From Patescibacteria group bacterium (GTDB lineage: Bacteria > Patescibacteriota > Patescibacteriia > CAIXNZ01), in assembly GCA_041651155.1 (NCBI GenBank), contig JBAZJU010000001.1, positions 261,596 through 325,595 of the forward strand: a stretch of 64,000 bases of DNA, in the 5' to 3' direction. Of this stretch, positions 1-64,000 are shown one piece after another; the stretch's first letter is position 1; each line of letters starts with the position of its first letter. The translations under genes were made by a program, and so were the position numbers. Under the pieces are notes generated by a model. That model was not told the origin of the DNA. It worked only from the letters and a program-made list of their open reading frames with translations, and did no database searches.

Positions 1-231
1 ATTTATCAATTGGATTATTACAATTGCAATCCAAAGATTAACGGCCAGCATTATGACAGTCAGTAGCAAAACCAGAATTAAAATAGAAGGATTGCCAAAA
101 TATAAGGCCAAATAGTAAACCAGATATGGAATGATCATGATAATGACTGGGGTGATGAATTTTTGGAAATTGTCAGTGTAAAAATCCCAGCCTTTTTTCA
201 TTAAATCTGAGATTGGCATTAATTGTTGCAT
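1..231 (-). CDS. hypothetical membrane protein (N-terminal part; continues beyond window start)
   Basis: ATG at 229-231 on minus strand; hydrophobic stretch (LVYYLALYFGNPSILILVLLLTVIMLAVNLWIAIV); no track ORF because truncated. Confidence 0.4.
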   Translation of the reverse strand, partial: MQQLMPISDLMKKGWDFYTDNFQKFITPVIIMIIPYLVYYLALYFGNPSILILVLLLTVIMLAVNLWIAIVIIQLIN

Positions 232-304
232 AGGTTTGTATGATTAGGTTTTATTAGGTTAAATGAGGTTTGATGAAGTTATATAAGGTTGCTTTAGGTT
301 TGAA

Positions 305-913
305 TTATTCAATGATAGTTATTTTGCGTTTAATTATTTCCATAATTTGCGCCTGGACTTCTTCAATTGTTTGGTTGGCTTTGATTATATGCCAGCCAAA
401 GTCCTGGGCGATTTCCGCAAAAGCATTATTAACTTTAGCCAGAGTTGCGGTGTTTGTTTCATGTATATTATTTTTATCCAAATCTTCAGGGAATGATTCT
501 CCTTGAAATAATATGCCAAGGTCTTCTTTTATGAGATGTGAGTTCAATTTGTAAAGCAAGTTTTTATCAATGCCGGCGACCATGCCCCAGGCAATGCCAG
601 TGCCAATATAATCTTCAGCCACTATCCAGGTGCCTTTATTTAATTTTTCCGCTAATTTCGGCTCATATTGAGTCCTATTTAAAACCTGCAGCATTTGAAA
701 TTCGCGGGCTGTAAATTGGTTGGGATTGCCTTGTCTCAGATACTCATTAATTAAACTGCCTGAAGGTTCCAGGTTATAAATCGCATATTTTAAATATTCC
801 GCGTTTTTGCTTTGTTTAATAATTAAATTTTCCACGAGTAATTTAGCCTGGGTTGATTTGCCTAGGTTGTTTATGCCGTAAAGAACGATGAATTTGCCTT
901 TTTGGTTTTTCAT
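305..913 (-). CDS. thymidylate kinase-family nucleotide kinase (second Tmk-like paralog)
   Basis: P-loop FIVLYGINNLGKSTQAKLL resembling Tmk N-terminus; 202 aa; sits in dNTP-metabolism cluster. Confidence 0.55.
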   Translation of the reverse strand: MKNQKGKFIVLYGINNLGKSTQAKLLVENLIIKQSKNAEYLKYAIYNLEPSGSLINEYLRQGNPNQFTAREFQMLQVLNRTQYEPKLAEKLNKGTWIVAEDYIGTGIAWGMVAGIDKNLLYKLNSHLIKEDLGILFQGESFPEDLDKNNIHETNTATLAKVNNAFAEIAQDFGWHIIKANQTIEEVQAQIMEIIKRKITIIE

Positions 914-1088
914 AAAATGGAATTATGAATTATGAGAGCCCGGCTTCGGCTCAGGCTGTTTTATTAGTCTTTTCTTAAGTGAGCAAAAGCCGAGACGAGC
1001 TGAAATCTGAAATTTGGATTTGTTATCAAATTACTATAATTTTAACAAAATATGCTAATTTTAGCCAGCCTTCGCAGGCCGAAGCCTG

Positions 1089-1526
1089 CTACGGCATGCA
1101 TAGGCCTGTGGTACCAAATCCTCCGCGCGAAGGTTCATCCATTGATTCAACTTCATCAAAATCAAAGTTTTCACATTTGATGAGGACTAATTGGCAAAGG
1201 CGTGTACCTTTGTTGATGCGGACTAAAGAGTCAGTAAAGTTTCTTACAGCAAAGTGATATTCATCATCATTACCACAGTAATCACGATCCATAATCCCAA
1301 CGCCATTAATACCCTGGATCCCTAATTTATGAGTTGATGATCTTGGAGCTAGCAAAATAAAATAACCATCAGGAATTTTTATGGCTACATTCATAGGGAT
1401 ATAGGTAATCTCTTTTGGTTTAATTTCAACATCAAGGCGGGAACAGAGATCAACGGCAACGGCTCCGGGAGTTTTATGAATTGGCAGTGGAAGGGATGGG
1501 TCTAATCTTTTAATTTTTATTCTCAT
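1089..1526 (-). CDS. dut: dUTP diphosphatase
   Basis: 145 aa; dUTPase motifs (AVAVDL, LAPRSS, C-terminal GGFGTTG). Confidence 0.85.
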   Translation of the reverse strand: MRIKIKRLDPSLPLPIHKTPGAVAVDLCSRLDVEIKPKEITYIPMNVAIKIPDGYFILLAPRSSTHKLGIQGINGVGIMDRDYCGNDDEYHFAVRNFTDSLVRINKGTRLCQLVLIKCENFDFDEVESMDEPSRGGFGTTGLCMP

Positions 1527-1679
1527 AAATTTTTACGTTTTAAAATTCCAAATGACAAATTTCAAATAACAAATAAAATTCAAATCTCAAATTCTAAATT
1601 ATAAAAACCGTTTGTTTCGGTGTTTGTATTTTGTTATTTATCTGGTGCTTGTGGTTTGGATTTTGTGATTTTTTTAAAT

Positions 1680-2354
1680 TTAAATTAAATGACTAATTGT
1701 CTGCCAAAGCAGGGTACTAATTTCATCAATAGTCAAAAGTTGATTTTCTGGAGCGCAGTCAATTGTTATCCAATTATATTTATCAGCCACATAACGATAA
1801 GCCTCGGCTGCATTTTTCAAATGTTCCAAATCAGCTTCATGGATGTCTCTTTTTTTATCACCTATGTAATCGCGCTGGCCTTTTTGGCCAACTAGTTCTT
1901 GCCCAATTTCCGGTGGCAAATATAAAAGAATATTCAAGTCAGGTTTTGGAATGCCAAATAAATTATATTCCAATTCAAATAGCCATTCTAAAAATTTATC
2001 CCTTTCTTGCAGATCTGAAATTTTGCCAGCCTGGTGGCCCATATTGGATGAAACATAACGATTACTGATCACAATATTGCCTTCATCCAGCCATTTTTTT
2101 ATTTGAGAAGAAGAAGCATAGCGATCGCAGGCATAAAAAATAGACGCTCGGTAAGGGCCGACATCATTAGCTGAGCCAAAATTTCCATTCAAATATTCTT
2201 CAACCAAGCCAGCGCTTTTTTGGCCATATTGGGGAAAATCAATCATTTTGACTTGATGGCCTGATTGTTCTATTTTTTCCACTAACAATTTTGTCTGGGT
2301 TGCCTTGCCAGAGCCATCAGTGCCGTCAATCACTATAAAAAATCCTTTTGACAT
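1680..2354 (-). CDS. tmk: thymidylate kinase
   Basis: 224 aa; GFFIVIDGTDGSGKATQ P-loop, Tmk-type fold signature. Confidence 0.85.
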   Translation of the reverse strand: MSKGFFIVIDGTDGSGKATQTKLLVEKIEQSGHQVKMIDFPQYGQKSAGLVEEYLNGNFGSANDVGPYRASIFYACDRYASSSQIKKWLDEGNIVISNRYVSSNMGHQAGKISDLQERDKFLEWLFELEYNLFGIPKPDLNILLYLPPEIGQELVGQKGQRDYIGDKKRDIHEADLEHLKNAAEAYRYVADKYNWITIDCAPENQLLTIDEISTLLWQTISHLI

Positions 2355-2357
2355 AGA

Positions 2358-3746
2358 TTATATTTTTAATTCGCGATCCTGCTGATAGGTCAGATTATTT
2401 TTTAAGGCTAATTCAGCTTTCATTAATTCTCTGCCCAAATCCAAAGCATGCAAGATCTCGCTGATAAAAGTAAAAATTTGGTTATTAATTTCTGTGGCAG
2501 TTGCGCCTGAAAATTTTTGGATAAATTGGCCGGTGGGAGAATAGTGGCTGACGATTATTTTATCGTTTTCAAGTTGAATTTCAAAACTGCCTCTTGGGTC
2601 TTGGACGCATTCAGTGGGTGGTTTATGTTTGGCCACTGTTTCAGCGGCTGCTAAAAAATCTCTTTCGTAAATATGCGCCGAATTGGAAATAAAACAAAGT
2701 TTGCCCATTTTAACGCCTAATGCGTCAGCAATTTCTTTTTGGACTTTGCGCAAAGCAAAACAGTTTTGCGGCCAGGCTCTATACATATCATTAGAACGCA
2801 TATAGGTGGTTAAATAAAGTTTATCGCCCTGAATTAAGGCATTAACTAAATTGATGCAAGGACTTTTTGGGTTTCCAGTGTCTTTCATCACATCCCAGGT
2901 AAAGGCAATGGCGCGGCGGCTATAGCTATTAGCTTTTAAATCATTGATCAGGGCTTCAATCTGGTTAATGCCGTTAAAATTTCTTAAACGGCTGCCATAA
3001 GTGTATTCCACGCCTTCAAAAATGCGGTCAGTCATTAATTGCGGATAGTAATTTTCCAGATCTTGTTTGTTAAAATAAAGATAATCTGTCAGGTAAGGAT
3101 TGTCAGGGTCTTCATCACTGATTATGGTTGAGACATTGATTAATTCACGCTGCATTTCAGAATACTGGCACATTTTATTAACCCCAAATTTTAAAACGCG
3201 ATCCAAGATTTTTAACCACAAGTCAGCAATCTTTTTGTCTTCCAAGCGGAAGCATATTTCTTCAGAAGGGAAATCAATCTTTTCCCTTTGGGCTTGATCA
3301 GGAAAGTCAATTATTTCAGGCAGCCAGGCTGGGCTATTTTGGGGCTGCTCGCTAAGGAAATCATTAATTTTTTCCTCTGGAATAAAATGGGTGTTATTTT
3401 TAAACCAGTCAATAAATTGTTGGGTTTTTTCCGCTGGTATTTCTTTGTGTAAAACTTCCTGTCCTTGCCCTGCAGCTAGAAAATTTTCAAAAAATTTGAG
3501 ACTGCCGGAAAGGTCTTTGCCTGTCACAATTAATTTGGAGATTTTTGGATTTAAAAAAATATTGCGGATAATATAATTAATGCCTTCTTTGCTGTAAAGC
3601 TGGCCAATGGCGCCAATTTTGGCTTTATTGTCAGGAGAAATTAAATCATTAATGTGCTCTTTTTTGCTCCAGCCCGTAATAATGCCAAAATATCCTTCGG
3701 TTGAAGGTATTAAAATTTGGTTATTATAATATTTTGGCCAAGTCAT
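2358..3746 (-). CDS. thymidylate synthase (ThyA)-family enzyme with roughly 240-aa N-terminal extension
   Basis: C-terminal half has ThyA-like RRAIAFTWD ... PCINLVNALIQ...LYLTTYMRSNDMYRAWPQN (catalytic Cys context); 462 aa is far longer than typical ThyA. Confidence 0.6.
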   Translation of the reverse strand: MTWPKYYNNQILIPSTEGYFGIITGWSKKEHINDLISPDNKAKIGAIGQLYSKEGINYIIRNIFLNPKISKLIVTGKDLSGSLKFFENFLAAGQGQEVLHKEIPAEKTQQFIDWFKNNTHFIPEEKINDFLSEQPQNSPAWLPEIIDFPDQAQREKIDFPSEEICFRLEDKKIADLWLKILDRVLKFGVNKMCQYSEMQRELINVSTIISDEDPDNPYLTDYLYFNKQDLENYYPQLMTDRIFEGVEYTYGSRLRNFNGINQIEALINDLKANSYSRRAIAFTWDVMKDTGNPKSPCINLVNALIQGDKLYLTTYMRSNDMYRAWPQNCFALRKVQKEIADALGVKMGKLCFISNSAHIYERDFLAAAETVAKHKPPTECVQDPRGSFEIQLENDKIIVSHYSPTGQFIQKFSGATATEINNQIFTFISEILHALDLGRELMKAELALKNNLTYQQDRELKI

Positions 3747-3749
3747 ATT

Positions 3750-4310
3750 TTAGCGAGTTAATTGTCGGATTATATTTTCAATTTGGCGCTGTAAATCTTC
3801 AGCGGTGCCGTTATTATCAAGATGAAATTCGGCGATTTTTGCCACTTCTTTTATTTGTAATTCAGCTTCTTTTTGTTCATCATCTTGGAATTCGGCAAGT
3901 GTTTTTTTGTTGTCATCAGTATTCTCACCCCGCCTAATAATGCGCTCAAAACGAATTTTTTGCTCAGCATTAATTTCTATAAGATGAAAATTTGGCATTT
4001 TTTGAAGATATTTAATATCAGCTTGGCGGCGAACCCCATCCAAAACAATTATATGCGCAGAAGAGTTTTTAACATCATTAGCAATAGTTTGAGCCATTAA
4101 ATCATCGCCAAAAGTTTTCCTTAAGGCTGAAGAGGCAGCCTGCATATTTTCACGGCTTTGAGGAATGTAAAAACGGTCTAGGACATCACGCAACATGCTG
4201 GAAAACCGAAAAATTTGCGCCTGGTGTTTGTCTTTGAGATAATTGCATGCCGTGCCTTTGCCTGAAGCAATCGGGCCGACAAATCCCAGAATAATTTTAT
4301 TGTTTGTCAT
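3750..4310 (-). CDS. P-loop (d)NMP/nucleoside kinase-like protein
   Basis: GFVGPIASGKGT Walker A; start refined to MTNNKIILGF (ATG 4308-4310) 13 nt after dCMP deaminase stop; track ORF extends further upstream. Confidence 0.5.
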   Translation of the reverse strand: MTNNKIILGFVGPIASGKGTACNYLKDKHQAQIFRFSSMLRDVLDRFYIPQSRENMQAASSALRKTFGDDLMAQTIANDVKNSSAHIIVLDGVRRQADIKYLQKMPNFHLIEINAEQKIRFERIIRRGENTDDNKKTLAEFQDDEQKEAELQIKEVAKIAEFHLDNNGTAEDLQRQIENIIRQLTR

Positions 4311-4791
4311 ATTTTTCAATTTCATCTTCAAAAAAAATAAGTTCCACCCCGGCGCATTTAAACATTTCTTCGCTTTCTTTGCCGGCATGATATTTTTTTT
4401 CGCTGACAACGCGTTTAATGCCGGCGTTAATAATCATTTTGGCGCAGGTTGAACAAGGCGTCATTTTGCAGTACAATGTCGCGCCATTTATGGAAACGCC
4501 CAGTTTAGCTGCCTGCACAATGGCATTTTGTTCAGCATGAGTAGTCCGAACACAATGTTGCGTCTGGCTGCCGTCTTCATGGACCATGGTTTTCATTTGG
4601 TGCCCGATTTCATCGCAATGAGGCAAGCCTTTGGGCGAGCCAACATAGCCAGTGACCAGAATTTGTTTATCGCGGGCAATTACGCAGCCAGAGCGGCCTC
4701 GATCACAAGTTGCTCTTTCAGCCACTGTTTTGGCAATATCCATAAAATATTTGTCCCAGGAAGGCCTTTGATATTTTGTTTCTTCAGCCAT
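4297..4791 (-). CDS. dCMP deaminase (ComEB-like)
   Basis: HAEQNAI ... PCSTCAKMI zinc-binding cytidine/dCMP deaminase motifs; 164 aa. Confidence 0.8.
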   Translation of the reverse strand: MAEETKYQRPSWDKYFMDIAKTVAERATCDRGRSGCVIARDKQILVTGYVGSPKGLPHCDEIGHQMKTMVHEDGSQTQHCVRTTHAEQNAIVQAAKLGVSINGATLYCKMTPCSTCAKMIINAGIKRVVSEKKYHAGKESEEMFKCAGVELIFFEDEIEKYDKQ

Positions 4792-4879
4792 AGGAATTAA
4801 AAATAATTAATAAAAAATAAAATTTAAGGTGATTATATTTTAGCAGAAGAATTTATAAAAATAAAGGGGATAAATACAA

Positions 4880-4912
4880 AAAAACGCCCCGCAGTGCGGA
4901 AGCGTTTTTTTT
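4880..4912 (-). terminator. intrinsic terminator downstream of rplA
   Basis: aaacgc-ccgcagtgcgg-gcgttt hairpin followed by T-run on the transcribed (minus) strand. Confidence 0.5.
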
Positions 4913-4914
4913 GC

Positions 4915-5619
4915 TTAAATTTGGACTCGGATGCCAGGACCCATGGTTGAAGAAAGTGTGATGTTTTTGATAAAAATTCCTTTAGTGCTTGCAGGTTTTA
5001 GTTTGTTTAAAGCTTCTACTACAGCCTGATAATTTTCCTGTAGTTTTTTATCATCAAATGAGGCTTTGCCAATACTTAGGTGGATATTGCCGGTATCATC
5101 ATTTTTAAAGCTAATTTTGCCTTTGGCCAATTCTTCAATAGTTTTTTTCAGGTTGTTTGTAACCGTTTCTGTTTTAGGGTTTGGCATCAAGCCTTTTGGG
5201 CCTAAAATTTTGGCTACTTTGGCCAGATCTTTCATCATTTCCGGCATGGTGACCAAAATATCAAAATTTATCTTCTGTGTTTTGGCAATCTCGTCAATTA
5301 TTTCCTGTCCGCCAACAATATCAGCGCCAGCTGCCTTGGCTTCTTTTTGCTTTTCAGCCGGCGCCACCACAGCAATTTTGATTTTTTTGCCTGTGCCATT
5401 AGGTAAAAGTACCGTACTTCTGATTTGCTGTTCGCTTTTGGCCGGATCTATGCCGGTTTTGATTGCAACGTCAATTGATGAATCAAATTTGGCAGTGGCA
5501 GTGTCTTTTGCCAGTTTAATTGCTTCTTCAAAGGAGTAAGCTTTTGTTTTGTCAATCTTGGCGTTTAATTCGCTAAATCTTTTAGAATGAGGTGCTTTTT
5601 TTGTTCGTCCTCTTCGCAT
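4915..5619 (-). CDS. rplA: 50S ribosomal protein L1
   Basis: 234 aa; characteristic L1 sequence (KFDSSIDVAIKTGIDP...). Confidence 0.9.
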   Translation of the reverse strand: MRRGRTKKAPHSKRFSELNAKIDKTKAYSFEEAIKLAKDTATAKFDSSIDVAIKTGIDPAKSEQQIRSTVLLPNGTGKKIKIAVVAPAEKQKEAKAAGADIVGGQEIIDEIAKTQKINFDILVTMPEMMKDLAKVAKILGPKGLMPNPKTETVTNNLKKTIEELAKGKISFKNDDTGNIHLSIGKASFDDKKLQENYQAVVEALNKLKPASTKGIFIKNITLSSTMGPGIRVQI

Positions 5620-5955
5620 AAATTTTTTATGATTAATTTTGTTAAAAGTGATTATACTTGTTGTATGTATGTGGCTCTACGGATTACAGATATGTACAGA
5701 TATACAAATCAGTTATGTATTCGTAAATCTGTATCTATCTGTAATCTGTAGTAACAAAAAACTGATGTCGCAATACACCAGTCTTTAAGTAAATAGGGTA
5801 GTAGTATTGCGTGGTGCAAGCGAAAGGAAAATTCTTTCTCCCACTTATTTAATGCTGAATGCTGAATTCTGAAATAATATTTTAGTTTTGTGATTTGAGA
5901 TTTATATTTTGATATTTTTTTGAATTTTGTGATTTGTCTTTTGAATTTTAAAAAT

Positions 5956-6381
5956 TTAGCCTTCAACTGTCAAACCCATTTGTCTGGCAGTGCCTTCAAT
6001 AATCTTCATAGCTGCTTCAATGTTATCAGTATTCAGGTCTGGCAGTTTTTTTTCTGCTATCTCCCTGATTTGAGCTTTAGTAACTTTGCCTACCTTTTCT
6101 TGAAGCGGTTTGCCTGAACCTTTGGCAATGCCAGCGGCTTTTTTAAGAAGTTCAGCAGCAGGTGAAGTTTTTAAAACAAAATCATAAGTGCGGTCATCAT
6201 AGACTTTTATTTCTACCGGGATAATATCGCCCATTTTATCTTTAGTCGCTTCATTAAATCTTGCGCAAAATTCAGCAATATTTAAGCCATGCTGGCCTAA
6301 AGCTGGTCCGACTGGAGGTGCAGGATTGGCCGCACCAGCTGGAATTTGTAATTTGATAATTGTTTTGATTGGTTTTGGCAT
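5956..6381 (-). CDS. rplK: 50S ribosomal protein L11
   Basis: 141 aa; [32 protein letters not shown]. Confidence 0.9.
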
Positions 6382-6517
6382 AGGGTAAATTGGGTTAATT
6401 GAACCACAGATTTATACTCACAGATTGCACTGATTTTTTTAATGAGAAGCCCATCTAATGGCATTAAAAAAATGATTTATCTGTGGAAATCAGTGAACGA
6501 AATCAGTGGTTCCATTA

Positions 6518-7060
6518 TCATATCTTTTTTATCTGTAGAAAGTCAAGTTCAACCGGGGTTTCGCGGCCAAACATAGAGACCAGGATTTTGACTTTGCCGC
6601 GCGCTTCATCAATGGCAGTAACTTTGCCTTCAAAATTTTTAAACGGCCCATCTGTAATTTTAACCGGCGAACCTTCAGAAACATCAATTTTGAATTTCGG
6701 TTCTTCTTGGCCCATTCTTTTCAATAAGCCCTGGACTTCTGTTTCAGAAACCGGAGTCGGGCTTGCGCCTGAGCCGACAAAACCAGTAACATTAGGTGTG
6801 TTTCTGACCACATACCAGGAATCGTCAGTCACATCCATATTAACCAGCAGATAGCCTGGAAAAATTTTTTCAATCACGGTTTTTCTTTTGCCGTTTTTTA
6901 TCTTAATTTTTCTTTCAGTTGGAATAATAACATCAAAAATTTTATCTTCCATGTCCATTGACTCAATCCTTTGTTTTAAATTGTCCGCGACGCTTTCTTC
7001 ATAGCCGGAATAAGTGTGGATTACATACCAGCGTTTGCCGCGGGATATTTGTTTTGCCAT
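6518..7060 (-). CDS. nusG: transcription termination/antitermination factor NusG
   Basis: 180 aa; NGN + KOW layout (WYVIHTYSGYE ... KVKILVSMFGRETPVEL). Confidence 0.85.
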   Translation of the reverse strand: MAKQISRGKRWYVIHTYSGYEESVADNLKQRIESMDMEDKIFDVIIPTERKIKIKNGKRKTVIEKIFPGYLLVNMDVTDDSWYVVRNTPNVTGFVGSGASPTPVSETEVQGLLKRMGQEEPKFKIDVSEGSPVKITDGPFKNFEGKVTAIDEARGKVKILVSMFGRETPVELDFLQIKKI

Positions 7061-7155
7061 AGAGTAATTGGGTTAATTGAACCACTGATTAATATTCACA
7101 GATTACACGGAGATTATCTGCGTAATCCGTGAGCAAAAATCCGTGTTTCAGTTTC

Positions 7156-7347
7156 CTATTTAATTATTAATTGGACGCCCAAAGATAACAGATAATCAGC
7201 CAGGCCAATAAAAGCGGCTAAGCCCAAGCTAATGCCAATCACCAAAAGAGTATAGTTGACTGTCTGCCTTCTGGTCGGCCAGGTAACCTTTTTTAATTCG
7301 GCGATTGAATCTTTGATGTAATCTGTTATTTTTTGAAAAATGTTCAT
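7156..7347 (-). CDS. secE: preprotein translocase subunit SecE
   Basis: 63 aa, single C-terminal TM, conserved KVTWPTRRQ; canonical secE-nusG-rplK-rplA order. Confidence 0.75.
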   Translation of the reverse strand: MNIFQKITDYIKDSIAELKKVTWPTRRQTVNYTLLVIGISLGLAAFIGLADYLLSLGVQLIIK

Positions 7348-7608
7348 ATATCTGAATTATGAATTATGAAATCTGACCTTCGTCAGCCGAAGCTCCGCAC
7401 CGCGGAGCGAAGGCTGAGATATGAAATTAGATAAGTAATTCTTGGTTTTTAAAAAGACCCTGGCAGGTCTTGTATACTTATATTATAAACTATTTAAAGA
7501 TATTGTCAAGCTTTTATTTTTGGAAGCTTTTTATTTGACAAATTATGGGATTTATGTAAACTAAAGACAAGAACCTTTGGTTCTTTTAAATTCAAAAGGA
7601 GGAAGAAA

Positions 7609-8343
7609 ATGAAGCACATGATATCAAGATTTGTTGTTTTGGGGCTGTTGGTAATTCTTATCGCCCTTGTCACTTCAAATGAAGTTCGTTCAAAGGGTAA
7701 ACAGGATTTTCCCACAATATCGCCATCCGAAAGTTACGTTGACTTTTTAGGAATGGTGAAACTTCAAGCCATGGATGCTCTGATTCAAATAGACAAAGAA
7801 GCGTATGAAAAGAGTAAAAACGGAGAGAAAATATTGCCTCCCCAGACTGAATTCGTAATGCAGTATCTTCTGGATACAGATGCTAAGGTCTGTCCAACTT
7901 GCTCAGCCGATCTTCAGAAAATACTGACCGTACTTTTTTTTAACTCAAAACTCGCAGAAGAAAAGAAGATTACGTTCACACTTTTATTGAGATCAAATGA
8001 AACAGAATCATTTGATTTCGTAGCTTCCGTTCTGGCCAGGGTTGCTTATGAACATGGCGGCTTTCAGCGCGGTTCATTTGCGACATCAGAAGAGCTTGTC
8101 TCACTTTTGCACAGGATTAATTTTTCCTATGGAAGTGAAATTCTCTTTTCCGATCTTGGCTTTCCAGATGATGTAGTAACGATACTGGAAAAAAATGTGG
8201 GTAAGGTTTTCCCATTCGTTTTTATTTGGGGCCCGGCCAGTGACACTGAATTCAAAGAAAGAAAAATAATTTATCTGGGCATCCATGAAAAAGTCAATTG
8301 GTCTAAACTTGACCAGATAATTACTGATAATACTCCCCAATAA
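7609..8343 (+). CDS. hypothetical secreted/membrane-anchored protein
   Basis: 244 aa, N-terminal hydrophobic signal/anchor; RBS aaaggagg upstream; codon usage noticeably more G/C-rich than neighbours. Confidence 0.5.
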   Translation: MKHMISRFVVLGLLVILIALVTSNEVRSKGKQDFPTISPSESYVDFLGMVKLQAMDALIQIDKEAYEKSKNGEKILPPQTEFVMQYLLDTDAKVCPTCSADLQKILTVLFFNSKLAEEKKITFTLLLRSNETESFDFVASVLARVAYEHGGFQRGSFATSEELVSLLHRINFSYGSEILFSDLGFPDDVVTILEKNVGKVFPFVFIWGPASDTEFKERKIIYLGIHEKVNWSKLDQIITDNTPQ

Positions 8344-8359
8344 AATAATTTAGAATTTA

Positions 8360-8390
8360 AAAGCGGTCTCCCAGTGCGGGATCGCTTTTT
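8360..8390 (+). terminator. intrinsic terminator
   Basis: aaagcggtctcccagtgcgggatcgcttttt hairpin plus T-run. Confidence 0.5.
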
Positions 8391-8445
8391 ACTTGAAAAG
8401 GTTTGATTTTAATATATAATTAAGATATAAATTTTAATTCTATCT

Positions 8446-9282
8446 ATGGAAAATAAATTTGAAGACCGCAACCAAAATATAAATTTTCCTCCCCAAAAAG
8501 TATTGCATGCTTTTAATCTTACTGGAGACCCCATTCTCTTAAGTGGCGGACAAGGTAATTCTTTCCTTGTTGATAATGTCGTTTTAAAGCCTACAAAAGA
8601 TGTGCAGGAAGCTTCATGGCTGGCTGAAATTAATAACAGTCTAATTAGTAATGAATTTAGAGTACCTAAGCCAATTCGTGCAAATGATAATTCCTGGGTT
8701 TTTGAAGGCTGGACAGCAAACACGTTTTTATCAGGCGAACATATCCCTGGCAATTATTCTGGGGTGATTGATGTTAGTAAAGTTTTCCATAAAGCTTTAA
8801 TTGGCATACCTAAACCTGATTTTTTTGATCAGAGAAACACGGTGTGGTCTGTGGCTGACAAAATCGCTTGGGGGGAATTACCGCTTCCTGATTTTGCATT
8901 GACCAATAATCCTTTACTGAAAATTTTTAAGTTACTTAGAAAAAATGAATTACCTAACCAACTTATACACGGTGACATGGGTATTGGCAATGTCTTATTT
9001 GATAAAAAATTACCTCCGGCAGTAATTGATTTTAGTCCTTATTTCAGGCCTGCTGATTTTGCTATTGCCATAATGATGATTGATGCACTCGTTTTTGAAA
9101 ATGCAGATAAATCAATTCTGAATCTAGGCAAAGATTTTAAGGATTTTAATCAGTTGCTCCTGCGAGCTTTAGTCAGACGTATTTGTGAATATATCGGACA
9201 TCAGACGCACAAAGAGGCTAGTAAGGATTTTTCACCGGAAATCATTAAACATTTGCAGATTATAGATATTATTAGTAAATAG
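8446..9282 (+). CDS. phosphotransferase (APH/choline-kinase-like) family protein
   Basis: HGDMGIGNVLFD ... IDFS (Brenner HGDxxxxN + D motif); 278 aa. Confidence 0.55.
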   Translation: MENKFEDRNQNINFPPQKVLHAFNLTGDPILLSGGQGNSFLVDNVVLKPTKDVQEASWLAEINNSLISNEFRVPKPIRANDNSWVFEGWTANTFLSGEHIPGNYSGVIDVSKVFHKALIGIPKPDFFDQRNTVWSVADKIAWGELPLPDFALTNNPLLKIFKLLRKNELPNQLIHGDMGIGNVLFDKKLPPAVIDFSPYFRPADFAIAIMMIDALVFENADKSILNLGKDFKDFNQLLLRALVRRICEYIGHQTHKEASKDFSPEIIKHLQIIDIISK

Positions 9283-9359
9283 GTGTTTATTGCTTTAGCG
9301 TATTTTGGGCTATTTTTTGCGTTAATTGTTACTTTTTTGATAAAATATCCAAATTGCAG

Positions 9360-9390
9360 TTGACAGAAACATAAAATTGGTATATAATTA
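9360..9390 (+). promoter_or_regulatory. sigma70-like promoter (TTGACA-N17-TATAAT) upstream of typA
   Basis: ttgacagaaacataaaattggtatataat read directly. Confidence 0.5.
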
Positions 9391-9464
9391 AGAGCATAAA
9401 TGATAAATTTATCCAGCTGAAGTCAGCGGATTTTTTTATTTTTTAAATTCTTAGGCACTATTTT

Positions 9465-11279
9465 ATGATTAATATTAGAAATGTCGCAATCATCGCCCAT
9501 GTGGACCACGGCAAAACAACGCTGGTGGATGCTTTGCTGCGCCAATCAAAAACCAATTTGAATAAAGATGTGGTTGATACAGAACTAATCATGGACAGCA
9601 ACGAATTGGAAAAAGAACGCGGTATTACAATTTTCTCAAAAAACGCCTCAGTTATTTGGCAGGATGTGAAAATAAATATTATTGATACTCCTGGCCATGC
9701 TGATTTTGGCGGGGAAGTGGAGCGCGTTTTAAATATGGCTGACGGCTGTCTGCTTTTGGTTGACGCCAAAGAAGGGCCAATGCCGCAAACAAGATTTGTT
9801 TTGAAAAAAGCTTTGGAAATGGGCTTAAAAATTATTGTCGTAATCAATAAAATTGATAAGCCAGATGCTCGGCCTGATTTTGTTTTGGATAAAACTTTTG
9901 AATTGTTTATTGAACTGGGAGCTGATGATCAGGCTTTAAATTTTCCTGTTATTTACGCTGCAGCCAAACAAGGCAAAGCAGGCTTAGACAAAGACTTAAA
10001 TAAAATGACAGATATTAGTCCGGTTTTTGAAGCAATTTTAAAACATATCCCGGCGTTTTTAGGCGATTCTGACTTACCTTTACAAATGTTAGTTACAAAT
10101 ATCACTGGTGATAATTTTAAAGGCCGAATTGCAATCGGCCGGGTGCATAATGGCAAGATTAAAGCAGGCCAGGACGTAATGCATATCAATAGACTGGGCC
10201 AGATGGCTAAATATCGTTTGGTTTCGCTTATGACTTTTAAGGGTTTGGGCAGAATTGAAACAGCAGAAGTTCAAGCAGGCGATATTGCAGCCATTGCCGG
10301 AATTGATGATATTAATATCGGTGAAACCATTGCTGACACAGAAAATCCCAAAGCCTTACCGCTTTTAAATATTGATGAGCCGACAATTAAAATGGGCATT
10401 ATGGTTAATGATTCGCCATTTGCCGGCAAAGAAGGCAAATACAGTACTTCCAGGCAGATTAAAGAACGTTTATATAAAGAATTAGAAACTGACATGGCTT
10501 TGCGCGTTGAAGACGGTTTAAAAGGGGATTGGGTAATTTCTGGCCGCGGTGAATTACATTTAGCAATTGTGATTGAACGCATGAGGCGTGAAGGCTATGA
10601 ATTCCAGGTTTCACGTCCGCAGGTAATCAATAAAGAAATTGATGGTAAAAAATTAACACCCTATGAGCGGGTATTTATTGAAGTGCCTGAGGCTTATTAT
10701 GGTTCAGTCATGCAGAAATTAGGCTCTCGCAAAGGCGAATTAAAGGACATGAAAACTATTGAAGGTATTGTTTATTTAGAATTTATCGTACCGACTCGCG
10801 GTTTATTTGGTTATCGCAGTGAATTTTTAACAGACTCTCATGGCATGGGAATTATTAATACAACTTTTTATCAATATCTGCCTGATCCAAATAATTGGAA
10901 AGAAAAAGAGCAGGGCTCATTGGTTGCCCACGAAAGCGGTGTGACTAATTTATACGGTTTGCTTAATGTTCAAGACCGCGGTGTTTTATTTTACGGACCG
11001 GCTGTTCCGGTTTATGAAGGCGAAGTGGTTGGCCAAAATTCCAGGCCTGGAGATATTAGGGTAAATGTTTGTAAAACCAAACAATTATCAAATATGCGTT
11101 CTAAAGGTGATGGTTCGGCTGACCATTTTAATACTCCAAAAATAATGGACTTGGAAGACGCGCTTGAATATATTGGCGATGATGAATTGGTTGAGGTTAC
11201 GCCAAAAAATGTGCGTATTAGAAAAATTTATTTAAATGCGCTGACTGCAAAGAGAATGGCGCAGGCTGGTAAGGATTAA
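9465..11279 (+). CDS. typA: translational GTPase TypA/BipA
   Basis: 604 aa; AHVDHGKTT, DTPGHADF, NKIDK G-motifs and BipA length. Confidence 0.9.
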   Translation: MINIRNVAIIAHVDHGKTTLVDALLRQSKTNLNKDVVDTELIMDSNELEKERGITIFSKNASVIWQDVKINIIDTPGHADFGGEVERVLNMADGCLLLVDAKEGPMPQTRFVLKKALEMGLKIIVVINKIDKPDARPDFVLDKTFELFIELGADDQALNFPVIYAAAKQGKAGLDKDLNKMTDISPVFEAILKHIPAFLGDSDLPLQMLVTNITGDNFKGRIAIGRVHNGKIKAGQDVMHINRLGQMAKYRLVSLMTFKGLGRIETAEVQAGDIAAIAGIDDINIGETIADTENPKALPLLNIDEPTIKMGIMVNDSPFAGKEGKYSTSRQIKERLYKELETDMALRVEDGLKGDWVISGRGELHLAIVIERMRREGYEFQVSRPQVINKEIDGKKLTPYERVFIEVPEAYYGSVMQKLGSRKGELKDMKTIEGIVYLEFIVPTRGLFGYRSEFLTDSHGMGIINTTFYQYLPDPNNWKEKEQGSLVAHESGVTNLYGLLNVQDRGVLFYGPAVPVYEGEVVGQNSRPGDIRVNVCKTKQLSNMRSKGDGSADHFNTPKIMDLEDALEYIGDDELVEVTPKNVRIRKIYLNALTAKRMAQAGKD

Positions 11280-11405
11280 AAATCTTGTGGAGACGGAATC
11301 TAATTCCCAATTGGGAATTGGATTCCTAGAACTCTCAAAAATGTGGTATAATATTTGTAAGCCAATAAGCCAATAAGCCATTGGCCATTGGCCATATAAA
11401 TTTTT

Positions 11406-12167
11406 ATGATAAATTACCAGGAATTAAAAAAAATAGGCCTATCAGACAAAGAGGCTAAATTATATTTGACTTCTTTGCAGCGCGGTCCGGAAACAGCGCC
11501 GACTTTGGCAAAGTTGTCAGACATTGTTAGACCGACTGCTTACGTGATTATTGATAGTTTAACGAAAAAGGGCTTAATGAGTTCTACTGCCAAAGGAAAG
11601 AAAACTTTTTATACTGCTGAGTCGCCAGAGCATCTTTTGAGCCTGATACGTCTGCAAAAAAGAGAAATTGAAGAAAAAGAAAGGGAAATTTTTAAATTGA
11701 TTCCGCAATTAGAGTTGCTTGCCAATATAAAAGGGGAAAAGCCTAAAGTCAGGGTTTTTGAAGGTAAAGAAGGCTTAAAAGCAGTCATAGAGAGTATTTT
11801 AAAAAGCAAGACCAAAATTATTTACAGTTTCATGCCAGCTGATCGGCTTTTTGATTTATTCCCAGCGGATGAACATAAAGAATTTATGGCCAGTCCCCGA
11901 GTCAAGAAAGGAATTAAAGGGAAGCTTTTATATACCAGTAAAAATGGACATATTTATAAAGCTAAAGATCCGCAAAATTTACGCGAGGCAACTTTTATTG
12001 ACCAGAAAGATTTTCCTTTTGATTGCGGGATTGATATCTATGACGATAATATTGCTTTTTACACGTATAAAGGAGCAATAATGGGGGTTGTAATTGAGAA
12101 TACAGATATTGCCAATACGATGAAAACAGTTTTTAATATGATTTGGGAAAAATATAATAGAAAATAA
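11406..12167 (+). CDS. TrmB-family transcriptional regulator
   Basis: N-terminal wHTH resembling TrmB (LSDKEAKLYLTSLQRGPETAPTLAK), 253 aa. Confidence 0.55.
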   Translation: MINYQELKKIGLSDKEAKLYLTSLQRGPETAPTLAKLSDIVRPTAYVIIDSLTKKGLMSSTAKGKKTFYTAESPEHLLSLIRLQKREIEEKEREIFKLIPQLELLANIKGEKPKVRVFEGKEGLKAVIESILKSKTKIIYSFMPADRLFDLFPADEHKEFMASPRVKKGIKGKLLYTSKNGHIYKAKDPQNLREATFIDQKDFPFDCGIDIYDDNIAFYTYKGAIMGVVIENTDIANTMKTVFNMIWEKYNRK

Positions 12168-12187
12168 TTTTTTTTGCGTAGAATCCT

Positions 12188-12218
12188 GAAAATGTCAATA
12201 GCTATTGACATTTTTTTT
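12188..12218 (+). terminator. 13-bp perfect inverted repeat + T8 (terminator, possibly also an operator)
   Basis: aaaatgtcaatag/ctattgacatttt then tttttttt. Confidence 0.5.
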
Positions 12219-12783
12219 AATTTATGGTAGAATACCAGATTGATTGTCGGAGGGGAGATACTTTTGGGCAAGGAGGTGAAATAATCATGGGAGCAGGATG
12301 AAATATCTCAAAGATGCCTAAAGGGCTGAGAACATGAACAGATTTAGTTAGTATAAAAAGTAAACCACTAGCTGACAAAATTAAAGGATTGTCCTTTGGC
12401 AAAATCAAGAAGCAAAACATGACAATAAGGAGAAGCGTACTTGAAAAAAAGAAGCAGACTCTGTCGTCTGGGCCGTTATAATTAAAGAAAAAATGGTTTG
12501 GCCTAGGCTGACTTATATGCGATGATTCAGTCCATATCCCATCAGGCTTATCAGAAGCAAGCCAGTAGATAAAGAATTAATGGGGTGGATAGAGAATCAA
12601 GTACTCAACGAGCAAAATGGCTTTCGGAAATTTCGCAAATGCGAAAAATCCGGAAGCCATTTTTTCTTTTCTAAAATTTTTTTTCAAATGTACAATCTAG
12701 TATAAATTGACTTTAATTTAATACAAATAACCTTTATTTTATGAGCCTTTTTAGCATTATTTTGAAATTTGGTATAAGGGGGC

Positions 12784-12818
12784 TTGACAAATTTTTTTAC
12801 TTATGCTAAGATGCTATA
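12784..12818 (+). promoter_or_regulatory. strong sigma70-like promoter at left edge of the Rsr island
   Basis: TTGACA aatttttttacttatgc TAAGAT gc TATATT. Confidence 0.55.
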
Positions 12819-12819
12819 T

Positions 12820-13828
12820 TAACTAAAAAAAGTTTCTGGAAAAAAAGTTAGCAGAGGGAATAGTACAAATAAGATTTTGCAGCATTGATCCCGAAAGCCC
12901 CAAGAATTGGGGATCAATCTGGTCTTATTTGCACTATCCTCTTTGTTAAAACAAAGAGTCCCATGCTTATCGCCGCTCTTTAAAAAAATAATTTCACTGC
13001 GTGCTTTTGCAGCTTTATAGAATTAAGGCTCCAGAATGGACGCAGTGAAAAATGCTGGTAGGAAAATTTTTCCTGCGGCTTGCCAAAATGAACTGGGAGT
13101 ATTTCCTACTCCCGAATCCTGGGTCACCTTGTTAATTATTGTCCTTAGATTATTGATCAGAGCAAATAAGTCCTGTAAAAAGGATAAATCAAAGATAAGC
13201 CAGGAATCTCAGTCGCTTGAAAAAGCAGCTGATTGGGAGAGGGAAATCTCCGACGACTTATCTGCGATTTCAGCAATGATTATTTGCTTAAGGGATAAAA
13301 CCCGTGATCAATCGGAGGACTGCATAACGAGGTTACTTCAAAAACAATGAAGCTGGGCTTTCTCAGTTCATTTGGCAAGCACTAAACGCAAGTAAAAACA
13401 GTTAGTCGTTATAGCAAGAGATGACTAAACTGTTTTTACTTGGAGGAACAGCAATACTCTGGATTTCTTGCAGCTCTTTATCCCGCAAGGGAAACCTTAA
13501 TTTCTTTTTGCCTTCACTCTTTTGCTAAGAGCGATCATGCTCGCGGTGATTTCCCGGCAAAAGACTTGGGCTGCGAATTGAGGTTACTCCAATAAAAGAT
13601 TAATAACAGAGATCTGTTGCCAGAGTGTTGGCTGTTCCAAATTTTAAAATATCAAAGGGCTTTTACGCCCTTTTCTTAAACTCTATAATTTTTGTTGCTA
13701 TGTAATCCTTCGCGCTACATAGCAGAATAAAGGATTGTAGGATTTAAAAAACACATTAACTAAGCTAGTGTGCAAGGTACATTACAATTTTCAACCAACT
13801 AATAACTTAGGACAAAAGGAGGTCCCAG
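12820..13828 (+). ncRNA. about 1-kb ORF-poor structured transcript upstream of the Ro60/Rsr gene; candidate Y-RNA-like RNA(s), boundaries unknown
   Basis: no credible long ORF; many stable hairpins (12884-12918, 12996-13050, 13094-13112, 13395-13443 16-bp stem, 13665-13682, 13700-13726); immediately 5' of a TROVE-domain gene. Confidence 0.3.
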
Positions 13829-15508
13829 ATGAAGAATATTGCGAGATTGATTAAGTCAGTAAAGGCTGCCAACCAGGGCTCTCAAACTCATCCCAATAGG
13901 GAAGGGGCTCCGAGTTTCTATCGGAGTATAAAAGAGCAGGTTGTGCAGATCCTCACCACTGGGACCTTAAGCAACACCTTTTATGCCTCGACCGAGCAAC
14001 TCGGCAGGGAAGCCATAGAGGTTTTGTTGCAGGCAAGGCAAGAGTGTCCGGAATTTTTGGCTAAGGCCGTTGCCTATGCCAGGAATGAGGGACTACTCAA
14101 GTCAATGCCGGTCCTGGGGCTAGCGATGCTCTCCGGAGAGAGAAAGGCCAAGCAATACTTCCAGGCCACTTTTAATCAGGTAGTAAAAACGCCGGATGAT
14201 TTGAGGGCATTTGTACTGCTCTGCAAATCAGGCGTTATACCTGGGCGAAAGGGCTTGGGCGGGATGACTCGTGATGCGGTGGCGAACTGGCTGGGAAATC
14301 TTTCAGAGTATCACACGATGAAATACGGTTCGGCCGTTTCTCGTGAGATTACACTCAGAGATATACTTCGCTTAGCTCACCCCAAACCGCAAAACGAAGC
14401 TCTCTCCGAGCGTTTCGGCTACTTGGTTTCAGGGAAGCGGGCTTTGAGTGCAAACTCTGGTCTTAATCCCCAGATTCGCATGCTGGAAACTTTGAAGCGG
14501 GCGACTACTGAAGAAGAGACGCTGAACCTCGTGCGCGAGGGTAAGCTGCCTTTTGAAGTAGTCATTCCTGCGGTTAAAGCGACCACGCCTGCAATCTGGT
14601 CAGCTCTGCTTCATAACGCGCCCTACTTTAACTTGCTGAGAAATTTGGTGACGTTCACGCGCCATCAGGTTTTTTTAAGCGAGGCAGAGGTAGAGTACGC
14701 TGTGCAGCGGCTGACTGACGCCAGAGCTGTCGAGCGTTCGAAAGTGTTGCCGTTCCGGTACTTCCAGGCCTGGCAGCAGTATGTGGCGATGGAAAATCCA
14801 GACAGCCTGATCGCAGATGCACTGCGACAGGCTTTGGAGCTTTCCTTTGTTAACATGCCATCGCTGGGTTCTTGCCAGATTGCGATCGGTACTGATACTA
14901 GTGGTTCAATGGGCAGTCAGGTCTCTGAAAAGAGCTCGACTCGTTTCATTGATATCGCAGGTATCTTTACCGGTGCATTACTGCGCAAGGCAGAAGGCCG
15001 GGTTATTCCTTTACCTTTCGACACCGAGATCCACATCAACCATGGTCTTTCTGGCCGTGATGAAATACTCACGACTACTGATAAGATCAGCCATTGGTGT
15101 GGCGGTGGCACTGCGGTTGGCGCGCCGATACAGTTCCTACTTGATCGACGGATTTCCGTTGATGTCTTTATTGGCATCACTGATCAGGAGGAATGGGCGT
15201 ATGGCGGCGGATATCCCTGTCGTGGGAGTTTCCTTGACTTGTGGCACGAGTACCGCAAGCAGGTTAACCCTCATTGCAAGGCATATCTGGTAACCATTGC
15301 CCCGTATCGAGACGCGGTTGCACCGCAGGGCGAGGAAGGTATTCGTTTCACCTACGGATGGAACGACAGCGTGCTCGGTTACATTGCCAATGATCTGGCA
15401 GGCGGCGCAAGCCAAATCCAGGCCATTGAGCAAATGGAGCTTGAGTTCGTTGGGGATAACGGTCCGCTTTCCGAGACCGCTAGCGAGGACGCGCAGATTG
15501 AAGATTAA
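13829..15508 (+). CDS. rsr: Ro60-like TROVE-domain protein with C-terminal vWA/MIDAS domain (Rsr ortholog)
   Basis: 559 aa; RBS aaaggagg; helical N-terminal domain, then IAIGTDTSGSMGS (DxSxS MIDAS) as in Ro60/Rsr; G/C-rich codon usage. Confidence 0.7.
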   Translation: MKNIARLIKSVKAANQGSQTHPNREGAPSFYRSIKEQVVQILTTGTLSNTFYASTEQLGREAIEVLLQARQECPEFLAKAVAYARNEGLLKSMPVLGLAMLSGERKAKQYFQATFNQVVKTPDDLRAFVLLCKSGVIPGRKGLGGMTRDAVANWLGNLSEYHTMKYGSAVSREITLRDILRLAHPKPQNEALSERFGYLVSGKRALSANSGLNPQIRMLETLKRATTEEETLNLVREGKLPFEVVIPAVKATTPAIWSALLHNAPYFNLLRNLVTFTRHQVFLSEAEVEYAVQRLTDARAVERSKVLPFRYFQAWQQYVAMENPDSLIADALRQALELSFVNMPSLGSCQIAIGTDTSGSMGSQVSEKSSTRFIDIAGIFTGALLRKAEGRVIPLPFDTEIHINHGLSGRDEILTTTDKISHWCGGGTAVGAPIQFLLDRRISVDVFIGITDQEEWAYGGGYPCRGSFLDLWHEYRKQVNPHCKAYLVTIAPYRDAVAPQGEEGIRFTYGWNDSVLGYIANDLAGGASQIQAIEQMELEFVGDNGPLSETASEDAQIED

Positions 15509-15871
15509 CCATGGGGTTAGTCTTCACTTCCAAATGGAAGTCCCACATCAGACTGCGCGAAGCTCTGTTTCCGCATTGCGGAGATCTTTACCTTTACTGC
15601 GGTTAATGTGATGCCACACGTTTTCTGCGGTTCTGTGTGATGACCAGAGAGCACCCTGGGTCTAAAAGACCGAAACCAATTGTTTAGACTTTAATGTCTG
15701 ACAATTGTCCCAAATGGGATCAGGGATAAATTAAGTGGGAGAACGTAGATTCTTCCAGGGTGACAAAAAGTCACCCTGTTCATTCAAAGCTTGTAAATAC
15801 TTGTAGGTTTTGAAGGTAACATCAGATTTGCTGGTGTTAAAAAGTAAATTGAAAAAATAGGGAGGTGCTAA

Positions 15872-16921
15872 ATGATTTATACAGATACAGCTTTACTAAA
15901 TTTAAATCCTGCAGATTTAGCGCAAGCAGATGACGCGGAAATCAATGCGCTTAGAAAACTTCTGCACCAAATGTGGGATGAGAGCAAGGGAGATGATAAA
16001 AAATACCATCGAGCTATTTGGGAACTCTGGGGTAGCTTATCTTATCCTTTCACGTCCACGGAAGTTGCTGAATATCAGGCAGAGAGAGAACTCACGCCTC
16101 GCCAGGCTTGGATTAAAAACTATAACGAGCGATTTAAGCCGGATAGTGATATTCTTTGCCTTAGCGATGCCGAGTTCGATGAAGTCTTTCGGCTTCTGCT
16201 TCGGCCTTATTCGGAAATTTATCAGCGTCTTGATGAACTAACGTCAAAACGCTGGAATCCTTTCCAGGCTGAATATTTGTATGAACTTGAACATATGACT
16301 TTCCCGATCTGTAAGCGGGATAGCTGGCTGGTCAGCAAAATCATGCAATATGATTTGGATGACTATAAAACCAGGATACTTCCTCACCTCGGTCTTAAGA
16401 CCGAATGGCAGGAAGAGTCTGATGCCGAATATGAGGAATATCTTCTTGAGCTTTCTAATCGTAGCCTCTGGAGAAAATCTATTGACAAACTGAGATCTTG
16501 GAAATGGAGAATTAAATCTCTGTTTCAGAAACGTGAAAGTCCCTGGGAGCAACCTGGCATTCAGCAAGCCCTAACAGGCAGCATCTATGAGCAATCTCCG
16601 AGTGCATATGTACAGCTTAGATTCAGACGGGGTTATCACGAATTACCTGATCTAGTTTTTGTTCCCTTGGTACCTCTGGAATATTTCCGTCTTTCGTTCA
16701 ATGGGCATGCTCTCTGCGGGTATGCTTACGGTCCTTGTTATTCTGAATATGGCATGCTTGACATGCTCGACAATTTTACCGGCAATGACGATGATTGGCG
16801 ATTCATGGACGGTTTTAGTTACGAATTCAATCCGGTCAATTCATTTCCATGGAAGGATGAATTACCGGGTAATCCTGACCGCCTTTCGAATGATCATCGC
16901 ATTGAATGCCGTTATTATTGA
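15872..16921 (+). CDS. hypothetical protein (Trp/Tyr-rich), co-oriented with rsr
   Basis: 349 aa ORF with RBS gggagg; followed by terminator hairpin. Confidence 0.5.
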   Translation: MIYTDTALLNLNPADLAQADDAEINALRKLLHQMWDESKGDDKKYHRAIWELWGSLSYPFTSTEVAEYQAERELTPRQAWIKNYNERFKPDSDILCLSDAEFDEVFRLLLRPYSEIYQRLDELTSKRWNPFQAEYLYELEHMTFPICKRDSWLVSKIMQYDLDDYKTRILPHLGLKTEWQEESDAEYEEYLLELSNRSLWRKSIDKLRSWKWRIKSLFQKRESPWEQPGIQQALTGSIYEQSPSAYVQLRFRRGYHELPDLVFVPLVPLEYFRLSFNGHALCGYAYGPCYSEYGMLDMLDNFTGNDDDWRFMDGFSYEFNPVNSFPWKDELPGNPDRLSNDHRIECRYY

Positions 16922-16930
16922 TTATTTGCA

Positions 16931-16976
16931 CCCCACCAGATCAGCCCTCGGGCCTCTGGTGGGGTTATTCATTTTC
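16931..16976 (+). terminator. intrinsic terminator
   Basis: ccccaccaga...tctggtgggg 10-bp stem then T-rich. Confidence 0.5.
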
Positions 16977-17074
16977 AAACCTCCTTGGGTGCTGTGAAAA
17001 AATGGAACAAAGAAGTGGTTTCCCAAACAGCAACCCTTAACAATTGGCTAGAATGCCAATGAGGAGGTAAAATT

Positions 17075-17659
17075 ATGTGGAGTGATAATGGTTTAGCGAG
17101 TGAGCATCTTCAACCAAATTTTCCTAAAAATGTTTGGAGAGCTCTCTACCGGCATCTATGTGGGATTGATCCTAATTGGTGTACAGCTCATTTCATATTC
17201 GATGAAAAATGTGAGATCATTAGGTCATTCTTTAATGGTCCAAAATTTGGAGATTTTGGATCTTTAGTAAAACTCCCTAAACTTCTAAGGGGACAATTTT
17301 TTGAACGGTTGAAAACATACATGTTAGCACATCCATATAAATCTAACATTGTCGGCGATACCCGTTATGGTATCAAATTCTATAACCCTAGCTACAAAAT
17401 TGAACTCATCAATGGCCGAACGGAAATTGTCTTTGAACATTGTGTTGAGGGAATTGTTCAAAACTATAACCCTCAAAAACATACTTTTGAGATTCAAAAT
17501 CTGCGCGACATGTTTAGCGGGAAATCTGAAATGAGGGTTATTGATGGGAAGACATGGAATCAGTCCTGGAAAATGACAATGCAGGAACTTAAGCAACAGC
17601 TTAAGGATGATGGCCCTAATTTTCAGGCAACTGAAATATGCTATTTACCCCCAAAATAA
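17075..17659 (+). CDS. hypothetical protein
   Basis: 194 aa ORF with RBS gaggagg. Confidence 0.5.
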   Translation: MWSDNGLASEHLQPNFPKNVWRALYRHLCGIDPNWCTAHFIFDEKCEIIRSFFNGPKFGDFGSLVKLPKLLRGQFFERLKTYMLAHPYKSNIVGDTRYGIKFYNPSYKIELINGRTEIVFEHCVEGIVQNYNPQKHTFEIQNLRDMFSGKSEMRVIDGKTWNQSWKMTMQELKQQLKDDGPNFQATEICYLPPK

Positions 17660-17673
17660 TCAATTAGCCGCAA

Positions 17674-17706
17674 AGCCCTGAACTCAACGAAGTTCAGGGC
17701 TCTTTT
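17674..17706 (+). terminator. intrinsic terminator (right edge of island)
   Basis: agccctgaact/agttcagggct 11-bp stem + tctttt. Confidence 0.55.
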
Positions 17707-17787
17707 AATTATGTCAGAGTTACAAAAAAGCAGACACAAATGTCTGCTTTTAAAATTTACCTGCTAAAGCAGGGTATAAAAATAATT

Positions 17788-19905
<2,118 letters not shown>

Positions 19906-20105
19906 AAATTGTTATAAGCAAATAAGCGACGGATTTGGCATCGCTTTCTAAGATAATTATATCATAGATTAGAGTATGGCTCAAGTTTGATTTTTACTAA
20001 GTAAAGTTAAAATGGTATAATGTAATTGATAAATACAAAAGACAAAATTCAAAAGATAAAATAAATCTAAATACAAAAATTCAAAATTTAAAATTAGGAT
20101 GTACT

Positions 20106-20948
20106 ATGATTCCAGAGGATAAAATATATGAAAAGCAGCTGGGGTTTTCTTATTGGTATGTGACCCACAAGCTTTTGTTAAAAACTATTATAACTATTAT
20201 TTTGTTAGTTATAAATTTTGGTTTAATTGCGTATTTTCTTTTTTTAGCGATTTTTAATCTGGCTATTTTTCAAAAAAGCTATCAGGCTATTCTGAACGAT
20301 TTAGTTTCGGCCAATCCTGACTATGCCATCTTGCGCCAGTTTAATTTGCCGCCTGAAATCAAAGTTGAGAGTATTACTACGTTGCAAAATACTGTCGGTT
20401 ATGATATTGTAGCGGAAATCAGCAATGCTAACGACAAATGGTACGCGACTTTTGATTATCAGTTTAAAATAGGCGCTGAATTAACTCCTGTTAGAAAAGA
20501 ATTTATTTATCCGGGGGAAACAAAGAAAATTGTTAATCTGTCGGTCGTGGACGGAAATTTAGCTTCTGAAGCGGTTATTTCCAATGTAATCTGGCAAAAG
20601 GAAATTGATTTTGCCCAGCTGTATCAGGAAAAATTTAAATTTAATATTAAGGATGTGAAATTTATTCCTGCCCAGGAACTTGGCTTGGGAGAGAAAGTCC
20701 CGGTCAGCCGCGTTAGTTTGACGATTGAAAATTTAAGCGCCTATAATTACAAAAATATAAATTTATTAATCACCTTGAGCTCTGGCGGTCAGCCGGCTGC
20801 CCTTACTCAATTTCCGAGCAGTACGCTTGCTAGCGGCGCCTCTAGAAATTTGGATATTAATTTTTTCCAGCGTTTGCCCAAAATTGACAAGGTGGAAGTT
20901 ATCCCAGAAGCGAATATTTTTGATGAGTCTATATTTTTGAAATATTAA
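20106..20948 (+). CDS. hypothetical membrane protein upstream of ftsW
   Basis: 280 aa; one N-terminal TM helix. Confidence 0.45.
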   Translation: MIPEDKIYEKQLGFSYWYVTHKLLLKTIITIILLVINFGLIAYFLFLAIFNLAIFQKSYQAILNDLVSANPDYAILRQFNLPPEIKVESITTLQNTVGYDIVAEISNANDKWYATFDYQFKIGAELTPVRKEFIYPGETKKIVNLSVVDGNLASEAVISNVIWQKEIDFAQLYQEKFKFNIKDVKFIPAQELGLGEKVPVSRVSLTIENLSAYNYKNINLLITLSSGGQPAALTQFPSSTLASGASRNLDINFFQRLPKIDKVEVIPEANIFDESIFLKY

Positions 20949-20966
20949 GCAGGGGTCTTTGATTTT

Positions 20967-22070
20967 ATGAAATTGAATAGAATAAATGTAATTTTCCAAA
21001 AATTTGATTGGCTGCTTTTAATCACTATTTGTCTTTTAACCATCTTGGGCCTGGTCATTATTTACAGCGTCGCCACTGGCAGCGGCACGGATCAGAGCTT
21101 AATTAATTTTAAAAAACAAGTAGCTTTTTTTATTTTAGGCATTTTTTTGCTTTTTTTTGCGGCTATTTTTTTTGATTATAGAATTTTGATAAAATATAAT
21201 TTTTTAATCTATGGGTTGGGCGTTGTTTTGCTTTTGGCTGTTTTAATTTTTGGCAGGACTATCAGAGGTACGACCGGCTGGTTTAATTTGGGAATTTTTG
21301 CTTTCCAGCCTGTTGAATTTGTTAAAATTTTCATGATTATTTATTTAAGCAAATATCTCAGTGATAAGGCCAAATACATCAGCCAATTTAAATATCTTGT
21401 GTTAAGCAGTTTGGGCGTGATTTTAGTTATGGTGCTGATTGCCCTGCAGCCTGATTTTGGCTCTGCCTTGATTATTTTTTGTTTATGGCTAGTTTTGATT
21501 TTGCTGACTGGCATAAAAAAAAGCCATCTCCTGATTTTAATTGGTTTATTCCTGATCAGCAGCGTAGTGCTATGGTTTTTTGTTTTTCAGGGTTATCAAA
21601 AAGAAAGGATAAAAGTTTTTATTGATCCCAGTCTTGATCCTCTAGGTCGGGGCTATAATGTGAGCCAGGCAATAATTGCTGTCGGCTCCGGGCAGTTATG
21701 GGGCAAAGGCCTGGCTTTTGGCTCCCAAAGCCAGCTAAAATTTTTGCCTGAAAGCCAGACTGATTTTATTTTCGCAGTCTTAGCGGAAGAATTGGGCTTG
21801 GCTGGCGTGATCCTGTTTTTAGGCTTATTAGCTTTTTTGTTTTTACGCTTAATTAAAATTGCCAAAAATTGCAGGGATAATTTTGCCATGTACATAATAG
21901 TCTCTATAATTTCACTTTTTTTTATCCAGACTATTGTTAATGTCGGCGGCAACTTGGGTATTTTGCCTTTAACCGGCATTACCTTGCCCTTTATGAGTTA
22001 TGGCGGCAGTTCCTTAATAGCTAATTTGCTTTTAATCGGGTTGGCAGAATCAATTGTTGTCCGCCAATAA
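20967..22070 (+). CDS. ftsW: SEDS-family peptidoglycan glycosyltransferase FtsW/RodA
   Basis: 367 aa polytopic membrane protein with SEDS conserved blocks. Confidence 0.8.
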   Translation: MKLNRINVIFQKFDWLLLITICLLTILGLVIIYSVATGSGTDQSLINFKKQVAFFILGIFLLFFAAIFFDYRILIKYNFLIYGLGVVLLLAVLIFGRTIRGTTGWFNLGIFAFQPVEFVKIFMIIYLSKYLSDKAKYISQFKYLVLSSLGVILVMVLIALQPDFGSALIIFCLWLVLILLTGIKKSHLLILIGLFLISSVVLWFFVFQGYQKERIKVFIDPSLDPLGRGYNVSQAIIAVGSGQLWGKGLAFGSQSQLKFLPESQTDFIFAVLAEELGLAGVILFLGLLAFLFLRLIKIAKNCRDNFAMYIIVSIISLFFIQTIVNVGGNLGILPLTGITLPFMSYGGSSLIANLLLIGLAESIVVRQ

Positions 22071-22180
22071 ATTCTTTCAATTAGCTTGTGGTTGTTGACA
22101 AATTTATAAAAATATTTTAAGATGATTAAATAAATTGCCTTTTGGCAGAAATTATTGAATGTAAAAATTAATTAAACATT

Positions 22181-22876
22181 ATGACAAATTTTTCAATTAA
22201 AGCCCAAGCCAGAGAATTAATAGGTAAAAAAGTTAAAAGTCTAAGGATTAAAGGCTTAATTCCAGCTGTTTTATTCGGGCACAACATAAAAAATCAAAAC
22301 CTTACAGTCAAGCGAAACGAATTTTTGAAAGTATATGGCCAAAGCGGCGAGAGTAATTTGGTAGATTTGCAGATTGATGAGAAAAAACCAGTTAAAATTT
22401 TGGTTCATGATTTACAAAGAGATCCGGAAAATGATGAAATAATTCATGCTGATTTTTATCAGATCAGTGAAGATGAAAAATTAAAAACAAGAGTTAAATT
22501 GGAGTTTGTCGGCGAAGCGCCGGCAGTCAAAGAATTGGGCGGCGTGCTGGTTAAAAATTTGGATGAAATTGAAATTGAATGTTTGCCTAAAGATCTGGAA
22601 CTTTTAGGTGAGTTAAAAGTTGACTTATCGTCTTTAAAAACCTTGAATTCCGCAGTTCATATTAAAGATCTGGAAGTCCCAAATCAAATTAAGATACTTG
22701 CTTCACCCGATGAAGTTGTCGCTTTGGTCGCCGAGGTCAAGGAAGAGGCTGTGGTTGAAGCGAAACCCATTGCTGAAATAGAAGTGGTGAAAAAGGAAAA
22801 GGAAGGTGAAGAAGCTAAAGAGGGGGCGGTTGGGGAGAAATCTGATGCCAAGGGCGGCAGTAATGAAAAAAAATAA
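22181..22876 (+). CDS. rplY: 50S ribosomal protein L25 (Ctc form)
   Basis: 231 aa; L25 N-domain (RIKGLIPAVLFGH) + acidic/lysine tail. Confidence 0.8.
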   Translation: MTNFSIKAQARELIGKKVKSLRIKGLIPAVLFGHNIKNQNLTVKRNEFLKVYGQSGESNLVDLQIDEKKPVKILVHDLQRDPENDEIIHADFYQISEDEKLKTRVKLEFVGEAPAVKELGGVLVKNLDEIEIECLPKDLELLGELKVDLSSLKTLNSAVHIKDLEVPNQIKILASPDEVVALVAEVKEEAVVEAKPIAEIEVVKKEKEGEEAKEGAVGEKSDAKGGSNEKK

Positions 22877-22956
22877 TTTTTTGCTTAAATATACTCCACT
22901 GGCTGGGGTATATTTAAAATATATAAAATTTTAAAATTACAGTTAGTTAAAATAAT

Positions 22957-23988
22957 ATGAAAAAACTTTTTTATCTTATTTTGGCTCTGAGCATTCTCGG
23001 GCTCAGCGGCTGCGAATTAGTCAGGATTTTAAACTACAAAATGATCAGCAGTCCGAATTTAGTTTTGAGGCAAAATATTGAACCGGAGATAATTCGCCGT
23101 AAAATTGACGGCCAGGAAGTAAAATCAGAAGCTGAGGCAAATTTATATCCAGTGGCCATCATGGTTGAGAATGCCGCTGATTCATGGCCAGCCAGCGGAT
23201 TGGATAAAGCAAATTTAGTATTTGAAGCCATTACCGAAGGGTCTATTCCGCGTTTTGTGGCGCTCTATGCGAATTCTGAGGAAATAAAAAAAATCGGGCC
23301 AGTGCGTTCTGCCAGGCCATATTATTTAGACTGGATAGATCCTTATGAACCACTTTATCTCCATGTCGGCGGATCTCCCGATGCTTTGGCTAAAATAAAA
23401 AGCGGCAATTGTGCTCTTACTGATTTGAATCAATTTTGGAATGCCCAAAACTTTTGGCGGGATAAATGGCGCTATGCTCCGCACAATGTTTATACTTCTT
23501 CGGAATTGATTAAACAGGCATTGGCAGATAAAGAATTAACTGCGCCAACTGATTATCAGACGTGGCCCTATAAAAAAGATTTAGAATTAGAAAAACGGCC
23601 GGAGCAGGTTAATGACATTGCTATTAATTATGCCCAGCAATATTACAAAGTAAGATGGCAGTATAATCGCGAGGAAAATAATTATATCCGTTATCAAAAT
23701 GGCGATATCCATAAAATGAGCGATGGGGAATGGATTAAAGCCAAAAATGTAATTGTCCAGGTCAATGATATGATCGTGCTTGATGAGGTGGGCCGAAAAA
23801 AAATCACCACCACTGGCGAAGGCAAAGCCTGGATTTTTAGAGACGGCGAAACTACTGCCGGCCAATGGAAGAAAGATGATATAAAATCAATCATAAAATA
23901 TTACGATAATAATGGCAAAGAAATTGAATTAAATGGCGGCACGACTTGGGTAGAAGTAATTCCCAACGAAGATTTCTTAAGATATTGA
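22957..23988 (+). CDS. DUF3048-domain lipoprotein (YerB-like)
   Basis: lipobox LSGC; PVAIMVENAADSWPASGL...FEAITEGSIPRFVALY typical of DUF3048. Confidence 0.55.
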   Translation: MKKLFYLILALSILGLSGCELVRILNYKMISSPNLVLRQNIEPEIIRRKIDGQEVKSEAEANLYPVAIMVENAADSWPASGLDKANLVFEAITEGSIPRFVALYANSEEIKKIGPVRSARPYYLDWIDPYEPLYLHVGGSPDALAKIKSGNCALTDLNQFWNAQNFWRDKWRYAPHNVYTSSELIKQALADKELTAPTDYQTWPYKKDLELEKRPEQVNDIAINYAQQYYKVRWQYNREENNYIRYQNGDIHKMSDGEWIKAKNVIVQVNDMIVLDEVGRKKITTTGEGKAWIFRDGETTAGQWKKDDIKSIIKYYDNNGKEIELNGGTTWVEVIPNEDFLRY

Positions 23989-24157
23989 TGCTGAATTACG
24001 AAGTCAGAATTATGAATTATGAGATATGAGATATGAAATTTGGTAGTTTTAAAATTCCTAAAATCCGGGAATTTTTTATTTAGATCAAGATTGACATTTA
24101 GTTTGTGTTGTGCTAAATTTTAGTAAAATAAATTTAAAAAACAAGGAGGTGATTTTC

Positions 24158-24592
24158 TTGGAGGAAAGAAAATTTAAAGTATCAGCGCATATCAGAGTAA
24201 AATCCGATGTGCAATCCGGCATTACTATTGCGCCACCAATGGAAACAAAGATAGATAGTTATATCCAGCCCTTGGCCAGATTATTTCAGCACGTAAAAGC
24301 AGAATTTGAAGAGAATTTCAAGGGCATTAAAGTGGCTGAAGTAACTAATATCAGAATTAGCATAAGCCAGGAAAGACAATTTGCACTAAGCGCGCATCTA
24401 TTTGTCCAAATACCGGAATTGTTTACCTGTTCAATTGATAAAAAAACCGGCGATCAAAAATTTGAACTAAGCCGGCTCTTTGAGCAATTTGAAGAGGTGG
24501 CAAAAACTCTTTACTCTGACTTTGAAGCGATCGTTTATTTAAGGGTTTTGCCCATAAACAAATTGGGCGAATCCACTGGAATTAAATTTTAA
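24158..24592 (+). CDS. hypothetical protein (probable TTG start)
   Basis: RBS aaggaggtg 6 nt before TTG at 24158; track ORF begins at 24110 without RBS. Confidence 0.4.
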   Translation: MEERKFKVSAHIRVKSDVQSGITIAPPMETKIDSYIQPLARLFQHVKAEFEENFKGIKVAEVTNIRISISQERQFALSAHLFVQIPELFTCSIDKKTGDQKFELSRLFEQFEEVAKTLYSDFEAIVYLRVLPINKLGESTGIKF

Positions 24593-24651
24593 AAACCTTT
24601 TGGGCTTAAGGAAGCGAAAAGGTTTTTTAAAATAGGAAGAAATTTTAAGTT

Positions 24652-24722
24652 TTATTTTGTAATGGCAAGAGCCCGATCATGTCCGCAAAAATCCTTTATG
24701 ACTTTAAATTTATATTTTGGGC
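24652..24722 (-). pseudogene. remnant of a prmC 3' end (about 23 codons, PKYKFKVIKDFCGHDRALAITK*)
   Basis: translated minus strand closely matches the C-terminus of the intact prmC (PKYKVQIIKDLCGHDRAVIISKF*). Confidence 0.45.
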
Positions 24723-24834
24723 CGTTATTTTTATTCTCAATAAAAGCAATTGAATTGTGTTGACTTAATAATTTAAAATAGTTAAGATGTGCTTAGGATT
24801 TAATGCCGAGTACTTTAAAAAGGAGGAAACTGAG

Positions 24835-25365
24835 ATGTCAATAACTGAGCTAAAAAAACCCGGTGAGATTGTAAATTTTAAAATCACCAAACCTGACTCA
24901 AAAAAAATTTATTGGGTGCAAGCCCTGGTCAATGGCGTTTACGGGGATAATCTGGTAATTGAGGGAGGATGGTTTGTCCTGGAGGGCAAAAAATGGTATC
25001 CGGTCAATTGCGGTCATCAATATGAAATAGGAACAACGCCACCCCAACTTTTCCCCACTGCTAAATTATTAAAAACAGGGATTGATTTTCCTCCAGAGAT
25101 TCCCAAGATTAACCAGGCAGTAAAGATTAGCTGGGATGAACCCACTATTCCCGATAAATTTGATTCATTTGAAATCGGTTCCCTGGTGCGAGTCAGGCAA
25201 AAGATTTGCCTTAAAGGCAAAGAAGACATCGTATTGATTGATGTCACAAATCCTCGCCAGGTCGGGTATTCAAATAAACCGCAACGAGTATTTTTTGCCA
25301 AAAACAAATTTTTCGTTAATGACTTTCGAGGGCGAAGTTGTCCTGCGGAAATAACGCTTCTCTGA
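24835..25365 (+). CDS. hypothetical protein (inserted between the prmC remnant and prmC)
   Basis: RBS aaaaggagg + ATG at 24835; TTGACT-N17-TAAGAT promoter at about 24762-24790. Confidence 0.5.
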   Translation: MSITELKKPGEIVNFKITKPDSKKIYWVQALVNGVYGDNLVIEGGWFVLEGKKWYPVNCGHQYEIGTTPPQLFPTAKLLKTGIDFPPEIPKINQAVKISWDEPTIPDKFDSFEIGSLVRVRQKICLKGKEDIVLIDVTNPRQVGYSNKPQRVFFAKNKFFVNDFRGRSCPAEITLL

Positions 25366-25397
25366 AAGCAAAAAAAGGCCTCAGCAAATGGGGTCTT

Positions 25398-26282
25398 TTA
25401 AAATTTTGAAATTATTACTGCGCGATCATGGCCGCAAAGATCTTTTATGATTTGAACTTTGTATTTTGGCAAGGCTTGCTTAGCCAGATTTTTAATTCTT
25501 TGTCCTTGTTTGTGTCCGATTTCCAGAAAAATCGCTTTTGGTTTTAAATTATATTTTTGCACCTGGGCAAAGAGCTGACGAAAATATTTTAAGCCGTCAG
25601 ATCCGCCGTCATAAGCTAGTTTGGGCTCAAATTTTAAGCCAATTGTATCTGAGGAGGGGAGAAGGTTCTCTTCTTTTTTATCAAGGTAGGGGAGGTTGGC
25701 TGTGATGATGGAATTCTGAATGACGAAAGCCGAATTCTGAATTTTGTTAAGTGGTTGGAGAAGATTGCCCTTGAGAAACTTAATTTTTGCTTTATTGTCT
25801 TTGGCATTTTGTTTGGCGATATTTAAAGCTTTGGCTGAAATGTCTGTGGCAAGAAATTTAGTGTTTTGGATGTTTTTAGCTAAGGCAATGATAATTGCGC
25901 CTGAACCGACTCCTATTTCAATAATTCCGATTACGGATTGCTGATTACGGATTGCTGATTTGTGGTATTTAATTATTTCTTCAACCAAGATTTCTGTTTC
26001 TGGGCGGGGGATGAGGACGTTTCTATTAACTTTAAAGTCAAGGCCGTAGAATTCCTTATGCCCGAGAATATAGGCGATTGGCTCGCCTTTGAAACGGCGT
26101 CTAAACAATTTTTTAAATTGGTTAAATTGAGAATTTGTTAATTTTTTTTCTGGGTATTCAAAAAGATATTCTTTGGGTTTGGTCAAAACTTTTGTTAAAA
26201 GAAGTTCAATATCTAAAATTGGGCTGCTTGATTTCGCTTTTAAGTGTGCTGAATAAATTTTGATAATTTGTTTGATTTGCAT
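25398..26282 (-). CDS. prmC: release-factor glutamine N5-methyltransferase PrmC/HemK
   Basis: SAM motif IIEIGVGSGAI and NLPY (NPPY-like) motif; start taken at MQIKQII (track start 26333 lies inside repeat element T1). Confidence 0.7.
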   Translation of the reverse strand: MQIKQIIKIYSAHLKAKSSSPILDIELLLTKVLTKPKEYLFEYPEKKLTNSQFNQFKKLFRRRFKGEPIAYILGHKEFYGLDFKVNRNVLIPRPETEILVEEIIKYHKSAIRNQQSVIGIIEIGVGSGAIIIALAKNIQNTKFLATDISAKALNIAKQNAKDNKAKIKFLKGNLLQPLNKIQNSAFVIQNSIITANLPYLDKKEENLLPSSDTIGLKFEPKLAYDGGSDGLKYFRQLFAQVQKYNLKPKAIFLEIGHKQGQRIKNLAKQALPKYKVQIIKDLCGHDRAVIISKF

Positions 26283-26286
26283 ATAA

Positions 26287-26386
26287 CGATTGTAAAACGG
26301 TTGTAAGATTGTAGTAATACAGTTGTAGGACATTGTAAAACAATTGTATTACTATGTCTTACTATTATCTTACAATCACCAATTTA
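26287..26386. repeat. TTGTAAGACAA-unit palindromic element T1
   Basis: gattgtaaaacggttgtaagattgtag...tgtcttactattatcttacaatc; direct units then their reverse complements. Confidence 0.6.
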
Positions 26387-27457
26387 TTCATCAGCTTCTT
26401 TGAGGGCATTAATTATTGGCGCAAGATCTCCATCCAAAATTTTCGGCATATTGTGCCAGCTTTCTTTGATGCGATGATCCGTAATTCTGTCCTGAGGAAA
26501 ATTATAGGTCCTGATTTTTTCCGCGCGCATGGCAGTGCCGATTTGGATTTTTCTTTTGGCTCTGAGTTCTTTCATCTTTTTTTCTTCTTCATAGGCAAAG
26601 AGGCGTGAACGCAGAATTTCCATGGCTTTTTCTCTGTTTTGCAATTGAGATCTTTCATCCTGGCAGGAAACTACGATGCCAGAAGGATTATGCACGATTC
26701 TAACAGCTGAATATGTGGTGTTAACACTTTGCCCGCCGTGGCCGCCTGAGCAAAAAGTATCAATTCTTAAATCTTTCGGGTCAATTTTAAAGTCCACCTC
26801 TTCAATAATCGGCAAAACTGCGACTGAAGCAGTTGAGGTATGGACACGGCCGCTTTTTTCAGTTGCCGGCACTCTTTGGACTCTATGAACGCCGCTTTCA
26901 TATTTCATGTCTCCGTAAACATCATGCCCTTTGATTTCAGCAATGACTTCTTTCAGGCCGCCGATTCCAATTTGATTGGACGAAAGCATTTGCACGCTCC
27001 AGCTTTTGCTTTCCGCATAACGGGAATACATGCGAAAAAGTTCAGCGGCAAATAAAGCTGCTTCATCTCCGCCTGCGCCAGCTCTTATTTCTAAAATCAC
27101 ATCTTTTTTATCATGCGGATCTTTGGGCTTGAGAAATAATTTGATTTCATTTTCAATTTTTGCTTTTTCAGGAATAAGCTTGGACAGCTCTGATTCAGCC
27201 AGTTCTTTTAACTCTTTTATTTTCAATGATTCATTGGCCTCATCAATGCCCTGATCAATTTTTTGCAATCTAATGATTTTTTTGTATACGTCATTATAAT
27301 CTGCAAATTCACGGCTGATTTTTTTATATTCTGCCGCATTATTAATAATAGCAGGATCCTGGAGCTGCTTTTGGAGTTGGTTGTATTTGTCTAGGATTTT
27401 TTGATATTCAGGGTTGTTCATAGGATGTGGAATATCTGAAACACGGATTAATTTCAC
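26384..27457 (-). CDS. prfA: peptide chain release factor 1
   Basis: GGQ motif ([12 protein letters not shown]) and PAT tripeptide (RF1-type). Confidence 0.9.
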
Positions 27458-27674
27458 AGATTAACACTGATAAATAATTCTCGTTGGTATCTGTGAAATC
27501 AGCCCGCCTTGCTCGCTATTAATTCGGATTATTAAGAAAATAAAGGGATCAAGGCAAGCGAGGCAGGTGATAAAAAATCCGTGGTTTTATTATAACACAA
27601 AACCCCCATTTAGTCGGGGGTTATGTTTTATAACAATAACCTCCTTCGCGTAAAAACGAAGGTAGGGGTAGTAG

Positions 27675-27959
27675 TTATTTTTTTGTTTTCTTGGCTTTTT
27701 TCGCAGACTGGGCAGCTTTTTTAACCTTTTTGCCTTTTCTGGCAATGGCTAATTCAGCTTTTTTTGCCACTCTTTGTTTGAATCTATCAACGCGGCCGGC
27801 AGTGTCAACCAGCTTTTGTTTGCCGGTATAAAATGGATGGCAAGCTGAACAAAGTTCAACTTGTATTTCAGGCGCAGTTGAGCCCACTATAAATTCATTG
27901 CCGCAGGCGCAAATTACCTTGGCTTTGTCATAGTATTTCGGATGGATTTCTTTTTTCAT
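27675..27959 (-). CDS. rpmE: 50S ribosomal protein L31 (with Lys-rich C-terminal tail)
   Basis: [10 protein letters not shown]...CxC...[13 protein letters not shown]. Confidence 0.8.
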
Positions 27960-29079
27960 AATGGTGATTAATTTTTGAATATATTAAACTTATCATAAAA
28001 AATAATATTTGGCAAGTAGGTGTACAAGATGAGTACATAGGTAACACTTTAGAATATTGAAGGGGTGTTTGGTAATTTAAGGAATAATGAGGCCTGCGGA
28101 AATTGTATTCAATAAGCCATTCGGTCAAGGCCTTGTTGAATTGCTTAACATCGGGATTAAAGTTACCCATGTCCAGAAATTCAGTTTCCAACGTCTGGTT
28201 AAACCTTTCACAGTCGGGGTTGTCCTTTGGGGTTCTGATTCTGCTGAAGTACTGCTTGATGCCAAGCTTCAGGCAAGCCTGTTGAAAGTACTTTTTAAAT
28301 TCAGTTCCGTTATCATGGCCGACTCGGGGAATCTGTCCATCCAGCAAATAATTGAACCTGTAAAGAAAATCCTCTCCATTTTTTGAAGTCTTGGTATGAT
28401 AGGATCTGGCATAAGCAAATTTACCATATTTATCTATCGCTGTAAAAACATAACGCTTTAATTTCAGCCGGTAAATTGTAATCGTATCAAGGCAAATGAT
28501 ATACCCCGCTTTTTTCTTGTAACTCGGCAGCTTGCCCACTAGTTCGATTGTTCTTTTCTTCCTCCCCATTTTCTTCGTTTGAGCCCGTTTTTTGCTGGTT
28601 TTATCCGTTTTGGAGTGATTGTAATACAAGCGGTACTTTTTGATTGTATACTGGACTTTCCAGGCGCTGATTTTGACCCCGAATTCACTCTCGTAAATCC
28701 TAGCAATTTTTTCCTTGCCGTACCTGATACGATCTTTGCGTAAGGCAATAATCCTGCTTTCTTCTAAAGGCGTAATTTCTCTGTGCCGAACATGCTTAGG
28801 CGCTCGGGATCTGTCTGCCAGCTTGTATAGGCTGTAAAGGTTGTCTTCATCAAATTCCTTAAACCATTTGTAGAATGTTTTAGGGGCGATGTCAAAATGG
28901 CGGCTGGTTTCCGCGGGGCTATGGTCATAGCTGTAAATTATCCAATCAAGACGCTGCTTTGCCTCTTTTGAGACCTTAAGTATCTTGGCTACCTTACGCC
29001 ATCTTTCAAATTTATTTAAAAGCTTTATTTCGGGAACAAGATAATATGGAGCTATTTTTTTAACATGTGGTGCTAGCAT
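27928..29079 (-). CDS. IS481-family DDE (rve) transposase
   Basis: N-terminal HTH with YKWFKEF...[10 protein letters not shown]...SP; DDE core DNGTEF ... [16 protein letters not shown]; ORF has no stop inside the IS and runs about 31 codons past the IR into the rpmE start. Confidence 0.8.
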
Positions 29080-29171
29080 AGTTGATGAGATTAGGTATTT
29101 AACCCTTCATTTTGCCCTTTTTGCCTATTTTAGGCAATCTAGAAGTGTTACCTATGTATCTCATCTTCCGC
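28021..29171 (-). mobile_element. IS481-family insertion sequence (about 1.15 kb) with about 28-bp imperfect terminal inverted repeats
   Basis: IR caagatgagtacataggtaacactt at about 28024-28050 matches reverse complement of about 29140-29168; possible 8-9-bp direct repeat gcaagtagg / gcagtagg flanking. Confidence 0.65.
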
Positions 29172-29358
29172 AGTAGGCAAGATGATTGAGGCTAAAATTT
29201 GTGGGAATAAACTGCTTAAGCCTTGCATCAATTTTGTTTCTGTGATAAGATTCAAATCAAGTTTTATTTAATTTTAATTACTCATTTAATCTCCCACATC
29301 TGGTATTTTTCCTTGCCCTAATCGGGTGAAGCCGGATGGAGGTTAGAAAGGAAAAACT

Positions 29359-30066
29359 ATGACAAAAATCCCTGATATTTTGGAGCTTTTAAAGGCAGGC
29401 GCGCATTTTGGCCATCAATCATCTCGCTGGCACCCAAAAATGGAACCTTATATTTTTGGCGTTCGCAACGGCGTTCATATTATTGATCTAGAAAAAACAG
29501 CTCAAAAATTGCAAGAAGCCCAGGATTTTATTAAAAAGGTAGTTTCTAATAATGGGACTATTTTATTTTTGGGCACAAAAAGACAAGTTCAGCCGATTTT
29601 AGAGCGTGAAGCAAAAAGATGCGGCATGCCATATATCAGCCAGCGCTGGATCGGCGGCTTTTTAACTAATTTCCCAGTGGTCATTAAATTGACCAAAAAA
29701 TATAAAGATCTGGTTAAAAAAAGAGATAGCGGTGAATTAAGCAAATACACTAAAAAAGAACAGATTAATTTTGAAAAAGAAATCGCCAAGCTTGAGTCAA
29801 TGGTTTATGGTGTCAAAGATATTGAAAAAATCCCTGATGTAATTTTTATCTGGGATGTAAAAACTGAGAAAACAGCGGTTAAAGAGTCAAAAGTAAAACA
29901 CGTGCCAATTATCGGCATTTGCGATACCAATACCAATCCTGAAGACATTGCTTGCGTTATTCCGATCAATGATGATGCGACCAAAACCATTGAATTGGTT
30001 ATGACTTATATTGCTGATTGCGTGATTGATGCCAAGGGCAAAGTCGCAGAACCAGAGAAAAAATAA
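29359..30066 (+). CDS. rpsB: 30S ribosomal protein S2
   Basis: 235 aa; LLKAGAHFGHQSSRWHPKM. Confidence 0.9.
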   Translation: MTKIPDILELLKAGAHFGHQSSRWHPKMEPYIFGVRNGVHIIDLEKTAQKLQEAQDFIKKVVSNNGTILFLGTKRQVQPILEREAKRCGMPYISQRWIGGFLTNFPVVIKLTKKYKDLVKKRDSGELSKYTKKEQINFEKEIAKLESMVYGVKDIEKIPDVIFIWDVKTEKTAVKESKVKHVPIIGICDTNTNPEDIACVIPINDDATKTIELVMTYIADCVIDAKGKVAEPEKK

Positions 30067-30091
30067 AAACTAAATATTAATTTTAAAAAAT

Positions 30092-30679
30092 ATGAAAATT
30101 GATTTGGAATTAATTACAAAATTAAGAAATCAGACTGGTGCTGGCGTGGTTGATTGCCGGGAAGCTTTGATTGAAGCTGAAGGAGATATAGACAAAGCCA
30201 TTGCTATCTTAAGAAAAAAAGGCGCAAAAATCGCCAGTAAAAGAGAGGCTAAAGAGGCGAGTGAAGGCATTATTTATGCTTATATCCATGCTAATGGCAG
30301 AGTTGGAGCTTTGGTGGAATTAAAATGTGAAACAGATTTTGTCGCCCAAAACCAGGAATTTAAAAATTTAGCCCATGACCTGGCCCTGCAGATTGCCGCT
30401 CAAAGCCCGTTATATGTTGCGCCTGAAGATGTGCCAGAAGAAATATTGAACAAAGAAAAAGATCTTTATAAAGAGCAATTAATACTTGAAGGCAAGTCTG
30501 AAAAAATGCTGGATAAGATAATTGAAGGCAAAATAAATAAATGGCATGAAGATGTCTGCCTGCTCAAGCAATCTTTTATTAAAAATGAAGATATTACCAT
30601 TGAGGATTTGATAAATGAAAAAATTGCCAGTTTAGGTGAAAAGATCAAAGTCGGCGGTTTTTGCCGCAAACAAATTTAA
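30092..30679 (+). CDS. tsf: elongation factor Ts
   Basis: 195 aa; LRNQTGAGVVDCREAL UBA-like N-terminus. Confidence 0.85.
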   Translation: MKIDLELITKLRNQTGAGVVDCREALIEAEGDIDKAIAILRKKGAKIASKREAKEASEGIIYAYIHANGRVGALVELKCETDFVAQNQEFKNLAHDLALQIAAQSPLYVAPEDVPEEILNKEKDLYKEQLILEGKSEKMLDKIIEGKINKWHEDVCLLKQSFIKNEDITIEDLINEKIASLGEKIKVGGFCRKQI

Positions 30680-30800
30680 AACACTGATTTTGTTCACAGA
30701 TTGACACTGATATTTGTAAATATCCATGATAATAATCAGCGGTTCCAGGTTTTTATCATATGCAGATTCGTGATTTATTCGTTAAATTCGCATTATATTT

Positions 30801-31595
30801 ATGAAGATAGCTGAAGTCCAATTTAATTTATGGGAAACGCCAGGCCAATTTTTATTAAACGAATTGGATTTAAAAATTGGCGATTATGTAATTGTGGAAA
30901 CTGACACAGCAGTTGAAATAGGAAAAATTATTGAAATTAAAGAAATGGATGATAAAACAGCAACTCAGTCAGTTACCCCGATAAGCAGAAAAGCCACCTT
31001 AGCTGATTTGGAAAGTCTGGAAAAATATGAAAAGAGCAAAGAAGAGACGATGGATATCTGCAAAAAAATGATAATCAAAAACCAGCTGGCAATGAAGCTG
31101 ATTGACATCCATTATTCTTTTGATGATAAGAGAATTACCTTTGCCTTTATTGCTAATGGCCGCGTTGATTTCCGGCCTTTGGTCAAAGATTTAACCAGGC
31201 AATTTCAAAAAAATATTCGCCTTCAGCAGCTCGGGGTTAGAGATGAGGCCAAAATTGACGGCGATATCGGCGCTTGCGGGATTGATCAGTGCTGCAAAAC
31301 GCACCTCAAAGTTTTAGGCAATGTGAGCGCTGACCAGGCGCAATTGCAGCAAGTTTCTCATCGCGGGGCAGAAAGATTATCAGGCATCTGTGGCCGTTTA
31401 AAATGCTGCCTGCGTTATGAAAATGATTTGTATAAAGAATTATCAGCCAAATTTCCAGCCATTGGCAGTAAAGTTAAAACCCCGCGAGGCAAGGGTGAAG
31501 TGGTAGATTGGCATATTTTAAAACAAACAGTAAATGTCAGGCTGGCCGATGATCCTGATTCAATTGTTGATGTGCCTATTGATAAAATTAGTTAA
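30801..31595 (+). CDS. PSP1-domain protein (RicT/YaaT-like)
   Basis: GDYVIVETDTAVEIGKI N-terminus and CGRLKCCLRYE cysteine motif. Confidence 0.6.
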   Translation: MKIAEVQFNLWETPGQFLLNELDLKIGDYVIVETDTAVEIGKIIEIKEMDDKTATQSVTPISRKATLADLESLEKYEKSKEETMDICKKMIIKNQLAMKLIDIHYSFDDKRITFAFIANGRVDFRPLVKDLTRQFQKNIRLQQLGVRDEAKIDGDIGACGIDQCCKTHLKVLGNVSADQAQLQQVSHRGAERLSGICGRLKCCLRYENDLYKELSAKFPAIGSKVKTPRGKGEVVDWHILKQTVNVRLADDPDSIVDVPIDKIS

Positions 31596-31687
31596 GATGC
31601 TTTTAAAAAGGTTAAAAATCCTCTATACTATAAATAGGGGATTTTTATAATCCTAAAAAGTCGCTTTAATTATCTCAATAAAAAAAT

Positions 31688-31996
31688 ATGTCAAACAATT
31701 TAGATAATAAAAAACCAATTAAGCCTCAAGATTCCCAGGCAGTCTTATTTTTAAAGCTGCTTATCTTGCTTGTAATTGTAACATTGCCCGTGGCTTTTAT
31801 GTTTTTGGATTTGTCTCGCACTTTTTTTATGGTGAATAACGGAATAGCTGGTTTAAATATTCAGGCTAATTCCAATATGTCCAAAGGCACTGTTAATGAA
31901 TTTAATATCCAGGTGCCTTTGCCAGCTAAGGCCGCAGATATTAATTCAGTGCCAAAAGAAGAACTTGATTCTCTTTTCCCTGAACTTAAAAAATAA
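31688..31996 (+). CDS. hypothetical small membrane protein
   Basis: 102 aa, one TM helix. Confidence 0.35.
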   Translation: MSNNLDNKKPIKPQDSQAVLFLKLLILLVIVTLPVAFMFLDLSRTFFMVNNGIAGLNIQANSNMSKGTVNEFNIQVPLPAKAADINSVPKEELDSLFPELKK

Positions 31997-32022
31997 ATAC
32001 TTAATGATTAAAGCAAAAATTA

Positions 32023-33032
32023 TGACAAAGATAGTCGCAATTAATGGCTTTGGCCGGATTGGCCGCCAGGCCTATAAAGCGGCGATTGATCTTAAATCCA
32101 AATTTAAAGTAGTGGCTGTCAATGACTTAACCGATCCAGCGACTTTGGCTTACCTTTTAAAATATGATTCAGTCTATGGACAATGGAAAGGGCATAAGGT
32201 TTCAGCCACTAAAGATTCTATTATTGTTGATGGCAATAAAATCCAGGTTTTTGCGGAAAAAGATCCCGGCAAATTGCCCTGGAAAAAGTTAAAAATTGAC
32301 GTGGTTATTGAATCAACTGGTTTTTTTACTGAAAAGGAGGGCGCGAGCTTGCATTTGAAAGCAGGTGCGAAGGCAGTTGTTATTTCAGCGCCGACCAAAT
32401 CTGAAGATATAAATACTTTTGTGATTGGCGCAAATGAAAAAAAACTGAAAAAAGGTGAACAAATTATTTCCAATGCTTCTTGTACTACAAATTGCACTTC
32501 GCCCGTGATGTCTGTTTTAATGAACCGTTTTGGCGTAAAAAAAGCCATGTTAACGACTGTTCATGCTTATACCGCCACTCAAAAGCTCGTTGATGGCCCT
32601 GATGCCAAAGATCCAAGACGGGGCAGGGCAGCTGCGGTAAATATTGTGCCCTCAACCACTGGCGCTGCAAATGCGGTTATCCAGACTTTGCCTGAACTTA
32701 AAAATAAATTTGACGGTCTATCAATCAGAGTACCTGTTATAACAGGATCATTAATTGACGTGACAGCGCTATTAAAGAAAAAAGTTACTGTTAAGCAAGT
32801 TAATGATGCATTTATTAGTGCGTCAAAAAATCCATTATATAAAAAAATAATTGGTGTGACTTATGATCCGATTGTTTCCACTGACACAATCGGCACGACC
32901 TTGTCTGCGATTGTTGATTTGGGTACAACGAAGGTGGTTGACGGGGATTTGGTCAAGGTTTTGGCTTGGTATGATAATGAATATGGATATTCATGCCGTT
33001 TGGCTGAAATGGTGGAAATGGTGAAGATCTGA
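32023..33032 (+). CDS. gap: glyceraldehyde-3-phosphate dehydrogenase (type I)
   Basis: MTKIVAINGFGRIGR start (track ORF begins upstream at 31896); SNASCTTNC active site. Confidence 0.9.
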
Positions 33033-33176
33033 ATTATGAACTCTGAATTATGAATTATGAAATATTGATATATTAAGCGCTTCAGTAAAATGGGGCGCTT
33101 TTTCTTGACAATAAAAAAAATACGTGTTTAGATTTATTTAAGAAGAATACAATTGATCTTTAAAAAGGAGGAAAAA

Positions 33177-33593
33177 ATGGATCTAAGGGATAAATTAGGG
33201 ATTGTTTGTATTTTTTTAATGGTATTGGCTTTTGGGTTGGCTGGTTTTTTACATGTATATGAAAAAAAAGTTCTTCCCGAAGTCAAAGACGCAAAACAAT
33301 ATTTTGAGAATTACAAACAAAAAAATCCAGTGCCCAAAAATTGTAATGCAGAAGGGCCGATTGACACCAATGACTGGGAACAAAAAGCCAAGGTCTACAC
33401 TTATGTTTATCAATGTGAAAAAGGAATAACCCCAGACGGCCGTTTGAAGGAATTAGAGATAAAATATCTCTTTGTCGTCTGTTCATCGCAGGGTTCAAAT
33501 CTCAAACTGGATATTATTCCCAGATTTGAAAATCATCTGGATCTCGTGCCAACCAAGGATAATGTTGTTTGTGGCTCAAAAGGGCCAATCTGA
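33177..33593 (+). CDS. hypothetical membrane-anchored protein
   Basis: RBS aaaaggagg; start MDLRDKLGIVCIFLMVLAF. Confidence 0.4.
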   Translation: MDLRDKLGIVCIFLMVLAFGLAGFLHVYEKKVLPEVKDAKQYFENYKQKNPVPKNCNAEGPIDTNDWEQKAKVYTYVYQCEKGITPDGRLKELEIKYLFVVCSSQGSNLKLDIIPRFENHLDLVPTKDNVVCGSKGPI

Positions 33594-33674
33594 AAGAAGT
33601 TAACTGGCGAATAAGGAAATGCATTAAGCGTTTCCTTTTTTATTATCTCAAATTTTGATATAATTAGAGCAGTT

Positions 33675-34736
33675 ATGAATAAAACCAAATTAAATCAATT
33701 TGTTGATTATTTAGTAAAAAATAATCTAGTTTATGCGCCACAATATAATGTTGAGGGATATTTGCATTTGGCTGAATTAAAAAATGCCAAAGATTTTTAT
33801 TTGGGCTCAGAACTTCCGCTTGATTCCTGGAAATGGTACATGTTGCCGCCTTATCAGAAAATGTTTGATTATGAGGGACAAAATTTTAAAGAAAGCTTGC
33901 CCGTCTTGGCCGAGGCCAGGTCTAAGATTAAAAGTCAGATTTTTCTTGGCGTTTCAATTCTAGATTTACAGGCCTTAACTTTGCTAAATCAGGTTTTTGA
34001 GCAAGACCCTTATTATCAGGAAATTAAAAAGAAAACTTTGGTTATTGGCACAAGTCATGTGCCCAAAGAAAATTTTTATAAATATTTTGCCAAGTTTGAG
34101 GAGGATAAACTTGAACATCTGCAGTTTGATATTTTTCTGGCAGTGCAAAAAAATGATTTTAAAATTTATACTGGCTCAGAAGACGGACAGCGACTTTTGG
34201 ATAAGTTTTCCGCCAAAGGCGGATCCGCCTCTGGCGGAGGCTATAAAAATTACCAGCATATTGAATATGCAGGACCAATCAGGGAAGAAGGGCTAGATGC
34301 TCAAATGGTTTCAGTCATGGATGGCATGCAAAATTTCCATAACCAGAAAATTTGGGATGATCTGGGTAAACGCTGTATTCAATGCGGCAAATGCACCATT
34401 GCCTGCCCTGTTTGTTTTTGTTTTAGGATTTATGACCAGTCAAATTTAGCTAAAGATTCTGGTAGCCGAAATCGCTGTTGGGACACTTGTTTTTATAATG
34501 AATTTACCCAGGTCGCTGGTCCAGCGCCGTCTGCACCAAAACATCGGCTTATGACTACCACCGCTCAGAAAATTTATTTTTGGTACGAACATCACTTTGT
34601 CAGAACACCAGCAACCTTTTCTTTGCCTGGGTGCGTGGAATGCGGACGCTGTACTAGGACTTGTCCGGCAGATATAGATGTCTTTCAGACGCAAAGAGAT
34701 ATATTGAAAGCGAGAGAAAAGAAAGCGAAGAAATGA
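33675..34736 (+). CDS. hydB: group-3b [NiFe] hydrogenase beta subunit-like (two 4Fe-4S ferredoxin motifs)
   Basis: CIQCGKCTIACP and CVECGRCTRTCP; 353 aa; similar size/order to sulfhydrogenase HydB. Confidence 0.6.
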   Translation: MNKTKLNQFVDYLVKNNLVYAPQYNVEGYLHLAELKNAKDFYLGSELPLDSWKWYMLPPYQKMFDYEGQNFKESLPVLAEARSKIKSQIFLGVSILDLQALTLLNQVFEQDPYYQEIKKKTLVIGTSHVPKENFYKYFAKFEEDKLEHLQFDIFLAVQKNDFKIYTGSEDGQRLLDKFSAKGGSASGGGYKNYQHIEYAGPIREEGLDAQMVSVMDGMQNFHNQKIWDDLGKRCIQCGKCTIACPVCFCFRIYDQSNLAKDSGSRNRCWDTCFYNEFTQVAGPAPSAPKHRLMTTTAQKIYFWYEHHFVRTPATFSLPGCVECGRCTRTCPADIDVFQTQRDILKAREKKAKK

Positions 34737-34824
34737 GGAGGTTTGTGTAAATGGTTCGGTTTAATGATTAATTAATAATTTTTAATTTTTAAAGAATTTT
34801 TAATAATTTAATGATTAAATTCTT

Positions 34825-35205
34825 ATGGGGGAAAAGAAAAATGGCGTATTTGATTTAGAGGAAAGAACTGGTAAATTCGGCGAAGAGATTATTGATTTTG
34901 CTAAGACTTTGCCTGAAACAATTATCAATAAACCATTAATTAATCAATTGGTAAGATCAGGAACTAGTCTTGGTGCAAACTATATGGAAGCCAACGGCGC
35001 AGAATCAAAGAAGGATTTTGTTCATAAAATTTCAATTTGTAAAAAGGAATCGAAAGAAACAATGCATTGGTTGAGAATGCTTGCTAAAGCTAACCCGGCC
35101 AGGAAAGAAGATTGTGGCAAGCTTTATCAAGAAGCGCACGAATTAACCAAAATATTTGTCAAAATATTAAGTTCATGTAAGAAAAATGGTAATAAGGATA
35201 ATTAA
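34825..35205 (+). CDS. four-helix-bundle protein (23S rRNA intervening-sequence protein family)
   Basis: LVRSGTSLGANYMEANG...SKKDFVHKISICKKESKETMHWL family signature; flanked by AT-rich inverted repeats. Confidence 0.6.
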   Translation: MGEKKNGVFDLEERTGKFGEEIIDFAKTLPETIINKPLINQLVRSGTSLGANYMEANGAESKKDFVHKISICKKESKETMHWLRMLAKANPARKEDCGKLYQEAHELTKIFVKILSSCKKNGNKDN

Positions 35206-35282
35206 ATCATTATAACATTAGCCATTGATTAAAAATTAATAATTAATAATTAGAAATTAGACCCGACATTTATTGATTAACT

Positions 35283-36095
35283 ATGTTAAACGAATACAAG
35301 ACCTACAATTGTAAAATTCTAAAGATAGATACAGAGAGTATTGGTTCCAAGACCTTTACTTTAAGTTTGCCTTACAAAGGTTTTTTATTTGAGCCAGGAC
35401 AATATGTTATGGCTTCACTCCCAGGGTTTGGTGAGGCGATTTTTGGAATTGCATCAAACATGGAAAATAAAAAGTCCATGCAAATAACTGTTAGAAAAGT
35501 AGGAACATTAACTTCAGAACTGCATAATAAGAAAATAGGGGATATAATTGGCATTCGCGGTCCATATGGCCATGCTTTTCCAATTGATTTGGCTAAAGGT
35601 AAAAATGTGCTTTTGGTGGCTGGCGGCATTGGCATTCCACCGTTGCGACCAGTAATTTTGGATGCTGTAAAATATCCGAAAAAATATAAGAAGGTCTATA
35701 TTTTTTATGGCTGTCGTGATGAGAGTTTGTTGAATTATACAAAAGAGTATAAAGAGTGGAAAAATGTTTGCGATTTAAGTATAACTTTGGATAATCCTGA
35801 AACTAAAAAGTACCGTAAAGGAGTGGTAACAACATTGTTTGATTTAAAAAATATTCCCGCAGATGCCGTAGCTTTCATGTGTGGTCCGCCGATAATGTAT
35901 AAATTTGTTATCCAGAAATTGATTGCCAAAGGATTAAAACCAGAAAATATTTTTGTCTCTTTGGAGCGCCATATTGATTGCGGACAAGGCGTTTGCCAGC
36001 ACTGCGCTATTGGCACAAAATATGTGTGCAAAGATGGGCCGGTTTTTTCTTATGCGGAACTTAAGGATTTTAAAAGTTGGCTTGGTCCGATTTAA
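35283..36095 (+). CDS. hydG: hydrogenase gamma subunit-like FAD/NAD(P)-binding oxidoreductase with C-terminal 2Fe-2S motif
   Basis: FNR-like fold (GIRGPYGHAF, LLVAGGIGIPPLRP) + CGQGVCQHCAIG. Confidence 0.6.
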   Translation: MLNEYKTYNCKILKIDTESIGSKTFTLSLPYKGFLFEPGQYVMASLPGFGEAIFGIASNMENKKSMQITVRKVGTLTSELHNKKIGDIIGIRGPYGHAFPIDLAKGKNVLLVAGGIGIPPLRPVILDAVKYPKKYKKVYIFYGCRDESLLNYTKEYKEWKNVCDLSITLDNPETKKYRKGVVTTLFDLKNIPADAVAFMCGPPIMYKFVIQKLIAKGLKPENIFVSLERHIDCGQGVCQHCAIGTKYVCKDGPVFSYAELKDFKSWLGPI

Positions 36096-36150
36096 TCCCG
36101 AATTATGAAAGCCGAAATCTGAATTTTGGATTTAATTTTTAAAATAAAAT

Positions 36151-36846
36151 ATGAAAAATTTTAAAATCATTTTAATTTTATTTGTAACGATAATTTTTTT
36201 AAGCGGCTGTAATTTGGTTGTCAAGCCAGTTAATAATGTTAATTTGAACCAGAATATAAATCAGCCGGTCCAAAATGAATTTAATTTTTTTGCCACAGGC
36301 AATATGGTGAAAAATAATCCTGGCTTAAAGCCAGACACCTGGTATTTGGTTTATGAAGAGCCGGGCGCGCCAGCTTTGACAATGGAATTAAAATTTGATC
36401 AAAATAGCAAATGTAATGTTGAAAACACCCAGGTTCTATGCGCCTCAATTAATTCAGCTGACTTTTTCCAGCAGGGTGAACAGGTGACAGTTAAAGGGAC
36501 AAAAAGCGATAGTTTGGTTTTAGTGGCAGAAGTGACAAAACAGCCGATAAATACATCTGCGGGGAGTCAGACCGTTACCTTGGCTGATAACAATAAAACC
36601 ATAACCCTAAAAATCGGTGAGACGTTTTTATTAAATTTAGGTGAATTTTATAATTGGGATATTAGCATCAGCGATCAAAATATTATTAGCCGGGTAGTAA
36701 ATATTTTGGTGATCAGGGGAGCGCAGGGTGTTTATAAAGCCAAAACTGCAGGCACAGTTACGCTGAGTGCGACGGGTACCCCGACCTGCTACCCTCAATG
36801 CCTGGCGCCGTCAATCTTATTCAAGTTAAATATTGAAGTAAAATAG
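36151..36846 (+). CDS. hypothetical lipoprotein
   Basis: lipobox FLSGC; 231 aa. Confidence 0.45.
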   Translation: MKNFKIILILFVTIIFLSGCNLVVKPVNNVNLNQNINQPVQNEFNFFATGNMVKNNPGLKPDTWYLVYEEPGAPALTMELKFDQNSKCNVENTQVLCASINSADFFQQGEQVTVKGTKSDSLVLVAEVTKQPINTSAGSQTVTLADNNKTITLKIGETFLLNLGEFYNWDISISDQNIISRVVNILVIRGAQGVYKAKTAGTVTLSATGTPTCYPQCLAPSILFKLNIEVK

Positions 36847-37554
36847 ATGAAGAGCCATTACCCACAAATTAAGTTTGTAATTGATTATAAAAAAGATACA
36901 GAGAATGCAATTGATTTTTTAAAAAGAAGAAAAGGTCACCCCTTTATTAAATGGTTTTTACCACAAAATTTTCAGTATGTATTAGAAAGTAGTTTCTCAG
37001 AAAAGGAGAGAAATAAAATTCTCAGGGCTTATACAAAATTTATTTTTGCAGTAAAAAAACAGGAAATTGTTAAGGGCACGCAAGAAGCGAGAGAAAATTG
37101 GGATAAAGTAAAAGATAGATATTTTAAATTAGTTGATAAAATTTTTTACGGACGGAAGTGGCCAAAAGGCAAATATCTAGCAATTGTTACAATTTATGGC
37201 ATGTATCCTAGAGATATAAAAAATAAAATGTTTTCTTTTCCTTTTTGGCATCGCTTGCCAAAATTTTCCAATTCAGTAATTGCCCACGAAATGCTGCACT
37301 TTATGTTTTTTGCTTATATTAAAGATAGATATGGACTAATTGAAGGAAGCAAAATTAAGAATAAAAATCCCGAATATTTATGGCAGGTTTCAGAGGTATT
37401 CAATGATGTAATTGAAAGATGGGCACCGCATTATAGAATTTTTAAGCGCGGCTCCAAGCCCTATCCCGGAACACAAAAGATGTATGATAAAATGAAAGCT
37501 GATTGGAAAAAGTCTTCGGATCTAAATAAATTGCTTGATAAGTGGTTAAAATAA
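36847..37554 (+). CDS. hypothetical protein with HEMLH (HExxH) motif
   Basis: 235 aa; SVIAHEMLHF. Confidence 0.4.
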   Translation: MKSHYPQIKFVIDYKKDTENAIDFLKRRKGHPFIKWFLPQNFQYVLESSFSEKERNKILRAYTKFIFAVKKQEIVKGTQEARENWDKVKDRYFKLVDKIFYGRKWPKGKYLAIVTIYGMYPRDIKNKMFSFPFWHRLPKFSNSVIAHEMLHFMFFAYIKDRYGLIEGSKIKNKNPEYLWQVSEVFNDVIERWAPHYRIFKRGSKPYPGTQKMYDKMKADWKKSSDLNKLLDKWLK

Positions 37555-37558
37555 ATTT

Positions 37559-37957
37559 ATGCAATATAAAAAACATCCAGAACGAGTTTACCGGCATCTA
37601 TTATCCATGCCCGTGATTTATTTTATGATTATTCCCTTGGTTCTTTTTGATCTATGTTTGGAAATGTATCACCAGATTTGTTTCCGGCTTTATAAAATTC
37701 CCATTGTTAAGCGTTCAATGTATATAAAAATTGACCGCCAGAAATTAAAATATTTAACGCGCTGGGAAAAAGTTAATTGCGCTTATTGCGGTTATGCCAA
37801 TGGCTTAATGCATTATGCTTCAATTATTGCAGCTAAAACTGAGAAATACTGGTGTGGCATTAAGCATGCCAAAGATCCGAATTTTATACCGCCGGAACAT
37901 CATAAGAATTTTTTAGAATATGGCGATGCCAAAGCTTATGAAAAATTAAGTAAATAA
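37559..37957 (+). CDS. hypothetical membrane protein
   Basis: 132 aa; TM segment; CAYCGY motif. Confidence 0.35.
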   Translation: MQYKKHPERVYRHLLSMPVIYFMIIPLVLFDLCLEMYHQICFRLYKIPIVKRSMYIKIDRQKLKYLTRWEKVNCAYCGYANGLMHYASIIAAKTEKYWCGIKHAKDPNFIPPEHHKNFLEYGDAKAYEKLSK

Positions 37958-37962
37958 AATAT

Positions 37963-38439
37963 ATGTTTAAGCCAAAGATTTTTGAAGGGGGGAGGAGTGA
38001 GCCTTTGCAGAAGAGCGCGGAATTTAAGATAGTAAAAATTAGAAATTCAGTAATTGAGGAGGAGAAGATTTTTGAAAAATTTGAAATATTAGGCTTGATT
38101 AAAAATATTGCCAAAGAAGAGGATATTGAAGATGATCAACTTGAAATCACAGAGGAATATTATGATCGGAATAATAAATTGGTTGGCTTAAGAGTTTATG
38201 TGAAAGTTGGCAGGGCTAAAGGCGTGGGGTGGGGCAGTATATTTTATGAATATATGGTTAAAGGCGTTCACGAAGGACTTGGTTCTAGTGCGGATTCTTC
38301 AATTTGTAGAATATACGGGACTATAGATAATCCGGATGTCCCTGATCAGGGCGGTATTGTTGGAGAATATAAAGATGGGAAATGGGAATTAAGGCCAGGC
38401 GTGATTGCGCCAAAAGCAACAAATCTTCACTTGTTGTAG
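37963..38439 (+). CDS. hypothetical protein
   Basis: 158 aa ORF. Confidence 0.35.
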   Translation: MFKPKIFEGGRSEPLQKSAEFKIVKIRNSVIEEEKIFEKFEILGLIKNIAKEEDIEDDQLEITEEYYDRNNKLVGLRVYVKVGRAKGVGWGSIFYEYMVKGVHEGLGSSADSSICRIYGTIDNPDVPDQGGIVGEYKDGKWELRPGVIAPKATNLHLL

Positions 38440-38526
38440 CAAGCTATGCTTTTGCGAAGGTAAATGTAAAATAAGTAATTTAAAATAAAATAAAAGCTGG
38501 ATCAGATGATCCAGCTTAAGGGGGTT

Positions 38527-38850
38527 TTACGCCTGTGTTTGCAGCAGCCTTAGTTGCTTTCTGCGTTCTCTTTCCCTTTGCCGTTTTTCTTCTTTTTCCA
38601 TTTCAGAAGCTGCTTCCTTAATCGCGGCAATGGTTTTGCCTTGTTTGCCCTGGCCGACGCAAAAGCTGACTTTCAGTGGGTCTTGACCCTCTTTAATCGG
38701 ATTTTTGTGCTTTGGCAGGGTAAAAGGCGGAGGAAGATTAAAGATTTGTCCGCAAAATATGCAGCGTACTTCCTCTTTTTGCGGCGGCACGGGTACGGGT
38801 TTTTGATCGTTTTTTTCCAAAATTCCCTCCTTGGTTGATTTTTTTGCCAC
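38527..38850 (-). CDS. hypothetical Cys-containing basic protein
   Basis: 107 aa; CIFCGQ ... C-terminal Lys/Arg/Glu-rich tail. Confidence 0.35.
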   Translation of the reverse strand: MAKKSTKEGILEKNDQKPVPVPPQKEEVRCIFCGQIFNLPPPFTLPKHKNPIKEGQDPLKVSFCVGQGKQGKTIAAIKEAASEMEKEEKRQRERERRKQLRLLQTQA

Positions 38851-38913
38851 AGTCCCTTTGTAGCGCCTTAATTGTATATAATAATATAAGCGTTTGTCAA
38901 TTTTATTAAATTT

Positions 38914-39132
38914 ATGTGTTTAAGCATCCCATATAAAATAAAAAAAATTATCGGACAAAAAGCAGTCGTAAGTACTGCCAATAAAAAAAGCAGGGAAGTA
39001 AGTTTGAATTTATTAAATAAAGTTAAAGTCGGGGACTGGATTTTAGCTCTAAATAATTTTGCGATCCAAAAGATTGCAGCTAAAGAAGCAAATCAAATTA
39101 TTAATTTATATAATTATGAAAAAAGTAAATAA
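38914..39132 (+). CDS. hypC: [NiFe] hydrogenase maturation factor HypC/HupF
   Basis: MCLSIPYKIKKI (MCLAIP signature), 72 aa. Confidence 0.7.
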   Translation: MCLSIPYKIKKIIGQKAVVSTANKKSREVSLNLLNKVKVGDWILALNNFAIQKIAAKEANQIINLYNYEKSK

Positions 39133-40027
39133 GGGCTTGTATCTGGTTTTGGGCACTGCATTAATTTCAGGCGTTTCGGTTTTTCTTAATAAATTTGCGG
39201 TATCAACAGTCAGTAATTCTGATATTTTTACCACTAGCAAAAATTTGATAGTTGGCATAATTTTAACTGCCTTGATTGTAACTCCTTTTTTGTTTAATAA
39301 GTTAAGAAAAATTGCTAAAGATGATTGGGTAAAATTAGGCCTAATAGGAATTATTGGCGGCAGCGTGCCCTTTCTTTTATTTTTTAAGGGTTTAAGCATG
39401 ACCAGTGCTACTAGCGCTGCATTTATTCATAAAACATTATTTGTTTGGGTCAGTTTATTGGCCATCTGGTTTTTAAAAGAAAAAATAGGCAAATTGCAAT
39501 ATTTGGCTTTGGCTTTATTATTTTTAGGTAATTTAGCGCTGTTAGGCTTTAAATTTTTTAATTATGGCTATGGCGAACTTTTAGTTCTAACTGCGACTTT
39601 GATGTGGACAATTGAATTTGTGATAGCCAAAAAAGTTTTAAAAAATGTTGCCTCAGAGATCGTGGCTTGGGCCAGGATGTTTTTTGGTTCAATGATACTA
39701 CTTGCTTATTTATCAGCTACAGGTCAGATTCATACTCTAGTCTCTTTAAATTTAAACCAATGGATTTGGGTGATAATCAGCTCAGTTTTATTGTTAGGTT
39801 ATGTTTTAACGTGGTATAAGGCTTTGAAATATTTGCCAACGGTAACCGTGACATCAATTCTAGTATTAGCTTCGCCGATTACAACCAGTTTGGAAATTAT
39901 ATCTAGCCATAAGTTTAATATTTATCAAATTGGGGGATCTTGCTTGATTACTTTAGCTTGCATATTAATAATTTATTCTGTAAGGAAAATCAAAGATGTC
40001 CAAGTTAATTCCCCAAAATTCAATTGA
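39116..40027 (+). CDS. EamA/DMT-family transporter
   Basis: 10-TM pattern, duplicated EamA-like halves; start MKKVNKGLYLV. Confidence 0.55.
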   Translation: MKKVNKGLYLVLGTALISGVSVFLNKFAVSTVSNSDIFTTSKNLIVGIILTALIVTPFLFNKLRKIAKDDWVKLGLIGIIGGSVPFLLFFKGLSMTSATSAAFIHKTLFVWVSLLAIWFLKEKIGKLQYLALALLFLGNLALLGFKFFNYGYGELLVLTATLMWTIEFVIAKKVLKNVASEIVAWARMFFGSMILLAYLSATGQIHTLVSLNLNQWIWVIISSVLLLGYVLTWYKALKYLPTVTVTSILVLASPITTSLEIISSHKFNIYQIGGSCLITLACILIIYSVRKIKDVQVNSPKFN

Positions 40028-40775
40028 AGGTGTTTTGCGCTGCGCCAGATATGCATTTATGCCCAATTATTTCGCCTATTGCGGGCCTGATAAAAACAAG
40101 GCGCTCTTTGAGTATTGCAGCCAAAATTATTTTGAGCCGACTTTACAAAATATTTTGTCAGAATTTGAAGTAATGCACCCTTATTTAAAATTAATTGCCA
40201 GAGAAAATAGGATTAAAGATGAATTTGACCCAGAAGTTGTTGAGGCCTATTGGCTTGGCAATAATTTAATTGAGAATGTGCAAATTAAAAAGTTGTACAG
40301 GCATTTTACAGAGGATAAAAATCTAAAAGCAAAATTGCCAACTTCTGTGGCAGAAAAAGTTTTAGGTTTAGCGCCTCAAATGACAAAGCCGCATCATAAT
40401 TTTCATGTCATGAATATCTGGTTGCGCGCCGGTAAGGTAAATATTATGCACACCTTGAAATCAATTGATGAATGCAGGATTTCCTGGGGTAAAATTAAAA
40501 AAATAAAAAAATCATCCATTTTGGTTGATTACAAGCCTTTAATTATAAAAGATGATAAAATAACTTTAGGCGATACATTAGAACGAGAAGTTTTAACCCA
40601 GTTTGCGGATAAAGGATTTGTTAAAGATTTAAAAATCGGGGATATTGTGACAATTCACTGGGGCTGGGTCTGTGAAGTAATTAATAATTCACAATTAAAT
40701 AATTTGCAAAAATATACACAAGAAAGTTTGAATATTTTTAATGAGCAGGGGAAGGAATTTATATGGGGAGGGTGA
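39996..40775 (+). CDS. hypothetical protein
   Basis: 259 aa ORF. Confidence 0.4.
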   Translation: MSKLIPQNSIEGVLRCARYAFMPNYFAYCGPDKNKALFEYCSQNYFEPTLQNILSEFEVMHPYLKLIARENRIKDEFDPEVVEAYWLGNNLIENVQIKKLYRHFTEDKNLKAKLPTSVAEKVLGLAPQMTKPHHNFHVMNIWLRAGKVNIMHTLKSIDECRISWGKIKKIKKSSILVDYKPLIIKDDKITLGDTLEREVLTQFADKGFVKDLKIGDIVTIHWGWVCEVINNSQLNNLQKYTQESLNIFNEQGKEFIWGG

Positions 40776-40842
40776 AGAAGGTAAATTGATAGTAAGACAA
40801 TGGTAAGACAATTGTAAGACAGTGGTAAGACAATGGTAAAAA
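40770..40842. repeat. TTGTAAGACAA-unit element T2 (direct-unit half)
   Basis: tagtaagacaatggtaagacaattgtaagacagtggtaagacaatggtaaa. Confidence 0.6.
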
Positions 40843-40866
40843 AATTATAAAATAAAAACAAAAATC

Positions 40867-41250
40867 ATGGAATTAAATAATTTGGAAATCTATAAATTGG
40901 CTGTGGAAATTGCCGAAGAATGCTGGCCAATATATTCAGAATTTGATTGGCAAACCAAGAAGTTGATGGGCGATCAATGGATGCGGGCGGTTGATTCTAT
41001 GGGAGCTAATATTTCTGAAGCAAATGGCCGTTATCATTTTTTGGACAGAAATAGATTTTATTACGTCGCTCGCGGTTCTTTAAAGGAGTCTGTCCATTGG
41101 ACTAATACTTTATATAAACGTGAAAAACTTACTGAAATGCGATATAACTCAATATTTGGGAAGCTTAAGAATTTGGATGTAAAATTAAATAATGCGATAA
41201 CTTCTACCTATAAGACGAAACAAGACGAAGGGCAACGGAATCGTTTGTAA
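40867..41250 (+). CDS. four-helix-bundle protein (23S-IVS protein family)
   Basis: AVDSMGANISEANGRYHFLDRNRFYYVARGSLKESVHW signature; flanked by T2 and T3. Confidence 0.6.
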   Translation: MELNNLEIYKLAVEIAEECWPIYSEFDWQTKKLMGDQWMRAVDSMGANISEANGRYHFLDRNRFYYVARGSLKESVHWTNTLYKREKLTEMRYNSIFGKLKNLDVKLNNAITSTYKTKQDEGQRNRL

Positions 41251-41350
41251 GACGATTGTAAGACTATTGTAAGACAATGGTAAGGCAGCTGTAAGATCGT
41301 GGTAAAACAATTGTATTACAATATATTACCATGGTATTACAATCGTTTTA
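41241..41350. repeat. TTGTAAGACAA-unit palindromic element T3
   Basis: tgtaagacgattgtaagactattgtaagacaatggtaagg...caattgtattacaatatattaccatggtattacaatcg. Confidence 0.6.
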
Positions 41351-41374
41351 TTCGCCTAATTCCAAGCAAACATT

Positions 41375-42157
41375 ATGAAGTCAAAAAACAGATTAAAACC
41401 CCACGTCGCCATCTTCGGACTAACAAGCTGTGAAGGTTGTCAATTCTCTCTCTTGGATTTGCATGAGAAATTTTTAGAATTAACCAGCTATATTGAATTG
41501 GATGAATTTAGATTAATTGAGGATGAAAAAGAACGCTCACATTATGATATTGCTTTTATTGAAGGCAATCCTGTGACCACGGAGAATTTGCATATTTTAA
41601 AACGCATTAGGAAAATTTCAGATGTGGTGGTTGTTTTAGGCAACTGCGCTGATTTAGGCGGGGTTTGGGAAATAAAAAATTACCATGATTTTAAAAAAAT
41701 AGGCTGTTATGTTTACAAATCATGCAAGACAATTGAAAATAGGGAAGTAGTAGAAGTGCCCAAGGCCATTAAGGTTGATTATGTAATTCCTGGCTGCCCG
41801 ATTAATGCCCAGAATTTTTTAGATTTGGTATATAATCTTATAAACAAAAAACCCTGGGCTTTGAAGATGAATCCGGTTTGCTGGGAATGCCAGATTAATA
41901 AAAACCCTTGCCTTTTGCAGGAAGGGAAGATTTGTCTGGGGCCAATTGCTTTAGCTGGCTGTAATGCAGTCTGTTTGAATTCGCGTCAGGAATGCTGGGC
42001 GTGCCGGGGAATTTTAGATCAATCAGATGAGAAAATCAGGAATTTGATTAAGATTTTACAAAATCATGGTTATAGCCTGGCTGATATTTTAGAGAAAATG
42101 GAATTTTTTGGAGCACGAGATAGAATTGAAGCTGCCATGAAAAAGGCAAATGACTGA
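41375..42157 (+). CDS. hydD: [NiFe] hydrogenase small (delta) subunit-like
   Basis: N-terminal GLTSCEGCQFSLLDL, GNCADLGG; multiple Cys clusters; 260 aa. Confidence 0.65.
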   Translation: MKSKNRLKPHVAIFGLTSCEGCQFSLLDLHEKFLELTSYIELDEFRLIEDEKERSHYDIAFIEGNPVTTENLHILKRIRKISDVVVVLGNCADLGGVWEIKNYHDFKKIGCYVYKSCKTIENREVVEVPKAIKVDYVIPGCPINAQNFLDLVYNLINKKPWALKMNPVCWECQINKNPCLLQEGKICLGPIALAGCNAVCLNSRQECWACRGILDQSDEKIRNLIKILQNHGYSLADILEKMEFFGARDRIEAAMKKAND

Positions 42158-42211
42158 GGAAATAAAGCTAAGAGACTTGACAATCATTATATTAAATTGT
42201 ATACTCCATTC

Positions 42212-42390
42212 GCGGAACAAACTGCAGCCCAAAAAGCGGCATACGGGAAGCTGTATAAGTTTCGCAACCCTCCTTTTGTAGCGCTGAGTCCTAGGTCTCG
42301 GGAAATGACTGTCGCCCAACAGTCATATATCAGGGCGGGCTCAGCGCTGAAAACTCTGGGGGAACATTAATTGTTCCCCCTTTTAAATTT
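42212..42390 (+). ncRNA. candidate sRNA unit 1 (own promoter TTGACA-N17-TATACT at 42177-42205; intrinsic terminator 42358-42390)
   Basis: promoter and gggggaacattaattgttccccc+TTTT terminator read directly; structured core gcgctgag...atgactgt/acagtcat...ctcagcgc. Confidence 0.45.
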
Positions 42391-42456
42391 CTTATGTTAA
42401 AACTTGCTTGGAAGCGTCTTATTGACAAAGTTTCCAAAATGTATATAATTTAGATG

Positions 42457-42592
42457 AAGCCTGTTGTCACTGCAGGCTTCTCCTCAAAGCGCTGAGCTTA
42501 GATCTCGGGTATGACTGCTACCGTCACATATTCAGGCTGGGCTCAGAGCAAGCAAATTCGGGAGAGCGTATTATCGCTCTCCCTTTTAAATT
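42457..42592 (+). ncRNA. candidate sRNA unit 2, paralogous to unit 1 (promoter TTGACA-N16-TATAAT at 42423-42450; terminator 42560-42592)
   Basis: shares about 65-nt conserved core and identical TTTTAAATT tail with unit 1; 5' hairpin gaagcctg/caggcttc. Confidence 0.45.
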
Positions 42593-42607
42593 ATTAAAAA
42601 AGAAAAA

Positions 42608-42636
42608 GGCGAGATTGCTCTCGCCCTTTTATTTTT
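42608..42636. terminator. bidirectional terminator (ggcgagattgctctcgcc flanked by A/T runs)
   Basis: hairpin with T-run on both strands; follows minus-strand gene 42647-43099. Confidence 0.5.
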
Positions 42637-42646
42637 TAGTTCTTAG

Positions 42647-43099
42647 CTATGCCGCTAATGTTTTTCTGGTTGATTTTCCTTCTTTGAAGGCTTGTAACGA
42701 GCTAAGAAGATTTTCCCTTATTTGCCAGTTGCTTTTGTCTGCCATTTCAATGGCTTTGCCAGTTTGAACGATAAGCGCGGCTACTTGTTCTTCAAGTGAT
42801 CGCTCAGCTGGAAAACGTTTGGCATAAGGGCCGGGAATTTCGTTGTCGTGGTCTGTCCCGCAATTGCATGTTCCACCATCATCGATAAACGAGCCGCATC
42901 TAGCGCATCGATTACCGAATCGACCAGGATATGATGCCCGGTTGAATTCGATGAGGAAGGGTTTTTCGCCGATAAATTCTGCAAGAGCATTAAATACCGG
43001 CTGGGTTTGATGTTTACACCGAGTCCCTCTCTGGAGCAAGGAAATGGCGCAGGCACATAAGGTGCCTAACTTTTCCGCGTGGTTGGTCGCAGCAACCAT
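42647..43099 (-). CDS. hypothetical Cys-rich protein
   Basis: 150 aa; CARCGSFIDDGGTCNCGTDHD cluster; G/C-rich codons. Confidence 0.45.
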   Translation of the reverse strand: MVAATNHAEKLGTLCACAISLLQRGTRCKHQTQPVFNALAEFIGEKPFLIEFNRASYPGRFGNRCARCGSFIDDGGTCNCGTDHDNEIPGPYAKRFPAERSLEEQVAALIVQTGKAIEMADKSNWQIRENLLSSLQAFKEGKSTRKTLAA

Positions 43100-43333
43100 T
43101 TTAAATACCTCCGGTTTGTTGTTAATGTTTTTCTTTTGCTAATGGTATTAGCACTAGCAAAGAGCTTCTTTGCTTTTATCATAATAATTACTTAAAATTT
43201 TGTCAAATTTGGGTTTTTAAAGATTTTTGGTATAATGTTTATAGAATAAAGCAGTAAGAATTTAGAATATAGAAGAAATTCGTAATTGTTGTATTCTTTG
43301 TTCTATATTCTTAATTCTTAATTCTAAAAAAAT

Positions 43334-43561
43334 ATGACTGAATTTTTATCATTTGACTTGCAAACAGCTTACAATGAAATCAAAAAACGCGCTGAAGAGG
43401 CGCCAGTGACTAATAAAGAGGCCTGGGATGAAATGGTTGATGATTATATTACTGAAAGGTTAGAAGTTGGGGAATTAGATTTGGATAATGACAGCCAGGG
43501 GATGATTGAAGAACTAAAGTCAATGTGGTCTGAATATGAAAAAAATCTGAATATAAGATAA
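43334..43561 (+). CDS. hypothetical small acidic protein
   Basis: 75 aa ORF. Confidence 0.35.
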   Translation: MTEFLSFDLQTAYNEIKKRAEEAPVTNKEAWDEMVDDYITERLEVGELDLDNDSQGMIEELKSMWSEYEKNLNIR

Positions 43562-43612
43562 CAGAACCACGAAATTTTATCACTAAATAACACGAAAATT
43601 AATTTAATGTAA

Positions 43613-44851
43613 ATGAACAAGTGGTTAAAAATTTTAGTTATTGTTTTTGTCATTCTTGCCATCGGGCTAGCTGGTATTGTTATTTATTTTTATCCGCAGA
43701 TTGGGCCGGCTTTTGGTCAGCCAGTGGCAGATGTGAGTAAATTATTAAATGCGAATAATAATACGAATGTAAATAATAATGCGAATATTGCGAATGATGC
43801 GAATGTCGCGAATGTGGTTCCGGAAGTTATAACGCCAACTGTTCAGGGTCCATTTACGATTTTGGGTAATTTTAAAATTGATGTATTTGCCAAGGATTTG
43901 AATACGCCAAGAGTATTGCTTTTTGATGATCAAGGTAGTTTGCTGGTTTCAGCCATGGGCGAGGGCAAGGTTTATGCAATTAAATCCGATGGCTCAAAAG
44001 TTGTCATAGCTTCAGGTTTGAATAATCCGCATGGTCTGGCCATTGATAACGGTTATTTATATATTGCTGAAACAAACAAAGTCAGCCGTTATACTTATGA
44101 TTCAGCCAACTTAAAATTAGGCAATAAAGAATTTTTGTTTAATTTGCCAAGCGGAAGCGGACATTTTACCAGAACATTGCAATTTGGCCCCAATGGATTT
44201 TTATATGTGTCAGTTGGCTCATCCTGCAATGTTTGCCATGAAACTGATGAGCGCAGAGCTACGATTTTAAAATATGACCCGTCCAATTGGTCTTATGAAA
44301 TTTTTGCTAAAGGCTTGAGAAATACTGTTTTCTTTATTTTAAATCCCAGGACCAAGCAGTTTTGGGGCAATGATATGGGGCGTGACAATTTGGGCGATAA
44401 TTTGCCGCCAGATGAATTTAATATTTTAAGTGCTGGCAAAAATTATGGCTGGCCAATTTGTTATGGCCAGAAAATTAATGATCGCAATTTTGATAAAAAT
44501 GTTTATATCCGTGATCCTTGCGCTGATTCAGTGGCACCGATTTATGAATATGGCGCGCATAATGCGCCGCTTGGCCTAACTTTCATTGATTCAAAAAAGT
44601 TCCCAGCAAGTTGGCAAGGAGATTTACTTGTAGCATTACATGGTTCCTGGAATAGTTCAGTACCAGTTGGTTATAAAGTTGTGCATTTGAAAATTGATGG
44701 CAATAAAGTTGTCAGCTCTGAAGATTTTATAACTGGATTTTTAACTTCAGCTGGAGTAATTGGCAGGCCTGTTGATTTGGTGTTTGGGAAAGATGGTGCG
44801 CTTTACCTCTCTGATGACAAAGCAGGGGTAATTTATCGGATTTATCGGTAA
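43613..44851 (+). CDS. PQQ-dependent sugar (glucose/sorbosone) dehydrogenase-like beta-propeller protein, membrane-anchored
   Basis: N-terminal TM, Asn-rich linker, then NNPHGLAID...KNYGWPICYG family blocks. Confidence 0.55.
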   Translation: MNKWLKILVIVFVILAIGLAGIVIYFYPQIGPAFGQPVADVSKLLNANNNTNVNNNANIANDANVANVVPEVITPTVQGPFTILGNFKIDVFAKDLNTPRVLLFDDQGSLLVSAMGEGKVYAIKSDGSKVVIASGLNNPHGLAIDNGYLYIAETNKVSRYTYDSANLKLGNKEFLFNLPSGSGHFTRTLQFGPNGFLYVSVGSSCNVCHETDERRATILKYDPSNWSYEIFAKGLRNTVFFILNPRTKQFWGNDMGRDNLGDNLPPDEFNILSAGKNYGWPICYGQKINDRNFDKNVYIRDPCADSVAPIYEYGAHNAPLGLTFIDSKKFPASWQGDLLVALHGSWNSSVPVGYKVVHLKIDGNKVVSSEDFITGFLTSAGVIGRPVDLVFGKDGALYLSDDKAGVIYRIYR

Positions 44852-44855
44852 TAAG

Positions 44856-44940
44856 ATGATTGTAAAACAATGGTAATATGGTGGTAAGACAGTGGTAAAA
44901 CAATTGTATTACAATATCTTACAACTGTCTTACAATCGTC
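44856..44940. repeat. TTGTAAGACAA-unit palindromic element T4
   Basis: gattgtaaaacaatggtaatatggtggtaagacagtggtaaaacaa|ttgtattacaatatcttacaactgtcttacaatcgtc. Confidence 0.6.
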
Positions 44941-45045
44941 CATCCCTTGACATTTTTATAAAAATGAACTAAGCTAAAATATCAAGAGTTCTTTAAGGCA
45001 TCAGTTTATACTTAATTCTAAACAAAGTAAATAAGGAGGTAAATA

Positions 45046-45342
45046 ATGTTAATAGATGAAAAAGATGAAAGGTGTTCTGAAGAGTCAATAATCATGAGTG
45101 GATGTAAAAAGCGAGATGAATTATGGGAATCTCTGCATATGAATAAAGAGGCAAATAGCCCATTAACAGAAGTTGAATGGGATATGTTAATGAAGCATGT
45201 CGAGGAGTGTGATATTTGTAGAGAGTCATTCGCGGCATTTCATCAACTCCTGGAAACACATGGAAAGGAGATAGTGGAGGGTATGATAGATGATTGGCCG
45301 GAATTAAGGAGAGAAATACTATCTCCGAAATGTCTTCATTAA
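45046..45342 (+). CDS. small zf-HC2 (anti-sigma ZAS-like H-x3-C-x2-C) protein
   Basis: LTEVEWDMLMKHVEECDIC; RBS aaggagg. Confidence 0.45.
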   Translation: MLIDEKDERCSEESIIMSGCKKRDELWESLHMNKEANSPLTEVEWDMLMKHVEECDICRESFAAFHQLLETHGKEIVEGMIDDWPELRREILSPKCLH

Positions 45343-45381
45343 GGAGTCAGTTTCTTAGGAATAAAATATAATGTAAAATTT

Positions 45382-45407
45382 AGCTAGCGGGAAATGCTAG
45401 CTTTTTT
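45382..45407 (+). terminator. intrinsic terminator
   Basis: agctagc gggaaat gctagct + tttttt. Confidence 0.5.
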
Positions 45408-45718
45408 ATTTGCGTAAATTTGGTAAGGCGAAAACGCCAAGAAACGGAATGACAGACTTTAGTCTGTTACTTAAAATAGGAATTTGGTAGTTTGTGTTTT
45501 ACCTGGGTTCAGTACAACCTCCCCTGAGCCACTCCTTTTTTAAGGAGGTAAAGCGAGGATAAGAATTTTGTATATTTGTAGAAGATTCGTAATTTTGTAG
45601 GAATCCCTTGACATTTTCATAAAAATGAACTAAGCTAAGATATCAAGGGTTCTTTAAAAAGCATCATTTGATGCTGAAAGTTTGAGTACAAAAAAGATAG
45701 TCTAAAAAGGAGATAATT

Positions 45719-45955
45719 ATGTCAGAATATAAAAAATGCCCAGAAAAGGAGAAAATTATGGCTTCCTTTGGCAAGAAATCTAATTTTGAATTAACAGATG
45801 AGGAATGGGATAAAATTCGTGAACATACAAAAGAATGCAGTATATGCAAAGCAAATAATGCAAAAGTAGAAAAAAAATTTTTTCACGGAATTGAACCCGA
45901 TGCCCTCCGGCAACCATTAAAAGAGATTGAAAATTCTCCTCACAATGATGACTAA
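45719..45955 (+). CDS. small zf-HC2-like protein, paralog of 45046-45342
   Basis: LTDEEWDKIREHTKECSIC; preceded by a near-identical copy of the upstream region of the first cassette. Confidence 0.45.
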   Translation: MSEYKKCPEKEKIMASFGKKSNFELTDEEWDKIREHTKECSICKANNAKVEKKFFHGIEPDALRQPLKEIENSPHNDD

Positions 45956-46049
45956 GTAAATTTTAACAAAAAAATGTGAATAAGAGCTACTTTTTAATAA
46001 GTAGCTTTTTTGTTATGCAAATATAAGGTATAATAAAAGCAAGATTACT

Positions 46050-47318
46050 ATGTCAAAAACAAAAACAATTAAAATCAACCACATTGCCAAAATGGAAGGG
46101 CATACTGGATTTGTGGCTTCAATTTTGGAAGGAGATGTGATAAAGGCGAAATTGGAAACATTAGAAGGCGCGCGTTTGATTGAGGGCATACTTTTGGGTC
46201 GGGATTATTTTGAAGTGCCCATGATTACTGCCAGAATCTGCGGCATTTGTCCGATTGTGCATTTTCTTTCAGCCACGCATGCGATTGAACATGCTTTTGG
46301 CATTAAAGTTTCCAGCCAGACCATTGCTTTGCGCAAAGTCATGGAACTTTTGCAGATAATCCATTCCCATTCTTTGCACATGTTTTTTCTGTCTTTGCCT
46401 GATTTTTTTGGCATTGAAAATGATTTGAATTTTATAAAAAAATATCCCAAAGAAACCCAGGCGACTTTGCGAGTGCGCCAATTTGCTATAAGTATGGTTG
46501 AATTAATTGGTGGACGTATTGTTCATCCTTTAACCATTGAAGTCGGCGGGTTTAAAAAATTGCCATCTATTCAGGAAGTAAATAAATTATTGAAAAATTA
46601 CAATTCTCTTTTGGCTGATGCGATTTTTATTGCTGAATTTGCGCGCAAAATAAAATATCCAAAATTTAGCCGGGAAACAGAATTTATTGCCCTGGATAAT
46701 AAAAAAGAATATGAAATTTTATGGGGTGACATTATAACCAGTAAGGGGAAAAAATATACTGTTAAAGAATTTCAGCATAAGATCAAGGAATTTCACCAGC
46801 CGTTTGAAAATGTTAAAAGAGTAAGTTTGGATAAAGAGCCTTATTTTACCGGTGCTTTGGCGCGTATAAATTTGAATCATGATAAATTAAATCCCCAGGC
46901 TAAAAAACTCTGGCTGGAGGCAAAACAAAAAATGCCTTGTTATAATACTTTTTATAATGTCTATGCCCAAGCAGTGGAAATCGTCCATTGTCTGGAAGAA
47001 ATTAATAAAATTTTTAAACAACTGGGTAAAATTGACCAGAAAAATATTAAAGTTAAGGTTAAGCCCAAAGCAGGCGTGGGTTATGGCGCGGTTGAAGCGC
47101 CGCGGGGAATTTTACTGGATTATTATAAATTTGATAAAAATGGCAAAGTTCTTGAGGCCAATGTGATTACGCCCACGGCGCAATTTTTGGCCAATTTAGA
47201 AGCTGACTTAAAAGCATATTTGCCCAATGTTTATAAATTGCCGGTTCATGAGCGCAGGATAAAAATTAGGGCTTTGATTCGGGCGTATGATCCGTGCATC
47301 TCTTGTGCGACACACTAA
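46050..47318 (+). CDS. hydA: [NiFe] hydrogenase large (alpha) subunit
   Basis: N-terminal RICGICP and C-terminal DPCISCATH nickel-binding motifs; 422 aa. Confidence 0.8.
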   Translation: MSKTKTIKINHIAKMEGHTGFVASILEGDVIKAKLETLEGARLIEGILLGRDYFEVPMITARICGICPIVHFLSATHAIEHAFGIKVSSQTIALRKVMELLQIIHSHSLHMFFLSLPDFFGIENDLNFIKKYPKETQATLRVRQFAISMVELIGGRIVHPLTIEVGGFKKLPSIQEVNKLLKNYNSLLADAIFIAEFARKIKYPKFSRETEFIALDNKKEYEILWGDIITSKGKKYTVKEFQHKIKEFHQPFENVKRVSLDKEPYFTGALARINLNHDKLNPQAKKLWLEAKQKMPCYNTFYNVYAQAVEIVHCLEEINKIFKQLGKIDQKNIKVKVKPKAGVGYGAVEAPRGILLDYYKFDKNGKVLEANVITPTAQFLANLEADLKAYLPNVYKLPVHERRIKIRALIRAYDPCISCATH

Positions 47319-47368
47319 ATTTACACCCTGCTTTAGCAGGCCCACTAAAGTGGGGAATAAAATTTAAT

Positions 47369-48094
47369 ATGTTTAGATTCTTTCTTCCCACCACAATTGA
47401 AGACCCACAGAACATAGTCATTTCTGATAAAGATATTATCAAGAAAATCACCAAAGTTTTGCGTCTAAAAATTGGTGATTCTTTGTTTTTGTTTGATAAC
47501 ACTGGTGAGGAATACGAAGTGATATTTAGTGAGCTAAAAGATAAAAAAATTTTTTGCCGTTTAATTAGGAGGATTGAAATTGACAGGGAACTGCCAATTG
47601 AAATAGTTTTATATCAAGCACTCTTAAAAAAAGACAAATTTGAATGGGTTTGTCAGAAAGCAACTGAAATTGGAGTTAAGAAAATTGTGCCTGTAGTAAC
47701 GGAATTTTGTGTGGTCAATGAATTGAACCAGAATAAAATTAGTCGTTATAAAAAAATAATTGAAGAAGCCACAATGCAAAGCGGAGGGAAAATTCCGCCA
47801 GTTTTTGAGCCAGTAATTAAATTCGCAGATGCTGTAAAGAATTTAAATCCCCGAGATTTGAATTTAATTTGTTATGAACAGGAAAAATCCAATAATTTAT
47901 TAGATATTTTAAGAACTCATGGCAATAAGACAATAAACATATTTATCGGATCTGAAGGCGGCTTTTCGCAGTTTGAAATTGATCTAGCGCGGCAGAATTC
48001 TTTAATTCCGGTTAGTTTAGGAAAAAGAATTTTACGCGCAGAAACTGCGGGAATTGTGGCGTGTGGGATAATATCTCAACTATTCGTAGATTAG
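47369..48094 (+). CDS. rsmE: 16S rRNA (uracil1498-N3)-methyltransferase RsmE
   Basis: start MFRFFLPTT (track ORF begins upstream at 47294); C-terminal LGKRILRAETAGIVA. Confidence 0.7.
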   Translation: MFRFFLPTTIEDPQNIVISDKDIIKKITKVLRLKIGDSLFLFDNTGEEYEVIFSELKDKKIFCRLIRRIEIDRELPIEIVLYQALLKKDKFEWVCQKATEIGVKKIVPVVTEFCVVNELNQNKISRYKKIIEEATMQSGGKIPPVFEPVIKFADAVKNLNPRDLNLICYEQEKSNNLLDILRTHGNKTINIFIGSEGGFSQFEIDLARQNSLIPVSLGKRILRAETAGIVACGIISQLFVD

Positions 48095-48119
48095 TAGCTA
48101 ATTAGTAGATTAGTAACCT

Positions 48120-48374
48120 ATGCATGATTTACATCTTGCCAACCAAATAATGAAACTCATTTTAGAATACGCCCAGAAGAATAAACTCAAAAAAGTTACT
48201 GGCGCGGTTATTGGATTAGGACAAATTACTGAACATGGTTCAGAAATCGCGCCAGAGAATTTGGAATTTAATCTTAAAATGCTGGCCCAAAATACTTTGG
48301 CAGAAGATTTAAATGTTGAGATTAAAATAATTAAAGGGGATAGTTGGGTTTTGAATGAAATAATTGGTGAATAG
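48120..48374 (+). CDS. HypA-like N-terminal domain protein lacking the C-terminal zinc finger
   Basis: MHDLHLANQIMKLILEYAQKNKLKKVTGAVIGLG resembles HypA N-terminus (MHE..SL); no CxxC pairs; 84 aa. Confidence 0.4.
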   Translation: MHDLHLANQIMKLILEYAQKNKLKKVTGAVIGLGQITEHGSEIAPENLEFNLKMLAQNTLAEDLNVEIKIIKGDSWVLNEIIGE

Positions 48375-48487
48375 CGAAAACGGCACGAGACCTGTACTTT
48401 ATAGCGGACTTTAGTCCGCGAAGGCCTGGTATTACCTTACGGGGACTAAAGTCCCCTGTAAATTATTATTATACGGCGTTTTCGCCC
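48374..48487 (+). other. about 114-nt structured element (closing stem gcgaaaacggc/gccgttttcgc enclosing two 7-bp hairpins), possible complex terminator or ncRNA
   Basis: hairpins gcggacTTtagtccgc (48404-48419) and ggggactAAagtcccc (48441-48456); T-run after closing stem. Confidence 0.35.
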
Positions 48488-48516
48488 TATTCCATTTTTT
48501 CTGTTATAATATACTT

Positions 48517-49716
48517 ATGAAATTAAGAACTCTTAAAGCTCTCAAAAATTTAAAAGGCAAGACTGTTTTGGTTCGCGTTGATTATGATGTTGAAATTAAA
48601 AATGGAAAAGTTATAGAGCCAGAAAGAATTGAACGCAGTTTTCCAACCATCAACTTTTTATTGAAAAATAAAGCAAAAGTTGTTTTAATGGCTCATCTGG
48701 ATAGGCCGGGAGGAAAAATAATTAAAAAGCTAAGCTTAAAGCCAGTAGCAGTTTATCTGGATAGTATTGCCAAAAAACCGGTTCAGTTTATTGACGATTG
48801 TATTGGCGAAAGGGTAAAGCAAAAAGTCGCCAAAATGAAAGCCGGGCAAATTTTGCTTTTAGAAAATTTAAGATTTTATCCGGGCGAAGAAAAAAATGAC
48901 GCAAAATTTGCCCAAGAATTAGCTTCATTGGCTGATATTTATGTTAATGACGCCTTTGCCAATTCTCATCGTACTCACGCTTCAATTGTTGCGATAACTA
49001 AATTTTTGCCTGCTTACGCCGGTTTTAATTTATTAAAGGAAGTGATAAATTTGAGCAAATTGCTCAAGGGGTTTAAAAAGCCAGCCACAGCGATAATAGG
49101 CGGAGTAAAGATTGAGACAAAGATTAAGGTGATTGAAAATTTTTTAAAAAAATACAATTATGTTTTAATTGGCGGGGCATTGGCCAATAATTTTTTGAAA
49201 GCCCAGAAAATTAATATCGGCAAGTCAGTTTATCAAAAAGAATTTGTTGGTTTGGCTAAAAAGTTAATGCTAAAAGCCAAAGGCAAATTGATTCTGCCGC
49301 TTGATGTGAGGATTTGTAATAGCTTAAATGGCCATGGCAAGATTTTAATCAAAAAAATTTCAGAACTAAATAAAATTAAGTCCAAGAATTTTTATATAGT
49401 GGATATCGGTTTACGCACAGAATTAAACTTTGCGCGCCATTTTAATCAGGCAAAAACTTTAGTTTGGAATGGGCCGATGGGCATGTTTGAAATTCCAGAA
49501 TTTAGCCATGGCAGTGATTTTATCGCTCAGCAATTTGCCATAATCTCCAAAGGACCGTCTTTTGGAGTTGCTGGCGGAGGAGAGACGATTGCCTTGCTAG
49601 ATAAATTAAAATTAAAAACCTGGCCTGATTTTGTGTCTACTGCTGGTGGAGCCATGCTGGAATTTTTGGAAGGCAAAGTTTTGCCAGGGATTAGACCGCT
49701 TTTAAAAAAATCTTAA
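48517..49716 (+). CDS. pgk: phosphoglycerate kinase
   Basis: 399 aa; PGK N- and C-domain blocks (MAHLDRPGG, GGGETIA). Confidence 0.9.
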   Translation: MKLRTLKALKNLKGKTVLVRVDYDVEIKNGKVIEPERIERSFPTINFLLKNKAKVVLMAHLDRPGGKIIKKLSLKPVAVYLDSIAKKPVQFIDDCIGERVKQKVAKMKAGQILLLENLRFYPGEEKNDAKFAQELASLADIYVNDAFANSHRTHASIVAITKFLPAYAGFNLLKEVINLSKLLKGFKKPATAIIGGVKIETKIKVIENFLKKYNYVLIGGALANNFLKAQKINIGKSVYQKEFVGLAKKLMLKAKGKLILPLDVRICNSLNGHGKILIKKISELNKIKSKNFYIVDIGLRTELNFARHFNQAKTLVWNGPMGMFEIPEFSHGSDFIAQQFAIISKGPSFGVAGGGETIALLDKLKLKTWPDFVSTAGGAMLEFLEGKVLPGIRPLLKKS

Positions 49717-49748
49717 TTCTTAATACTTAATTCTTAATTTTAAAACTT

Positions 49749-50516
49749 ATGCTTCCAAATTTCAAAGAAAATCCATTATTGTCTGTTCTTTTGTCATTGT
49801 TTATTGTAGTTTTGGGCATTGCCATTGGCTTATGGGCCTGGAACATGTCCAAGCAGCATTATTACATTGGTAAAAATCCAGACATTCAGAGAACCATTAG
49901 TATTATGGGTGAAGGCAAAGTAACTGCTATTCCTGATATTGCTTTAGTTTCACTTGGCTTATCTACCCAAAAAGCCAAAGTTGCTGATGCGCAAACAGAG
50001 AATTCAAGGACAATTAACTCCTTAATAGATAAATTAAAAGCTTTGGGCATTGCCAATGAAGACATTCAAACTACTGATTATTCTATTTATCCAAACTATG
50101 ACTATAGCAATGGCAAGCAGACTTTAACCGGCTATACTGTTTCTCAGAATGTGCAGGTTAAAATAAGACAAACTGACAAGGTTGATGATGTTTTAAAAAC
50201 TGCCGGTGATTTGAATTTAAACCAGATTGGAGGTTTGACTTTCACTATTGATAATCCTGAAAAATATAGACAGGATGCAAGAATTTTAGCCTTAGAAAAT
50301 GCTAAACTAAAAGCCGACGCCTTAGCCCAGGTTATGGGTGTTAAATTAGGCAAAGTTATTTCTTTTAGCGAAAGCGGTTCTGGCGTGCCCACACCTTATC
50401 CAATTTATGCAAAATCAGACTCGGTAGGTATAGGCGGGGGAGCGGCAGCACCTACAGTTTCAGCTGGCAGCCAGGATATCATAATTGATGCCACGATTAG
50501 CTACGAACTTGATTAG
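49749..50516 (+). CDS. SIMPL-domain (DUF541) protein
   Basis: N-terminal TM then SIMPL-like blocks. Confidence 0.55.
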   Translation: MLPNFKENPLLSVLLSLFIVVLGIAIGLWAWNMSKQHYYIGKNPDIQRTISIMGEGKVTAIPDIALVSLGLSTQKAKVADAQTENSRTINSLIDKLKALGIANEDIQTTDYSIYPNYDYSNGKQTLTGYTVSQNVQVKIRQTDKVDDVLKTAGDLNLNQIGGLTFTIDNPEKYRQDARILALENAKLKADALAQVMGVKLGKVISFSESGSGVPTPYPIYAKSDSVGIGGGAAAPTVSAGSQDIIIDATISYELD

Positions 50517-50639
50517 TGAAAGAGTAAAATGGGTAAAAGGGGTCATCCTACGCTAAAGCTTCGGATGACAGGTAAAAATGGAATTAATATAATAAATTTA
50601 TTTAATCACAAATTTATTTTTTGTATATTTGTATTAGAT

Positions 50640-50683
50640 TTGCCTTCGCAAACCGTAGTTTGCTACGGCAAACGAAGGTTTGT
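50640..50683. repeat. 44-bp palindromic repeat A1 (identical copy at 52058-52101)
   Basis: ttgccttcgcaaaccgtagtttgctacggcaaacgaaggtttgt. Confidence 0.75.
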
Positions 50684-50696
50684 AATTTTGTAGTGT

Positions 50697-51959
50697 ATGT
50701 TAAATTCCAGAAAAATAAAAAAAATTCACGCCTTGGAAATTTTGGATTCACGCGGGAACCCCACTCTTAGTATTAAAGTTGAATTGTCTAATGGTATTGT
50801 GGGCAAGGCCAGTGTGCCATCCGGGGCATCAACAGGCAGTCACGAAGCCTGGGAATTACGTGATAATAATAAAAAGCGCTATCAAGGAAAGGGAGTATTA
50901 AGAGCTGTAAAAAACGTAAATGAGGCTATTGATTATTTATTGAGAGGCATTGAAATTACTAAGCAACAAGATATTGATAAATTAATGATCAAGCTGGATG
51001 ATTCAAAAAATAAAAAAGATTTGGGTGCCAATGCGATCTTAGGAGTTTCTTTAGCCTGCGCCAGAGCCGGTGCCTTGTCATCGGGTCAGCCATTGTATGC
51101 TTATCTTCGTGATATTTATAATGTGCATTATAAGAATTATTTACTGCCTATTCCAATGATGAATGTCTTAAATGGCGGCGCGCATGCAGACTGGGCTTTG
51201 GATTTGCAGGAAATCATGATTGTGCCTAAATTTAAAACAATGGCAAAACGCGTCCAAGCTGGCAGTGAAATTTTTCAGGCCTTAGGAGGCATCTTAAAAC
51301 AAAATGGTTTTAAAACAATGGTTGGAGATGAAGGCGGTTATGCTGTAAATTTGCCAAAAAATGAAAAAGCCTTTGATTTTCTTTTGGCTGCAATTAAAAA
51401 AGCAAAATATAGAGCTCACAAAGATATTGGTTTGGCAATTGACGCAGCTGCTACCGGATTCTATTTACCGCAAAAAAAAGTTTATAAGATTAATGGTAGA
51501 AAATTAATGGCCAGAAAATTAATTTCGTTATATGAGAAGTGGAAGAAAAAATACAAATTGATTTCTATTGAAGACGGTTTAGCTGAAGATGATTGGCAAA
51601 ATTGGAAAATTTTAACTAAAAAATTAGGGGAAAAATGCATGTTGGTTGGCGATGATTTATTTGTGACAAATACTGATAGATTAAGAAAAGGGATTGAACA
51701 AAAAGTTGCCAATGCCATTTTAATTAAACCAAATCAAATCGGTACTCTAACTGAAACTGTGGCTGCTATTTATTTGGCAAAGATGAATAATTATAAAGTA
51801 ATTATTTCCAATCGCAGCGGTGAGACTTGCGACTCATTTATTGCTGATTTAGCCGTGGCAGTCAATGCTGAATATATCAAAGCAGGCTCATTGTCACGCA
51901 GTGAAAGATTGGCAAAATATAACCGCTTAATGGAAATTGAAGAAGAATTGGGGAAATGA
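50697..51959 (+). CDS. eno: enolase
   Basis: 420 aa; HALEILDSRGNPT, SHRSGETCD. Confidence 0.9.
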   Translation: MLNSRKIKKIHALEILDSRGNPTLSIKVELSNGIVGKASVPSGASTGSHEAWELRDNNKKRYQGKGVLRAVKNVNEAIDYLLRGIEITKQQDIDKLMIKLDDSKNKKDLGANAILGVSLACARAGALSSGQPLYAYLRDIYNVHYKNYLLPIPMMNVLNGGAHADWALDLQEIMIVPKFKTMAKRVQAGSEIFQALGGILKQNGFKTMVGDEGGYAVNLPKNEKAFDFLLAAIKKAKYRAHKDIGLAIDAAATGFYLPQKKVYKINGRKLMARKLISLYEKWKKKYKLISIEDGLAEDDWQNWKILTKKLGEKCMLVGDDLFVTNTDRLRKGIEQKVANAILIKPNQIGTLTETVAAIYLAKMNNYKVIISNRSGETCDSFIADLAVAVNAEYIKAGSLSRSERLAKYNRLMEIEEELGK

Positions 51960-52057
51960 CAAATCACAAAACTCTAAAGACAAAATAAAAAAAAATTATA
52001 AATCTAAAATTCAATTTTTTGTTATTTAATATTTGTGTTTTAAATTTATTTTGTCTT

Positions 52058-52101
52058 TTGCCTTCGCAAACCGTAGTTTGCTACGGCAAACGAAGGTTTG
52101 T
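52058..52101. repeat. 44-bp palindromic repeat A2
   Basis: exact 44/44 match to A1. Confidence 0.75.
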
Positions 52102-52200
52102 CCTTTGTTCTTTTGAATTTTCATATAGAAGCCACGGCGATTTTTCAGCTGCGGTTTTTTTATTTGAAAATAATAGCATTTTGAGGTAGAATATAGATAT

Positions 52201-53775
52201 ATGAAACAGGACAAAAATATTGATTTTTTGCCTATAGTTTTAGTTATATTAGATGGCTGGGGCATTGCGCCAGCTTCAAAAGCCAATCCAATTTCTCAGG
52301 TTAAAAAGCCAAATTGGGATTTTTTTAATAAAAAATTTTCCCACACCGAATTGATTGCTTCTGGCTTAAAAGTCGGCTTGCCAAAAAACCAAGATGGCAA
52401 TTCAGAAGCAGGCCATATGAATATCGGCGCTGGCAGGATAGTTAAACAAGAGGCAGTCTTGATTGATGAAGCCATTAAAAATGGAACATTTTTTAGAAAT
52501 CCAGCGTTATTAGAAGCAGTCAGTTGGGCTAAGAAAAATAAATCAAATTTACACTTAATGGGTTTATTATCCAATGGTGAGAGTGCTCATTCTGACCCGC
52601 TTCATTTGTACTCGCTTTTGGAACTAATGAAAAGAGAAAAATTTGAACGAATTTATTTGCATCTTTTTACTGATGGACGCGATTCATCACCGCATGCAGC
52701 TTCACGTTTGGTCAGTAAACTGATAAATAATTTTAAAAATCATGAAACAATATCAACTATCGTGGGACGCTTTTATGCAATGGATCGCATAAAAAAATGG
52801 TCAAGAACAGAAATGGCCTATAATGCCATGGTTTTAGGCATTGGCCTGGCATCTGATAATCCTTATAAAGCCGTGAGTGAAGCCTATAATCGGGGAGAGA
52901 CAGATGAATTTATTTCTCCGATAATAATTTTAAATCCCCAAAAGAAACCCAAATTTATAAACGATAATGACGCGGTTATATTTTTTAATTTAAGGTCTGA
53001 TCGTGCCAGACAAATGGCTAAGCCTTTTGTCCAAAAACAATTTGAAAAAGATAATCTGGGCGCATTTAAAAGAAAAAAAGTTTTAAAAAATGTAAAGTTT
53101 ATTGCCCTGACTGATTTTGGCCCGGATTTAGACAGCATAATGACTGCTTTTCCTAGCGTGATTCTAAAAAATACCTTGCCTTTGGTTTTAAAAAAGTATC
53201 GCCAGCTATATCTGGCAGAACGAGAAAAATACGCTCATGTCACATATTTTTTCAATGGCGGACATGGCCAGCCTGTTAATGGCGAAAAATGGCTGGTGAT
53301 TCCATCTCTTGGAACGAATTATTTAAAGCATCCTCAGATGTCAATTCATCCTTTAACTAATATAATTTTAAAAAATTTGCAAAATAAAAAATATGATTTT
53401 ATAGCAGTAAATTTTGCGAATGCGGATATGATCGGTCACACTGGTGATTTCAAAGCAGCGCTTAAAGTTATAAAAATTATTGATACTTGTTTAGGAAAAA
53501 TATACAAGGCTGTCTCTAAGGCAAATGGCACCTTGCTGATAACCGCTGATCACGGCAATATAGAGGAAATGATTAATTTAAAAACAGGGGAGGAGGATAC
53601 GGAACATAGCGCAAATCCCGTGCCGTTTATTATTATTAACAACTATTGGCAAAATAAATTAAAATTAAAAAACAGCGGCATCTTGGCAGATATTGCTCCT
53701 ACTATTTTACAGCTTACTGCAGTTAAAAAACCCAAGGAAATGACAGGTACGGGATTAATAAAAAATAAAGTATAA
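52201..53775 (+). CDS. gpmI: 2,3-bisphosphoglycerate-independent phosphoglycerate mutase (copy 1)
   Basis: 524 aa; ILDGWG, SEAGHMNIGAG, ADHGN. Confidence 0.85.
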   Translation: MKQDKNIDFLPIVLVILDGWGIAPASKANPISQVKKPNWDFFNKKFSHTELIASGLKVGLPKNQDGNSEAGHMNIGAGRIVKQEAVLIDEAIKNGTFFRNPALLEAVSWAKKNKSNLHLMGLLSNGESAHSDPLHLYSLLELMKREKFERIYLHLFTDGRDSSPHAASRLVSKLINNFKNHETISTIVGRFYAMDRIKKWSRTEMAYNAMVLGIGLASDNPYKAVSEAYNRGETDEFISPIIILNPQKKPKFINDNDAVIFFNLRSDRARQMAKPFVQKQFEKDNLGAFKRKKVLKNVKFIALTDFGPDLDSIMTAFPSVILKNTLPLVLKKYRQLYLAEREKYAHVTYFFNGGHGQPVNGEKWLVIPSLGTNYLKHPQMSIHPLTNIILKNLQNKKYDFIAVNFANADMIGHTGDFKAALKVIKIIDTCLGKIYKAVSKANGTLLITADHGNIEEMINLKTGEEDTEHSANPVPFIIINNYWQNKLKLKNSGILADIAPTILQLTAVKKPKEMTGTGLIKNKV

Positions 53776-53782
53776 TCAATAT

Positions 53783-55372
53783 ATGAAATTAAAAAATCGT
53801 CCAGTTGTTTTAGTTATATTAGACGGCTGGGGTGTTGCGCCGGCATCACCTGGCAATGCCATTACTCAAGCTAAAACGCCAAATCTGGATAAATTTATCG
53901 GTACTTATCCAGCAATGACTCTTGTTGCGTCTGGCGATGCTGTTGGTTTGTCTTGGGGTGAAATGGGGACTTCAGAAGTCGGCCATACCAATATAGGTTC
54001 AGGTACAATTTTTTATCAAAGCTTGCCGCTTATAAGTAAAACTATTGCAGACGGCGCTTTTTTTACGAATCAGGCTTTTTTAGATGCTGCAAATCACGTC
54101 AAGAAATACAAATCAAAATTACATCTGCTTGGCCTGGTTAGCAATGGAGGTGTGCATTCTCATATAGACCATTTATACGGTTTATTGGAATTTGCCAAAA
54201 AACAGCAAATAAAAGAAGTCTATATACATGTAATTTTGGATGGCCGAGATTCAATTTTTAACAGCGGTTTAGGTTTCGTTAAAGAGCTTTTAGCAAAGAT
54301 TAAGGAATTAAAAGTAAATGCTAAAATCGCCACCATTTCCGGACGTTTTTATGCAATGGATCGCGATAATCATTGGGAAAGGTTGCAAAAAGCCTTTTGG
54401 GCCATGACCAAAGGCGAGAGTGAACAAAAATTTTCTGATCCGATTAGGGCAATTGAAGCTTCTTATGAAAATAAAATTTATGATGAAGAATTTATTCCGA
54501 CTGTGATTACCAATAAAAATAGGCCAGTCGGCCTGATAGAAGACAATGATGCTGTTATTTTTTTTAATTTTCGGGCAGACCGCGCTCGGCAATTGACTCA
54601 GGCCTTTGTCTTGCCTGATTTTAGCAAATTTGAACGCCCAATTAATTATAAAAATTTGTTTTTTGTCAGTATAATGCAATATGACAAGGATTTGCCTGTA
54701 GATAAAATTGCTTTTTTTTCAGCGGAAATTACCAACCCTTTAGCCAAAGTTTTAAGTACGGCAGGCTTAAAACAATTACATATCGCTGAGACTGAGAAAT
54801 ATGCGCACGTAACTTTTTTCTTTAATGCCGGAGTGGAAGCGCCCTTTCCTGGAGAAGATCGGATTGTTATCCCGTCTCCGCGTATTGCGTCATATGCTGA
54901 CAAGCCAGAAATGTCAGCCTCAAAGGTTACGGACGAAGTATTAAAAGCCATTGAAGCAAATACCTATGATTTTATAGTTATAAATTTTGCCAATGCTGAT
55001 ATTGTAGCGCACACCGGCAATCTAAAGTCAACCATTAAGGCTTGTGAAATAATTGATAAATGTTTAGGCAAAATAGCAGCCTTGGTTTTAACAAAAAATG
55101 GAGTAGTTTTGGTTACGGCTGATCATGGCAATGCTGAGGAATTACAAAATATAAAAACAGGGGAAATTGATAAAGAACACAGCACAAATCCCGTCCCATT
55201 TATTATCATCGGGCATGATTGGGAGGGAAAAAATTTAGGCTTGCCTGATAGCATGGGCTCTGACTTAAGCTTGGTCACTCCGTCGGGTGTGCTCTCGGAT
55301 ATTGCGCCAACAATTTTAAAATTAATGGGTGTTAAAAAACCGCCGGAAATGACCGGGACTTCTTTGATATAG
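53783..55372 (+). CDS. gpmI: 2,3-bisphosphoglycerate-independent phosphoglycerate mutase (copy 2, tandem paralog)
   Basis: 529 aa; ILDGWG, SEVGHTNIGSG, ADHGN. Confidence 0.85.
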   Translation: MKLKNRPVVLVILDGWGVAPASPGNAITQAKTPNLDKFIGTYPAMTLVASGDAVGLSWGEMGTSEVGHTNIGSGTIFYQSLPLISKTIADGAFFTNQAFLDAANHVKKYKSKLHLLGLVSNGGVHSHIDHLYGLLEFAKKQQIKEVYIHVILDGRDSIFNSGLGFVKELLAKIKELKVNAKIATISGRFYAMDRDNHWERLQKAFWAMTKGESEQKFSDPIRAIEASYENKIYDEEFIPTVITNKNRPVGLIEDNDAVIFFNFRADRARQLTQAFVLPDFSKFERPINYKNLFFVSIMQYDKDLPVDKIAFFSAEITNPLAKVLSTAGLKQLHIAETEKYAHVTFFFNAGVEAPFPGEDRIVIPSPRIASYADKPEMSASKVTDEVLKAIEANTYDFIVINFANADIVAHTGNLKSTIKACEIIDKCLGKIAALVLTKNGVVLVTADHGNAEELQNIKTGEIDKEHSTNPVPFIIIGHDWEGKNLGLPDSMGSDLSLVTPSGVLSDIAPTILKLMGVKKPPEMTGTSLI

Positions 55373-55395
55373 GAAATAGGTAATATGAAATATGT

Positions 55396-55509
55396 CCGGC
55401 TTCGGCTCATTAATATCTAATAGGATGAGAAATTTGCGAACTCATGCCGAGACGAGTAATATGGATTGGCCTTCGCCAACCGAAGTTGGCTTCGGCCAAC
55501 GAAGGTTGG
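55396..55509. repeat. composite repeat: ccggcttcggctca...gccgagacgag element plus CCTTCG...CGAAGG palindrome (A3)
   Basis: shares 14-mer and 11-mer with 936-1000; A3 = ccttcgccaaccgaagttggcttcggccaacgaaggttgg. Confidence 0.6.
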
Positions 55510-55572
55510 AAGATTTTAAAAATATAATATTCCTTTCCGTATTTCATATTACTTATTTCTTATTACATTCAT

Positions 55573-56439
55573 ATGCCCGAATTACCAGAAGTTGAGACAA
55601 TTAAACGCGGCTTGCAAAAAAGTATTGTTGGGAAAATTATTTCTGATTTTTCTTGTGATTGGCAGAAAATGATTAATTATAAAATTGCTGATTACAGATC
55701 GCGGATTAAAGGTTTGAAAATTATAAGCTTAAGGCGGCGGGCAAAGATGCTGATTATTGATTTAAGCAAATCACGGCATATTTTAATCCATTTAAAAATG
55801 ACTGGCCAATTAGTTTACGGCAGTAAAGTAAAATGTTTAGTCGGCGGGCACCCGATCAAAGAAGGTTTTGAATGTCTGCCGAATAAATTTACCCATGCGA
55901 TTTTTACGTTCACTGACAAAAGCCATTTGTATTTTAATGATATTCGCAAATTTGGCTGGTTGCGGCTTTATAACAGCAAACAGTTAATTGAACAATTAAA
56001 TAAAATGAAATTAGGACCAGAACCTTTATCTGCAGAATTTACTTTAGATTATTTGCAGTCGGCCATGAAAAAACGGCCAAATAATAAAATCAAGCAATTA
56101 TTAATGGATAATAAAATTGTAGTAGGCATAGGAAATATTTATAGCGATGAAGTATGTTTTTATGCCAGAGTCAGACCAGACCGCAAAGTCAAAAGTTTAA
56201 CAGCTAAAGAGATTAAATTAATTTATCAGGGCATTGGAAAAATTTTAACTGCGTCTATTAAAGCCCAGGGCACGACATTTAGCAATTATCGCAATGCCAA
56301 CGGGGAAGCAGGCGCTTATTCCAAGCAATTAAAAGTTTATGGCCGTTATGGCGAGAAATGCAAGCATTGTGGGACTATAATTAAAAAAATGACAATTGGT
56401 GGCAGGACATCATCATATTGCCCTAAAGATCAGAAATAA
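55573..56439 (+). CDS. mutM: formamidopyrimidine-DNA glycosylase
   Basis: MPELPEVE N-terminus; C-terminal zinc finger CKHCG...C. Confidence 0.85.
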   Translation: MPELPEVETIKRGLQKSIVGKIISDFSCDWQKMINYKIADYRSRIKGLKIISLRRRAKMLIIDLSKSRHILIHLKMTGQLVYGSKVKCLVGGHPIKEGFECLPNKFTHAIFTFTDKSHLYFNDIRKFGWLRLYNSKQLIEQLNKMKLGPEPLSAEFTLDYLQSAMKKRPNNKIKQLLMDNKIVVGIGNIYSDEVCFYARVRPDRKVKSLTAKEIKLIYQGIGKILTASIKAQGTTFSNYRNANGEAGAYSKQLKVYGRYGEKCKHCGTIIKKMTIGGRTSSYCPKDQK

Positions 56440-56443
56440 ATTT

Positions 56444-56785
56444 ATGGCTCAAGAAATTGCTTCAATTTCACTTAATAAGGATTTTGAGAGCATTAAAAAG
56501 ACAGATGACAATGGCATTGAATACTGGCAAGCAAGAGAATTAATGCCAATTTTAGGCTATAAAAAATGGGAAAATGCTGAAGAAGTCATTGGGAGGGCTG
56601 CTAGAGCTTGTATTAATAGCGGGCAGGCTGTGGATAACCATTTTCTCCAATTCAGGAAAATGGTTGATATTGGCTCAAATACAGTGAGGGGAATAACGCT
56701 AGAAAATTTACCTCCAGAAAAACATATCATGGAATTGAAAAACGATAAAAAGAAAATATTAAATGCAAAGAATAGAAAAATATAA
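56444..56785 (+). CDS. DinD-like (BRO-N domain) protein
   Basis: YWQARELMPILGYKKWENAEEVIGRAARAC resembles DinD N-terminal region. Confidence 0.45.
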   Translation: MAQEIASISLNKDFESIKKTDDNGIEYWQARELMPILGYKKWENAEEVIGRAARACINSGQAVDNHFLQFRKMVDIGSNTVRGITLENLPPEKHIMELKNDKKKILNAKNRKI

Positions 56786-56789
56786 ACTT

Positions 56790-57206
56790 ATGGTTTACAA
56801 TGATAATTTTACAACTGAAACAAAGGGCTGTTGTGATGTCCGGGATATTACCAGCCAAGTTAAAAAGATAATTGAAGATTCAAAAATTCAAAATGGTTTG
56901 GTTTTAGTTTTTGTCACAGGCTCAACCGCTTCCATCTCAACCATGGAAATCGGAGCAGAATTAGATAAGGATTTAAAGGAAGCGATGGAAATAATCGCGC
57001 CAGAAGGCAAGCATTACAACCACGATGATAAATGGCAGGATGGCAATGGATTTTCCCATATTCGCTCAACTATTATTGGCACACATTTAACATTGCCATT
57101 AATTAATGGCGAGCCTGTTTTGGGCAACTGGCAGCAGATTGTTTTACTTGATTTTGATAATAAAAAAAGGGACAGGCTAGTAACTGTCCAGATTGTGGGG
57201 GAATAA
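56790..57206 (+). CDS. YjbQ-family (UPF0047) protein
   Basis: CCDVRDITSQV...GLVLVFVTGSTASI...GNWQQIVLLDFD. Confidence 0.6.
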   Translation: MVYNDNFTTETKGCCDVRDITSQVKKIIEDSKIQNGLVLVFVTGSTASISTMEIGAELDKDLKEAMEIIAPEGKHYNHDDKWQDGNGFSHIRSTIIGTHLTLPLINGEPVLGNWQQIVLLDFDNKKRDRLVTVQIVGE

Positions 57207-57209
57207 GAT

Positions 57210-57292
57210 ATTATTGTAATACAATTGTAAAACAATAGCAAAAAGATTGTAAGACAATTGTTTTACCAAAGTATTACTATTGTCTTACCATT
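57210..57292. repeat. TTGTAAGACAA-unit palindromic element T5
   Basis: attgtaatacaattgtaaaacaat...gattgtaagacaattgttttacc...ctattgtcttacca. Confidence 0.55.
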
Positions 57293-57295
57293 TTT

Positions 57296-57712
57296 TTATA
57301 TTAACAATGCAACAATAATTCCTAAAATAATTCCAGCCAACGCTTGCCAGTAGGTATGCCCCAATCGTTCTTCCAGAAAAGGATATTTATCTTCTTTGTA
57401 ATCAGGCAGATCTTTAATCAGCATATTGAGAATTTTAGCGTGCTTGCCCAGCATTTGGCGCAAACCAACAGCATCGCGAATTACCACAAAAGCCAAGGTT
57501 ATGCTGATAACAAAGGGAATAGATAAAAAACCGCTTAGCAAGCCAACTTCAGTCGCTAAGGCTGATACCAGGGCTGAATGAGAAGAAGGAAACCCGCCAT
57601 AAGAATTAAAGTTTTTCCAGGAAAATTTACCCCTTGTTGAATCAACGATTACTTTAATTAATTGGGCGATGATTAAAGCAATAAATGGCGTTAGAAGAAT
57701 TTTATAAGACAT
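57296..57712 (-). CDS. divergent PAP2-family membrane protein
   Basis: GGFPSSHSALVSALA motif; 138 aa. Confidence 0.55.
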   Translation of the reverse strand: MSYKILLTPFIALIIAQLIKVIVDSTRGKFSWKNFNSYGGFPSSHSALVSALATEVGLLSGFLSIPFVISITLAFVVIRDAVGLRQMLGKHAKILNMLIKDLPDYKEDKYPFLEERLGHTYWQALAGIILGIIVALLI

Positions 57713-57785
57713 ATTTTTATTCTAAAATACTAAAACACAATAACATTAAAATACTAATACTATTATAGCAAAATTTAAAAAAAAT

Positions 57786-58835
57786 ATGAAGAAATTTTTA
57801 CTTATTATTTTAATTATTTCATTGGTTATATCCTTAGGCTGGATATTTAAAATTGTTTTTATTAGTCAGGCTGGTAATGGTGAAATTAAGAATTTTAATA
57901 TCAGTCAAGGAGAGGGTGTGCATCAAATCAGCCGAGATTTGAAAACTGCAGGCTTAATTGATAATTCCTTTATTTTTGAAACTTATTTGTGGGCAATCAA
58001 AGGAGGCAATAAAATTTTAGCTGGTGAGCATACCATTAATGCTTCGTGGAGCATTAGACATTTGGTAAATGCATTGATTTCTGGTTCAGACTTGGAAAAC
58101 GAGCGAGTAATAACAATTTTAGAGGGCTGGAATTTGCGCGACATAGCAAATTATTTTGTTAAAATTGGAGTTATAACAGAAAGCGATGAATTGTATGGAT
58201 TAGTGGGTTATCCGGGAGTTGATTATACTAATAATTATACGCTGCCTAATCCTACGGATTTTTCAGCTGACTATGAATTTTTAGCAGAAAAACCTAAGAA
58301 TTTAAGTATTGAAGGATATTTATTCCCTGATACTTATCGTGTTTTTAAAAATGCCAAGCTTGAGGATATAATTAAAAAAATGTTGGATAATTTTGACCAT
58401 AAAATAACTTCTGCTATGGCTGGACAAATAGAAAGTCAGGGGAAGAAGTTATATGACATTTTAACTTTGGCCTCAATAATTGAAAAAGAAGCCAAAACAC
58501 TGGAAGATAAAAAAAGAGTGGCAGGGGTGTATTATAATCGTTTAGAAATTGGCATGGCTTTACAGGCTGATCCGACCGTTAATTATATAACAGAGAAACA
58601 AACTGATCGTCCTTCAAGCGAAGATTTGCAGACAGACAATCTTTATAATACATACAAATATCCTGGTCTGCCTCCCGGTCCGATTTGCAATCCAGGACTT
58701 GATTCTATTATGGCTGCAATATATCCTGAAAAAAATGATTATTATTATTTTATAAATACGCCTGATGGAAAAATGATTTTTGCTAAAACATTTGCAGAAC
58801 ATAAGCTAAATAGGGAAAAATATTTTAATGACTAA
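57786..58835 (+). CDS. mltG: endolytic murein transglycosylase MltG/YceG
   Basis: N-terminal TM; LQADPTVNY and GLPPGPICNPG blocks. Confidence 0.8.
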   Translation: MKKFLLIILIISLVISLGWIFKIVFISQAGNGEIKNFNISQGEGVHQISRDLKTAGLIDNSFIFETYLWAIKGGNKILAGEHTINASWSIRHLVNALISGSDLENERVITILEGWNLRDIANYFVKIGVITESDELYGLVGYPGVDYTNNYTLPNPTDFSADYEFLAEKPKNLSIEGYLFPDTYRVFKNAKLEDIIKKMLDNFDHKITSAMAGQIESQGKKLYDILTLASIIEKEAKTLEDKKRVAGVYYNRLEIGMALQADPTVNYITEKQTDRPSSEDLQTDNLYNTYKYPGLPPGPICNPGLDSIMAAIYPEKNDYYYFINTPDGKMIFAKTFAEHKLNREKYFND

Positions 58836-58880
58836 TTAATTAAGTAAAAAGTTTATAAAGTGGGAGGTTTTTAAAGAATT

Positions 58881-59225
58881 GTGAAAATAAATAAATTTGA
58901 GTATATTATTGCATGGCAAAAAAGTAAGGAATTAGTTATAATTATTTATGATGCCTTTAGGGAATGTATTGATTATGATTTTGCCAGACAAATTAAACAT
59001 GCAGTAATCTCTATAATGAATAATATAGCCGAAGGTTTTGAGAGAAAGACCAATAAGGAATTTATTAGATTTTTATACATGGCAAAAGGTTCTTGTGGGG
59101 AAGTAAGATCAATGCTTTATTTAGCCTTAGAACTAAAATATATTTCAAGAGTAGATTTTGAAATATATTATGAAATGTCTTTGGAAATATCCAAAATCTT
59201 ATCCGGCTTAATAAAATCTTTATAA
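58881..59225 (+). CDS. four-helix-bundle protein (23S-IVS protein family)
   Basis: SIMNNIAEGFERKTNKEFIRFLYMAKGSCGEV family signature. Confidence 0.6.
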   Translation: MKINKFEYIIAWQKSKELVIIIYDAFRECIDYDFARQIKHAVISIMNNIAEGFERKTNKEFIRFLYMAKGSCGEVRSMLYLALELKYISRVDFEIYYEMSLEISKILSGLIKSL

Positions 59226-59258
59226 ACTTTAAAACTTTATACTTTAAACTAAAAACAC

Positions 59259-59837
59259 ATGCTAGACAAAAAATTTTTTGCGAAATTAAAAAAAGATTAT
59301 AATTCCTATGATATTGGCCGCAGGATTATAATTAAGCACAGTAATGACATCTTGAAGCTGGCAAAACAAGCCATCTTTGCCTTGCACCGCGACAACATTG
59401 CTGAAGCTGAAAAGAATTTTAAAGAATCAGAAGAACTGCTAAAATATTTGGGCACTAAGATTAAGCAAGAAAAAGGCTTGGAATACGAGGGTGCATTTTT
59501 GGCAGCTCAAGAAGAATATTGTGAGGCCAAATTGCTTTATCAGTTTTTAAAAACAGGTAAAATTGGCGCCTTGCCTGGAGTTAAATTTGATGAAAATACT
59601 TATTTAGGCGGCTTAAGCGATTTTACCGGCGAATTAGTCAGGCGCGCGGTTTTTTTAGCCACCAGAAGGCGGTATAAAGAAGTAGCAGTCTGTGAACAGG
59701 CAATTGAAGATGTGGTTCATGAATTAATCCAGTTTAATTTGATCGGACCTTTGCGTCCCAAATTTGACCAGTCCAAAAATAATTTGCGAAAGATTGAGGA
59801 GATAATGTATGATTTGGAGATAAAGAAAAGACATTAA
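59259..59837 (+). CDS. hypothetical protein (tentatively translin-like)
   Basis: 192 aa helical protein; GGLSDFTGELVRRAV reminiscent of translin-family motif; weak. Confidence 0.3.
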   Translation: MLDKKFFAKLKKDYNSYDIGRRIIIKHSNDILKLAKQAIFALHRDNIAEAEKNFKESEELLKYLGTKIKQEKGLEYEGAFLAAQEEYCEAKLLYQFLKTGKIGALPGVKFDENTYLGGLSDFTGELVRRAVFLATRRRYKEVAVCEQAIEDVVHELIQFNLIGPLRPKFDQSKNNLRKIEEIMYDLEIKKRH

Positions 59838-59882
59838 ATTGGTAAAAAAGAAAAGGCCCTTGTCGGGCCTTTTTAAAGTAAA

Positions 59883-61052
59883 CTATTTATTTTTGGGATC
59901 TCTTTTTTTGAGATGTTCCAATAATGCAGTATTATTACCTAGGCTTATTTTATAGATACTGACCGAGGTAATAATTTTACCCAATTTTTTCATCTCATCA
60001 GTTTGAATTTCTCTTCTCCAAACTTTGAGGAGTTTTTTTTCTACCTCATTGATGATTTTCCAGTATTGGCCGAGTAAATCGTGCTCCAAAGCATGTTTTT
60101 GAAAAGTTTTGAGTTCTTCGAGCGAGCGCATATCTATTTCCCCAACACCATATTCAGCTATTAGTGATTTGAGCACGTCAATTATGCCCTCGGTATTAAC
60201 TTCATATGATTTAGGCTTGAATTCTAGCACGAAGAATTTATCGTTGTCGACGAGATCCGTTGCATCTTGTGTATTAAAGTCAGGAAGTTGTATCTCTTCA
60301 AACATCAGGTCAATATTTTCATCGGAATCGTCAGCGGGAACACCTTCAATCTCGGCTTTTTTTAGGCGAGCTTCAATTGACGCGATGCTTTCTTTTTTTG
60401 GCAACGGCAGGCGTACTTCTAGGGGCTCATAGCTATCAAGATATTTGGCGTAGAGCTTGTCAAAGTCACTTAATCGTTCCGATGTTAAATTTTGGAATTC
60501 AAGTTTTAGCAGTTTTTTGAATTCAGCCGCATCAGTTTTGATTCTGTAGTTGATGATTTTTTTTATGGCACTGCCCATTTCTTTGCGAAAGACTATGACA
60601 TTCCTTTTTGTCGTGAGTTGATCTTGCAGCCCTCTTGTGTCCACCATGTAGGTTTCAATGATGGCACGTATGGTTGTAATGCGATCAATCTCCAAAAGGC
60701 GAATTGCATCTGCCTCATTCCGTTCCTCAGGAAGGCGATTCTCTAGCGCAAGATGATCCCACATATGCAGCGTTAAATCCGTGTGCAGCACTTCTTCCCA
60801 GATTTCTCTGTTATTGATGCCATAATGTTTCATTAAGGCATCAATTAATTTTAGTGCCTCCCACCTGGTTACCCAAGAGCCGACATTAAATAAGATTTGA
60901 GCAACCCCTTCCCATTTTTTTTTGAAGGTCAGTATCGCTAAGTTTAAGTCGTCGTATTGGATATCCTTCAATATTTGGATGGCGTCTCCCATCTCTATTT
61001 TTGATTCAAGGGCTAAACCAAAGATTTTTAATCTTGCTCGTTCTGAAATCAT
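59883..61052 (-). CDS. hypothetical protein
   Basis: 389 aa ORF, no recognisable motif. Confidence 0.4.
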   Translation of the reverse strand: MISERARLKIFGLALESKIEMGDAIQILKDIQYDDLNLAILTFKKKWEGVAQILFNVGSWVTRWEALKLIDALMKHYGINNREIWEEVLHTDLTLHMWDHLALENRLPEERNEADAIRLLEIDRITTIRAIIETYMVDTRGLQDQLTTKRNVIVFRKEMGSAIKKIINYRIKTDAAEFKKLLKLEFQNLTSERLSDFDKLYAKYLDSYEPLEVRLPLPKKESIASIEARLKKAEIEGVPADDSDENIDLMFEEIQLPDFNTQDATDLVDNDKFFVLEFKPKSYEVNTEGIIDVLKSLIAEYGVGEIDMRSLEELKTFQKHALEHDLLGQYWKIINEVEKKLLKVWRREIQTDEMKKLGKIITSVSIYKISLGNNTALLEHLKKRDPKNK

Positions 61053-61221
61053 TTTTTCCTCCTTGGCATTTAGTGCCTTTTGTTATCCATTGCCCAAGGG
61101 CAAAAGACGTTAATTGTATTGTTAAATTGCATTGTTTAACTCATTCATTAATGATTAAAATTATCATAAATTTTATAGTTTGTCAATATCATTAATATTT
61201 GCTAAGATTATACTAAATTAT

Positions 61222-61779
61222 ATGACTGAAAGAATTGAAAAAGTTTTAAAAAAACTGGAGGAATTAAATAAAGCAGGCGGCCAGTGGAATATCTCCAGGG
61301 AAACTGGTCTTTTTTTGCATAAATTAATTTTAGAAAAGAAGTCCGAAGTAATGGTGGAAATTGGCGCTTCTAATGGGTATTCTACAATTTGGTTGGCAGA
61401 TGCTGCGCAAAAAGTTAACGCTAAATTAATAACTTATGAGTTTGTACCGGAAAAAGTGCGCGATTTAGTTTCTAATTTACAAAAAGCTGATTTGATAAAA
61501 TACGTGCAAATAATTCCTGATGATGCCAATAAAAGGTTAGGGGAATTAGATGAAAGAATTGATTTTGTTTTTTTAGATGGCAGGAAAAATGAATATTTAC
61601 AGCAATTAAAACTACTGGAGCCAAAATTGAAATCGGGCGCTATTATTATTGCTGATAATGCCATTTCCCATAAGCACGTCATGGAAGATTATCTTTATTA
61701 TGTAGAGAATGAGAAAGCATATCAAAGCGAATTAAAGGATATTGGGGCTGGTTTGGAAATAAGCATTTATCAAGGATAA
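61222..61779 (+). CDS. class I SAM-dependent O-methyltransferase (caffeoyl-CoA OMT-like)
   Basis: VMVEIGASNGYSTIWLA ... VFLDGRKNEY. Confidence 0.6.
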   Translation: MTERIEKVLKKLEELNKAGGQWNISRETGLFLHKLILEKKSEVMVEIGASNGYSTIWLADAAQKVNAKLITYEFVPEKVRDLVSNLQKADLIKYVQIIPDDANKRLGELDERIDFVFLDGRKNEYLQQLKLLEPKLKSGAIIIADNAISHKHVMEDYLYYVENEKAYQSELKDIGAGLEISIYQG

Positions 61780-61853
61780 GCTGTTGCCTTGTCCTTTTTC
61801 TTTTTTCCAAGTATGATGAAAATAGAAGAATTAAAGTGAAGGGAGGAATTCAC

Positions 61854-62057
61854 ATGGCTAGTAAGCCTGAAAAAAAAGGAAAGTCGGATGAAGCAATAGC
61901 TGAGCAAGTAAATGCCTGGATTTCGTCACCAGAGGGTAACGCAGCCTTAGAAAAGGCGATAGCAGACTGTGATCAGACAGTTGCCGAGCTTAATAAAAAA
62001 CGTTCATTTAAACCGTCTGAACTTTTAAAAACATTTGGCCCAGTTGAGGGACAATGA
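61854..62057 (+). CDS. hypothetical small protein
   Basis: RBS gggagg; 67 aa. Confidence 0.35.
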   Translation: MASKPEKKGKSDEAIAEQVNAWISSPEGNAALEKAIADCDQTVAELNKKRSFKPSELLKTFGPVEGQ

Positions 62058-62085
62058 TGAAAAAATAAATCTGGAGGAGGACTTA

Positions 62086-62250
62086 ATGGCTAAGAGATCT
62101 AAAAGTGGTGAATCAAGAAAGACAAAGGGTAATCGGTCATTAGCGAATGGGCTGAAAAAAGCGGCTGAAAGATCAGAAAAATTAATAAATAGATTTGAAA
62201 AATCGTCTCGTGTTGACGAGAAAAGTTTAAATGAACCAATGACAATCTAA
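62086..62250 (+). CDS. hypothetical small basic protein
   Basis: RBS ggaggagg; 54 aa, Lys/Arg/Ser-rich. Confidence 0.35.
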   Translation: MAKRSKSGESRKTKGNRSLANGLKKAAERSEKLINRFEKSSRVDEKSLNEPMTI

Positions 62251-62456
62251 ATGCAATTAGGATGAGGCGCTAGCCTTGTCCTTTTTCTTTTTTAAAGGTA
62301 AGATTACTTTATGAAAATAAAAAAAATTCATTTCCAAAACAAATTTGATTACATTTCCGCTGGTGAGCAGGATTATTTAGGCCGTTTGAAAAAATATTTA
62401 GAGTTAGAAATTTTAAAAGTGAATGAATATTATAAATAATAAAATGCAGCTAATTT

Positions 62457-63107
62457 ATGTTTAAAAATAATGAGAATTTTTGCACGCTCTATCTGGTTAG
62501 ACATGGAGAGACGGAGTGGAATAAAAACGGAATTATTCAGGGTCAATTAGATTCTCCACTCACCAATGAAGGAATAAAACAAGTTCAACAAACGGCTAAT
62601 GATCTAAGGGATATTCATTTTGACGTTATTTTTTCTTCAGATTTACATCGGGCTCGAAAATCCGCGGAAATAATAAAGCTAGAAAGACAACTGGCTATCC
62701 AGACCTCAAGAGCTTTAAGGGAGCGAACATTTGGTCACTATGAAGGAACCCCTGGAGAAAAATACAGAGAAAAATTTCAGCAGCTTTTTGAAATGGTTAA
62801 GAAACTTTCTGACGAGGATCATAAGGCATTTAAGTTTGATGATGATATTGAAAGTGATGAGGAAGTCATTGGCAGGTTTATAACTCAATTAAGAGAAATT
62901 GCCGTTGCTTATCCCAATAAAACTGCAATTGTAGTTACTCACGGCGGTTGTATTAGGACATTTTTAATGCACATGGGATATATTAAATATAGTGAATTAC
63001 CGGTTGGCGCCTTCTTAAAAAATGCCGGCTATGTAAAAGTTCTATGTGATGGCATTGATTTTTTTATCCAAGAAGTAAAAGGCGTTAATAAGCAAACACA
63101 AAAATAA
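62457..63107 (+). CDS. histidine phosphatase (phosphoglycerate-mutase-like) family protein
   Basis: LVRHGETEWN catalytic motif. Confidence 0.7.
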   Translation: MFKNNENFCTLYLVRHGETEWNKNGIIQGQLDSPLTNEGIKQVQQTANDLRDIHFDVIFSSDLHRARKSAEIIKLERQLAIQTSRALRERTFGHYEGTPGEKYREKFQQLFEMVKKLSDEDHKAFKFDDDIESDEEVIGRFITQLREIAVAYPNKTAIVVTHGGCIRTFLMHMGYIKYSELPVGAFLKNAGYVKVLCDGIDFFIQEVKGVNKQTQK

Positions 63108-63119
63108 AAAAAGGGATTT

Positions 63120-63569
63120 TTAGTCCCTTTTTAGGTGCATTTCATTAATTTGCATAATTCGTCGGAAGTGCCTTTTCTCACGGGAGAATTTTGTAGTAAG
63201 CCAAATCCCAATGATTCTGATGATTTGTTCTTGGCTCATTTGTTTGGCACCCAAGCATAAGACATTAGCATTATTATGTTCACGGCTTAGTCTGGCTACC
63301 TCTTCGTTGTAGACCAGGGCTGCTCTGATTCCCGGGTAGCGATTAGCTACAATTGACATGCCAATACCTGTTCCACAAATTAGAATGGCTCTATCCATTT
63401 CACCTTTGAGAACTGCCTCAACTGCCGACTGTGCGAATTGAGGATAATCAACTGGTTCATCTGAAAAACAGCCGAAATCTACTACGTTTACTGGGGAATT
63501 TTTTAAAGCAGCTTTGACTGCTTCTTTCACTTTAAATCCGCTATGATCACTTGCAATTACTATTTTCAT
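63120..63569 (-). CDS. rpiB: ribose-5-phosphate isomerase B
   Basis: KIVIASDHSGF ... ILICGTGIGMSIVANR. Confidence 0.85.
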   Translation of the reverse strand: MKIVIASDHSGFKVKEAVKAALKNSPVNVVDFGCFSDEPVDYPQFAQSAVEAVLKGEMDRAILICGTGIGMSIVANRYPGIRAALVYNEEVARLSREHNNANVLCLGAKQMSQEQIIRIIGIWLTTKFSREKRHFRRIMQINEMHLKRD

Positions 63570-63618
63570 TTTAATCCTCCTTTACTTGACCTTAAATCAA
63601 CTAATAAATATTGTCAAT

Positions 63619-64000
63619 ATGCGAAAAATTAAAAAAACAATAGTTATTTCACTAGGCGGTTCATTAATCTCGCCTTATGAAATTGATGTTGATTATTTAA
63701 AGAAATTCAAAAAGATAATTGAGAAGTTTGTTAAGCGGGGTTTTCGCTTTGTGATCGTGACCGGTGGCGGAAAAATTTGTCGCAAATACAATCAGGCAGC
63801 CAGGGAATTAAATAAAAAAGTGAAACCAGTTGAATTGGACTGGCTGGGAATTAAAGCAACTAAAGTAAATGCAGAATTAGTCAGGGTGATGTTTGCTAAG
63901 AAGGCGTATTTTAAAGTTATTGATAAGCCCGACACAAAAATTAAAGGATCTCAACCGATTATAATTGCTGGGGGCTGGAAGCCAGGCGCTTCTTCGGATA
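63619..64000 (+). CDS. pyrH: amino-acid-kinase family protein, probably UMP kinase (5' part; continues beyond window end)
   Basis: IVISLGGS ... VIVTGGG motifs; truncated by window. Confidence 0.55.
   Translation, partial: MRKIKKTIVISLGGSLISPYEIDVDYLKKFKKIIEKFVKRGFRFVIVTGGGKICRKYNQAARELNKKVKPVELDWLGIKATKVNAELVRVMFAKKAYFKVIDKPDTKIKGSQPIIIAGGWKPGASSD

What the first reader, a model, noticed from the sequence alone, without database searches (positions are those of the whole stretch)
12784..17706. G+C-richer island with a bacterial Ro60/Rsr ortholog, a long structured leader and two unknown proteins: candidate Ro60 / Y-RNA-like RNP module
ORF 13829-15508 carries a C-terminal vWA/MIDAS signature (IAIGTDTSGSMGS) after a long helical domain, as in Ro60/Rsr TROVE proteins. 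In Deinococcus, Salmonella and Mycobacterium, rsr lies next to the non-coding Y RNAs it binds. Here a strong promoter (12784-12818) drives about 1 kb without a convincing ORF but full of stable hairpins, which then runs straight into rsr. Another 360 nt of hairpin-rich non-coding sequence follows rsr (15509-15871). Two unknown proteins (349 and 194 aa) complete the co-oriented block. The block is visibly more G+C-rich than the flanks (trmB-like gene, gyrB) and is bounded by terminators, which suggests horizontal acquisition. I know of no described Ro60/Y-RNA system in this kind of low-GC, reduced genome, and the partner proteins match nothing I recognise.
Basis: partly seen in the sequence, partly recalled or inferred. 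Interest (0 to 1): 0.8.

Follow-up and report, generated by a model that had tools for sequence, protein, structure and literature searches.

The report
Ro60 gene with new partner RNAs
An ultra-small (CPR/Patescibacteria) bacterium carries a genuine Ro60/Rsr RNA-quality-control gene flanked by two previously undescribed families of conserved, structured non-coding RNAs and a TrmBL2-like regulator, which extends the Ro60/Y-RNA type of module to this superphylum with RNAs unlike the tRNA-like Y RNAs known from other bacteria.

Summary
ORF 13829-15508 is a full-length but divergent Ro60/Rsr protein (TROVE + Ro60-vWA, intact MIDAS). The roughly 1-kb "leader" is non-coding. It holds two copies of a new stem-bulge RNA ("Type B", 13126-13342 and 13495-13593) plus covarying hairpins. 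The spacer after rsr holds a new ~200-nt multi-helix RNA ("Type A", 15539-15744) whose invariant loop UAAAAGACCGAA resembles the Ro60-contact motif of Y RNAs. Both families covary strongly. Covariance models hit only the rsr strand, within about 1.2 kb of rsr, in about 20 CPR loci. An RNA-only metagenome scan found 7 genuine Type A copies, all directly 3' of rsr. Neither RNA matches Rfam Y_RNA/YrlA, and neither is tRNA-like, whereas non-CPR rsr loci do carry long tRNA-like elements.

Three points need correcting. The two unknown proteins are lineage-specific passengers. The conserved protein partner is the upstream TrmBL2-like regulator (22 of 24 loci). The G+C excess is a family-wide trait of CPR rsr genes, not evidence of recent acquisition.

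RNA expression and binding to Rsr are inferred, not shown. Verdict: a new variant of a known kind, of moderately high interest.

The parts
11406..12167 (+). TrmBL2-like transcription regulator (253 aa): winged helix, coiled coil and a PLD-like C-terminal domain. It is the only protein-coding gene that recurs next to rsr.
   Evidence: Pfam TrmB PF01978, E 2.5e-12. AF2 model pLDDT 87.5. Top Foldseek hits are TrmBL2 5box/5bpd (E 1.6e-13) and Zucchini/PLD6 for the C-terminal domain. Present next to rsr in 22 of 24 CPR loci, mostly upstream and co-oriented.
12189..12214 (.). Perfect 13+13 palindrome AAAATGTCAATAG/CTATTGACATTTT overlapping the -35 box of promoter 12205-12233. Candidate operator of the regulator (TGTCA-N8-TGACA).
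   Evidence: Inverted repeat I9, 100% complementary. Promoter matches 11 of 12 positions. The block is conserved in L002, L003 and L020. TGTCA-N7-8-TGACA occurs just after the TrmB-like gene in the window, L003, L007 and L020.
12784..12812 (+). Sigma-70-type promoter of the RNA leader (TTGACA-17-TG-TAAGAT).
   Evidence: The roughly 35-nt block is invariant in the window, L002, L003 and L004.
12852..12945 (+). H1, a long imperfect hairpin at the 5' end of the leader transcript.
   Evidence: Fold z = -5.3. RNAalifold finds 22 stem pairs plus a 4-bp apical helix, many kept through changes on both sides between the window/L002 and L003/L004. Coordinates.
12992..13050 (+). H2, a conserved hairpin.
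   Evidence: Inverted repeat I7. RNAalifold pairs at columns 184-243, with compensatory changes.
13078..13380 (+). Type B RNA unit 1 (B1). The core is 13126-13342: P1 13126-13134/13325-13333, P2 13141-13145/13316-13320, a roughly 165-nt branched apical domain, and the 3' tail UUACUUCAA. It sits on a roughly 21-bp extended stem, 13078-13098/13361-13380.
   Evidence: Helices were predicted independently by RNAalifold and have compensatory changes. P1/P2 covariation is seen across the family. The extended stem covaries: GCUUGCCAAA/UUUGGCAAGC becomes GCCUGCCAC/GUGGCAGGC. The covariance model gives only a partial hit, 13250-13342 at E 0.25, because of the large insert.
13389..13442 (+). H3, a perfect 15-bp hairpin between the two Type B units. 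It may be a processing site.
   Evidence: Inverted repeat I5, 100% complementary. Conserved in L002 but not in L003/L004.
13495..13593 (+). Type B RNA unit 2 (B2): CCUUAAUU-UCUUUUU-GCCU...GGGC-UGCG-AAUUGAGG-UUACUCCAAU.
   Evidence: Covariance model R1: 64.3 bits, E 6e-12. Family covariation.
13654..13689 (+). Terminator-like hairpin GGGCUUUUACGCCC followed by UUUUCUU (13654-13680), overlapping a promoter-like site TTTACG-16-TATAAT (13662-13689) ahead of rsr.
   Evidence: and the terminator part of the alignment. Present in L002, absent from L003/L004.
13829..15508 (+). rsr: a Ro60/Rsr orthologue (TROVE ring + vWA with MIDAS D356-x-S358-x-S360...T428...D452). Preceded by the RBS AAAGGAGG.
   Evidence: Pfam. 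PDB matches: Ro60 1yvp 2.6e-19, RO60 9nen, Rsr 2nvo 2.3e-17, phage TROVE 9l5y. phrog_850 at 4e-35. MIDAS residues are invariant in 31 homologues. Third-codon-position excess of substitutions, 25/18/90.
15539..15744 (+). Type A RNA, a roughly 200-nt multi-helix RNA. P1 15542-15546/15735-15739; P2 15562-15566/15648-15652 with a variable insert; P3 15654-15658/15721-15725; P4 hairpin with the invariant loop UAAAAGACCGAA (15663-15674); a variable hairpin; P6 15707-15710/15717-15720; the junction GAUAAAUUAA (15725-15734). A possible pseudoknot joins 15547-15550 to AGAC at 15667-15670.
   Evidence: Covariance model R2: 147 bits. Covariation score 0.362 against 0.168 for shuffles, with 0 of 500 shuffles reaching it. 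RNAalifold recovers P1 and the GUCU:AGAC pairing. All 7 genuine hits from the RNA-only metagenome scan lie 3' of rsr.
15756..15785 (+). Terminator-like hairpin CAGGGUGAC-AAAAA-GUCACCCUG followed by UUCAUUC, closing the rsr/Type A unit.
   Evidence: Covarying stem at columns 261-283 (GGGUGAC/GUCACCC becomes GGAUGGU/GCCAUCC).
15872..16921 (+). p349, a real but lineage-specific orphan gene. It is a passenger, not a conserved member of the module.
   Evidence: Substitutions by codon position 23/17/80. Only itself and one 38%-identical relative among 5.8 billion proteins. Found only in L002 among the 38 rsr loci. No family hit.
17075..17659 (+). p194, a member of a very small family of unknown function. 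It is not a conserved partner.
   Evidence: 18 representatives among 1.84 billion. Only a weak match in L003. No family hit.
17674..17701 (+). Intrinsic terminator that closes the co-oriented block.
   Evidence: 11-bp stem with 6 G-C pairs, followed by a T-rich tail.

Best explanation
This is a CPR-type Ro60 (Rsr) ribonucleoprotein locus. It consists of a TrmBL2-like regulator gene, a promoter driving a roughly 0.85-kb non-coding transcript that carries two stem-bulge 'Type B' RNAs plus accessory hairpins, the rsr gene, and immediately 3' of rsr a roughly 200-nt multi-helix 'Type A' RNA.

Most likely mechanism (inferred by analogy with Deinococcus Rsr/Yrn1/PNPase and Salmonella rsr-yrlBA): the RNAs are cut out of the leader and the rsr 3' region and bind the Rsr ring as Y-RNA-like cofactors. 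Type B would bind through its GYCC/GGRC helix next to an asymmetric U-rich loop. Type A would bind through the invariant GACCGAA element, possibly paired with GUCU. The bound RNAs would gate access to the ring's central cavity, or tether Rsr (by way of its vWA/MIDAS domain or the RNA's variable domain) to an exoribonuclease for decay or repair of misfolded RNA. The TrmBL2-like protein would control transcription from the TGTCA-N8-TGACA site.

Shown: the protein's family, the non-coding nature of the leader, RNA structure conservation and covariation, the strict linkage to rsr in position and strand, and the synteny with the regulator.

Inferred: transcription and processing into discrete RNAs, binding to Rsr, the regulatory role of the TrmBL2-like protein, and the downstream effector.
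For: Protein:
- TROVE and Ro60-vWA are both above Pfam cut-offs.
- Full-length matches to solved Ro60/Rsr structures.
- MIDAS residues are invariant.

Leader is non-coding:
- Flat codon-position substitutions, frame-breaking indels and stops in L002.

Type B RNA:
- On fixed-register strands, 96.8% of cells pair, 8 of 12 pairs change on both sides, and covariation is 0.548 against 0.216 for shuffles (0 of 500) and at most 0.168 when slid.
- On 29 model-aligned sequences, at least 12 of which were not in the training set, covariation is 0.422 against 0.188.
- All 35 covariance-model hits in 458 kb (both strands searched) are on the rsr strand near rsr in CPR loci.
- Units lie upstream of rsr in some loci and downstream in others.

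Type A RNA:
- Covariation 0.362 against 0.168 for shuffles (0 of 500) on a MAFFT alignment not fitted to the structure.
- RNAalifold finds P1 independently.
- All 19 covariance-model hits of 87-161 bits lie directly 3' of rsr.
- An RNA-only metagenome scan gave 7 of 7 genuine copies next to rsr.
- The invariant GACCGAA resembles the vertebrate GGUCCGA and the YrlA motif GNCGAA(N0-1)G, which PMC4201824 implicates in Rsr binding.

Other:
- The whole leader in four relatives gives 117 predicted pairs, 32 of them compensatory.
- The regulator is present in 22 of 24 CPR loci and is the only recurrent neighbour. Its fold matches TrmBL2. An operator-like palindrome sits at the promoter.
- Known bacterial Y RNAs are likewise encoded on the rsr strand within 4 kb (PMC4201824).
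Against: - There is no expression, end-mapping or binding data, so the RNAs could act only in cis.
- Neither RNA matches Rfam Y_RNA or YrlA, and neither has tRNA-like T/D arms.
- GACCGAA is not an exact GNCGAA(N0-1)G. It lies in an internal hairpin loop, not near the 5' end.
- The GUCU:AGAC pairing is invariant and so cannot be tested by covariation. The window's own copy reads AUCA at that position, which breaks two of the four pairs.
- An exact GUCCGA occurs in only 3 of about 26 Type B units, barely more than chance.
- Selection of the Type B strands was partly guided by complementarity, and alignment A10 is fitted to the model.
- Type A is missing from one CPR sub-group (L011, L013, L015-L018, L029-L031).
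- No exoribonuclease or RtcB-type gene is conserved nearby.
Confidence: 0.65

Rival explanations
1. The conserved structures are cis-acting UTR elements of the rsr mRNA rather than trans-acting RNP partners. Type B and the hairpins would be a 5' leader or attenuator. Type A would be a 3'-UTR stabiliser or a site for autoregulation by Rsr.
For: Type A starts about 30 nt after the rsr stop codon with no promoter of its own, and it is followed by a terminator-like hairpin. In L003/L004 the leader runs into rsr with no intervening terminator. There is no evidence that the RNAs are processed.
Against: Type B units lie downstream of rsr and Type A in L006, L013, L017 and L019, and upstream in the other loci. 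A 5' leader would not show that freedom of position. Units occur in one or two (sometimes more) copies per locus. In the window a terminator-like hairpin and a promoter-like site separate the leader from rsr. Known Y RNAs are also co-transcribed with rsr and then processed (Salmonella rsr-yrlBA; PMC4201824).
Confidence: 0.2
2. The RNAs are autonomous functional RNAs (for example a ribozyme, a ligand sensor, or a mimic or sponge of another cellular RNA). Their link to rsr would reflect a shared pathway (RNA repair or ribosome rescue), not direct binding as Y RNAs.
For: Type A has about 30 invariant positions in loops and junctions, plus a possible pseudoknot. That is more than a simple protein-binding stem needs. 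In some CPR loci, tmRNA or tRNA-like RNAs and a hammerhead-like motif sit in the same neighbourhood. Nothing matches any Y RNA model.
Against: Every genuine copy found is adjacent to rsr, including the copies found by the RNA-only search. The GACCGAA and GUCC/GGAC elements resemble Ro60 sites. No other conserved gene is available as a partner.
Confidence: 0.1
3. The G+C-rich block is a recently acquired horizontal island. The RNAs and orphan genes would be cargo of a mobile element.
For: rsr has G+C of 52% and GC3 of 56%, against about 33% GC3 in the neighbouring genes. Third-position divergence between the window and L002 is lower for rsr (90 substitutions in 560 codons) and p349 (80 in 350) than for BipA (239 in 605). 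Orphan genes preceded by repeated intergenic elements follow rsr.
Against: rsr is 5-17 G+C points above its flanks in all CPR loci examined, whatever the genome's G+C, and about 0 in Chloroflexi loci. So the excess is a property of the gene family, not of this insertion. The order BipA-TrmB-RNAs-rsr-p349 is the same in L002. TrmB-rsr synteny spans many CPR lineages. No integrase, transposase, tRNA target or direct repeats were seen.
Confidence: 0.12
4. The roughly 1-kb leader is a degraded protein-coding gene.
For: A 104-codon ORF (13036-13350) exists and was called as a gene on the source contig.
Against: Substitutions fall 10/10/11 by codon position, with indels of 2, 1 and 8 nt and multiple stops in the 94%-Rsr relative L002. 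No family hit. The region holds 32 compensatory base pairs.
Confidence: 0.01

Closest known systems
Salmonella / Mycobacterium rsr-YrlA (and YrlB) loci: bacterial Y RNAs (Chen et al. 2014, PMC4201824)
   Same: A Ro60 orthologue with non-coding RNAs encoded on the same strand within 4 kb, partly 3' of rsr and co-transcribed. There is a short purine-rich CGAA-type motif proposed to contact Rsr, and a dedicated transcription regulator next to the operon.
   Different: YrlA is defined by near-invariant tRNA-like T and D arms, and these RNAs have none. Type A is about twice as long, with six helices and a possible pseudoknot. The regulator is a TrmBL2-like winged-helix protein, not the sigma-54 activator RtcR. 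No rtcBA genes are present.
Deinococcus radiodurans Rsr-Yrn1-PNPase (RYPER) and metazoan Ro60-Y RNA / nematode sbRNA
   Same: Type B has the Y-RNA layout: the 5' and 3' ends pair into a basal stem, followed by an asymmetric internal loop, a short conserved helix (GUCC/GGAC, compared with GGUC/GACU), a variable distal domain and a single-stranded 3' tail.
   Different: There is no Rfam Y_RNA match. The conserved sequences differ (CCUU...GAGG-UUACUUC). The exact GGUCCGA occurs in only one unit. Units sit in tandem within a long leader instead of being individual genes.
Phage-encoded Ro60 homologues (mycobacteriophages; Thermus phage phiLo, PMC12135203)
   Same: A divergent TROVE + vWA protein of similar length. 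The window protein hits the phage family phrog_850 (E 4e-35) and PDB entries 9l5y/9kop.
   Different: The context here is chromosomal, between bipA/trmB-like genes and gyrB, with no phage genes. The phage loci carry YrlA-type RNAs.
TrmBL2 (Thermococcales chromatin protein / global repressor)
   Same: The fold matches over the full length of the upstream regulator: winged helix, coiled coil and a PLD-like C-terminal domain, with no sugar-binding subdomain.
   Different: It is bacterial (CPR), about 24% identical, and specifically syntenic with rsr. Its DNA target and any ligand are unknown.

Membership tests
Ro60 / Rsr (TROVE) proteins | TROVE (HEAT-repeat ring) domain | tested here: met
   PF05731 at 57.1 bits, cut-off 23. 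Alignment to residues 15-471 of Xenopus Ro60 1yvp.
Ro60 / Rsr (TROVE) proteins | C-terminal Ro60-type vWA domain with a MIDAS motif (DxSxS...T...D) | tested here: met
   PF25045 at 37.1 bits, cut-off 27.7. D356, S358, S360, T428 and D452 are invariant in 31 homologues.
Ro60 / Rsr (TROVE) proteins | Scores as an NCBIfam Rsr equivalog (NF041674) | tested here: not met
   83.7 bits against a cut-off of 900. The protein is a family member but belongs to a divergent CPR subfamily.
Ro60 / Rsr (TROVE) proteins | Binds Y RNA and misfolded RNA | not testable with these tools
   Needs biochemistry.
YrlA-type bacterial Y RNA | Encoded within 4 kb of the Ro60 orthologue on the same strand | tested here: met
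   Type A begins about 30 nt after the rsr stop codon. Type B units lie 236-703 nt upstream of the rsr start. All family members are on the rsr strand.
YrlA-type bacterial Y RNA | Near-invariant tRNA-like T and D stem-loops (tRNA mimicry) | tested here: not met
   No tRNA, YrlA or tmRNA hit in the window from Rfam or ARAGORN, even in permissive scans. As a positive control, non-CPR rsr loci give long tRNA-like hits upstream of rsr.
YrlA-type bacterial Y RNA | GNCGAA(N0-1)G motif near the 5' end | tested here: inconclusive
   Type A has an invariant GACCGAA. It matches the vertebrate GGUCCGA at 5 of 7 positions, but it is not an exact GNCGAA and it lies in an internal hairpin loop.
Metazoan / Deinococcus-type Y RNA (Rfam RF00019) and sbRNA | The 5' and 3' ends form a basal stem with an internal loop or bulge and a conserved upper helix | tested here: met
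   Type B helices P1 (8 bp) and P2 (4 bp) are separated by a loop of 6-9 nt on one side and 4-5 nt on the other. Covariation is shown.
Metazoan / Deinococcus-type Y RNA (Rfam RF00019) and sbRNA | Conserved GGUCCGA / UUGACU Ro-binding helix; match to the family covariance model | tested here: not met
   No Rfam hit at E up to 10. The helix is GYCC/GGRC. The exact GGUCCGA is seen in 1 unit and GUCCGA in 3 of about 26 units.
TrmB / TrmBL2 regulators | N-terminal TrmB winged helix, coiled coil and PLD-like C-terminal domain | tested here: met
   PF01978 at 46.9 bits, cut-off 25.6. Foldseek hit to TrmBL2 5box at E 1.6e-13 over 267 alignment columns, and to Zucchini 4ggj for the C-terminal domain.

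The most novel reading that the evidence does not exclude
Type A is not simply a protein-tethering Y RNA. It would be a new class of large structured RNA with its own biochemical activity (catalytic, ligand-sensing, or a mimic of an rRNA or tRNA element). Together with Rsr, the stem-bulge RNAs and, in some lineages, an adjacent hammerhead-processed mini-tmRNA, it would form a CPR-specific RNA-surveillance or ribosome-rescue system that substitutes for pathways lost in these reduced genomes.
Probability: 0.12. Interest if true: 0.85.

Novelty: new variant of a known kind. Interest (0 to 1): 0.62.

Why it matters
Ro60 RNPs are conserved from bacteria to humans. Their RNA partners have been characterised in only a few bacteria, and there they are tRNA mimics. 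This analysis shows that a whole superphylum of ultra-small, genome-reduced bacteria keeps rsr together with two different, well-defined RNA families and a dedicated regulator.

This gives three things. First, two new RNA families, each with a covariance model, that can be annotated across CPR genomes. Second, a natural experiment on which features of a Y RNA are really required for Ro60 function: a stem-bulge and a CGAA-type motif are retained, while tRNA mimicry is not. Third, a compact three-component system (regulator, RNAs, Rsr) that could be reconstituted in vitro from organisms that cannot be cultured. That so reduced a genome keeps the module argues that Ro60-based RNA quality control matters to these cells.

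Tried and rejected
- Rfam scans of the window and 37 related loci found no Y_RNA or YrlA match.
- ARAGORN found no tRNA-like element in the window.
I judged these to be chance matches and did not use them; loci L040-L159 were not examined.
- In the metagenome scan, 11 of the 18 pattern hits were AT-rich chance matches that lack the GUCUGACYGCG block.
- MAFFT alignment A6 of the Type B cores shifted the CCUU anchor by one column and was discarded in favour of fixed-register strands.
- A per-unit shuffle test of the 8-nt P1 complement was not significant on its own. Only the family-wide covariation is significant.
- The relaxed motif hits in Chloroflexi loci (GGGGUUMCUUC) coincide with tRNA-like hits and are not found by model R1, so I do not claim that Type B occurs outside CPR.
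- p349 and p194 as conserved partners: rejected. The one distant p349 relative lies on a truncated contig and was uninformative.
- orf104 as a gene: rejected.
- The region 12240-12650 (first half of the TrmB-rsr gap) is not conserved even in L002, so I did not pursue it as a structured RNA.
- The GUCU:AGAC pseudoknot cannot be evaluated because both strands are invariant.

Full report
**Source and observation**

The window comes from a 294-kb Patescibacteria (CPR) contig (ENA ERZ27247363). NCBI names the same proteins as from a 'Patescibacteria group bacterium'.
- ORF 13829-15508 with the IAIGTDTSGSMGS signature.
- A TTGACA-17-TG-TAAGAT promoter at 12784-12812.
- About 1 kb with no credible ORF.
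- A 363-nt spacer after the ORF that folds far better than shuffled sequence (z = -6.6). The start of the leader does too (z = -5.3).
- Two ORFs with no family match.
- A strong terminator at 17674-17701.
- A G+C bump. The bump is mainly rsr itself (52%), p349 (43%) and the post-rsr RNA (46%). p194 and the leader are near the background of 37%.

**The protein**

The ORF passes Pfam's thresholds for both TROVE and the Ro60-specific vWA domain. It aligns over nearly its whole length to Xenopus Ro60, human RO60, Deinococcus Rsr and two phage TROVE structures, at E 1e-17 to 1e-19. All MIDAS residues are invariant among 31 homologues. It scores far below NCBIfam's Rsr equivalog cut-off, so it belongs to a divergent subfamily. 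More than 300 homologues exist, many from CPR metagenomes and already labelled 'TROVE domain-containing protein'. The protein's presence in CPR is therefore visible in databases, although I found no paper that discusses it.

**The leader is not a dead gene**

I compared the window with L002, a relative whose Rsr is 94% identical. Real genes show the expected third-position excess of substitutions: rsr 25/18/90, p349 23/17/80, BipA 53/24/239. The only sizeable leader ORF (orf104) shows 10/10/11, has indels of 2, 3, 1 and 8 nt, and is full of stop codons in L002.

**Comparative set**

A protein-profile scan of one genome per GTDB species returned 38 rsr loci: about 24 from CPR lineages as labelled in the records (Parcubacteria/Paceibacterota, Falkowbacteria, Uhrbacteria, Doudnabacteria, Zambryskibacteria, 'Saccharibacteria'), and about 14 from Chloroflexi and others.

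**Type A RNA (after rsr)**

- The spacer directly after the rsr stop codon is better conserved than one would expect for an intergenic spacer, and it shows compensatory changes.
- nhmmer finds it immediately after rsr, on the same strand, in 14 genome loci.
- Nineteen distinct sequences share three invariant single-stranded blocks: GUCUGACYGCG, UAAAAGACCGAA and GAYAAAUNAA.
- On that MAFFT alignment, RNAalifold independently recovers the closing helix P1 with heavy covariation (CG x10 / UA x9 at one pair; UA/AU/CG at another). It also predicts a pairing of GUCU with AGAC inside the invariant loop.
- My 27-pair structure gives 80% paired cells and a covariation score of 0.362, against 0.168 for shuffles (0 of 500 reach it) and at most 0.198 for slid registers.
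- A covariance model built from the alignment finds 19 strong hits (87-161 bits) in 458 kb searched on both strands. Every one lies directly 3' of rsr on the rsr strand. The window copy scores 147 bits at 15539-15744.
- As a test that does not depend on the protein, I scanned 241 million metagenome records with TAAAAGACCGAA-N35-65-TGAYAAATNAA. Of 18 matches, 7 also carry the GUCUGACYGCG block, and all 7 lie directly downstream of an rsr gene. The other 11 are AT-rich chance matches.
- The invariant GACCGAA resembles the Ro60-contacted GGUCCGA of vertebrate Y RNAs and the GNCGAA(N0-1)G of YrlA (PMC4201824). If GUCU pairs with AGAC, the resulting helix plus CGAA mimics that site with one flipped base pair. 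This is suggestive only, because both blocks are invariant. The window's own copy reads AUCA in place of GUCU.

**Type B RNA (in the leader)**

- The 11-mer GAGGUUACUYC occurs only on the rsr strand and only near rsr, in 13 loci. The window has two copies, at 13330 and 13581.
- Each marks the 3' end of a unit with a fixed architecture:
  - P1: CCUU+N4 pairs with N4+GAGG (8 bp).
  - An asymmetric loop: 6-9 U-rich nt on the 5' side, UGCN on the 3' side.
  - P2: GYCC pairs with GGRC.
  - A variable apical domain of 0-170 nt.
  - A 3' tail UUACUUCRA.
- On fixed-register strands from 18 units, 96.8% of cells pair and 8 of 12 pairs change on both sides. Covariation is 0.548, against 0.216 for shuffles (0 of 500) and at most 0.168 for slid registers.
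- A covariance model built from 17 short units finds 35 hits at E up to 1 in 458 kb. All are on the rsr strand within about 1.2 kb of rsr, in CPR loci only. At least 12 were not used in training.
- The 29-sequence model alignment keeps the signal: 0.422 against 0.188.
- Units lie upstream of rsr in most loci but downstream of rsr and Type A in L006, L013, L017 and L019. That argues against a simple 5'-leader role.
- In the window, B2 is 13495-13593 (64 bits). B1 is 13126-13342 and sits on a roughly 21-bp extended stem (13078-13098/13361-13380) that itself covaries in L003/L004.
- RNAalifold on the four close relatives predicts 117 pairs across 12819-13400, 32 of them compensatory. These include hairpins H1 and H2 and all the B1 helices.

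**Relation to known Y RNAs**

No Rfam Y_RNA, YrlA, sbRNA or tRNA model matches the window, even when the RNAs are scanned alone with the most permissive filters. ARAGORN finds nothing. As a positive control, the non-CPR rsr loci give tRNA-model hits on the rsr strand just upstream of rsr. Many of these are 116-149 nt long and score 42-50 bits, which is what YrlA-type tRNA mimics should look like. So CPR rsr genes carry different RNAs in the place where other bacteria carry tRNA-like Y RNAs. Type B resembles metazoan/Deinococcus Y RNAs and sbRNAs in layout, and Type A resembles them only in the CGAA-type motif. Neither can be filed as a member of a described family.

**Protein partners**

- Clustering all flanking ORFs from 24 CPR loci shows one recurrent neighbour only: the TrmB-family gene, found in 22 of 24 loci and mostly upstream and co-oriented, with an ORF-poor gap of 1.2-2.8 kb before rsr.
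- Its AF2 model (pLDDT 87.5) matches TrmBL2 over the full length (E 1.6e-13). The C-terminal domain matches the PLD-like Zucchini fold.
- A perfect palindrome containing TGTCA-N8-TGACA overlaps the -35 box of the first promoter after this gene. It recurs in L003, L007 and L020.
- p349 is a real gene but an orphan: among the related rsr loci it is found only in L002 (91% identical), and a protein search returned only itself and one 38%-identical relative.
- p194 belongs to an 18-representative family.
- Neither p349 nor p194 travels with rsr.

**G+C and horizontal transfer**

rsr is 5-17 G+C points richer than its own distant flanks in every CPR locus, over genome G+C from 33% to 63%. The difference is about zero in Chloroflexi loci. 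The TrmB-like gene next to it is not enriched. The gene order BipA-TrmB-RNAs-rsr-p349 is shared with L002. So the island is a property of the gene family, through compositional or synonymous-site constraint or through old transfers. It is not evidence of a recent insertion here. The lower third-position divergence of rsr and p349 compared with BipA is compatible either with constraint or with recombination, and I leave it open.

**Mechanism**

Shown:
- A Ro60-family protein.
- Two RNA families with conserved, covarying structure.
- Strict linkage to rsr in position and strand.
- A conserved regulator with an operator-like site.

Inferred by analogy with Deinococcus Rsr-Yrn1-PNPase and Salmonella rsr-yrlBA:
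- The RNAs are released from the leader and from the rsr 3' region.
- They bind the Rsr ring, Type B through the GYCC/GGRC helix and Type A through GACCGAA.
- They gate its cavity or tether it to a nuclease.
- The TrmBL2-like protein sets expression.

The main rival is that these are cis-acting UTR elements. Only transcript mapping and binding assays can settle this.

**Verdict**

It needs correcting on the partner proteins, the tRNA-like module and horizontal acquisition. It is a new variant of a known kind of system. It comes with two RNA families that appear to be undescribed (absent from Rfam 15 and from the searchable literature).

Noticed in passing
L020 7057-7249 (Doudnabacteria MAG JAWKSI010000004), about 0.5 kb downstream of rsr: A near-threshold type III hammerhead match (42.9 bits, cut-off 48.5, E 7.8e-8) lies 8 nt upstream of a 131-nt 'tmRNA' match. 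That match consists only of the tRNA-like domain (acceptor stem, T-arm, ACCU end) with about 33 nt of interior. It may be a ribozyme-processed mini-tmRNA or tRNA mimic next to rsr. A similar short hit is at L007 9471-9611.
   Followed up: partly
L011 8046-8472; L034 3583-3927: Full-size tmRNA genes lie on the rsr strand within 1.4-2.9 kb downstream of rsr in two further CPR loci. Counting the short hits in L007 and L020, four independent loci link rsr with tmRNA or tmRNA-like RNAs, which is more than chance would give for a single-copy gene.
   Followed up: no
window 12205-12670: This may be a separate transcription unit between the regulator and the RNA leader. It has a near-consensus promoter (11 of 12), then a very strong RBS followed by a 4-codon ORF (AAGGAGGTGAAATAATC-ATG GGA GCA GGA TGA, MGAG*), then about 330 nt, then a 24-bp terminator hairpin at 12614-12663. 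Comparable mini-ORFs with a strong Shine-Dalgarno site (MDGI, MGGL, MGW, MNGG, MHW) sit at the same place in L002-L004, L007 and L020. The rest of the unit is not conserved even in L002.
   Followed up: partly
L013, L015, L017, L018: first ~300 nt after rsr: The CPR sub-group that lacks Type A shares a different conserved element after rsr (…CGGUUUCACA…CCGRUUGGCAACAGAA…GCCUCCAUUUUUGAGA…). It may be a third rsr-linked RNA family or a divergent form of Type A.
   Followed up: no
window 13829-15508 and all CPR rsr loci: In CPR, rsr is systematically 5-17 G+C points richer than its genomic surroundings (GC3 56% against 33% here). Its third-position divergence is also lower than that of the neighbouring bipA. 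This hints at constraint on synonymous sites or on mRNA structure. The high G+C also produces long spurious antisense ORFs that cluster across loci.
   Followed up: partly
window 15547-15550: The window's Type A copy reads AUCA where the 18 other sequences read GUCU (GUCC in one). That breaks 2 of the 4 pairs of the putative GUCU:AGAC pseudoknot, with no compensating change.
   Followed up: partly
window 13687-13771, 15774-15845, 16919-17074; L002 and L003 downstream of rsr; L178 45-135 and 545-630: Related intergenic segments of 70-150 nt recur upstream of rsr and of each small orphan gene downstream of it. In the p349-relative locus they share UUUUCAAACAGCAACCAAUUUAAC before the RBS. This may be a shared promoter or 5'-UTR cassette for a set of orphan genes.
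   Followed up: no
L024-L027, L036, L039 (non-CPR loci), within 1 kb upstream of rsr (one further hit, L025 2282-2411, lies ~1.3 kb upstream): Abnormally long tRNA-model hits (116-149 nt, 42-50 bits) on the rsr strand, sometimes two or three in tandem, next to normal tRNAs. They are presumably YrlA-type tRNA-mimic Y RNAs that Rfam reports under the tRNA family.
   Followed up: no
window 1-64000: There is no tRNA gene and no Rfam family at gathering threshold anywhere in the 64 kb.
   Followed up: no
L013, L015, L017: 3-4.5 kb downstream of rsr, opposite strand; L019: ~4 kb upstream (1-969), opposite strand: An RNase Y-like gene (about 508 aa, by sequence resemblance only; not scanned against any family library) lies 3-4.5 kb from rsr in four CPR loci. 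This could be clade-level synteny or a candidate nuclease partner.
   Followed up: no

What the first reader, a model, noticed from the sequence alone, without database searches (positions are those of the whole stretch)
12820..13828. 1-kb ORF-poor, hairpin-dense transcribed region directly upstream of rsr
A strong promoter sits at 12784. The hairpins include attgatccc/gggatcaat (12884-12918), cactgcgt/acgcagtg (12996-13050), gggagta/tactccc (13094-13112), a near-perfect 16-bp stem (13395-13443), aagggc/gccctt (13665-13682) and gctatgta/tacatagc (13700-13726). The only ORF (13036-13350, 104 aa) has a weak RBS and no recognisable motif. Such density of local structure in an untranslated kilobase is unusual for this compact genome and fits one or more structured RNAs. 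I could not identify a canonical Ro-binding helix by eye.
Basis: seen in the sequence. Interest (0 to 1): 0.65.

Follow-up and report, generated by a model that had tools for sequence, protein, structure and literature searches.

The report
Rearranged Y-RNA-like modules upstream of rsr
The gene-free kilobase upstream of the Ro60/Rsr gene encodes a conserved, highly structured non-coding RNA with two tandem modules that look like Y RNAs (the known Ro partners) but are wired in a circularly permuted order not described before.

Summary
Window 12820-13828 is non-coding, folds far better than shuffles (z -4 to -8), and is conserved upstream of rsr in related CPR/Parcubacteria genomes.

A conserved promoter (12784-12812) and an intrinsic terminator (13654-13680) bound a transcript of about 860 nt. 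It holds four domains:
- a 105-nt bulged hairpin (12846-12951)
- a 59-nt hairpin (12992-13050)
- module A (13078-13380)
- module B (13445-13638), homologous to A

Each module carries the strand GGRCUG-N2-N4-GAGG-UUACUUCRA. In Chloroflexi this same strand is the 5' strand of YrlA-type Y RNAs and precedes their tRNA-like domain.

In CPR loci its partner (CCUU-N4'-J-UUGYCC) lies upstream, sometimes across a 4-5 nt loop. N4/N4' is fully complementary in 22 of 27 anchor-defined cases, against 18% for random re-pairing. The presumed Rsr-binding helix therefore caps a closed arm instead of joining the RNA's ends.

There is no tRNA-like domain, no GNCGAA motif and no Rfam match. Rsr binding is inferred, not shown. 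I rate this a new variant of a known kind, of moderate to high interest.

The parts
12784..12812 (+). Sigma-70-type promoter: TTGACA, 17-nt spacer, TGnTAAGAT extended -10
   Evidence: Promoter scan, 10/12 match with TG. CTTGACAAA...TGCTAAG is nearly invariant in 6 loci although the flanks diverge.
12846..12951 (+). Element 1: 105-nt long hairpin with conserved 1x1 internal loops and a variable tip
   Evidence: z -5.4. RNAalifold gives 32 pairs, 10 with compensatory changes. Model R1 finds it only in window, L001, L082, L002, L005, L006 and L003.
12963..12975 (+). Conserved linker ATGCTTATCG
   Evidence: Conserved block in alignment A2.
12992..13050 (+). Element 2: hairpin with an 11-bp base stem and conserved loop GCUUUAU..UAAGGC
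   Evidence: z -6.4. The base stem covaries: CACUGCG/CGCAGUG versus CUCUGCG/CGCAGAG or CGCAGGG. In L003 a small basic ORF takes its place.
13078..13380 (+). Module A, about 303 nt. Closing helix P1: 13078-13087 with 13371-13380. 5' hairpin: 13095-13112. Ro-type arm: S2 13127-13134 with 13325-13332, and S3 13141-13144 with 13317-13320. A structured 172-nt insertion (13145-13316) caps S3. Tail UUACUUCAA: 13333-13341. 3' hairpin: about 13346-13370.
   Evidence: RNAalifold on 7 loci recovers P1, S2, S3 and four inner hairpins; 16 of 46 pairs are compensatory. MFE z -6.5. Coordinates checked.
13389..13442 (+). Clade-specific 22-bp hairpin between the two modules
   Evidence: z -8.2. Present in L001 and L082, absent from L002, L005 and L006.
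13445..13638 (+). Module B, about 194 nt. Closing helix P1': 13445-13462 with 13620-13638. 5' hairpin: 13481-13492. S2: 13495-13502 with 13576-13583. S3: 13510-13513 with 13568-13571. Apical insertion of 54 nt. Tail UUACUCCAA: 13584-13592. 3' hairpin: 13605-13618.
   Evidence: MFE z -5.3. Model R2 hit at 13491-13592, E 4e-6. S2 and S3 covary. The homologous minimal versions in L002, L005 and L006 (105-117 nt) fold the same way, z -4.1 to -5.6.
13654..13680 (+). Intrinsic terminator: AAAGGGC-loop-GCCCUUU followed by UCUU
   Evidence: z -4.0. Non-homologous terminator hairpins sit at the same place in L002/L005/L006 (GGCCAGG..CCUGGCC+U5) and in L003 (UCAGUCG..CGACUGA+U7).
13733..13828 (+). Conserved rsr-proximal block: TTGTAGG, inverted repeat CACATTA..TAGTGTG (13752-13773), ACATTACAA, and RBS AAGGAGG
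   Evidence: Conserved in all 7 loci. Its function, as rsr promoter/operator or as 5' UTR, was not tested.
13829..15508 (+). rsr (Ro60 orthologue: TROVE plus vWA domains)
   Evidence: Pfam TROVE 2.4e-15 and vWA_Ro60 3.8e-9. NCBIfam Rsr 1e-23, below its curated cutoff. 294 homologues found, mostly from CPR.

Best explanation
The region is a dedicated non-coding RNA gene. A conserved promoter at 12784 drives a transcript of about 860 nt that ends at the terminator at 13654-13680, upstream of a separate conserved rsr-proximal block.

The transcript holds two leader hairpins (elements 1 and 2) and two tandem homologous modules, A and B. Each module displays a Y-RNA-type Rsr (Ro60) binding helix at the far end of a long arm:
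- S3: UUG-YCC paired with GGR-CUG
- an asymmetric internal loop
- S2: CCUU-N4 paired with N4'-GAGG
- an invariant single-stranded UUACUUCRA after S2

The likely mechanism, by analogy with Yrn1 and YrlA, is that each module binds one Rsr ring through the GGRCUG strand and helix. The remaining parts would then gate Rsr or tether it to a partner. Those parts are the UUACUUCRA junction, the flanking hairpins and the 172-nt structured insertion in A.

Compared with all characterised Y RNAs the module is circularly permuted. The binding helix is closed by a loop or an insertion, and the RNA's ends emerge from a distal closing helix (P1).

Shown here: the structure, its conservation and covariation, its association with rsr on the same strand, and the sequence and architecture similarity of the conserved strand to the YrlA 5' strand.

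Inferred: transcription limits, processing into separate RNAs, Rsr binding, and the gate or tether role.
For: Non-coding and structured:
- MFE z-scores of -4 to -8.
- The ORF is not conserved.
- A gene-free gap of 0.8-2.3 kb lies upstream of rsr in L001, L002 and L003.

Covariation:
- Element 1: 10 of 32 pairs compensatory.
- Module A: 16 of 46 pairs compensatory, including P1.
- S2 and S3 over 25 instances: 57 double-change cells against 20.2 +/- 3.9 in shuffles; slid controls pair in 26-56% of cells against 99% observed.
- Unbiased anchor-only test: the nearest upstream CCUU-N4..UUGYCC has N4 fully complementary in 22 of 27 cases, against 18% for random re-pairing and 2 of 15 for the nearest downstream partner.

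Association with rsr:
- The exact motif GAGGYTACTYC occurs in 19 of 82 rsr loci, always on the rsr strand.
- The R2 core model gives 25 hits, all on the rsr strand and all in CPR loci. The window's only R2 hit is module B; module A, with its 172-nt insertion, is missed by R2 and was found by the anchor search.
- Hits also occur in the later-fetched loci L083 and L084.
- Two copies lie directly upstream of a TROVE gene on a viral contig.

Link to Y RNA:
- In Chloroflexi L047 the same strand (GAGGCGCUGUCGGGAGUUACUUCG) is followed at once by a YrlA tRNA-like domain (Rfam RF02553 positions 24-84, E 1.7e-6). It pairs with a downstream strand ending AUAUU-CCCUCUAC.
- L046 and L049 carry GGCCGAAUCGGU-GGGGUUCCUUCGAA, which contains the published GNCGAA motif (PMC4201824).
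- Canonical-order mini versions exist in CPR loci L013 and L023.
Against: - There are no expression, processing or binding data.
- The published Rsr-recognition motif GNCGAAN0-1G is absent; the modules have GGRCUG instead.
- The Rfam YrlA model gives no hit even at E<=10.
- There is no T arm or D arm: no GUUCRA occurs in 12100-13828 on either strand.
- Similarity to the Y RNA binding site rests on short motifs plus architecture.
- Elements 1 and 2 have no assigned role.
- The instances in alignment A6 were chosen by pairing, so its 99% paired figure is circular. The anchor-only test is the unbiased one.
Confidence: 0.7

Rival explanations
1. The region is a cis-acting 5' leader of the rsr mRNA, such as a riboswitch, attenuator or protein-binding autoregulatory leader, rather than a trans-acting RNA. 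The modules would sense a ligand or Rsr itself and control read-through at the 13654 terminator.
For: It lies directly upstream of rsr on the same strand. A terminator hairpin sits between the structured RNA and rsr in all three clades, which fits attenuation geometry. Rsr binding its own leader would also explain the Y-like site.
Against: In L008, L015, L020, L022 and L003 (third copy) the same module lies downstream of rsr. A conserved promoter-like block separates the terminator from the rsr RBS. At about 860 nt with two repeated modules, it is unlike known leaders. No Rfam cis-regulatory family matches.
Confidence: 0.12
2. It is a large ornate RNA whose job does not depend on Rsr, comparable to orphan classes such as ROOL, GOLLD or raiA. 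It would sit next to rsr only because both travel on the same island.
For: Module A is about 300 nt with many covarying helices. The rsr-to-17000 segment has 44-52% GC against about 36% for the rest of the window. Downstream genes are uncharacterised.
Against: The core motif follows rsr across CPR, Chloroflexi, Bacillota and a viral contig in different gene contexts, on either side of rsr. In Chloroflexi it forms part of YrlA-like RNAs. There are no Rfam hits to the large ornate RNA families.
Confidence: 0.1
3. The region encodes the 104-aa ORF at 13036-13350, or other small proteins, and the hairpins are incidental.
For: An ATG ORF of 104 aa exists. Gene callers placed ORFs over the equivalent region in L084.
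Against: The ORF is disrupted in genomes whose Rsr is 94-95% identical, and no ORF is shared across clades. It has no Pfam hit. Substitutions follow base-pairing, not codons.
Confidence: 0.02

Closest known systems
YrlA-type bacterial Y RNAs (Rfam RF02553; Chen et al. 2014, PMC4201824)
   Same: It is encoded within about 1 kb of rsr on the same strand. It has a conserved purine-rich strand, then a short linker, then a G-rich stem strand, then YUAY (YrlA: GGCGAA-UGCU-UGGGGAA-CUAC; here: GGACUG-CA-UAACGAGG-UUAC). The opposite strand ends in UU(G) followed by a C-rich stem strand. An asymmetric internal loop separates the two helices. Copies occur in tandem.
   Different: The partner strand lies upstream, so the binding helix is closed by a loop or insertion rather than formed by the RNA's 5' and 3' ends. 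There are no T, D or acceptor-like arms and no GNCGAA motif. The Rfam model does not hit. The modules are embedded in a transcript of about 860 nt together with two extra hairpin domains. Module A carries a 172-nt structured insertion where YrlA has its termini.
Simple Y RNAs without a full tRNA-like domain (S. Typhimurium YrlB, D. radiodurans Yrn1, metazoan Y RNAs)
   Same: Both are modular: a bulged helix for Ro60/Rsr plus loop regions that could contact a partner. Size is comparable, since the minimal module B in L002, L005 and L006 is about 105-117 nt. The GGUCCGA/UUGACC helix of metazoan Y RNAs resembles GGRCUG/UUGYCC.
   Different: The literature states that all characterised Y RNAs place the Ro site in the terminal stem (bioRxiv 10.1101/312249). 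Here it is apical. The invariant UUACUUCRA lies in a junction, not a loop. The exceptions are the canonical-order CPR variants in L013 and L023.
tRNA and circularly permuted tRNA genes
   Same: Module A has cloverleaf connectivity in tRNA order: closing helix, 5' hairpin, long arm, single-stranded YUAY segment, 3' hairpin, closing helix. YrlA has been described as resembling a circularly permuted tRNA, so this layout is the un-permuted order.
   Different: There is no tRNA or tmRNA hit (ARAGORN and Rfam) and no T-loop or D-loop consensus. P1 is 10-18 bp. The flanking hairpins are missing from the minimal module B.

Membership tests
YrlA (Rfam RF02553) | Scores against the family covariance model | tested here: not met
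   No hit at the gathering threshold in the window or in 16 CPR loci, and none at E<=10 in 12400-16000. As a positive control, L065 scores 75 bits.
YrlA (Rfam RF02553) | GNCGAAN0-1G motif near the 5' end (PMC4201824) | tested here: not met
   The equivalent position reads GGACUGCA in module A and GGGCUGCG in module B. It is GGRCUG across CPR instances.
YrlA (Rfam RF02553) | tRNA-like domain with T arm (GGUUCGA) and D arm (GUAGCUCA..GGUAGAGC) | tested here: not met
   No GTTCRA in 12100-13828 on either strand. No tRNA or tmRNA hit.
YrlA (Rfam RF02553) | Encoded within 4 kb of the Ro60 orthologue on the same strand | tested here: met
   The modules end 190-450 nt upstream of rsr on the + strand. 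All 25 R2 hits are on the rsr strand.
Y RNA (general) | [quoted passage not shown] | tested here: not met
   The partner strand lies upstream and the helix is closed by a 4-5 nt loop (L002, L005, L006 module B) or by an insertion of up to 172 nt.
Y RNA (general) | Conserved bulged helix in which mainly one strand is conserved across species | tested here: met
   GGRCUG..GAGG.UACUUC is near-invariant. The N4 positions and the partner strand vary while keeping complementarity.
Y RNA (general) | Physically bound by Ro60/Rsr | not testable with these tools
   Needs RIP/CLIP or EMSA.
Large ornate RNAs (ROOL, GOLLD, HEARO, OLE, raiA) | Match to the Rfam model | tested here: not met
   No hits.

The most novel reading that the evidence does not exclude
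CPR bacteria use a previously unrecognised class of Rsr-associated RNA in which the Ro-binding helix sits at the tip of a closed arm within a cloverleaf-ordered fold, with the termini at an acceptor-like helix. This is the un-permuted, tRNA-order counterpart of YrlA. Two such units, one carrying a roughly 170-nt extra domain, would be made as a single precursor and could load two Rsr rings or bridge Rsr to an unknown partner. If true, it shows that the Ro site works independently of RNA ends, and it provides a missing link for the proposed tRNA origin of Y RNAs.
Probability: 0.3. Interest if true: 0.8.

Novelty: new variant of a known kind. Interest (0 to 1): 0.68.

Why it matters
Y RNAs are the obligate partners of Ro60, but bacterial examples are known mainly from the YrlA family, and none has been described for the CPR/Patescibacteria. 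This locus suggests that CPR Rsr proteins do have Y-like partners which existing models miss.

It also suggests that the Ro-binding helix can work when closed by a loop rather than formed by the RNA termini. That bears on how Ro60 recognises RNA and on the proposed evolution of Y RNAs from tRNA-like ancestors.

The core model (R2) and the anchor pattern give an immediate way to annotate these RNAs. They would also remove spurious ORF calls over them, such as those in L084.

Tried and rejected
- Rfam at gathering and at E<=10 gave only chance-level hits: rimP, miRNA and psbA-3'UTR models matching generic hairpins.
- ARAGORN found no tRNA or tmRNA.
- I first guessed that UGGA upstream pairs with UYCA of the invariant tail. 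I dropped this once MFE folds and covariation showed that segment belongs to the closing helix P1'.
- I tested whether motif copy 1 pairs with the module B partner strand, which would be canonical tandem Y topology. N4 gives 1 of 4 pairs and S3 mismatches, so this is rejected.
- RNAduplex energies upstream versus downstream were too noisy to decide topology alone, so I replaced them with the anchor-only N4 test.
- MAFFT on trimmed cores misaligned the variable linker; I redid it with fixed-length fields.
- RNAalifold on module B did not recover P1' because of 3'-end misalignment. P1' rests on single-sequence folds and on manual comparison (GGAUGU/ACAUCC versus GGGUGU/ACACCC).
- Model R1 hits in L015, L018 and L079 are generic long hairpins, not homologues.
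- The metagenome scan with the single protein returned only one locus.
- Two encoding-contig look-ups returned no DNA.
- A possible T-loop-like YYCRAAN motif (13111-13117, CCCGAAU) could not be supported.
- PHROGs and NCBIfam gave nothing for the two downstream proteins.

Full report
**Context**

The window has about 36% GC. Its Rsr protein (13829-15508; TROVE plus Ro60-vWA domains) is 94-95% identical to proteins from Candidatus Parcubacteria MAGs. A TrmB-family regulator gene lies upstream at 11406-12167, followed by 1.66 kb without a credible gene. Relatives share this layout of TrmB gene, a gene-free gap of 0.8-2.3 kb, then rsr.

**Observation check**

All the listed hairpins are present, with small coordinate errors for the terminator hairpin, which is really at 13655-13672. 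Folding energies are far below those of dinucleotide shuffles:
- 12819-12990: z -5.4
- 13066-13388: z -6.5
- 13442-13640: z -5.3
- Individual hairpins: z -4.0 to -8.2

The 104-aa ORF is not maintained in L001 or L082, whose Rsr is 94-95% identical, nor in more distant loci. Rfam and ARAGORN find nothing in the window.

**Conservation**

blastn and MAFFT against loci with 70-76% identical Rsr (L002, L005, L006, L003) show conserved islands in otherwise diverged sequence:
- the promoter CTTGACAAA..TGCTAAGAT
- element 1
- the linker ATGCTTATCG
- element 2
- two copies of RGGRCUG-N-GAGGUUACUUCAA
- a block just upstream of the rsr RBS

Each clade has a terminator hairpin plus U-tract after the second copy, but the three terminators are not homologous to one another. 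That argues the position matters, and that the structured RNA is a transcription unit of its own, about 12819-13680.

**Element 1 and element 2**

Element 1 (12846-12951) is a hairpin of about 45 bp with conserved 1x1 internal loops. Of its 32 predicted pairs, 10 show compensatory changes among only three or four lineages. Its covariance model (R1) finds it only in the three closest clades.

Element 2 (12992-13050) also covaries in its base stem. L003 has a 63-aa basic ORF in its place.

The roles of both elements are unknown. A 5' stabiliser or an RNase III processing site are guesses.

**The modules**

The two motif copies belong to homologous modules. In each module the strand GGRC-UG-N2-N4'-GAGG pairs with an upstream strand CCUU-N4-(J of 6-10 nt ending in UU)-GYCC. 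This forms S2 (8 bp) and S3 (4-6 bp), separated by an asymmetric internal loop.

S3 is capped as follows:
- 4-5 nt in module B of L002, L005 and L006
- 54 nt in window module B
- 172 nt in window module A

The capping insertion in module A is itself conserved and structured, for example CAAAUAA/UUAUUUG in the window against CAAUUAA/UUAAUUG in L002 (manual comparison of the sequences; these two pairings are not among the RNAalifold pairs). The hairpins inside it that RNAalifold recovers are listed.

A closing helix flanks each module:
- P1: GCUUGCCAAA/UUUGGCAAGC, which changes to GCCUGCCAC/GUGGCAGGC in L002, L005 and L006.
- P1': 18 bp in the window and 12 bp in L002, L005 and L006, with GGAUGU/ACAUCC changing to GGGUGU/ACACCC.

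A hairpin usually sits immediately 5' of CCUU, and another follows the invariant tail.

**Statistical support for S2 and S3**

On 25 instances with linkers and apical parts trimmed to fixed length:
- 99.3% of cells pair.
- 57 cells show changes on both sides, against 20.2 +/- 3.9 in shuffles.
- Slid registers pair in only 26-56% of cells.

Those instances were chosen by pairing, so I repeated the test with partners defined only by conserved anchors. The nearest upstream anchor has fully complementary N4 in 22 of 27 cases and 3 of 4 pairs in four more. Random re-pairing gives 18% fully complementary, and the nearest downstream anchor gives 2 of 15. Pairing of motif copy 1 with the module B partner, which canonical tandem topology would require, gives 1 of 4.

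**Link to rsr and to Y RNAs**

- The exact motif GAGGYTACTYC occurs in 19 of 82 rsr loci, always on the rsr strand.
- The core model R2 gives 25 hits, all on the rsr strand and all in CPR-type loci, located upstream or downstream of rsr. In the window it hits only module B; module A, with its 172-nt insertion, was found by the anchor search.
- Counting anchor-defined instances and two later loci, at least 23 of 27 loci with Rsr at least 52% identical carry a module.
- A rsr-blind scan of viral contigs found 13 motif matches. Two of them lie directly upstream of a TROVE gene.
- Variants of the strand sit next to rsr in Chloroflexi (GAGGYGC-N4-GGRGUUACUUCG, in arrays of up to 8), in Bacillota, and in two MAGs with GGCCGAAUCGGU-GGGGUUCCUUCGAA, which contains the published GNCGAA motif (PMC4201824).
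- In Chloroflexi L047 the strand is followed at once by a YrlA tRNA-like domain (Rfam RF02553 positions 24-84, E 1.7e-6). It pairs with a downstream strand CUUCCGGC-GAUAUU-CCCUCUAC. That is the same S2/J/S3 architecture in the canonical Y RNA order.
- The Rfam YrlA consensus (cGGCGAAUGCuuggGgaaCUAc ... uucCccaaAaAcUuGucGccg) has the same layout.

The CPR strand is therefore, most probably, the homologue of the Y RNA 5' (Ro-contacting) strand.

**Topology**

The literature states that all characterised Y RNAs place the Ro60 site in a stem formed by the RNA's 5' and 3' ends, and that YrlA resembles a circularly permuted tRNA with a closed acceptor stem (bioRxiv 10.1101/312249). The CPR modules are the reverse: the Ro-type helix is closed, and the ends leave through P1.

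In module A the order is P1, 5' hairpin, Ro arm, UUAC segment, 3' hairpin, P1. That is tRNA order, but no tRNA-like sequence features are present. Canonical-order mini versions also exist in CPR (L013 3545-3615 and L023), so the two topologies appear to be interconvertible.

**Mechanism**

By analogy with Yrn1 and YrlA (PMC4201824; 10.1101/312249), each module probably binds an Rsr ring via S3, J and S2. The other parts would gate Rsr or tether it to a partner. Two modules on one transcript could recruit two rings, or be processed apart at P1 and P1'. None of this was tested here.

**Rival explanations**

- A cis-acting leader is disfavoured, because modules lie downstream of rsr in several loci and a promoter-like block follows the terminator.
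- An Rsr-independent ornate RNA is disfavoured, because the motif tracks rsr across phyla and contexts.
- Protein coding is excluded for practical purposes.

**Novelty**

There is no Rfam 15 match. The searchable literature has nothing on Y RNAs in CPR or on a permuted Ro site. I classify it as a new variant of a known kind.

Noticed in passing
window 12193-12210 and 12205-12233: A perfect palindrome, TGTCAATAGCTATTGACA, overlaps the -35 of a strong promoter-like site (TTGACA-17-TAGAAT, 11/12 match, with TG) just after the TrmB-family gene. The site is conserved in L001, L002, L005, L023 and L082. It may be an operator for the TrmB-like regulator, whose gene is syntenic with rsr in many loci.
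   Followed up: partly
window 12236-12685: A roughly 450-nt cassette lies between that promoter and a long terminator hairpin (12605-12671 plus a U-tract). It folds well (z -4.1) and has only tiny ORFs. It is not conserved even in L001, which carries unrelated sequence there. It could be a variable sRNA or insertion.
   Followed up: partly
window 14000-17000: rsr and the next gene have 44-52% GC against about 36% for the rest of the window, which suggests a horizontally acquired segment. The downstream proteins (15872-16921 and 17075-17659) have no Pfam, PHROGs or NCBIfam match.
   Followed up: partly
window 13737-13790 and 15803-15850; L082 5495, 6709, 7451, 7911; L001 8034, 9733; L005 6997, 8974: A repeated intergenic element, TTGTAGGNTTT...GAAAGTAACATC..GCTGGTGTTAAAAAGTAA, precedes rsr and several small downstream genes. 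It looks like a shared promoter of the form TTGAAG-17-TGnTAAAAA.
   Followed up: no
L003 332-523: A 63-aa lysine/arginine-rich ORF with a good RBS replaces element 2 between element 1 and module A in this relative.
   Followed up: no
L084 2965-3431: Public gene calls of 100 aa and 42 aa overlap a Y-like module (R2 hit at 3175-3278). They are probably spurious ORFs over a non-coding RNA.
   Followed up: no
L030 2486-3908; L031, L032, L040, L047: Chloroflexi loci carry arrays of 6-8 Y-type 5'-strand motifs spaced 140-290 nt apart upstream of rsr. Most score below the Rfam YrlA threshold, so many Y RNAs there are probably unannotated.
   Followed up: partly
L085, L086, L089 (IMGVR_UViG_3300035701_000006); L090 11551-13921: A 137-kb viral contig carries four copies of the motif. 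Another viral contig has two copies in canonical order directly upstream of a TROVE gene whose product is 43% identical to the window's Rsr.
   Followed up: partly
L007 3500-3668: This contig is labelled 'uncultured Gammaproteobacteria' but carries a CPR-type Rsr (61% identity) and a permuted module. The bin assignment may be wrong.
   Followed up: no
L009 8471-8611; L023 6119-6249: Rfam tmRNA hits of only 130-140 nt span the whole 374-position model near rsr in two CPR loci. They could be two-piece or reduced tmRNAs, or other tRNA-like RNAs.
   Followed up: no

Follow-up and report, generated by a model that had tools for sequence, protein, structure and literature searches.

The window analysed here, a 64,000-nt stretch of a Patescibacteria contig (JBAZJU010000001.1), contains five intergenic loci built from repeat units of one kind, as well as genes of the 23S_rRNA_IVP family (IVP; PF05635) enclosed by inverted repeats (Table 1). 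The units of the five-locus family follow the 11-bp consensus TKGTAARACAR and form tandem arrays with a spacing of 11 nt, occasionally 10. The window contains 38 copies of their core heptamers, GTAA[AGT]AC and GT[ACT]TTAC, compared with 15.1 ± 3.7 in first-order Markov simulations, and a threshold of at least four cores per 100 nt retrieved exactly five clusters, against none in 300 simulations. The original prediction of five dispersed imperfect palindromes, each in a very short gap between genes, is, in this respect, borne out: all five are present within a few bases of the positions proposed, and their units are not chance low-complexity sequence. They represent one genuine, genome-lineage-specific inverted-repeat family with tandem arms of 11-bp units. 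The five loci are not equivalent, as two are the arms of a single gene-carrying cassette and three are ORF-less hairpins.

Table 1. Positions of the repeat elements and associated genes in the window
Feature	Position	Strand	Description
gyrB-upstream tandem (not a family member)	19848..19891		9-bp tandem GTAAAAAGA x4.9; gyrB at 17788-19830, minus strand
ORF-less hairpin, prfA/prmC gap	26288..26377		five direct and three inverted units; termini GATTGTAA...TTACAATC
IVP#1 cassette (different repeat family)	34748..35272	+	between Fer4_22 and NAD_binding hydrogenase genes
IVP#1	34825-35205		126 aa, PF05635
IVP#2 cassette	40776-41374		599-bp cassette with inverted-repeat arms, between two genes of the hydrogenase operon
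Left arm of IVP#2 cassette	40782..40842	+	direct 11-bp-unit array TAGTAAGACAA TGGTAAGACAA TTGTAAGACAG TGGTAAGACAA TGGTAAAAAAA
IVP#2	40867..41250	+	127-aa four-helix-bundle protein, PF05635 23S_rRNA_IVP / TIGR02436, S23p/Avd fold; in cassette loop
Right element of IVP#2 cassette	41245..41350	+	six direct, then three to four inverted units; centre TGGTAAAACAATTGTATTACAA
ORF-less hairpin after GSDH/PQQ-type dehydrogenase gene	44855..44940		four direct and three inverted units; z -3.4
ORF-less hairpin, UPF0047/PAP2 gap	57211..57304		core hairpin 57244-57290, then T7; z -6.3 / -5.0

A long imperfect hairpin of about 90 bp is predicted at four of the five loci (z-scores of -3.4 to -6.3 as RNA and -3.4 to -4.7 as DNA), with self-complementarity of 71-79% over 43-94 nt. 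In these four, direct units are followed by inverted ones, an order that had been expected of every element, as had the fold. The exception on both counts is the locus at 40770-40842, a direct array only, of four to five units without an inverted half, which does not fold alone (z = +0.13). The recurring termini GATTGTAA...TTACAATC, also attributed to the whole set, are common to three elements (26288, 41253 and 44858) and absent from 57211-57304. When the variable unit position was permuted, an average of 65% of trials gave stems at least equally stable, and the innermost variable positions were paired in only 6-18% of copies. Since the variable positions do not maximise stem pairing, covariation gives no support for a selected RNA stem; the pairing arises because the unit core is conserved and partly complementary to itself. 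In the window as a whole, long palindromes between genes number at least 14 and are made of many unrelated types of unit; several strand-specific heptamer arrays are also present.

The three ORF-less hairpins lie next to gene ends. The first fills the prfA|prmC gap, 6 nt from the prfA stop codon (26384-26386) and 5 nt from the likely prmC ATG (26282, minus strand), with a predicted RNA fold of -33.2 kcal/mol (z -5.6) and -29.9 kcal/mol on the minus strand. A 311-aa prmC ORF does open inside this hairpin, at 26333, which had been taken as co-option of the element into the 5' end of the gene. However, PrmC homologues are 286-304 aa long and begin with MNIKDII, and the in-frame ATG at 26282 yields 294 aa beginning with MQIKQII; the 5' extension is, therefore, an ORF-calling artefact. 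The second hairpin starts 3 nt past the stop codon (44849-44851) of the dehydrogenase gene, and the third is located between the convergent UPF0047 (stop at 57204-57206) and PAP2/DUF212 (stop at 57296-57298) genes. Terminators were one of the functions suggested, but the family is not of the canonical type used in this genome: its recognisable terminators consist of a short GC-rich stem and a T run behind it, and 57211-57304 is the only family hairpin with a T run downstream.

The tandem upstream of gyrB, formerly viewed as a distant relative, was rejected. It has a 9-bp period, matches neither core pattern and lacks an inverted partner; with only GTAA in common with the family, it was not counted as a relative.

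The remaining two loci enclose IVP#2. The left arm begins 6 nt past the DUF6390 stop codon (40773-40775), and the right element ends 24 nt upstream of the Oxidored_q6 start (41375). The left arm is inverted-complementary to 41312-41350 (40 nt, 77.5%), a partner located 490 nt away, beyond the four-helix-bundle gene, and is directly repeated at 41254-41315 (62 nt). The right element is a hairpin by itself (predicted RNA fold of -34.4 kcal/mol, z -4.6), and its inverted half also pairs with the left arm; with the ORF swapped for a loop, the cassette arms are predicted to fold jointly at -42 kcal/mol. The TAA stop codon of IVP#2 falls within the first unit of the right element. The protein matches PF05635 (E=4.5e-20) and TIGR02436 (E=1.5e-18), and its AlphaFold model (pLDDT 90) consists of four helices, with Foldseek matches to 2GSC and 2RLD (TM 0.76-0.88) and to the Avd structures 4DWL/8UB7 (TM 0.71-0.83). 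Its inverted-flank score of 31 is joint second among the 66 window genes (median 18), the highest, 54, being that of IVP#1. The arms of the IVP#1 cassette are a 74-nt AT-rich inverted repeat (34748-34821 / 35200-35272, 76%), with a predicted joint fold of -35 kcal/mol when the ORF is likewise replaced.

Units of the family also occur outside the window, as had been anticipated: about 15 of the 99 metagenome stretches matching the centre pattern contain further units, and about nine family loci among those stretches are unrelated to the window. The metagenome loci lie mostly between co-directional genes, 2-20 nt from ORF ends. Orthologous copies are present in four relatives (L009, L006, L020 and L097). 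Those of L009 and L006 occupy the prfA|prmC site; at the PAP2 site, L020 has a 52-nt core identical to that of the window between flanking genes with 76% nucleotide identity, and L097 has a family member whose units are ordered differently. The GSDH-gene site of L097, which is syntenic, carries an unrelated GC-rich hairpin, and six genomes have a hairpin of 60-100 nt between prfA and prmC, drawn from three unrelated sequence families.

Dispersed imperfect palindromes of about 90 bp in intergenic DNA, a family present at several unrelated loci, termini common to three copies and frequent assembly breaks at the element would all suit classical MITEs, non-autonomous transposons of small size that are bounded by terminal inverted repeats and depend on a transposase supplied in trans from another part of the genome. 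Yet no target-site duplication was found at any family copy examined, copies differ in unit number and order without colinear full-length conservation, and neither a transposase nor a recombinase was found among the window ORFs examined; the defining features of MITEs are, therefore, missing. Moreover, the sole gene bracketed by the repeats encodes a four-helix-bundle protein without a known catalytic motif, and orthologous copies have been retained between genomes with protein identities of about 77-80%. We consider such an origin very unlikely. What holds of the earlier proposal of non-autonomous mobile elements is that the ORF-less copies relate to the gene-carrying cassette much as non-autonomous elements do to ORF-bearing ones, and that presence is polymorphic.

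This polymorphism is seen at two hydrogenase-operon junctions. Empty sites, which were suggested as a check in relatives, do occur: in L189/L190 and L191/L192 (small subunit 85-86% identical), DUF6390 and Oxidored_q6 overlap by 8 nt, and no hairpin is found at this junction in relatives without the IVP cassette. The same junction is filled in L196, where the IVP is 72% identical and the units and layout are as in the window, and in L194, where the IVP is 64% identical and the units have diverged to TKGTAATT.... The Fer4_22|NAD_binding junction, occupied in the window by the unrelated IVP#1 cassette, carries in L006 an IVP that is 75% identical to IVP#2 and enclosed by arms of the same units. 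There is no insert at this junction in L189 (1 nt), and L007 and L191 have unrelated ORF-less hairpins there. The pattern of filled and empty sites over the phylogeny requires more than one gain or loss. IVP cassettes thus vary in occupancy among operon junctions, in keeping with mobility.

The elements could instead be RNA hairpins of the host, enlarged by replication slippage and serving as terminators, as 3'-end stabilisers or for intercistronic processing; IVP genes would then insert into them secondarily, like IS110 in Geobacter. The elements begin 2-20 nt past stop codons, 57211-57304 ends in T7 with convergent genes on either side, and both the three hairpin families of the prfA|prmC gap and the replacement hairpin after the GSDH gene of L097 are in line with this explanation. 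In G. metallireducens, copies of IS110/IS481 lie within analogous paired tandem-repeat sites (PMC2700814), and an insertion within an arm would explain the layout [A-array]-IVP-[A-array][A'-array], so that the gene could have entered a pre-existing hairpin rather than travelling with its arms. However, the junction between DUF6390 and Oxidored_q6 has overlapping genes and no hairpin where the cassette is absent, and the arms therefore came with the gene there. The family hairpins are also unlike the terminators of this genome, the prfA/prmC hairpin ends 5 nt before the prmC start, an improbable position for a terminator, and the stems show no compensatory pattern. Overall, we regard this explanation as unlikely.

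We surveyed 80 IVP loci from many phyla (Patescibacteria, Saccharibacteria, Bacteroidota, Cyanobacteria, Proteobacteria and others), using one IVP subfamily as the seed. The median inverted-flank score was 35 for 78 IVP genes, compared with 16 for 309 neighbouring genes (Mann-Whitney p=7e-37), and scores of at least 40 were reached by 41% of the former and 1.3% of the latter; the direct-repeat score of IVP-gene flanks was 16.5. Across the survey, the arms consist of tandem 7-11-bp units and are internally periodic (median self-shift identity 0.76 vs 0.39; periods of 10, 7, 8 and 11). An additional copy of the arm sequence was present elsewhere in 8 out of 32 loci, as opposed to 0 out of 32 cross-locus controls, an example being the solo hairpin in L173, made of the same heptamers as the IVP arms. 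No rRNA was found in the top 20 IVP loci or in the window. Inverted-repeat bracketing of IVP genes is, thus, general across bacterial phyla, and what is invariant from genome to genome is the inverted symmetry around the gene rather than a sequence motif.

That invariance bears on whether the arrays are instead bound by proteins at the DNA level, as operators, nucleoid-protein sites or centromere-like sites, where an 11-bp period would keep the conserved cores aligned along one side of the helix. The period itself, the conservation of the core next to one freely varying position per half-turn that does not co-vary for pairing, and the co-divergence of the arms with the IVP protein (GTAAGAC in the window, L196 and L006; GTAATT in L194) speak for such binding, and analogous paired hepta-, octa- and nonanucleotide sites of G. 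metallireducens were read as IHF/HU global-regulator sites (PMC2700814). Across phyla, however, most arms have periods of 7, 8 or 10 bp, none of them a helical repeat; the elements follow stop codons between co-directional genes rather than occupying promoter regions, and it is the symmetry, not a motif, that stays constant. We therefore find this distinctly improbable. Hardly any credence is given to the arrays having arisen without any function, through slippage and the formation of palindromes in the AT-rich intergenic DNA of a small genome. Such a process would account for the unrelated palindromes and heptamer arrays of the window and for the lack of covariation in the stems, but not for a core conserved without change between the window and L020 amid diverged genes, for one unit family at several sites in several genomes, or for inverted arrays tied to a single gene family across phyla.

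Taken together, these results make it probable that the family comprises IVS-like insertion cassettes and their ORF-less relatives in operon junctions. The IVP#2 cassette would have inserted between two operon genes whose translation is coupled in relatives without it. As the most likely mode of action, we infer that the elements are co-transcribed with the neighbouring genes, in which case the arms could pair into an imperfect double-stranded RNA stem of 30-40 bp. By analogy with rRNA IVSs, RNase III may process this stem, which would make insertion tolerable within operons and either release the IVP message or leave a hairpin end. The IVP protein may also have a role, and the cassettes may spread by a mechanism acting on DNA.

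Among known systems, REP/REPIN sequences with their RAYT gene are, by analogy, the closest architectural counterpart of a gene with dispersed ORF-less copies, as they combine dispersed extragenic palindromes with one gene that has inverted copies of that repeat on both sides. Here, in contrast, the bracketed gene encodes a four-helix-bundle protein and not an HUH Y1 transposase, and the repeats lack the GTAG/CGTC head, are two to three times longer and consist of tandem units. Correia/NEMIS elements of Neisseria and ERIC/IRU elements of enterobacteria are intergenic imperfect palindromes of about 100-150 bp that are co-transcribed and form long hairpins, Correia elements being reported RNase III substrates. 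Their copies are colinear, end in defined terminal repeats and come with target duplications, features that the present family lacks. The cyanobacterial STRRs, reportedly described by Mazel et al. in 1990, are said to be tandem heptanucleotide arrays in intergenic DNA; to our knowledge, they were presented as tandem repeats, without mention of inverted pairing around a gene. The arms of the IVP genes in the Dolichospermum and Kamptonema loci are such heptamer arrays in inverted orientation, whereas the units of the window, also in intergenic tandem arrays, are 11-mers.

The fold of IVP#2 is homologous to that of Avd of diversity-generating retroelements, whose pentamer binds an RNA stem-loop with flipped-out bases (bioRxiv 10.1101/2023.10.23.563531). 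Unlike DGR Avd, the IVP genes stand alone inside hairpin cassettes, and the window ORFs examined included no reverse transcriptase. Paired inverted arrays between operon genes recall the 'global regulator binding sites' of G. metallireducens, where dozens of dispersed opposite-strand pairs, each with three to five tandem hepta-, octa- or nonanucleotide units, lie about 100 bp or a variable distance apart between genes such as proB|proA, nifD|nifK and moaA|mosC, the same gap in the sister species having a different sequence (Aklujkar et al. 2009, PMC2700814). Those pairs differ in being interpreted as IHF/HU sites with no IVP link, in harbouring IS110/IS481 and in having units unrelated in sequence. 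The S23p-bearing IVSs of 23S rRNA (Leptospira, Coxiella burnetii, Brucella, Haemophilus) share with the cassettes a PF05635/S23p ORF in the loop of a terminal-inverted-repeat stem, short tandem repeats in the stem region and the existence of an ORF-less hairpin form (Salmonella-type IVS). In the Coxiella IVS, the 28-bp terminal stem enclosing the S23p ORF is cut by RNase III in vitro, and the stem region contains variable tandem heptamers (GACAGAT, three to four copies depending on the strain); IVSs are viewed as selfish insertions, tolerated because of RNase III excision (PMC4990558). The differences are that the arms described here reach 40-75 nt and are made of repeated 7-11-nt units, that RNase III processing is proposed by analogy and that the host is an mRNA operon junction instead of 23S rRNA helix 9/25/45. 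The IVS architecture known from 23S rRNA is, thus, found here in the operon junctions of mRNAs.

Five loci of the window, which has a G+C content of ~36% and a release factor 1 with 77–83% identity to proteins labelled Candidatus Parcubacteria and Candidatus Buchananbacteria, carry a dispersed family of 11-bp units (TKGTAARACAR). The core heptamers GTAA[AGT]AC and GT[ACT]TTAC were found 38 times, where Markov simulations give 15.1 ± 3.7. The heptamers group into exactly five clusters, whereas 300 simulations produced none; core-to-core spacing is 11 nt, sometimes 10, in repeats of 60–110 bp. Hairpin potential, which the original prediction had assigned to all five, was confirmed for four: these are imperfect palindromes of 86–94 nt, or with 43-nt arms, whose complementarity is 71–79% and which fold much better than shuffled sequences (z of -3.4 to -6.3 as RNA, -3.4 to -4.7 as DNA). 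The exception, 40770–40842, consists of direct units alone and shows no folding (z=+0.13). A scan of the whole window at Rfam gathering thresholds retrieved no rRNA and no other family, E-value scans of 40600–45100 and 12100–13900 gave only chance matches to miRNA-like hairpins, and ARAGORN detected no tRNA or tmRNA in the window. The tandem upstream of gyrB, proposed as a distant relative, was rejected as a member, as this 9-mer array has a 9-bp period, only GTAA in common, no core match and no inverted partner. The five loci are best described as hairpin cassettes that resemble 23S rRNA intervening sequences (IVS) and lie at gene junctions of a CPR bacterium; one carries an Avd-like gene, the other three do not.

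The locus that does not fold alone is part of the gene-bearing cassette: the array 40782–40842 is inverted-complementary to 41312–41350, 490 nt away. Between them lies a gene (IVP#2) for a 127-aa protein of PF05635 (23S rRNA intervening-sequence protein) and TIGR02436 ("four helix bundle protein"). Genes of this type, here called IVP genes, abound in Bacteroidota, Cyanobacteria and CPR bacteria, among other groups, and we know of no function for them outside diversity-generating retroelements (DGRs). A second, unrelated IVP gene (IVP#1, 34825–35205) is enclosed by an inverted repeat of its own. The Pfam E-values for the two ORFs are 4.5e-20 and 1.1e-17. The AlphaFold model of IVP#2 has four helices (pLDDT 90) and matches the folds of XCC0516 and BT_0352 (S23 ribosomal protein family; 2GSC, 2RLD) and, more distantly, the DGR protein Avd. 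When the flanks were folded jointly, with the ORF replaced by a loop, they gave -42 kcal/mol (40782–41350) and -35 kcal/mol (34748–35272), and in complementarity between upstream and downstream flanks the two IVP genes rank first and joint second among 66 window genes. Besides the inverted repeat, a 62-nt direct repeat flanks IVP#2, an arrangement that would also fit the insertion of this gene into an existing hairpin arm.

Coordinates of cassettes, hairpins and other features in the window and, where an L-number is given, in comparison loci
Feature	Coordinates	Description
IVP#1 cassette arms	34748-34821 / 35200-35272	74-nt AT-rich inverted repeat, 76%
IVP#2 cassette arms	40782-40821 / 41312-41350	inverted repeat, 77.5%
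Ro60/TROVE + vWA gene	13829-15508 (+)	~1.6 kb upstream (12170-13830) without long ORFs
Strong hairpins upstream of Ro60/TROVE gene	12189-12214, 12614-12663, 12848-12949, 13389-13442	
Enolase-flanking direct repeat	50639-50683, 52057-52101	perfect, 45 nt, itself a palindrome: TTTGCCTTCGCAAACCGTAGTTTGCTACGGCAAACGAAGGTTTGT
Related tandem	55466-55509	CCTTCG...CGAAGG; similar one at L003:9775-9821
Heptamer tandems	919, 5863, 7353-7373, 24006-24026, 33030-33064	TGAATTA/TGAAATA
Other tandem-unit intergenic hairpins	5677-5751, 43235-43333, 48395-48465, 51976-52058	
Direct repeat	6368-6433, 7047-7111	66 nt, ~85% identical, around ORF 6518-7060 (-)
Inverted repeat	55369-55392 / 55540-55563	24 nt, around gap ahead of Fpg gene
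Phosphoglycerate mutase genes	52201-53775, 53783-55372	cofactor-independent; tandem paralogues
Translin-family gene	59259-59837	PF01997, E=8e-21
Inverted repeat around inorganic pyrophosphatase gene	L006:12203-12231 / 12714-12742	relative
Inverted repeat around 184-aa ORF	L138:173-209 / 807-843	relative
Inverted repeat around 86-aa ORF	L003:13642-13683 / 14102-14142	relative
Cas12f/TnpB-like gene (RuvC_1, TNB)	L008:18392-21035	adjoins gyrB, in one relative

The search for empty sites in relatives revealed presence/absence polymorphism for the ORF-bearing cassette and for a second junction. The 599 nt between the DUF6390 gene and the hydrogenase small-subunit gene (Oxidored_q6) are missing in L189/L190 and L191/L192, where the two genes overlap by 8 nt. 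Two other relatives carry a cassette at this junction, one with units and layout of the window type and an IVP 72% identical (L196), the other with units diverged to TKGTAATT and an IVP 64% identical (L194). These comparisons show the cassette to be an insertion. Since the filled genomes do not fall into one group by pairwise identity of the flanking proteins, more than one gain or loss is required; a single gain does not fit the similarity pattern of the small subunit and DUF6390. One IVP type, with arms of one unit family, was found at two different sites: in L006, an IVP 75% identical to IVP#2, with arms of the same unit family, occupies the Fer4_22/NAD_binding junction. In the window, that junction holds the unrelated IVP#1 cassette; it is empty in L189 (1 nt), and in L007 and L191 it is occupied by unrelated hairpins that lack an ORF. 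For the three ORF-less copies, other hairpins were found in their place in relatives, with no clean empty sites.

The architecture recurs across phyla. Alignment of IVP#2 homologues provided 80 loci from GTDB genomes, including Patescibacteria, Saccharibacteria, Bacteroidota, Cyanobacteria, Gammaproteobacteria and Campylobacterales. We scored inverted flanks by local alignment, setting the 150 nt upstream against the 150 nt downstream in reverse complement. The 78 IVP genes reached a median of 35, compared with 16 for 309 other genes of the same loci (Mann–Whitney p=7e-37), and 41% of IVP genes scored at least 40, compared with 1.3% of the others. A score of 16 was likewise obtained for control genes whose gaps on either side measured at least 60 nt, and the direct-repeat score of IVP flanks was 16.5. 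Nearly all arms consist of short, genome-specific units in tandem, such as ATTGGGA (nine copies), GTTGTCA, GTTAACT/G, GATATTG or 10–11-mers such as ATAGAAATAA; their self-shift identity has a median of 0.76 (controls, 0.39), and the periods are 10, 7, 8 and 11. Arm sequence was found again elsewhere in the ~6 kb per locus in 8 out of 32 loci, compared with 0 out of 32 cross-locus controls; in L173, for instance, a solo hairpin with the same heptamers as the IVP arms follows the next gene. IVP genes mostly lie on the strand of both neighbours (42 out of 55, compared with 107 out of 173 other genes). The 20 best IVP loci contained no rRNA, and no relatives of IVP#2 were found among viral contigs. 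Inverted repeats were also observed around non-IVP genes in three relatives (see table), and the cassette format may carry cargo other than IVP.

The unit family occurs beyond the window. Scanning JGI metagenomes with the shared centre TKGTAARACAATTGTHTTAC retrieved 99 stretches, of which ~15 carry further units and are true members, while ~80 are single chance matches. Around nine family loci are otherwise dissimilar to the window; they lie mostly between co-directional genes, 2–20 nt from ORF ends. The family is present in the orthologous prfA/prmC gap of L009 and L006, with differing unit numbers, and L020 contains an orthologue of 57211–57304 with an identical 52-nt core between flanking genes 76% identical. 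At that site the units of L097 are arranged otherwise; this syntenic genome lacks the UPF0047 gene and ~700 nt (window 56447–57152), and its family hairpin still stands beside the PAP2 gene. For the ORF-less hairpins, the site is more conserved than the sequence: the prfA/prmC gap holds a 60–100-nt hairpin in six genomes, drawn from three unrelated unit families, and in L097 the hairpin that follows the GSDH gene is GC-rich and unrelated. In L003 and L008, the prfA/prmC hairpin is built of CTGAATT/AATTCCG units, akin to the heptamers TGAATTA/TGAAATA and resembling the MTYCTGA class-3 sites of Geobacter metallireducens.

The window has no fewer than 14 long intergenic palindromes, of varied unit types, and palindromes made of tandem units are a general feature of this genome's intergenic DNA. 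Units elsewhere include the 7-mers TATAGAA/TATTCTT and, in a hairpin after rplA (z=-9), the 10-mer TACAGATATG. The TGAATTA/TGAAATA heptamers form a second dispersed repeat, whose strong copies are all on the + strand, begin at or just past stop codons and have no inverted arm. A palindromic direct repeat lies on both sides of the enolase gene. The stretch upstream of the Ro60/TROVE gene could encode bacterial Y-RNA-like Ro60 partners; Rfam searches there, even at E≤1, gave no match to one. The Translin-family protein is, to our knowledge, not expected in bacteria.

The five loci had been read as MITEs, terminators or operators, and while their observation was largely correct, this reading is only partly so. 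Against MITEs, we found no target-site duplication at 26288/26377, 44858/44937 or 57211/57304 and none convincing at the cassette junctions, which have only TATG in common, including the start codon. The copies are not colinear, as unit number and order vary and termini are common to only three, and no transposase, recombinase or reverse transcriptase was detected among the window ORFs examined. As intrinsic terminators, most copies were rejected: a consensus scan of 40500–45200 flagged 42358–42380, 42560–42583 and 42603–42630 and no family element there, so the family hairpins are not canonical terminators for this genome. T7 follows only 57211–57304, which lies outside the scan and has an AT-rich stem. 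The units do yield weak promoter-like hexamers (AAGACA-17/18-TACAAT, matching 9/12). As claimed, the 311-aa prmC ORF starts inside the hairpin, but this extension is false: translation from an in-frame ATG at 26282 yields 294 aa (N-terminus MQIKQII), in agreement with homologues of 286–304 aa that start with MNIKDII. On the prmC strand (minus, 26283–26300), the hairpin ends in TACAAT and the prmC ATG starts 7 nt further on, so placed that an outward promoter is conceivable; if this TACAAT were a -10 box, a leaderless prmC mRNA would arise from inside the element.

Compensatory structure, sought by centre-anchored pairing and permutation of the variable unit positions, gave a negative result. 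In 65% of trials, permuting the variable bases gave stems no less stable than the real ones, and pairing of the innermost such positions occurs in 6–18% of copies; the variable base of each unit is not arranged for maximal pairing. This lack of optimisation, the non-canonical terminators, the promoter-like hexamers, the 62-nt direct repeat and the negative outcome for duplications, and for mobility genes among the ORFs examined, call for caution over mechanism. By analogy with IVSs, the elements would be co-transcribed with their neighbours and their paired arms would serve as an RNase III substrate, processing that could make insertion into tightly packed operons tolerable. With 30–40 imperfect pairs, the stems are long enough to be compatible with such processing.

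The Avd pentamer of one DGR binds an 11-bp RNA stem-loop via flipped-out bases (bioRxiv 10.1101/2023.10.23.563531). A bolder proposal, which we consider improbable, is that stand-alone IVP proteins are paired with tandem-unit hairpins in a widespread system of two parts. An IVP pentamer would recognise the imperfect stem of its own flanking arrays, and the variable bases, unpaired at regular intervals, would act as flipped-out contacts like those of the Avd–RNA complex. It would also recognise ORF-less stem copies scattered through operons and control the processing, stability or (retro)mobility of those RNAs, and the 23S rRNA IVS would be one special case of a much larger class of hairpin cassettes. 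The significance of our results comes mainly from the cross-phylum link of PF05635 genes with tandem-unit inverted repeats, which offers a testable frame for what solo Avd homologues do and how rRNA IVSs arose. If these genes systematically ride such cassettes into operon junctions, both puzzles would merge into one testable problem with a third, the unexplained Geobacter paired tandem-repeat sites and possibly cyanobacterial heptamer arrays. In practice, the hairpins break assemblies and lead to genes being called with spurious 5' extensions, as happened with prmC, and the genome-specific units could be used as strain markers.

Among known systems, REPIN–RAYT differs in both parts: the flanked gene in the window is PF05635 rather than an HUH Y1 (RAYT) transposase, and the repeats are 60–110 bp without the GTAG/CGTC head, whereas REPs are 20–40 bp with it. 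Among the window genes with Pfam calls no reverse transcriptase domain was detected, and nothing suggests a DGR. We found no literature on IVP genes bracketed by inverted tandem arrays outside rRNA; coverage was incomplete, so this association may already be known. The 428-nt IVS of Coxiella burnetii, located in helix 45 of 23S rRNA, has an S23p ORF in the loop and a 28-bp stem, formed by terminal inverted repeats, that RNase III cuts in vitro; it contains tandem GACAGAT heptamers in strain-variable number, and S23p is also encoded in the IVSs of Leptospira, Brucella and Haemophilus (PMC4990558). The cassettes 40782–41350 and 34748–35272 likewise have a PF05635 ORF enclosed by stem-forming terminal inverted repeats, an ORF that the three other hairpins lack. 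Unlike S23p-type IVSs, which lie in helix 9, 25 or 45 of 23S rRNA, the window elements lie between protein-coding genes; as the window has no rRNA, they are IVS-like in layout, not IVSs in the strict sense. The G. metallireducens genome contains 24, 21 and 8 "paired sites" of tandem octa-, nona- or heptanucleotides, in arrays of 3–5 units on opposite strands between operon genes, some enclosing IS110/IS481 copies, which were read as IHF/HU sites with no link to IVP (PMC2700814). The window elements share with them two opposite-strand arrays of short tandem units, dispersed between operon genes.
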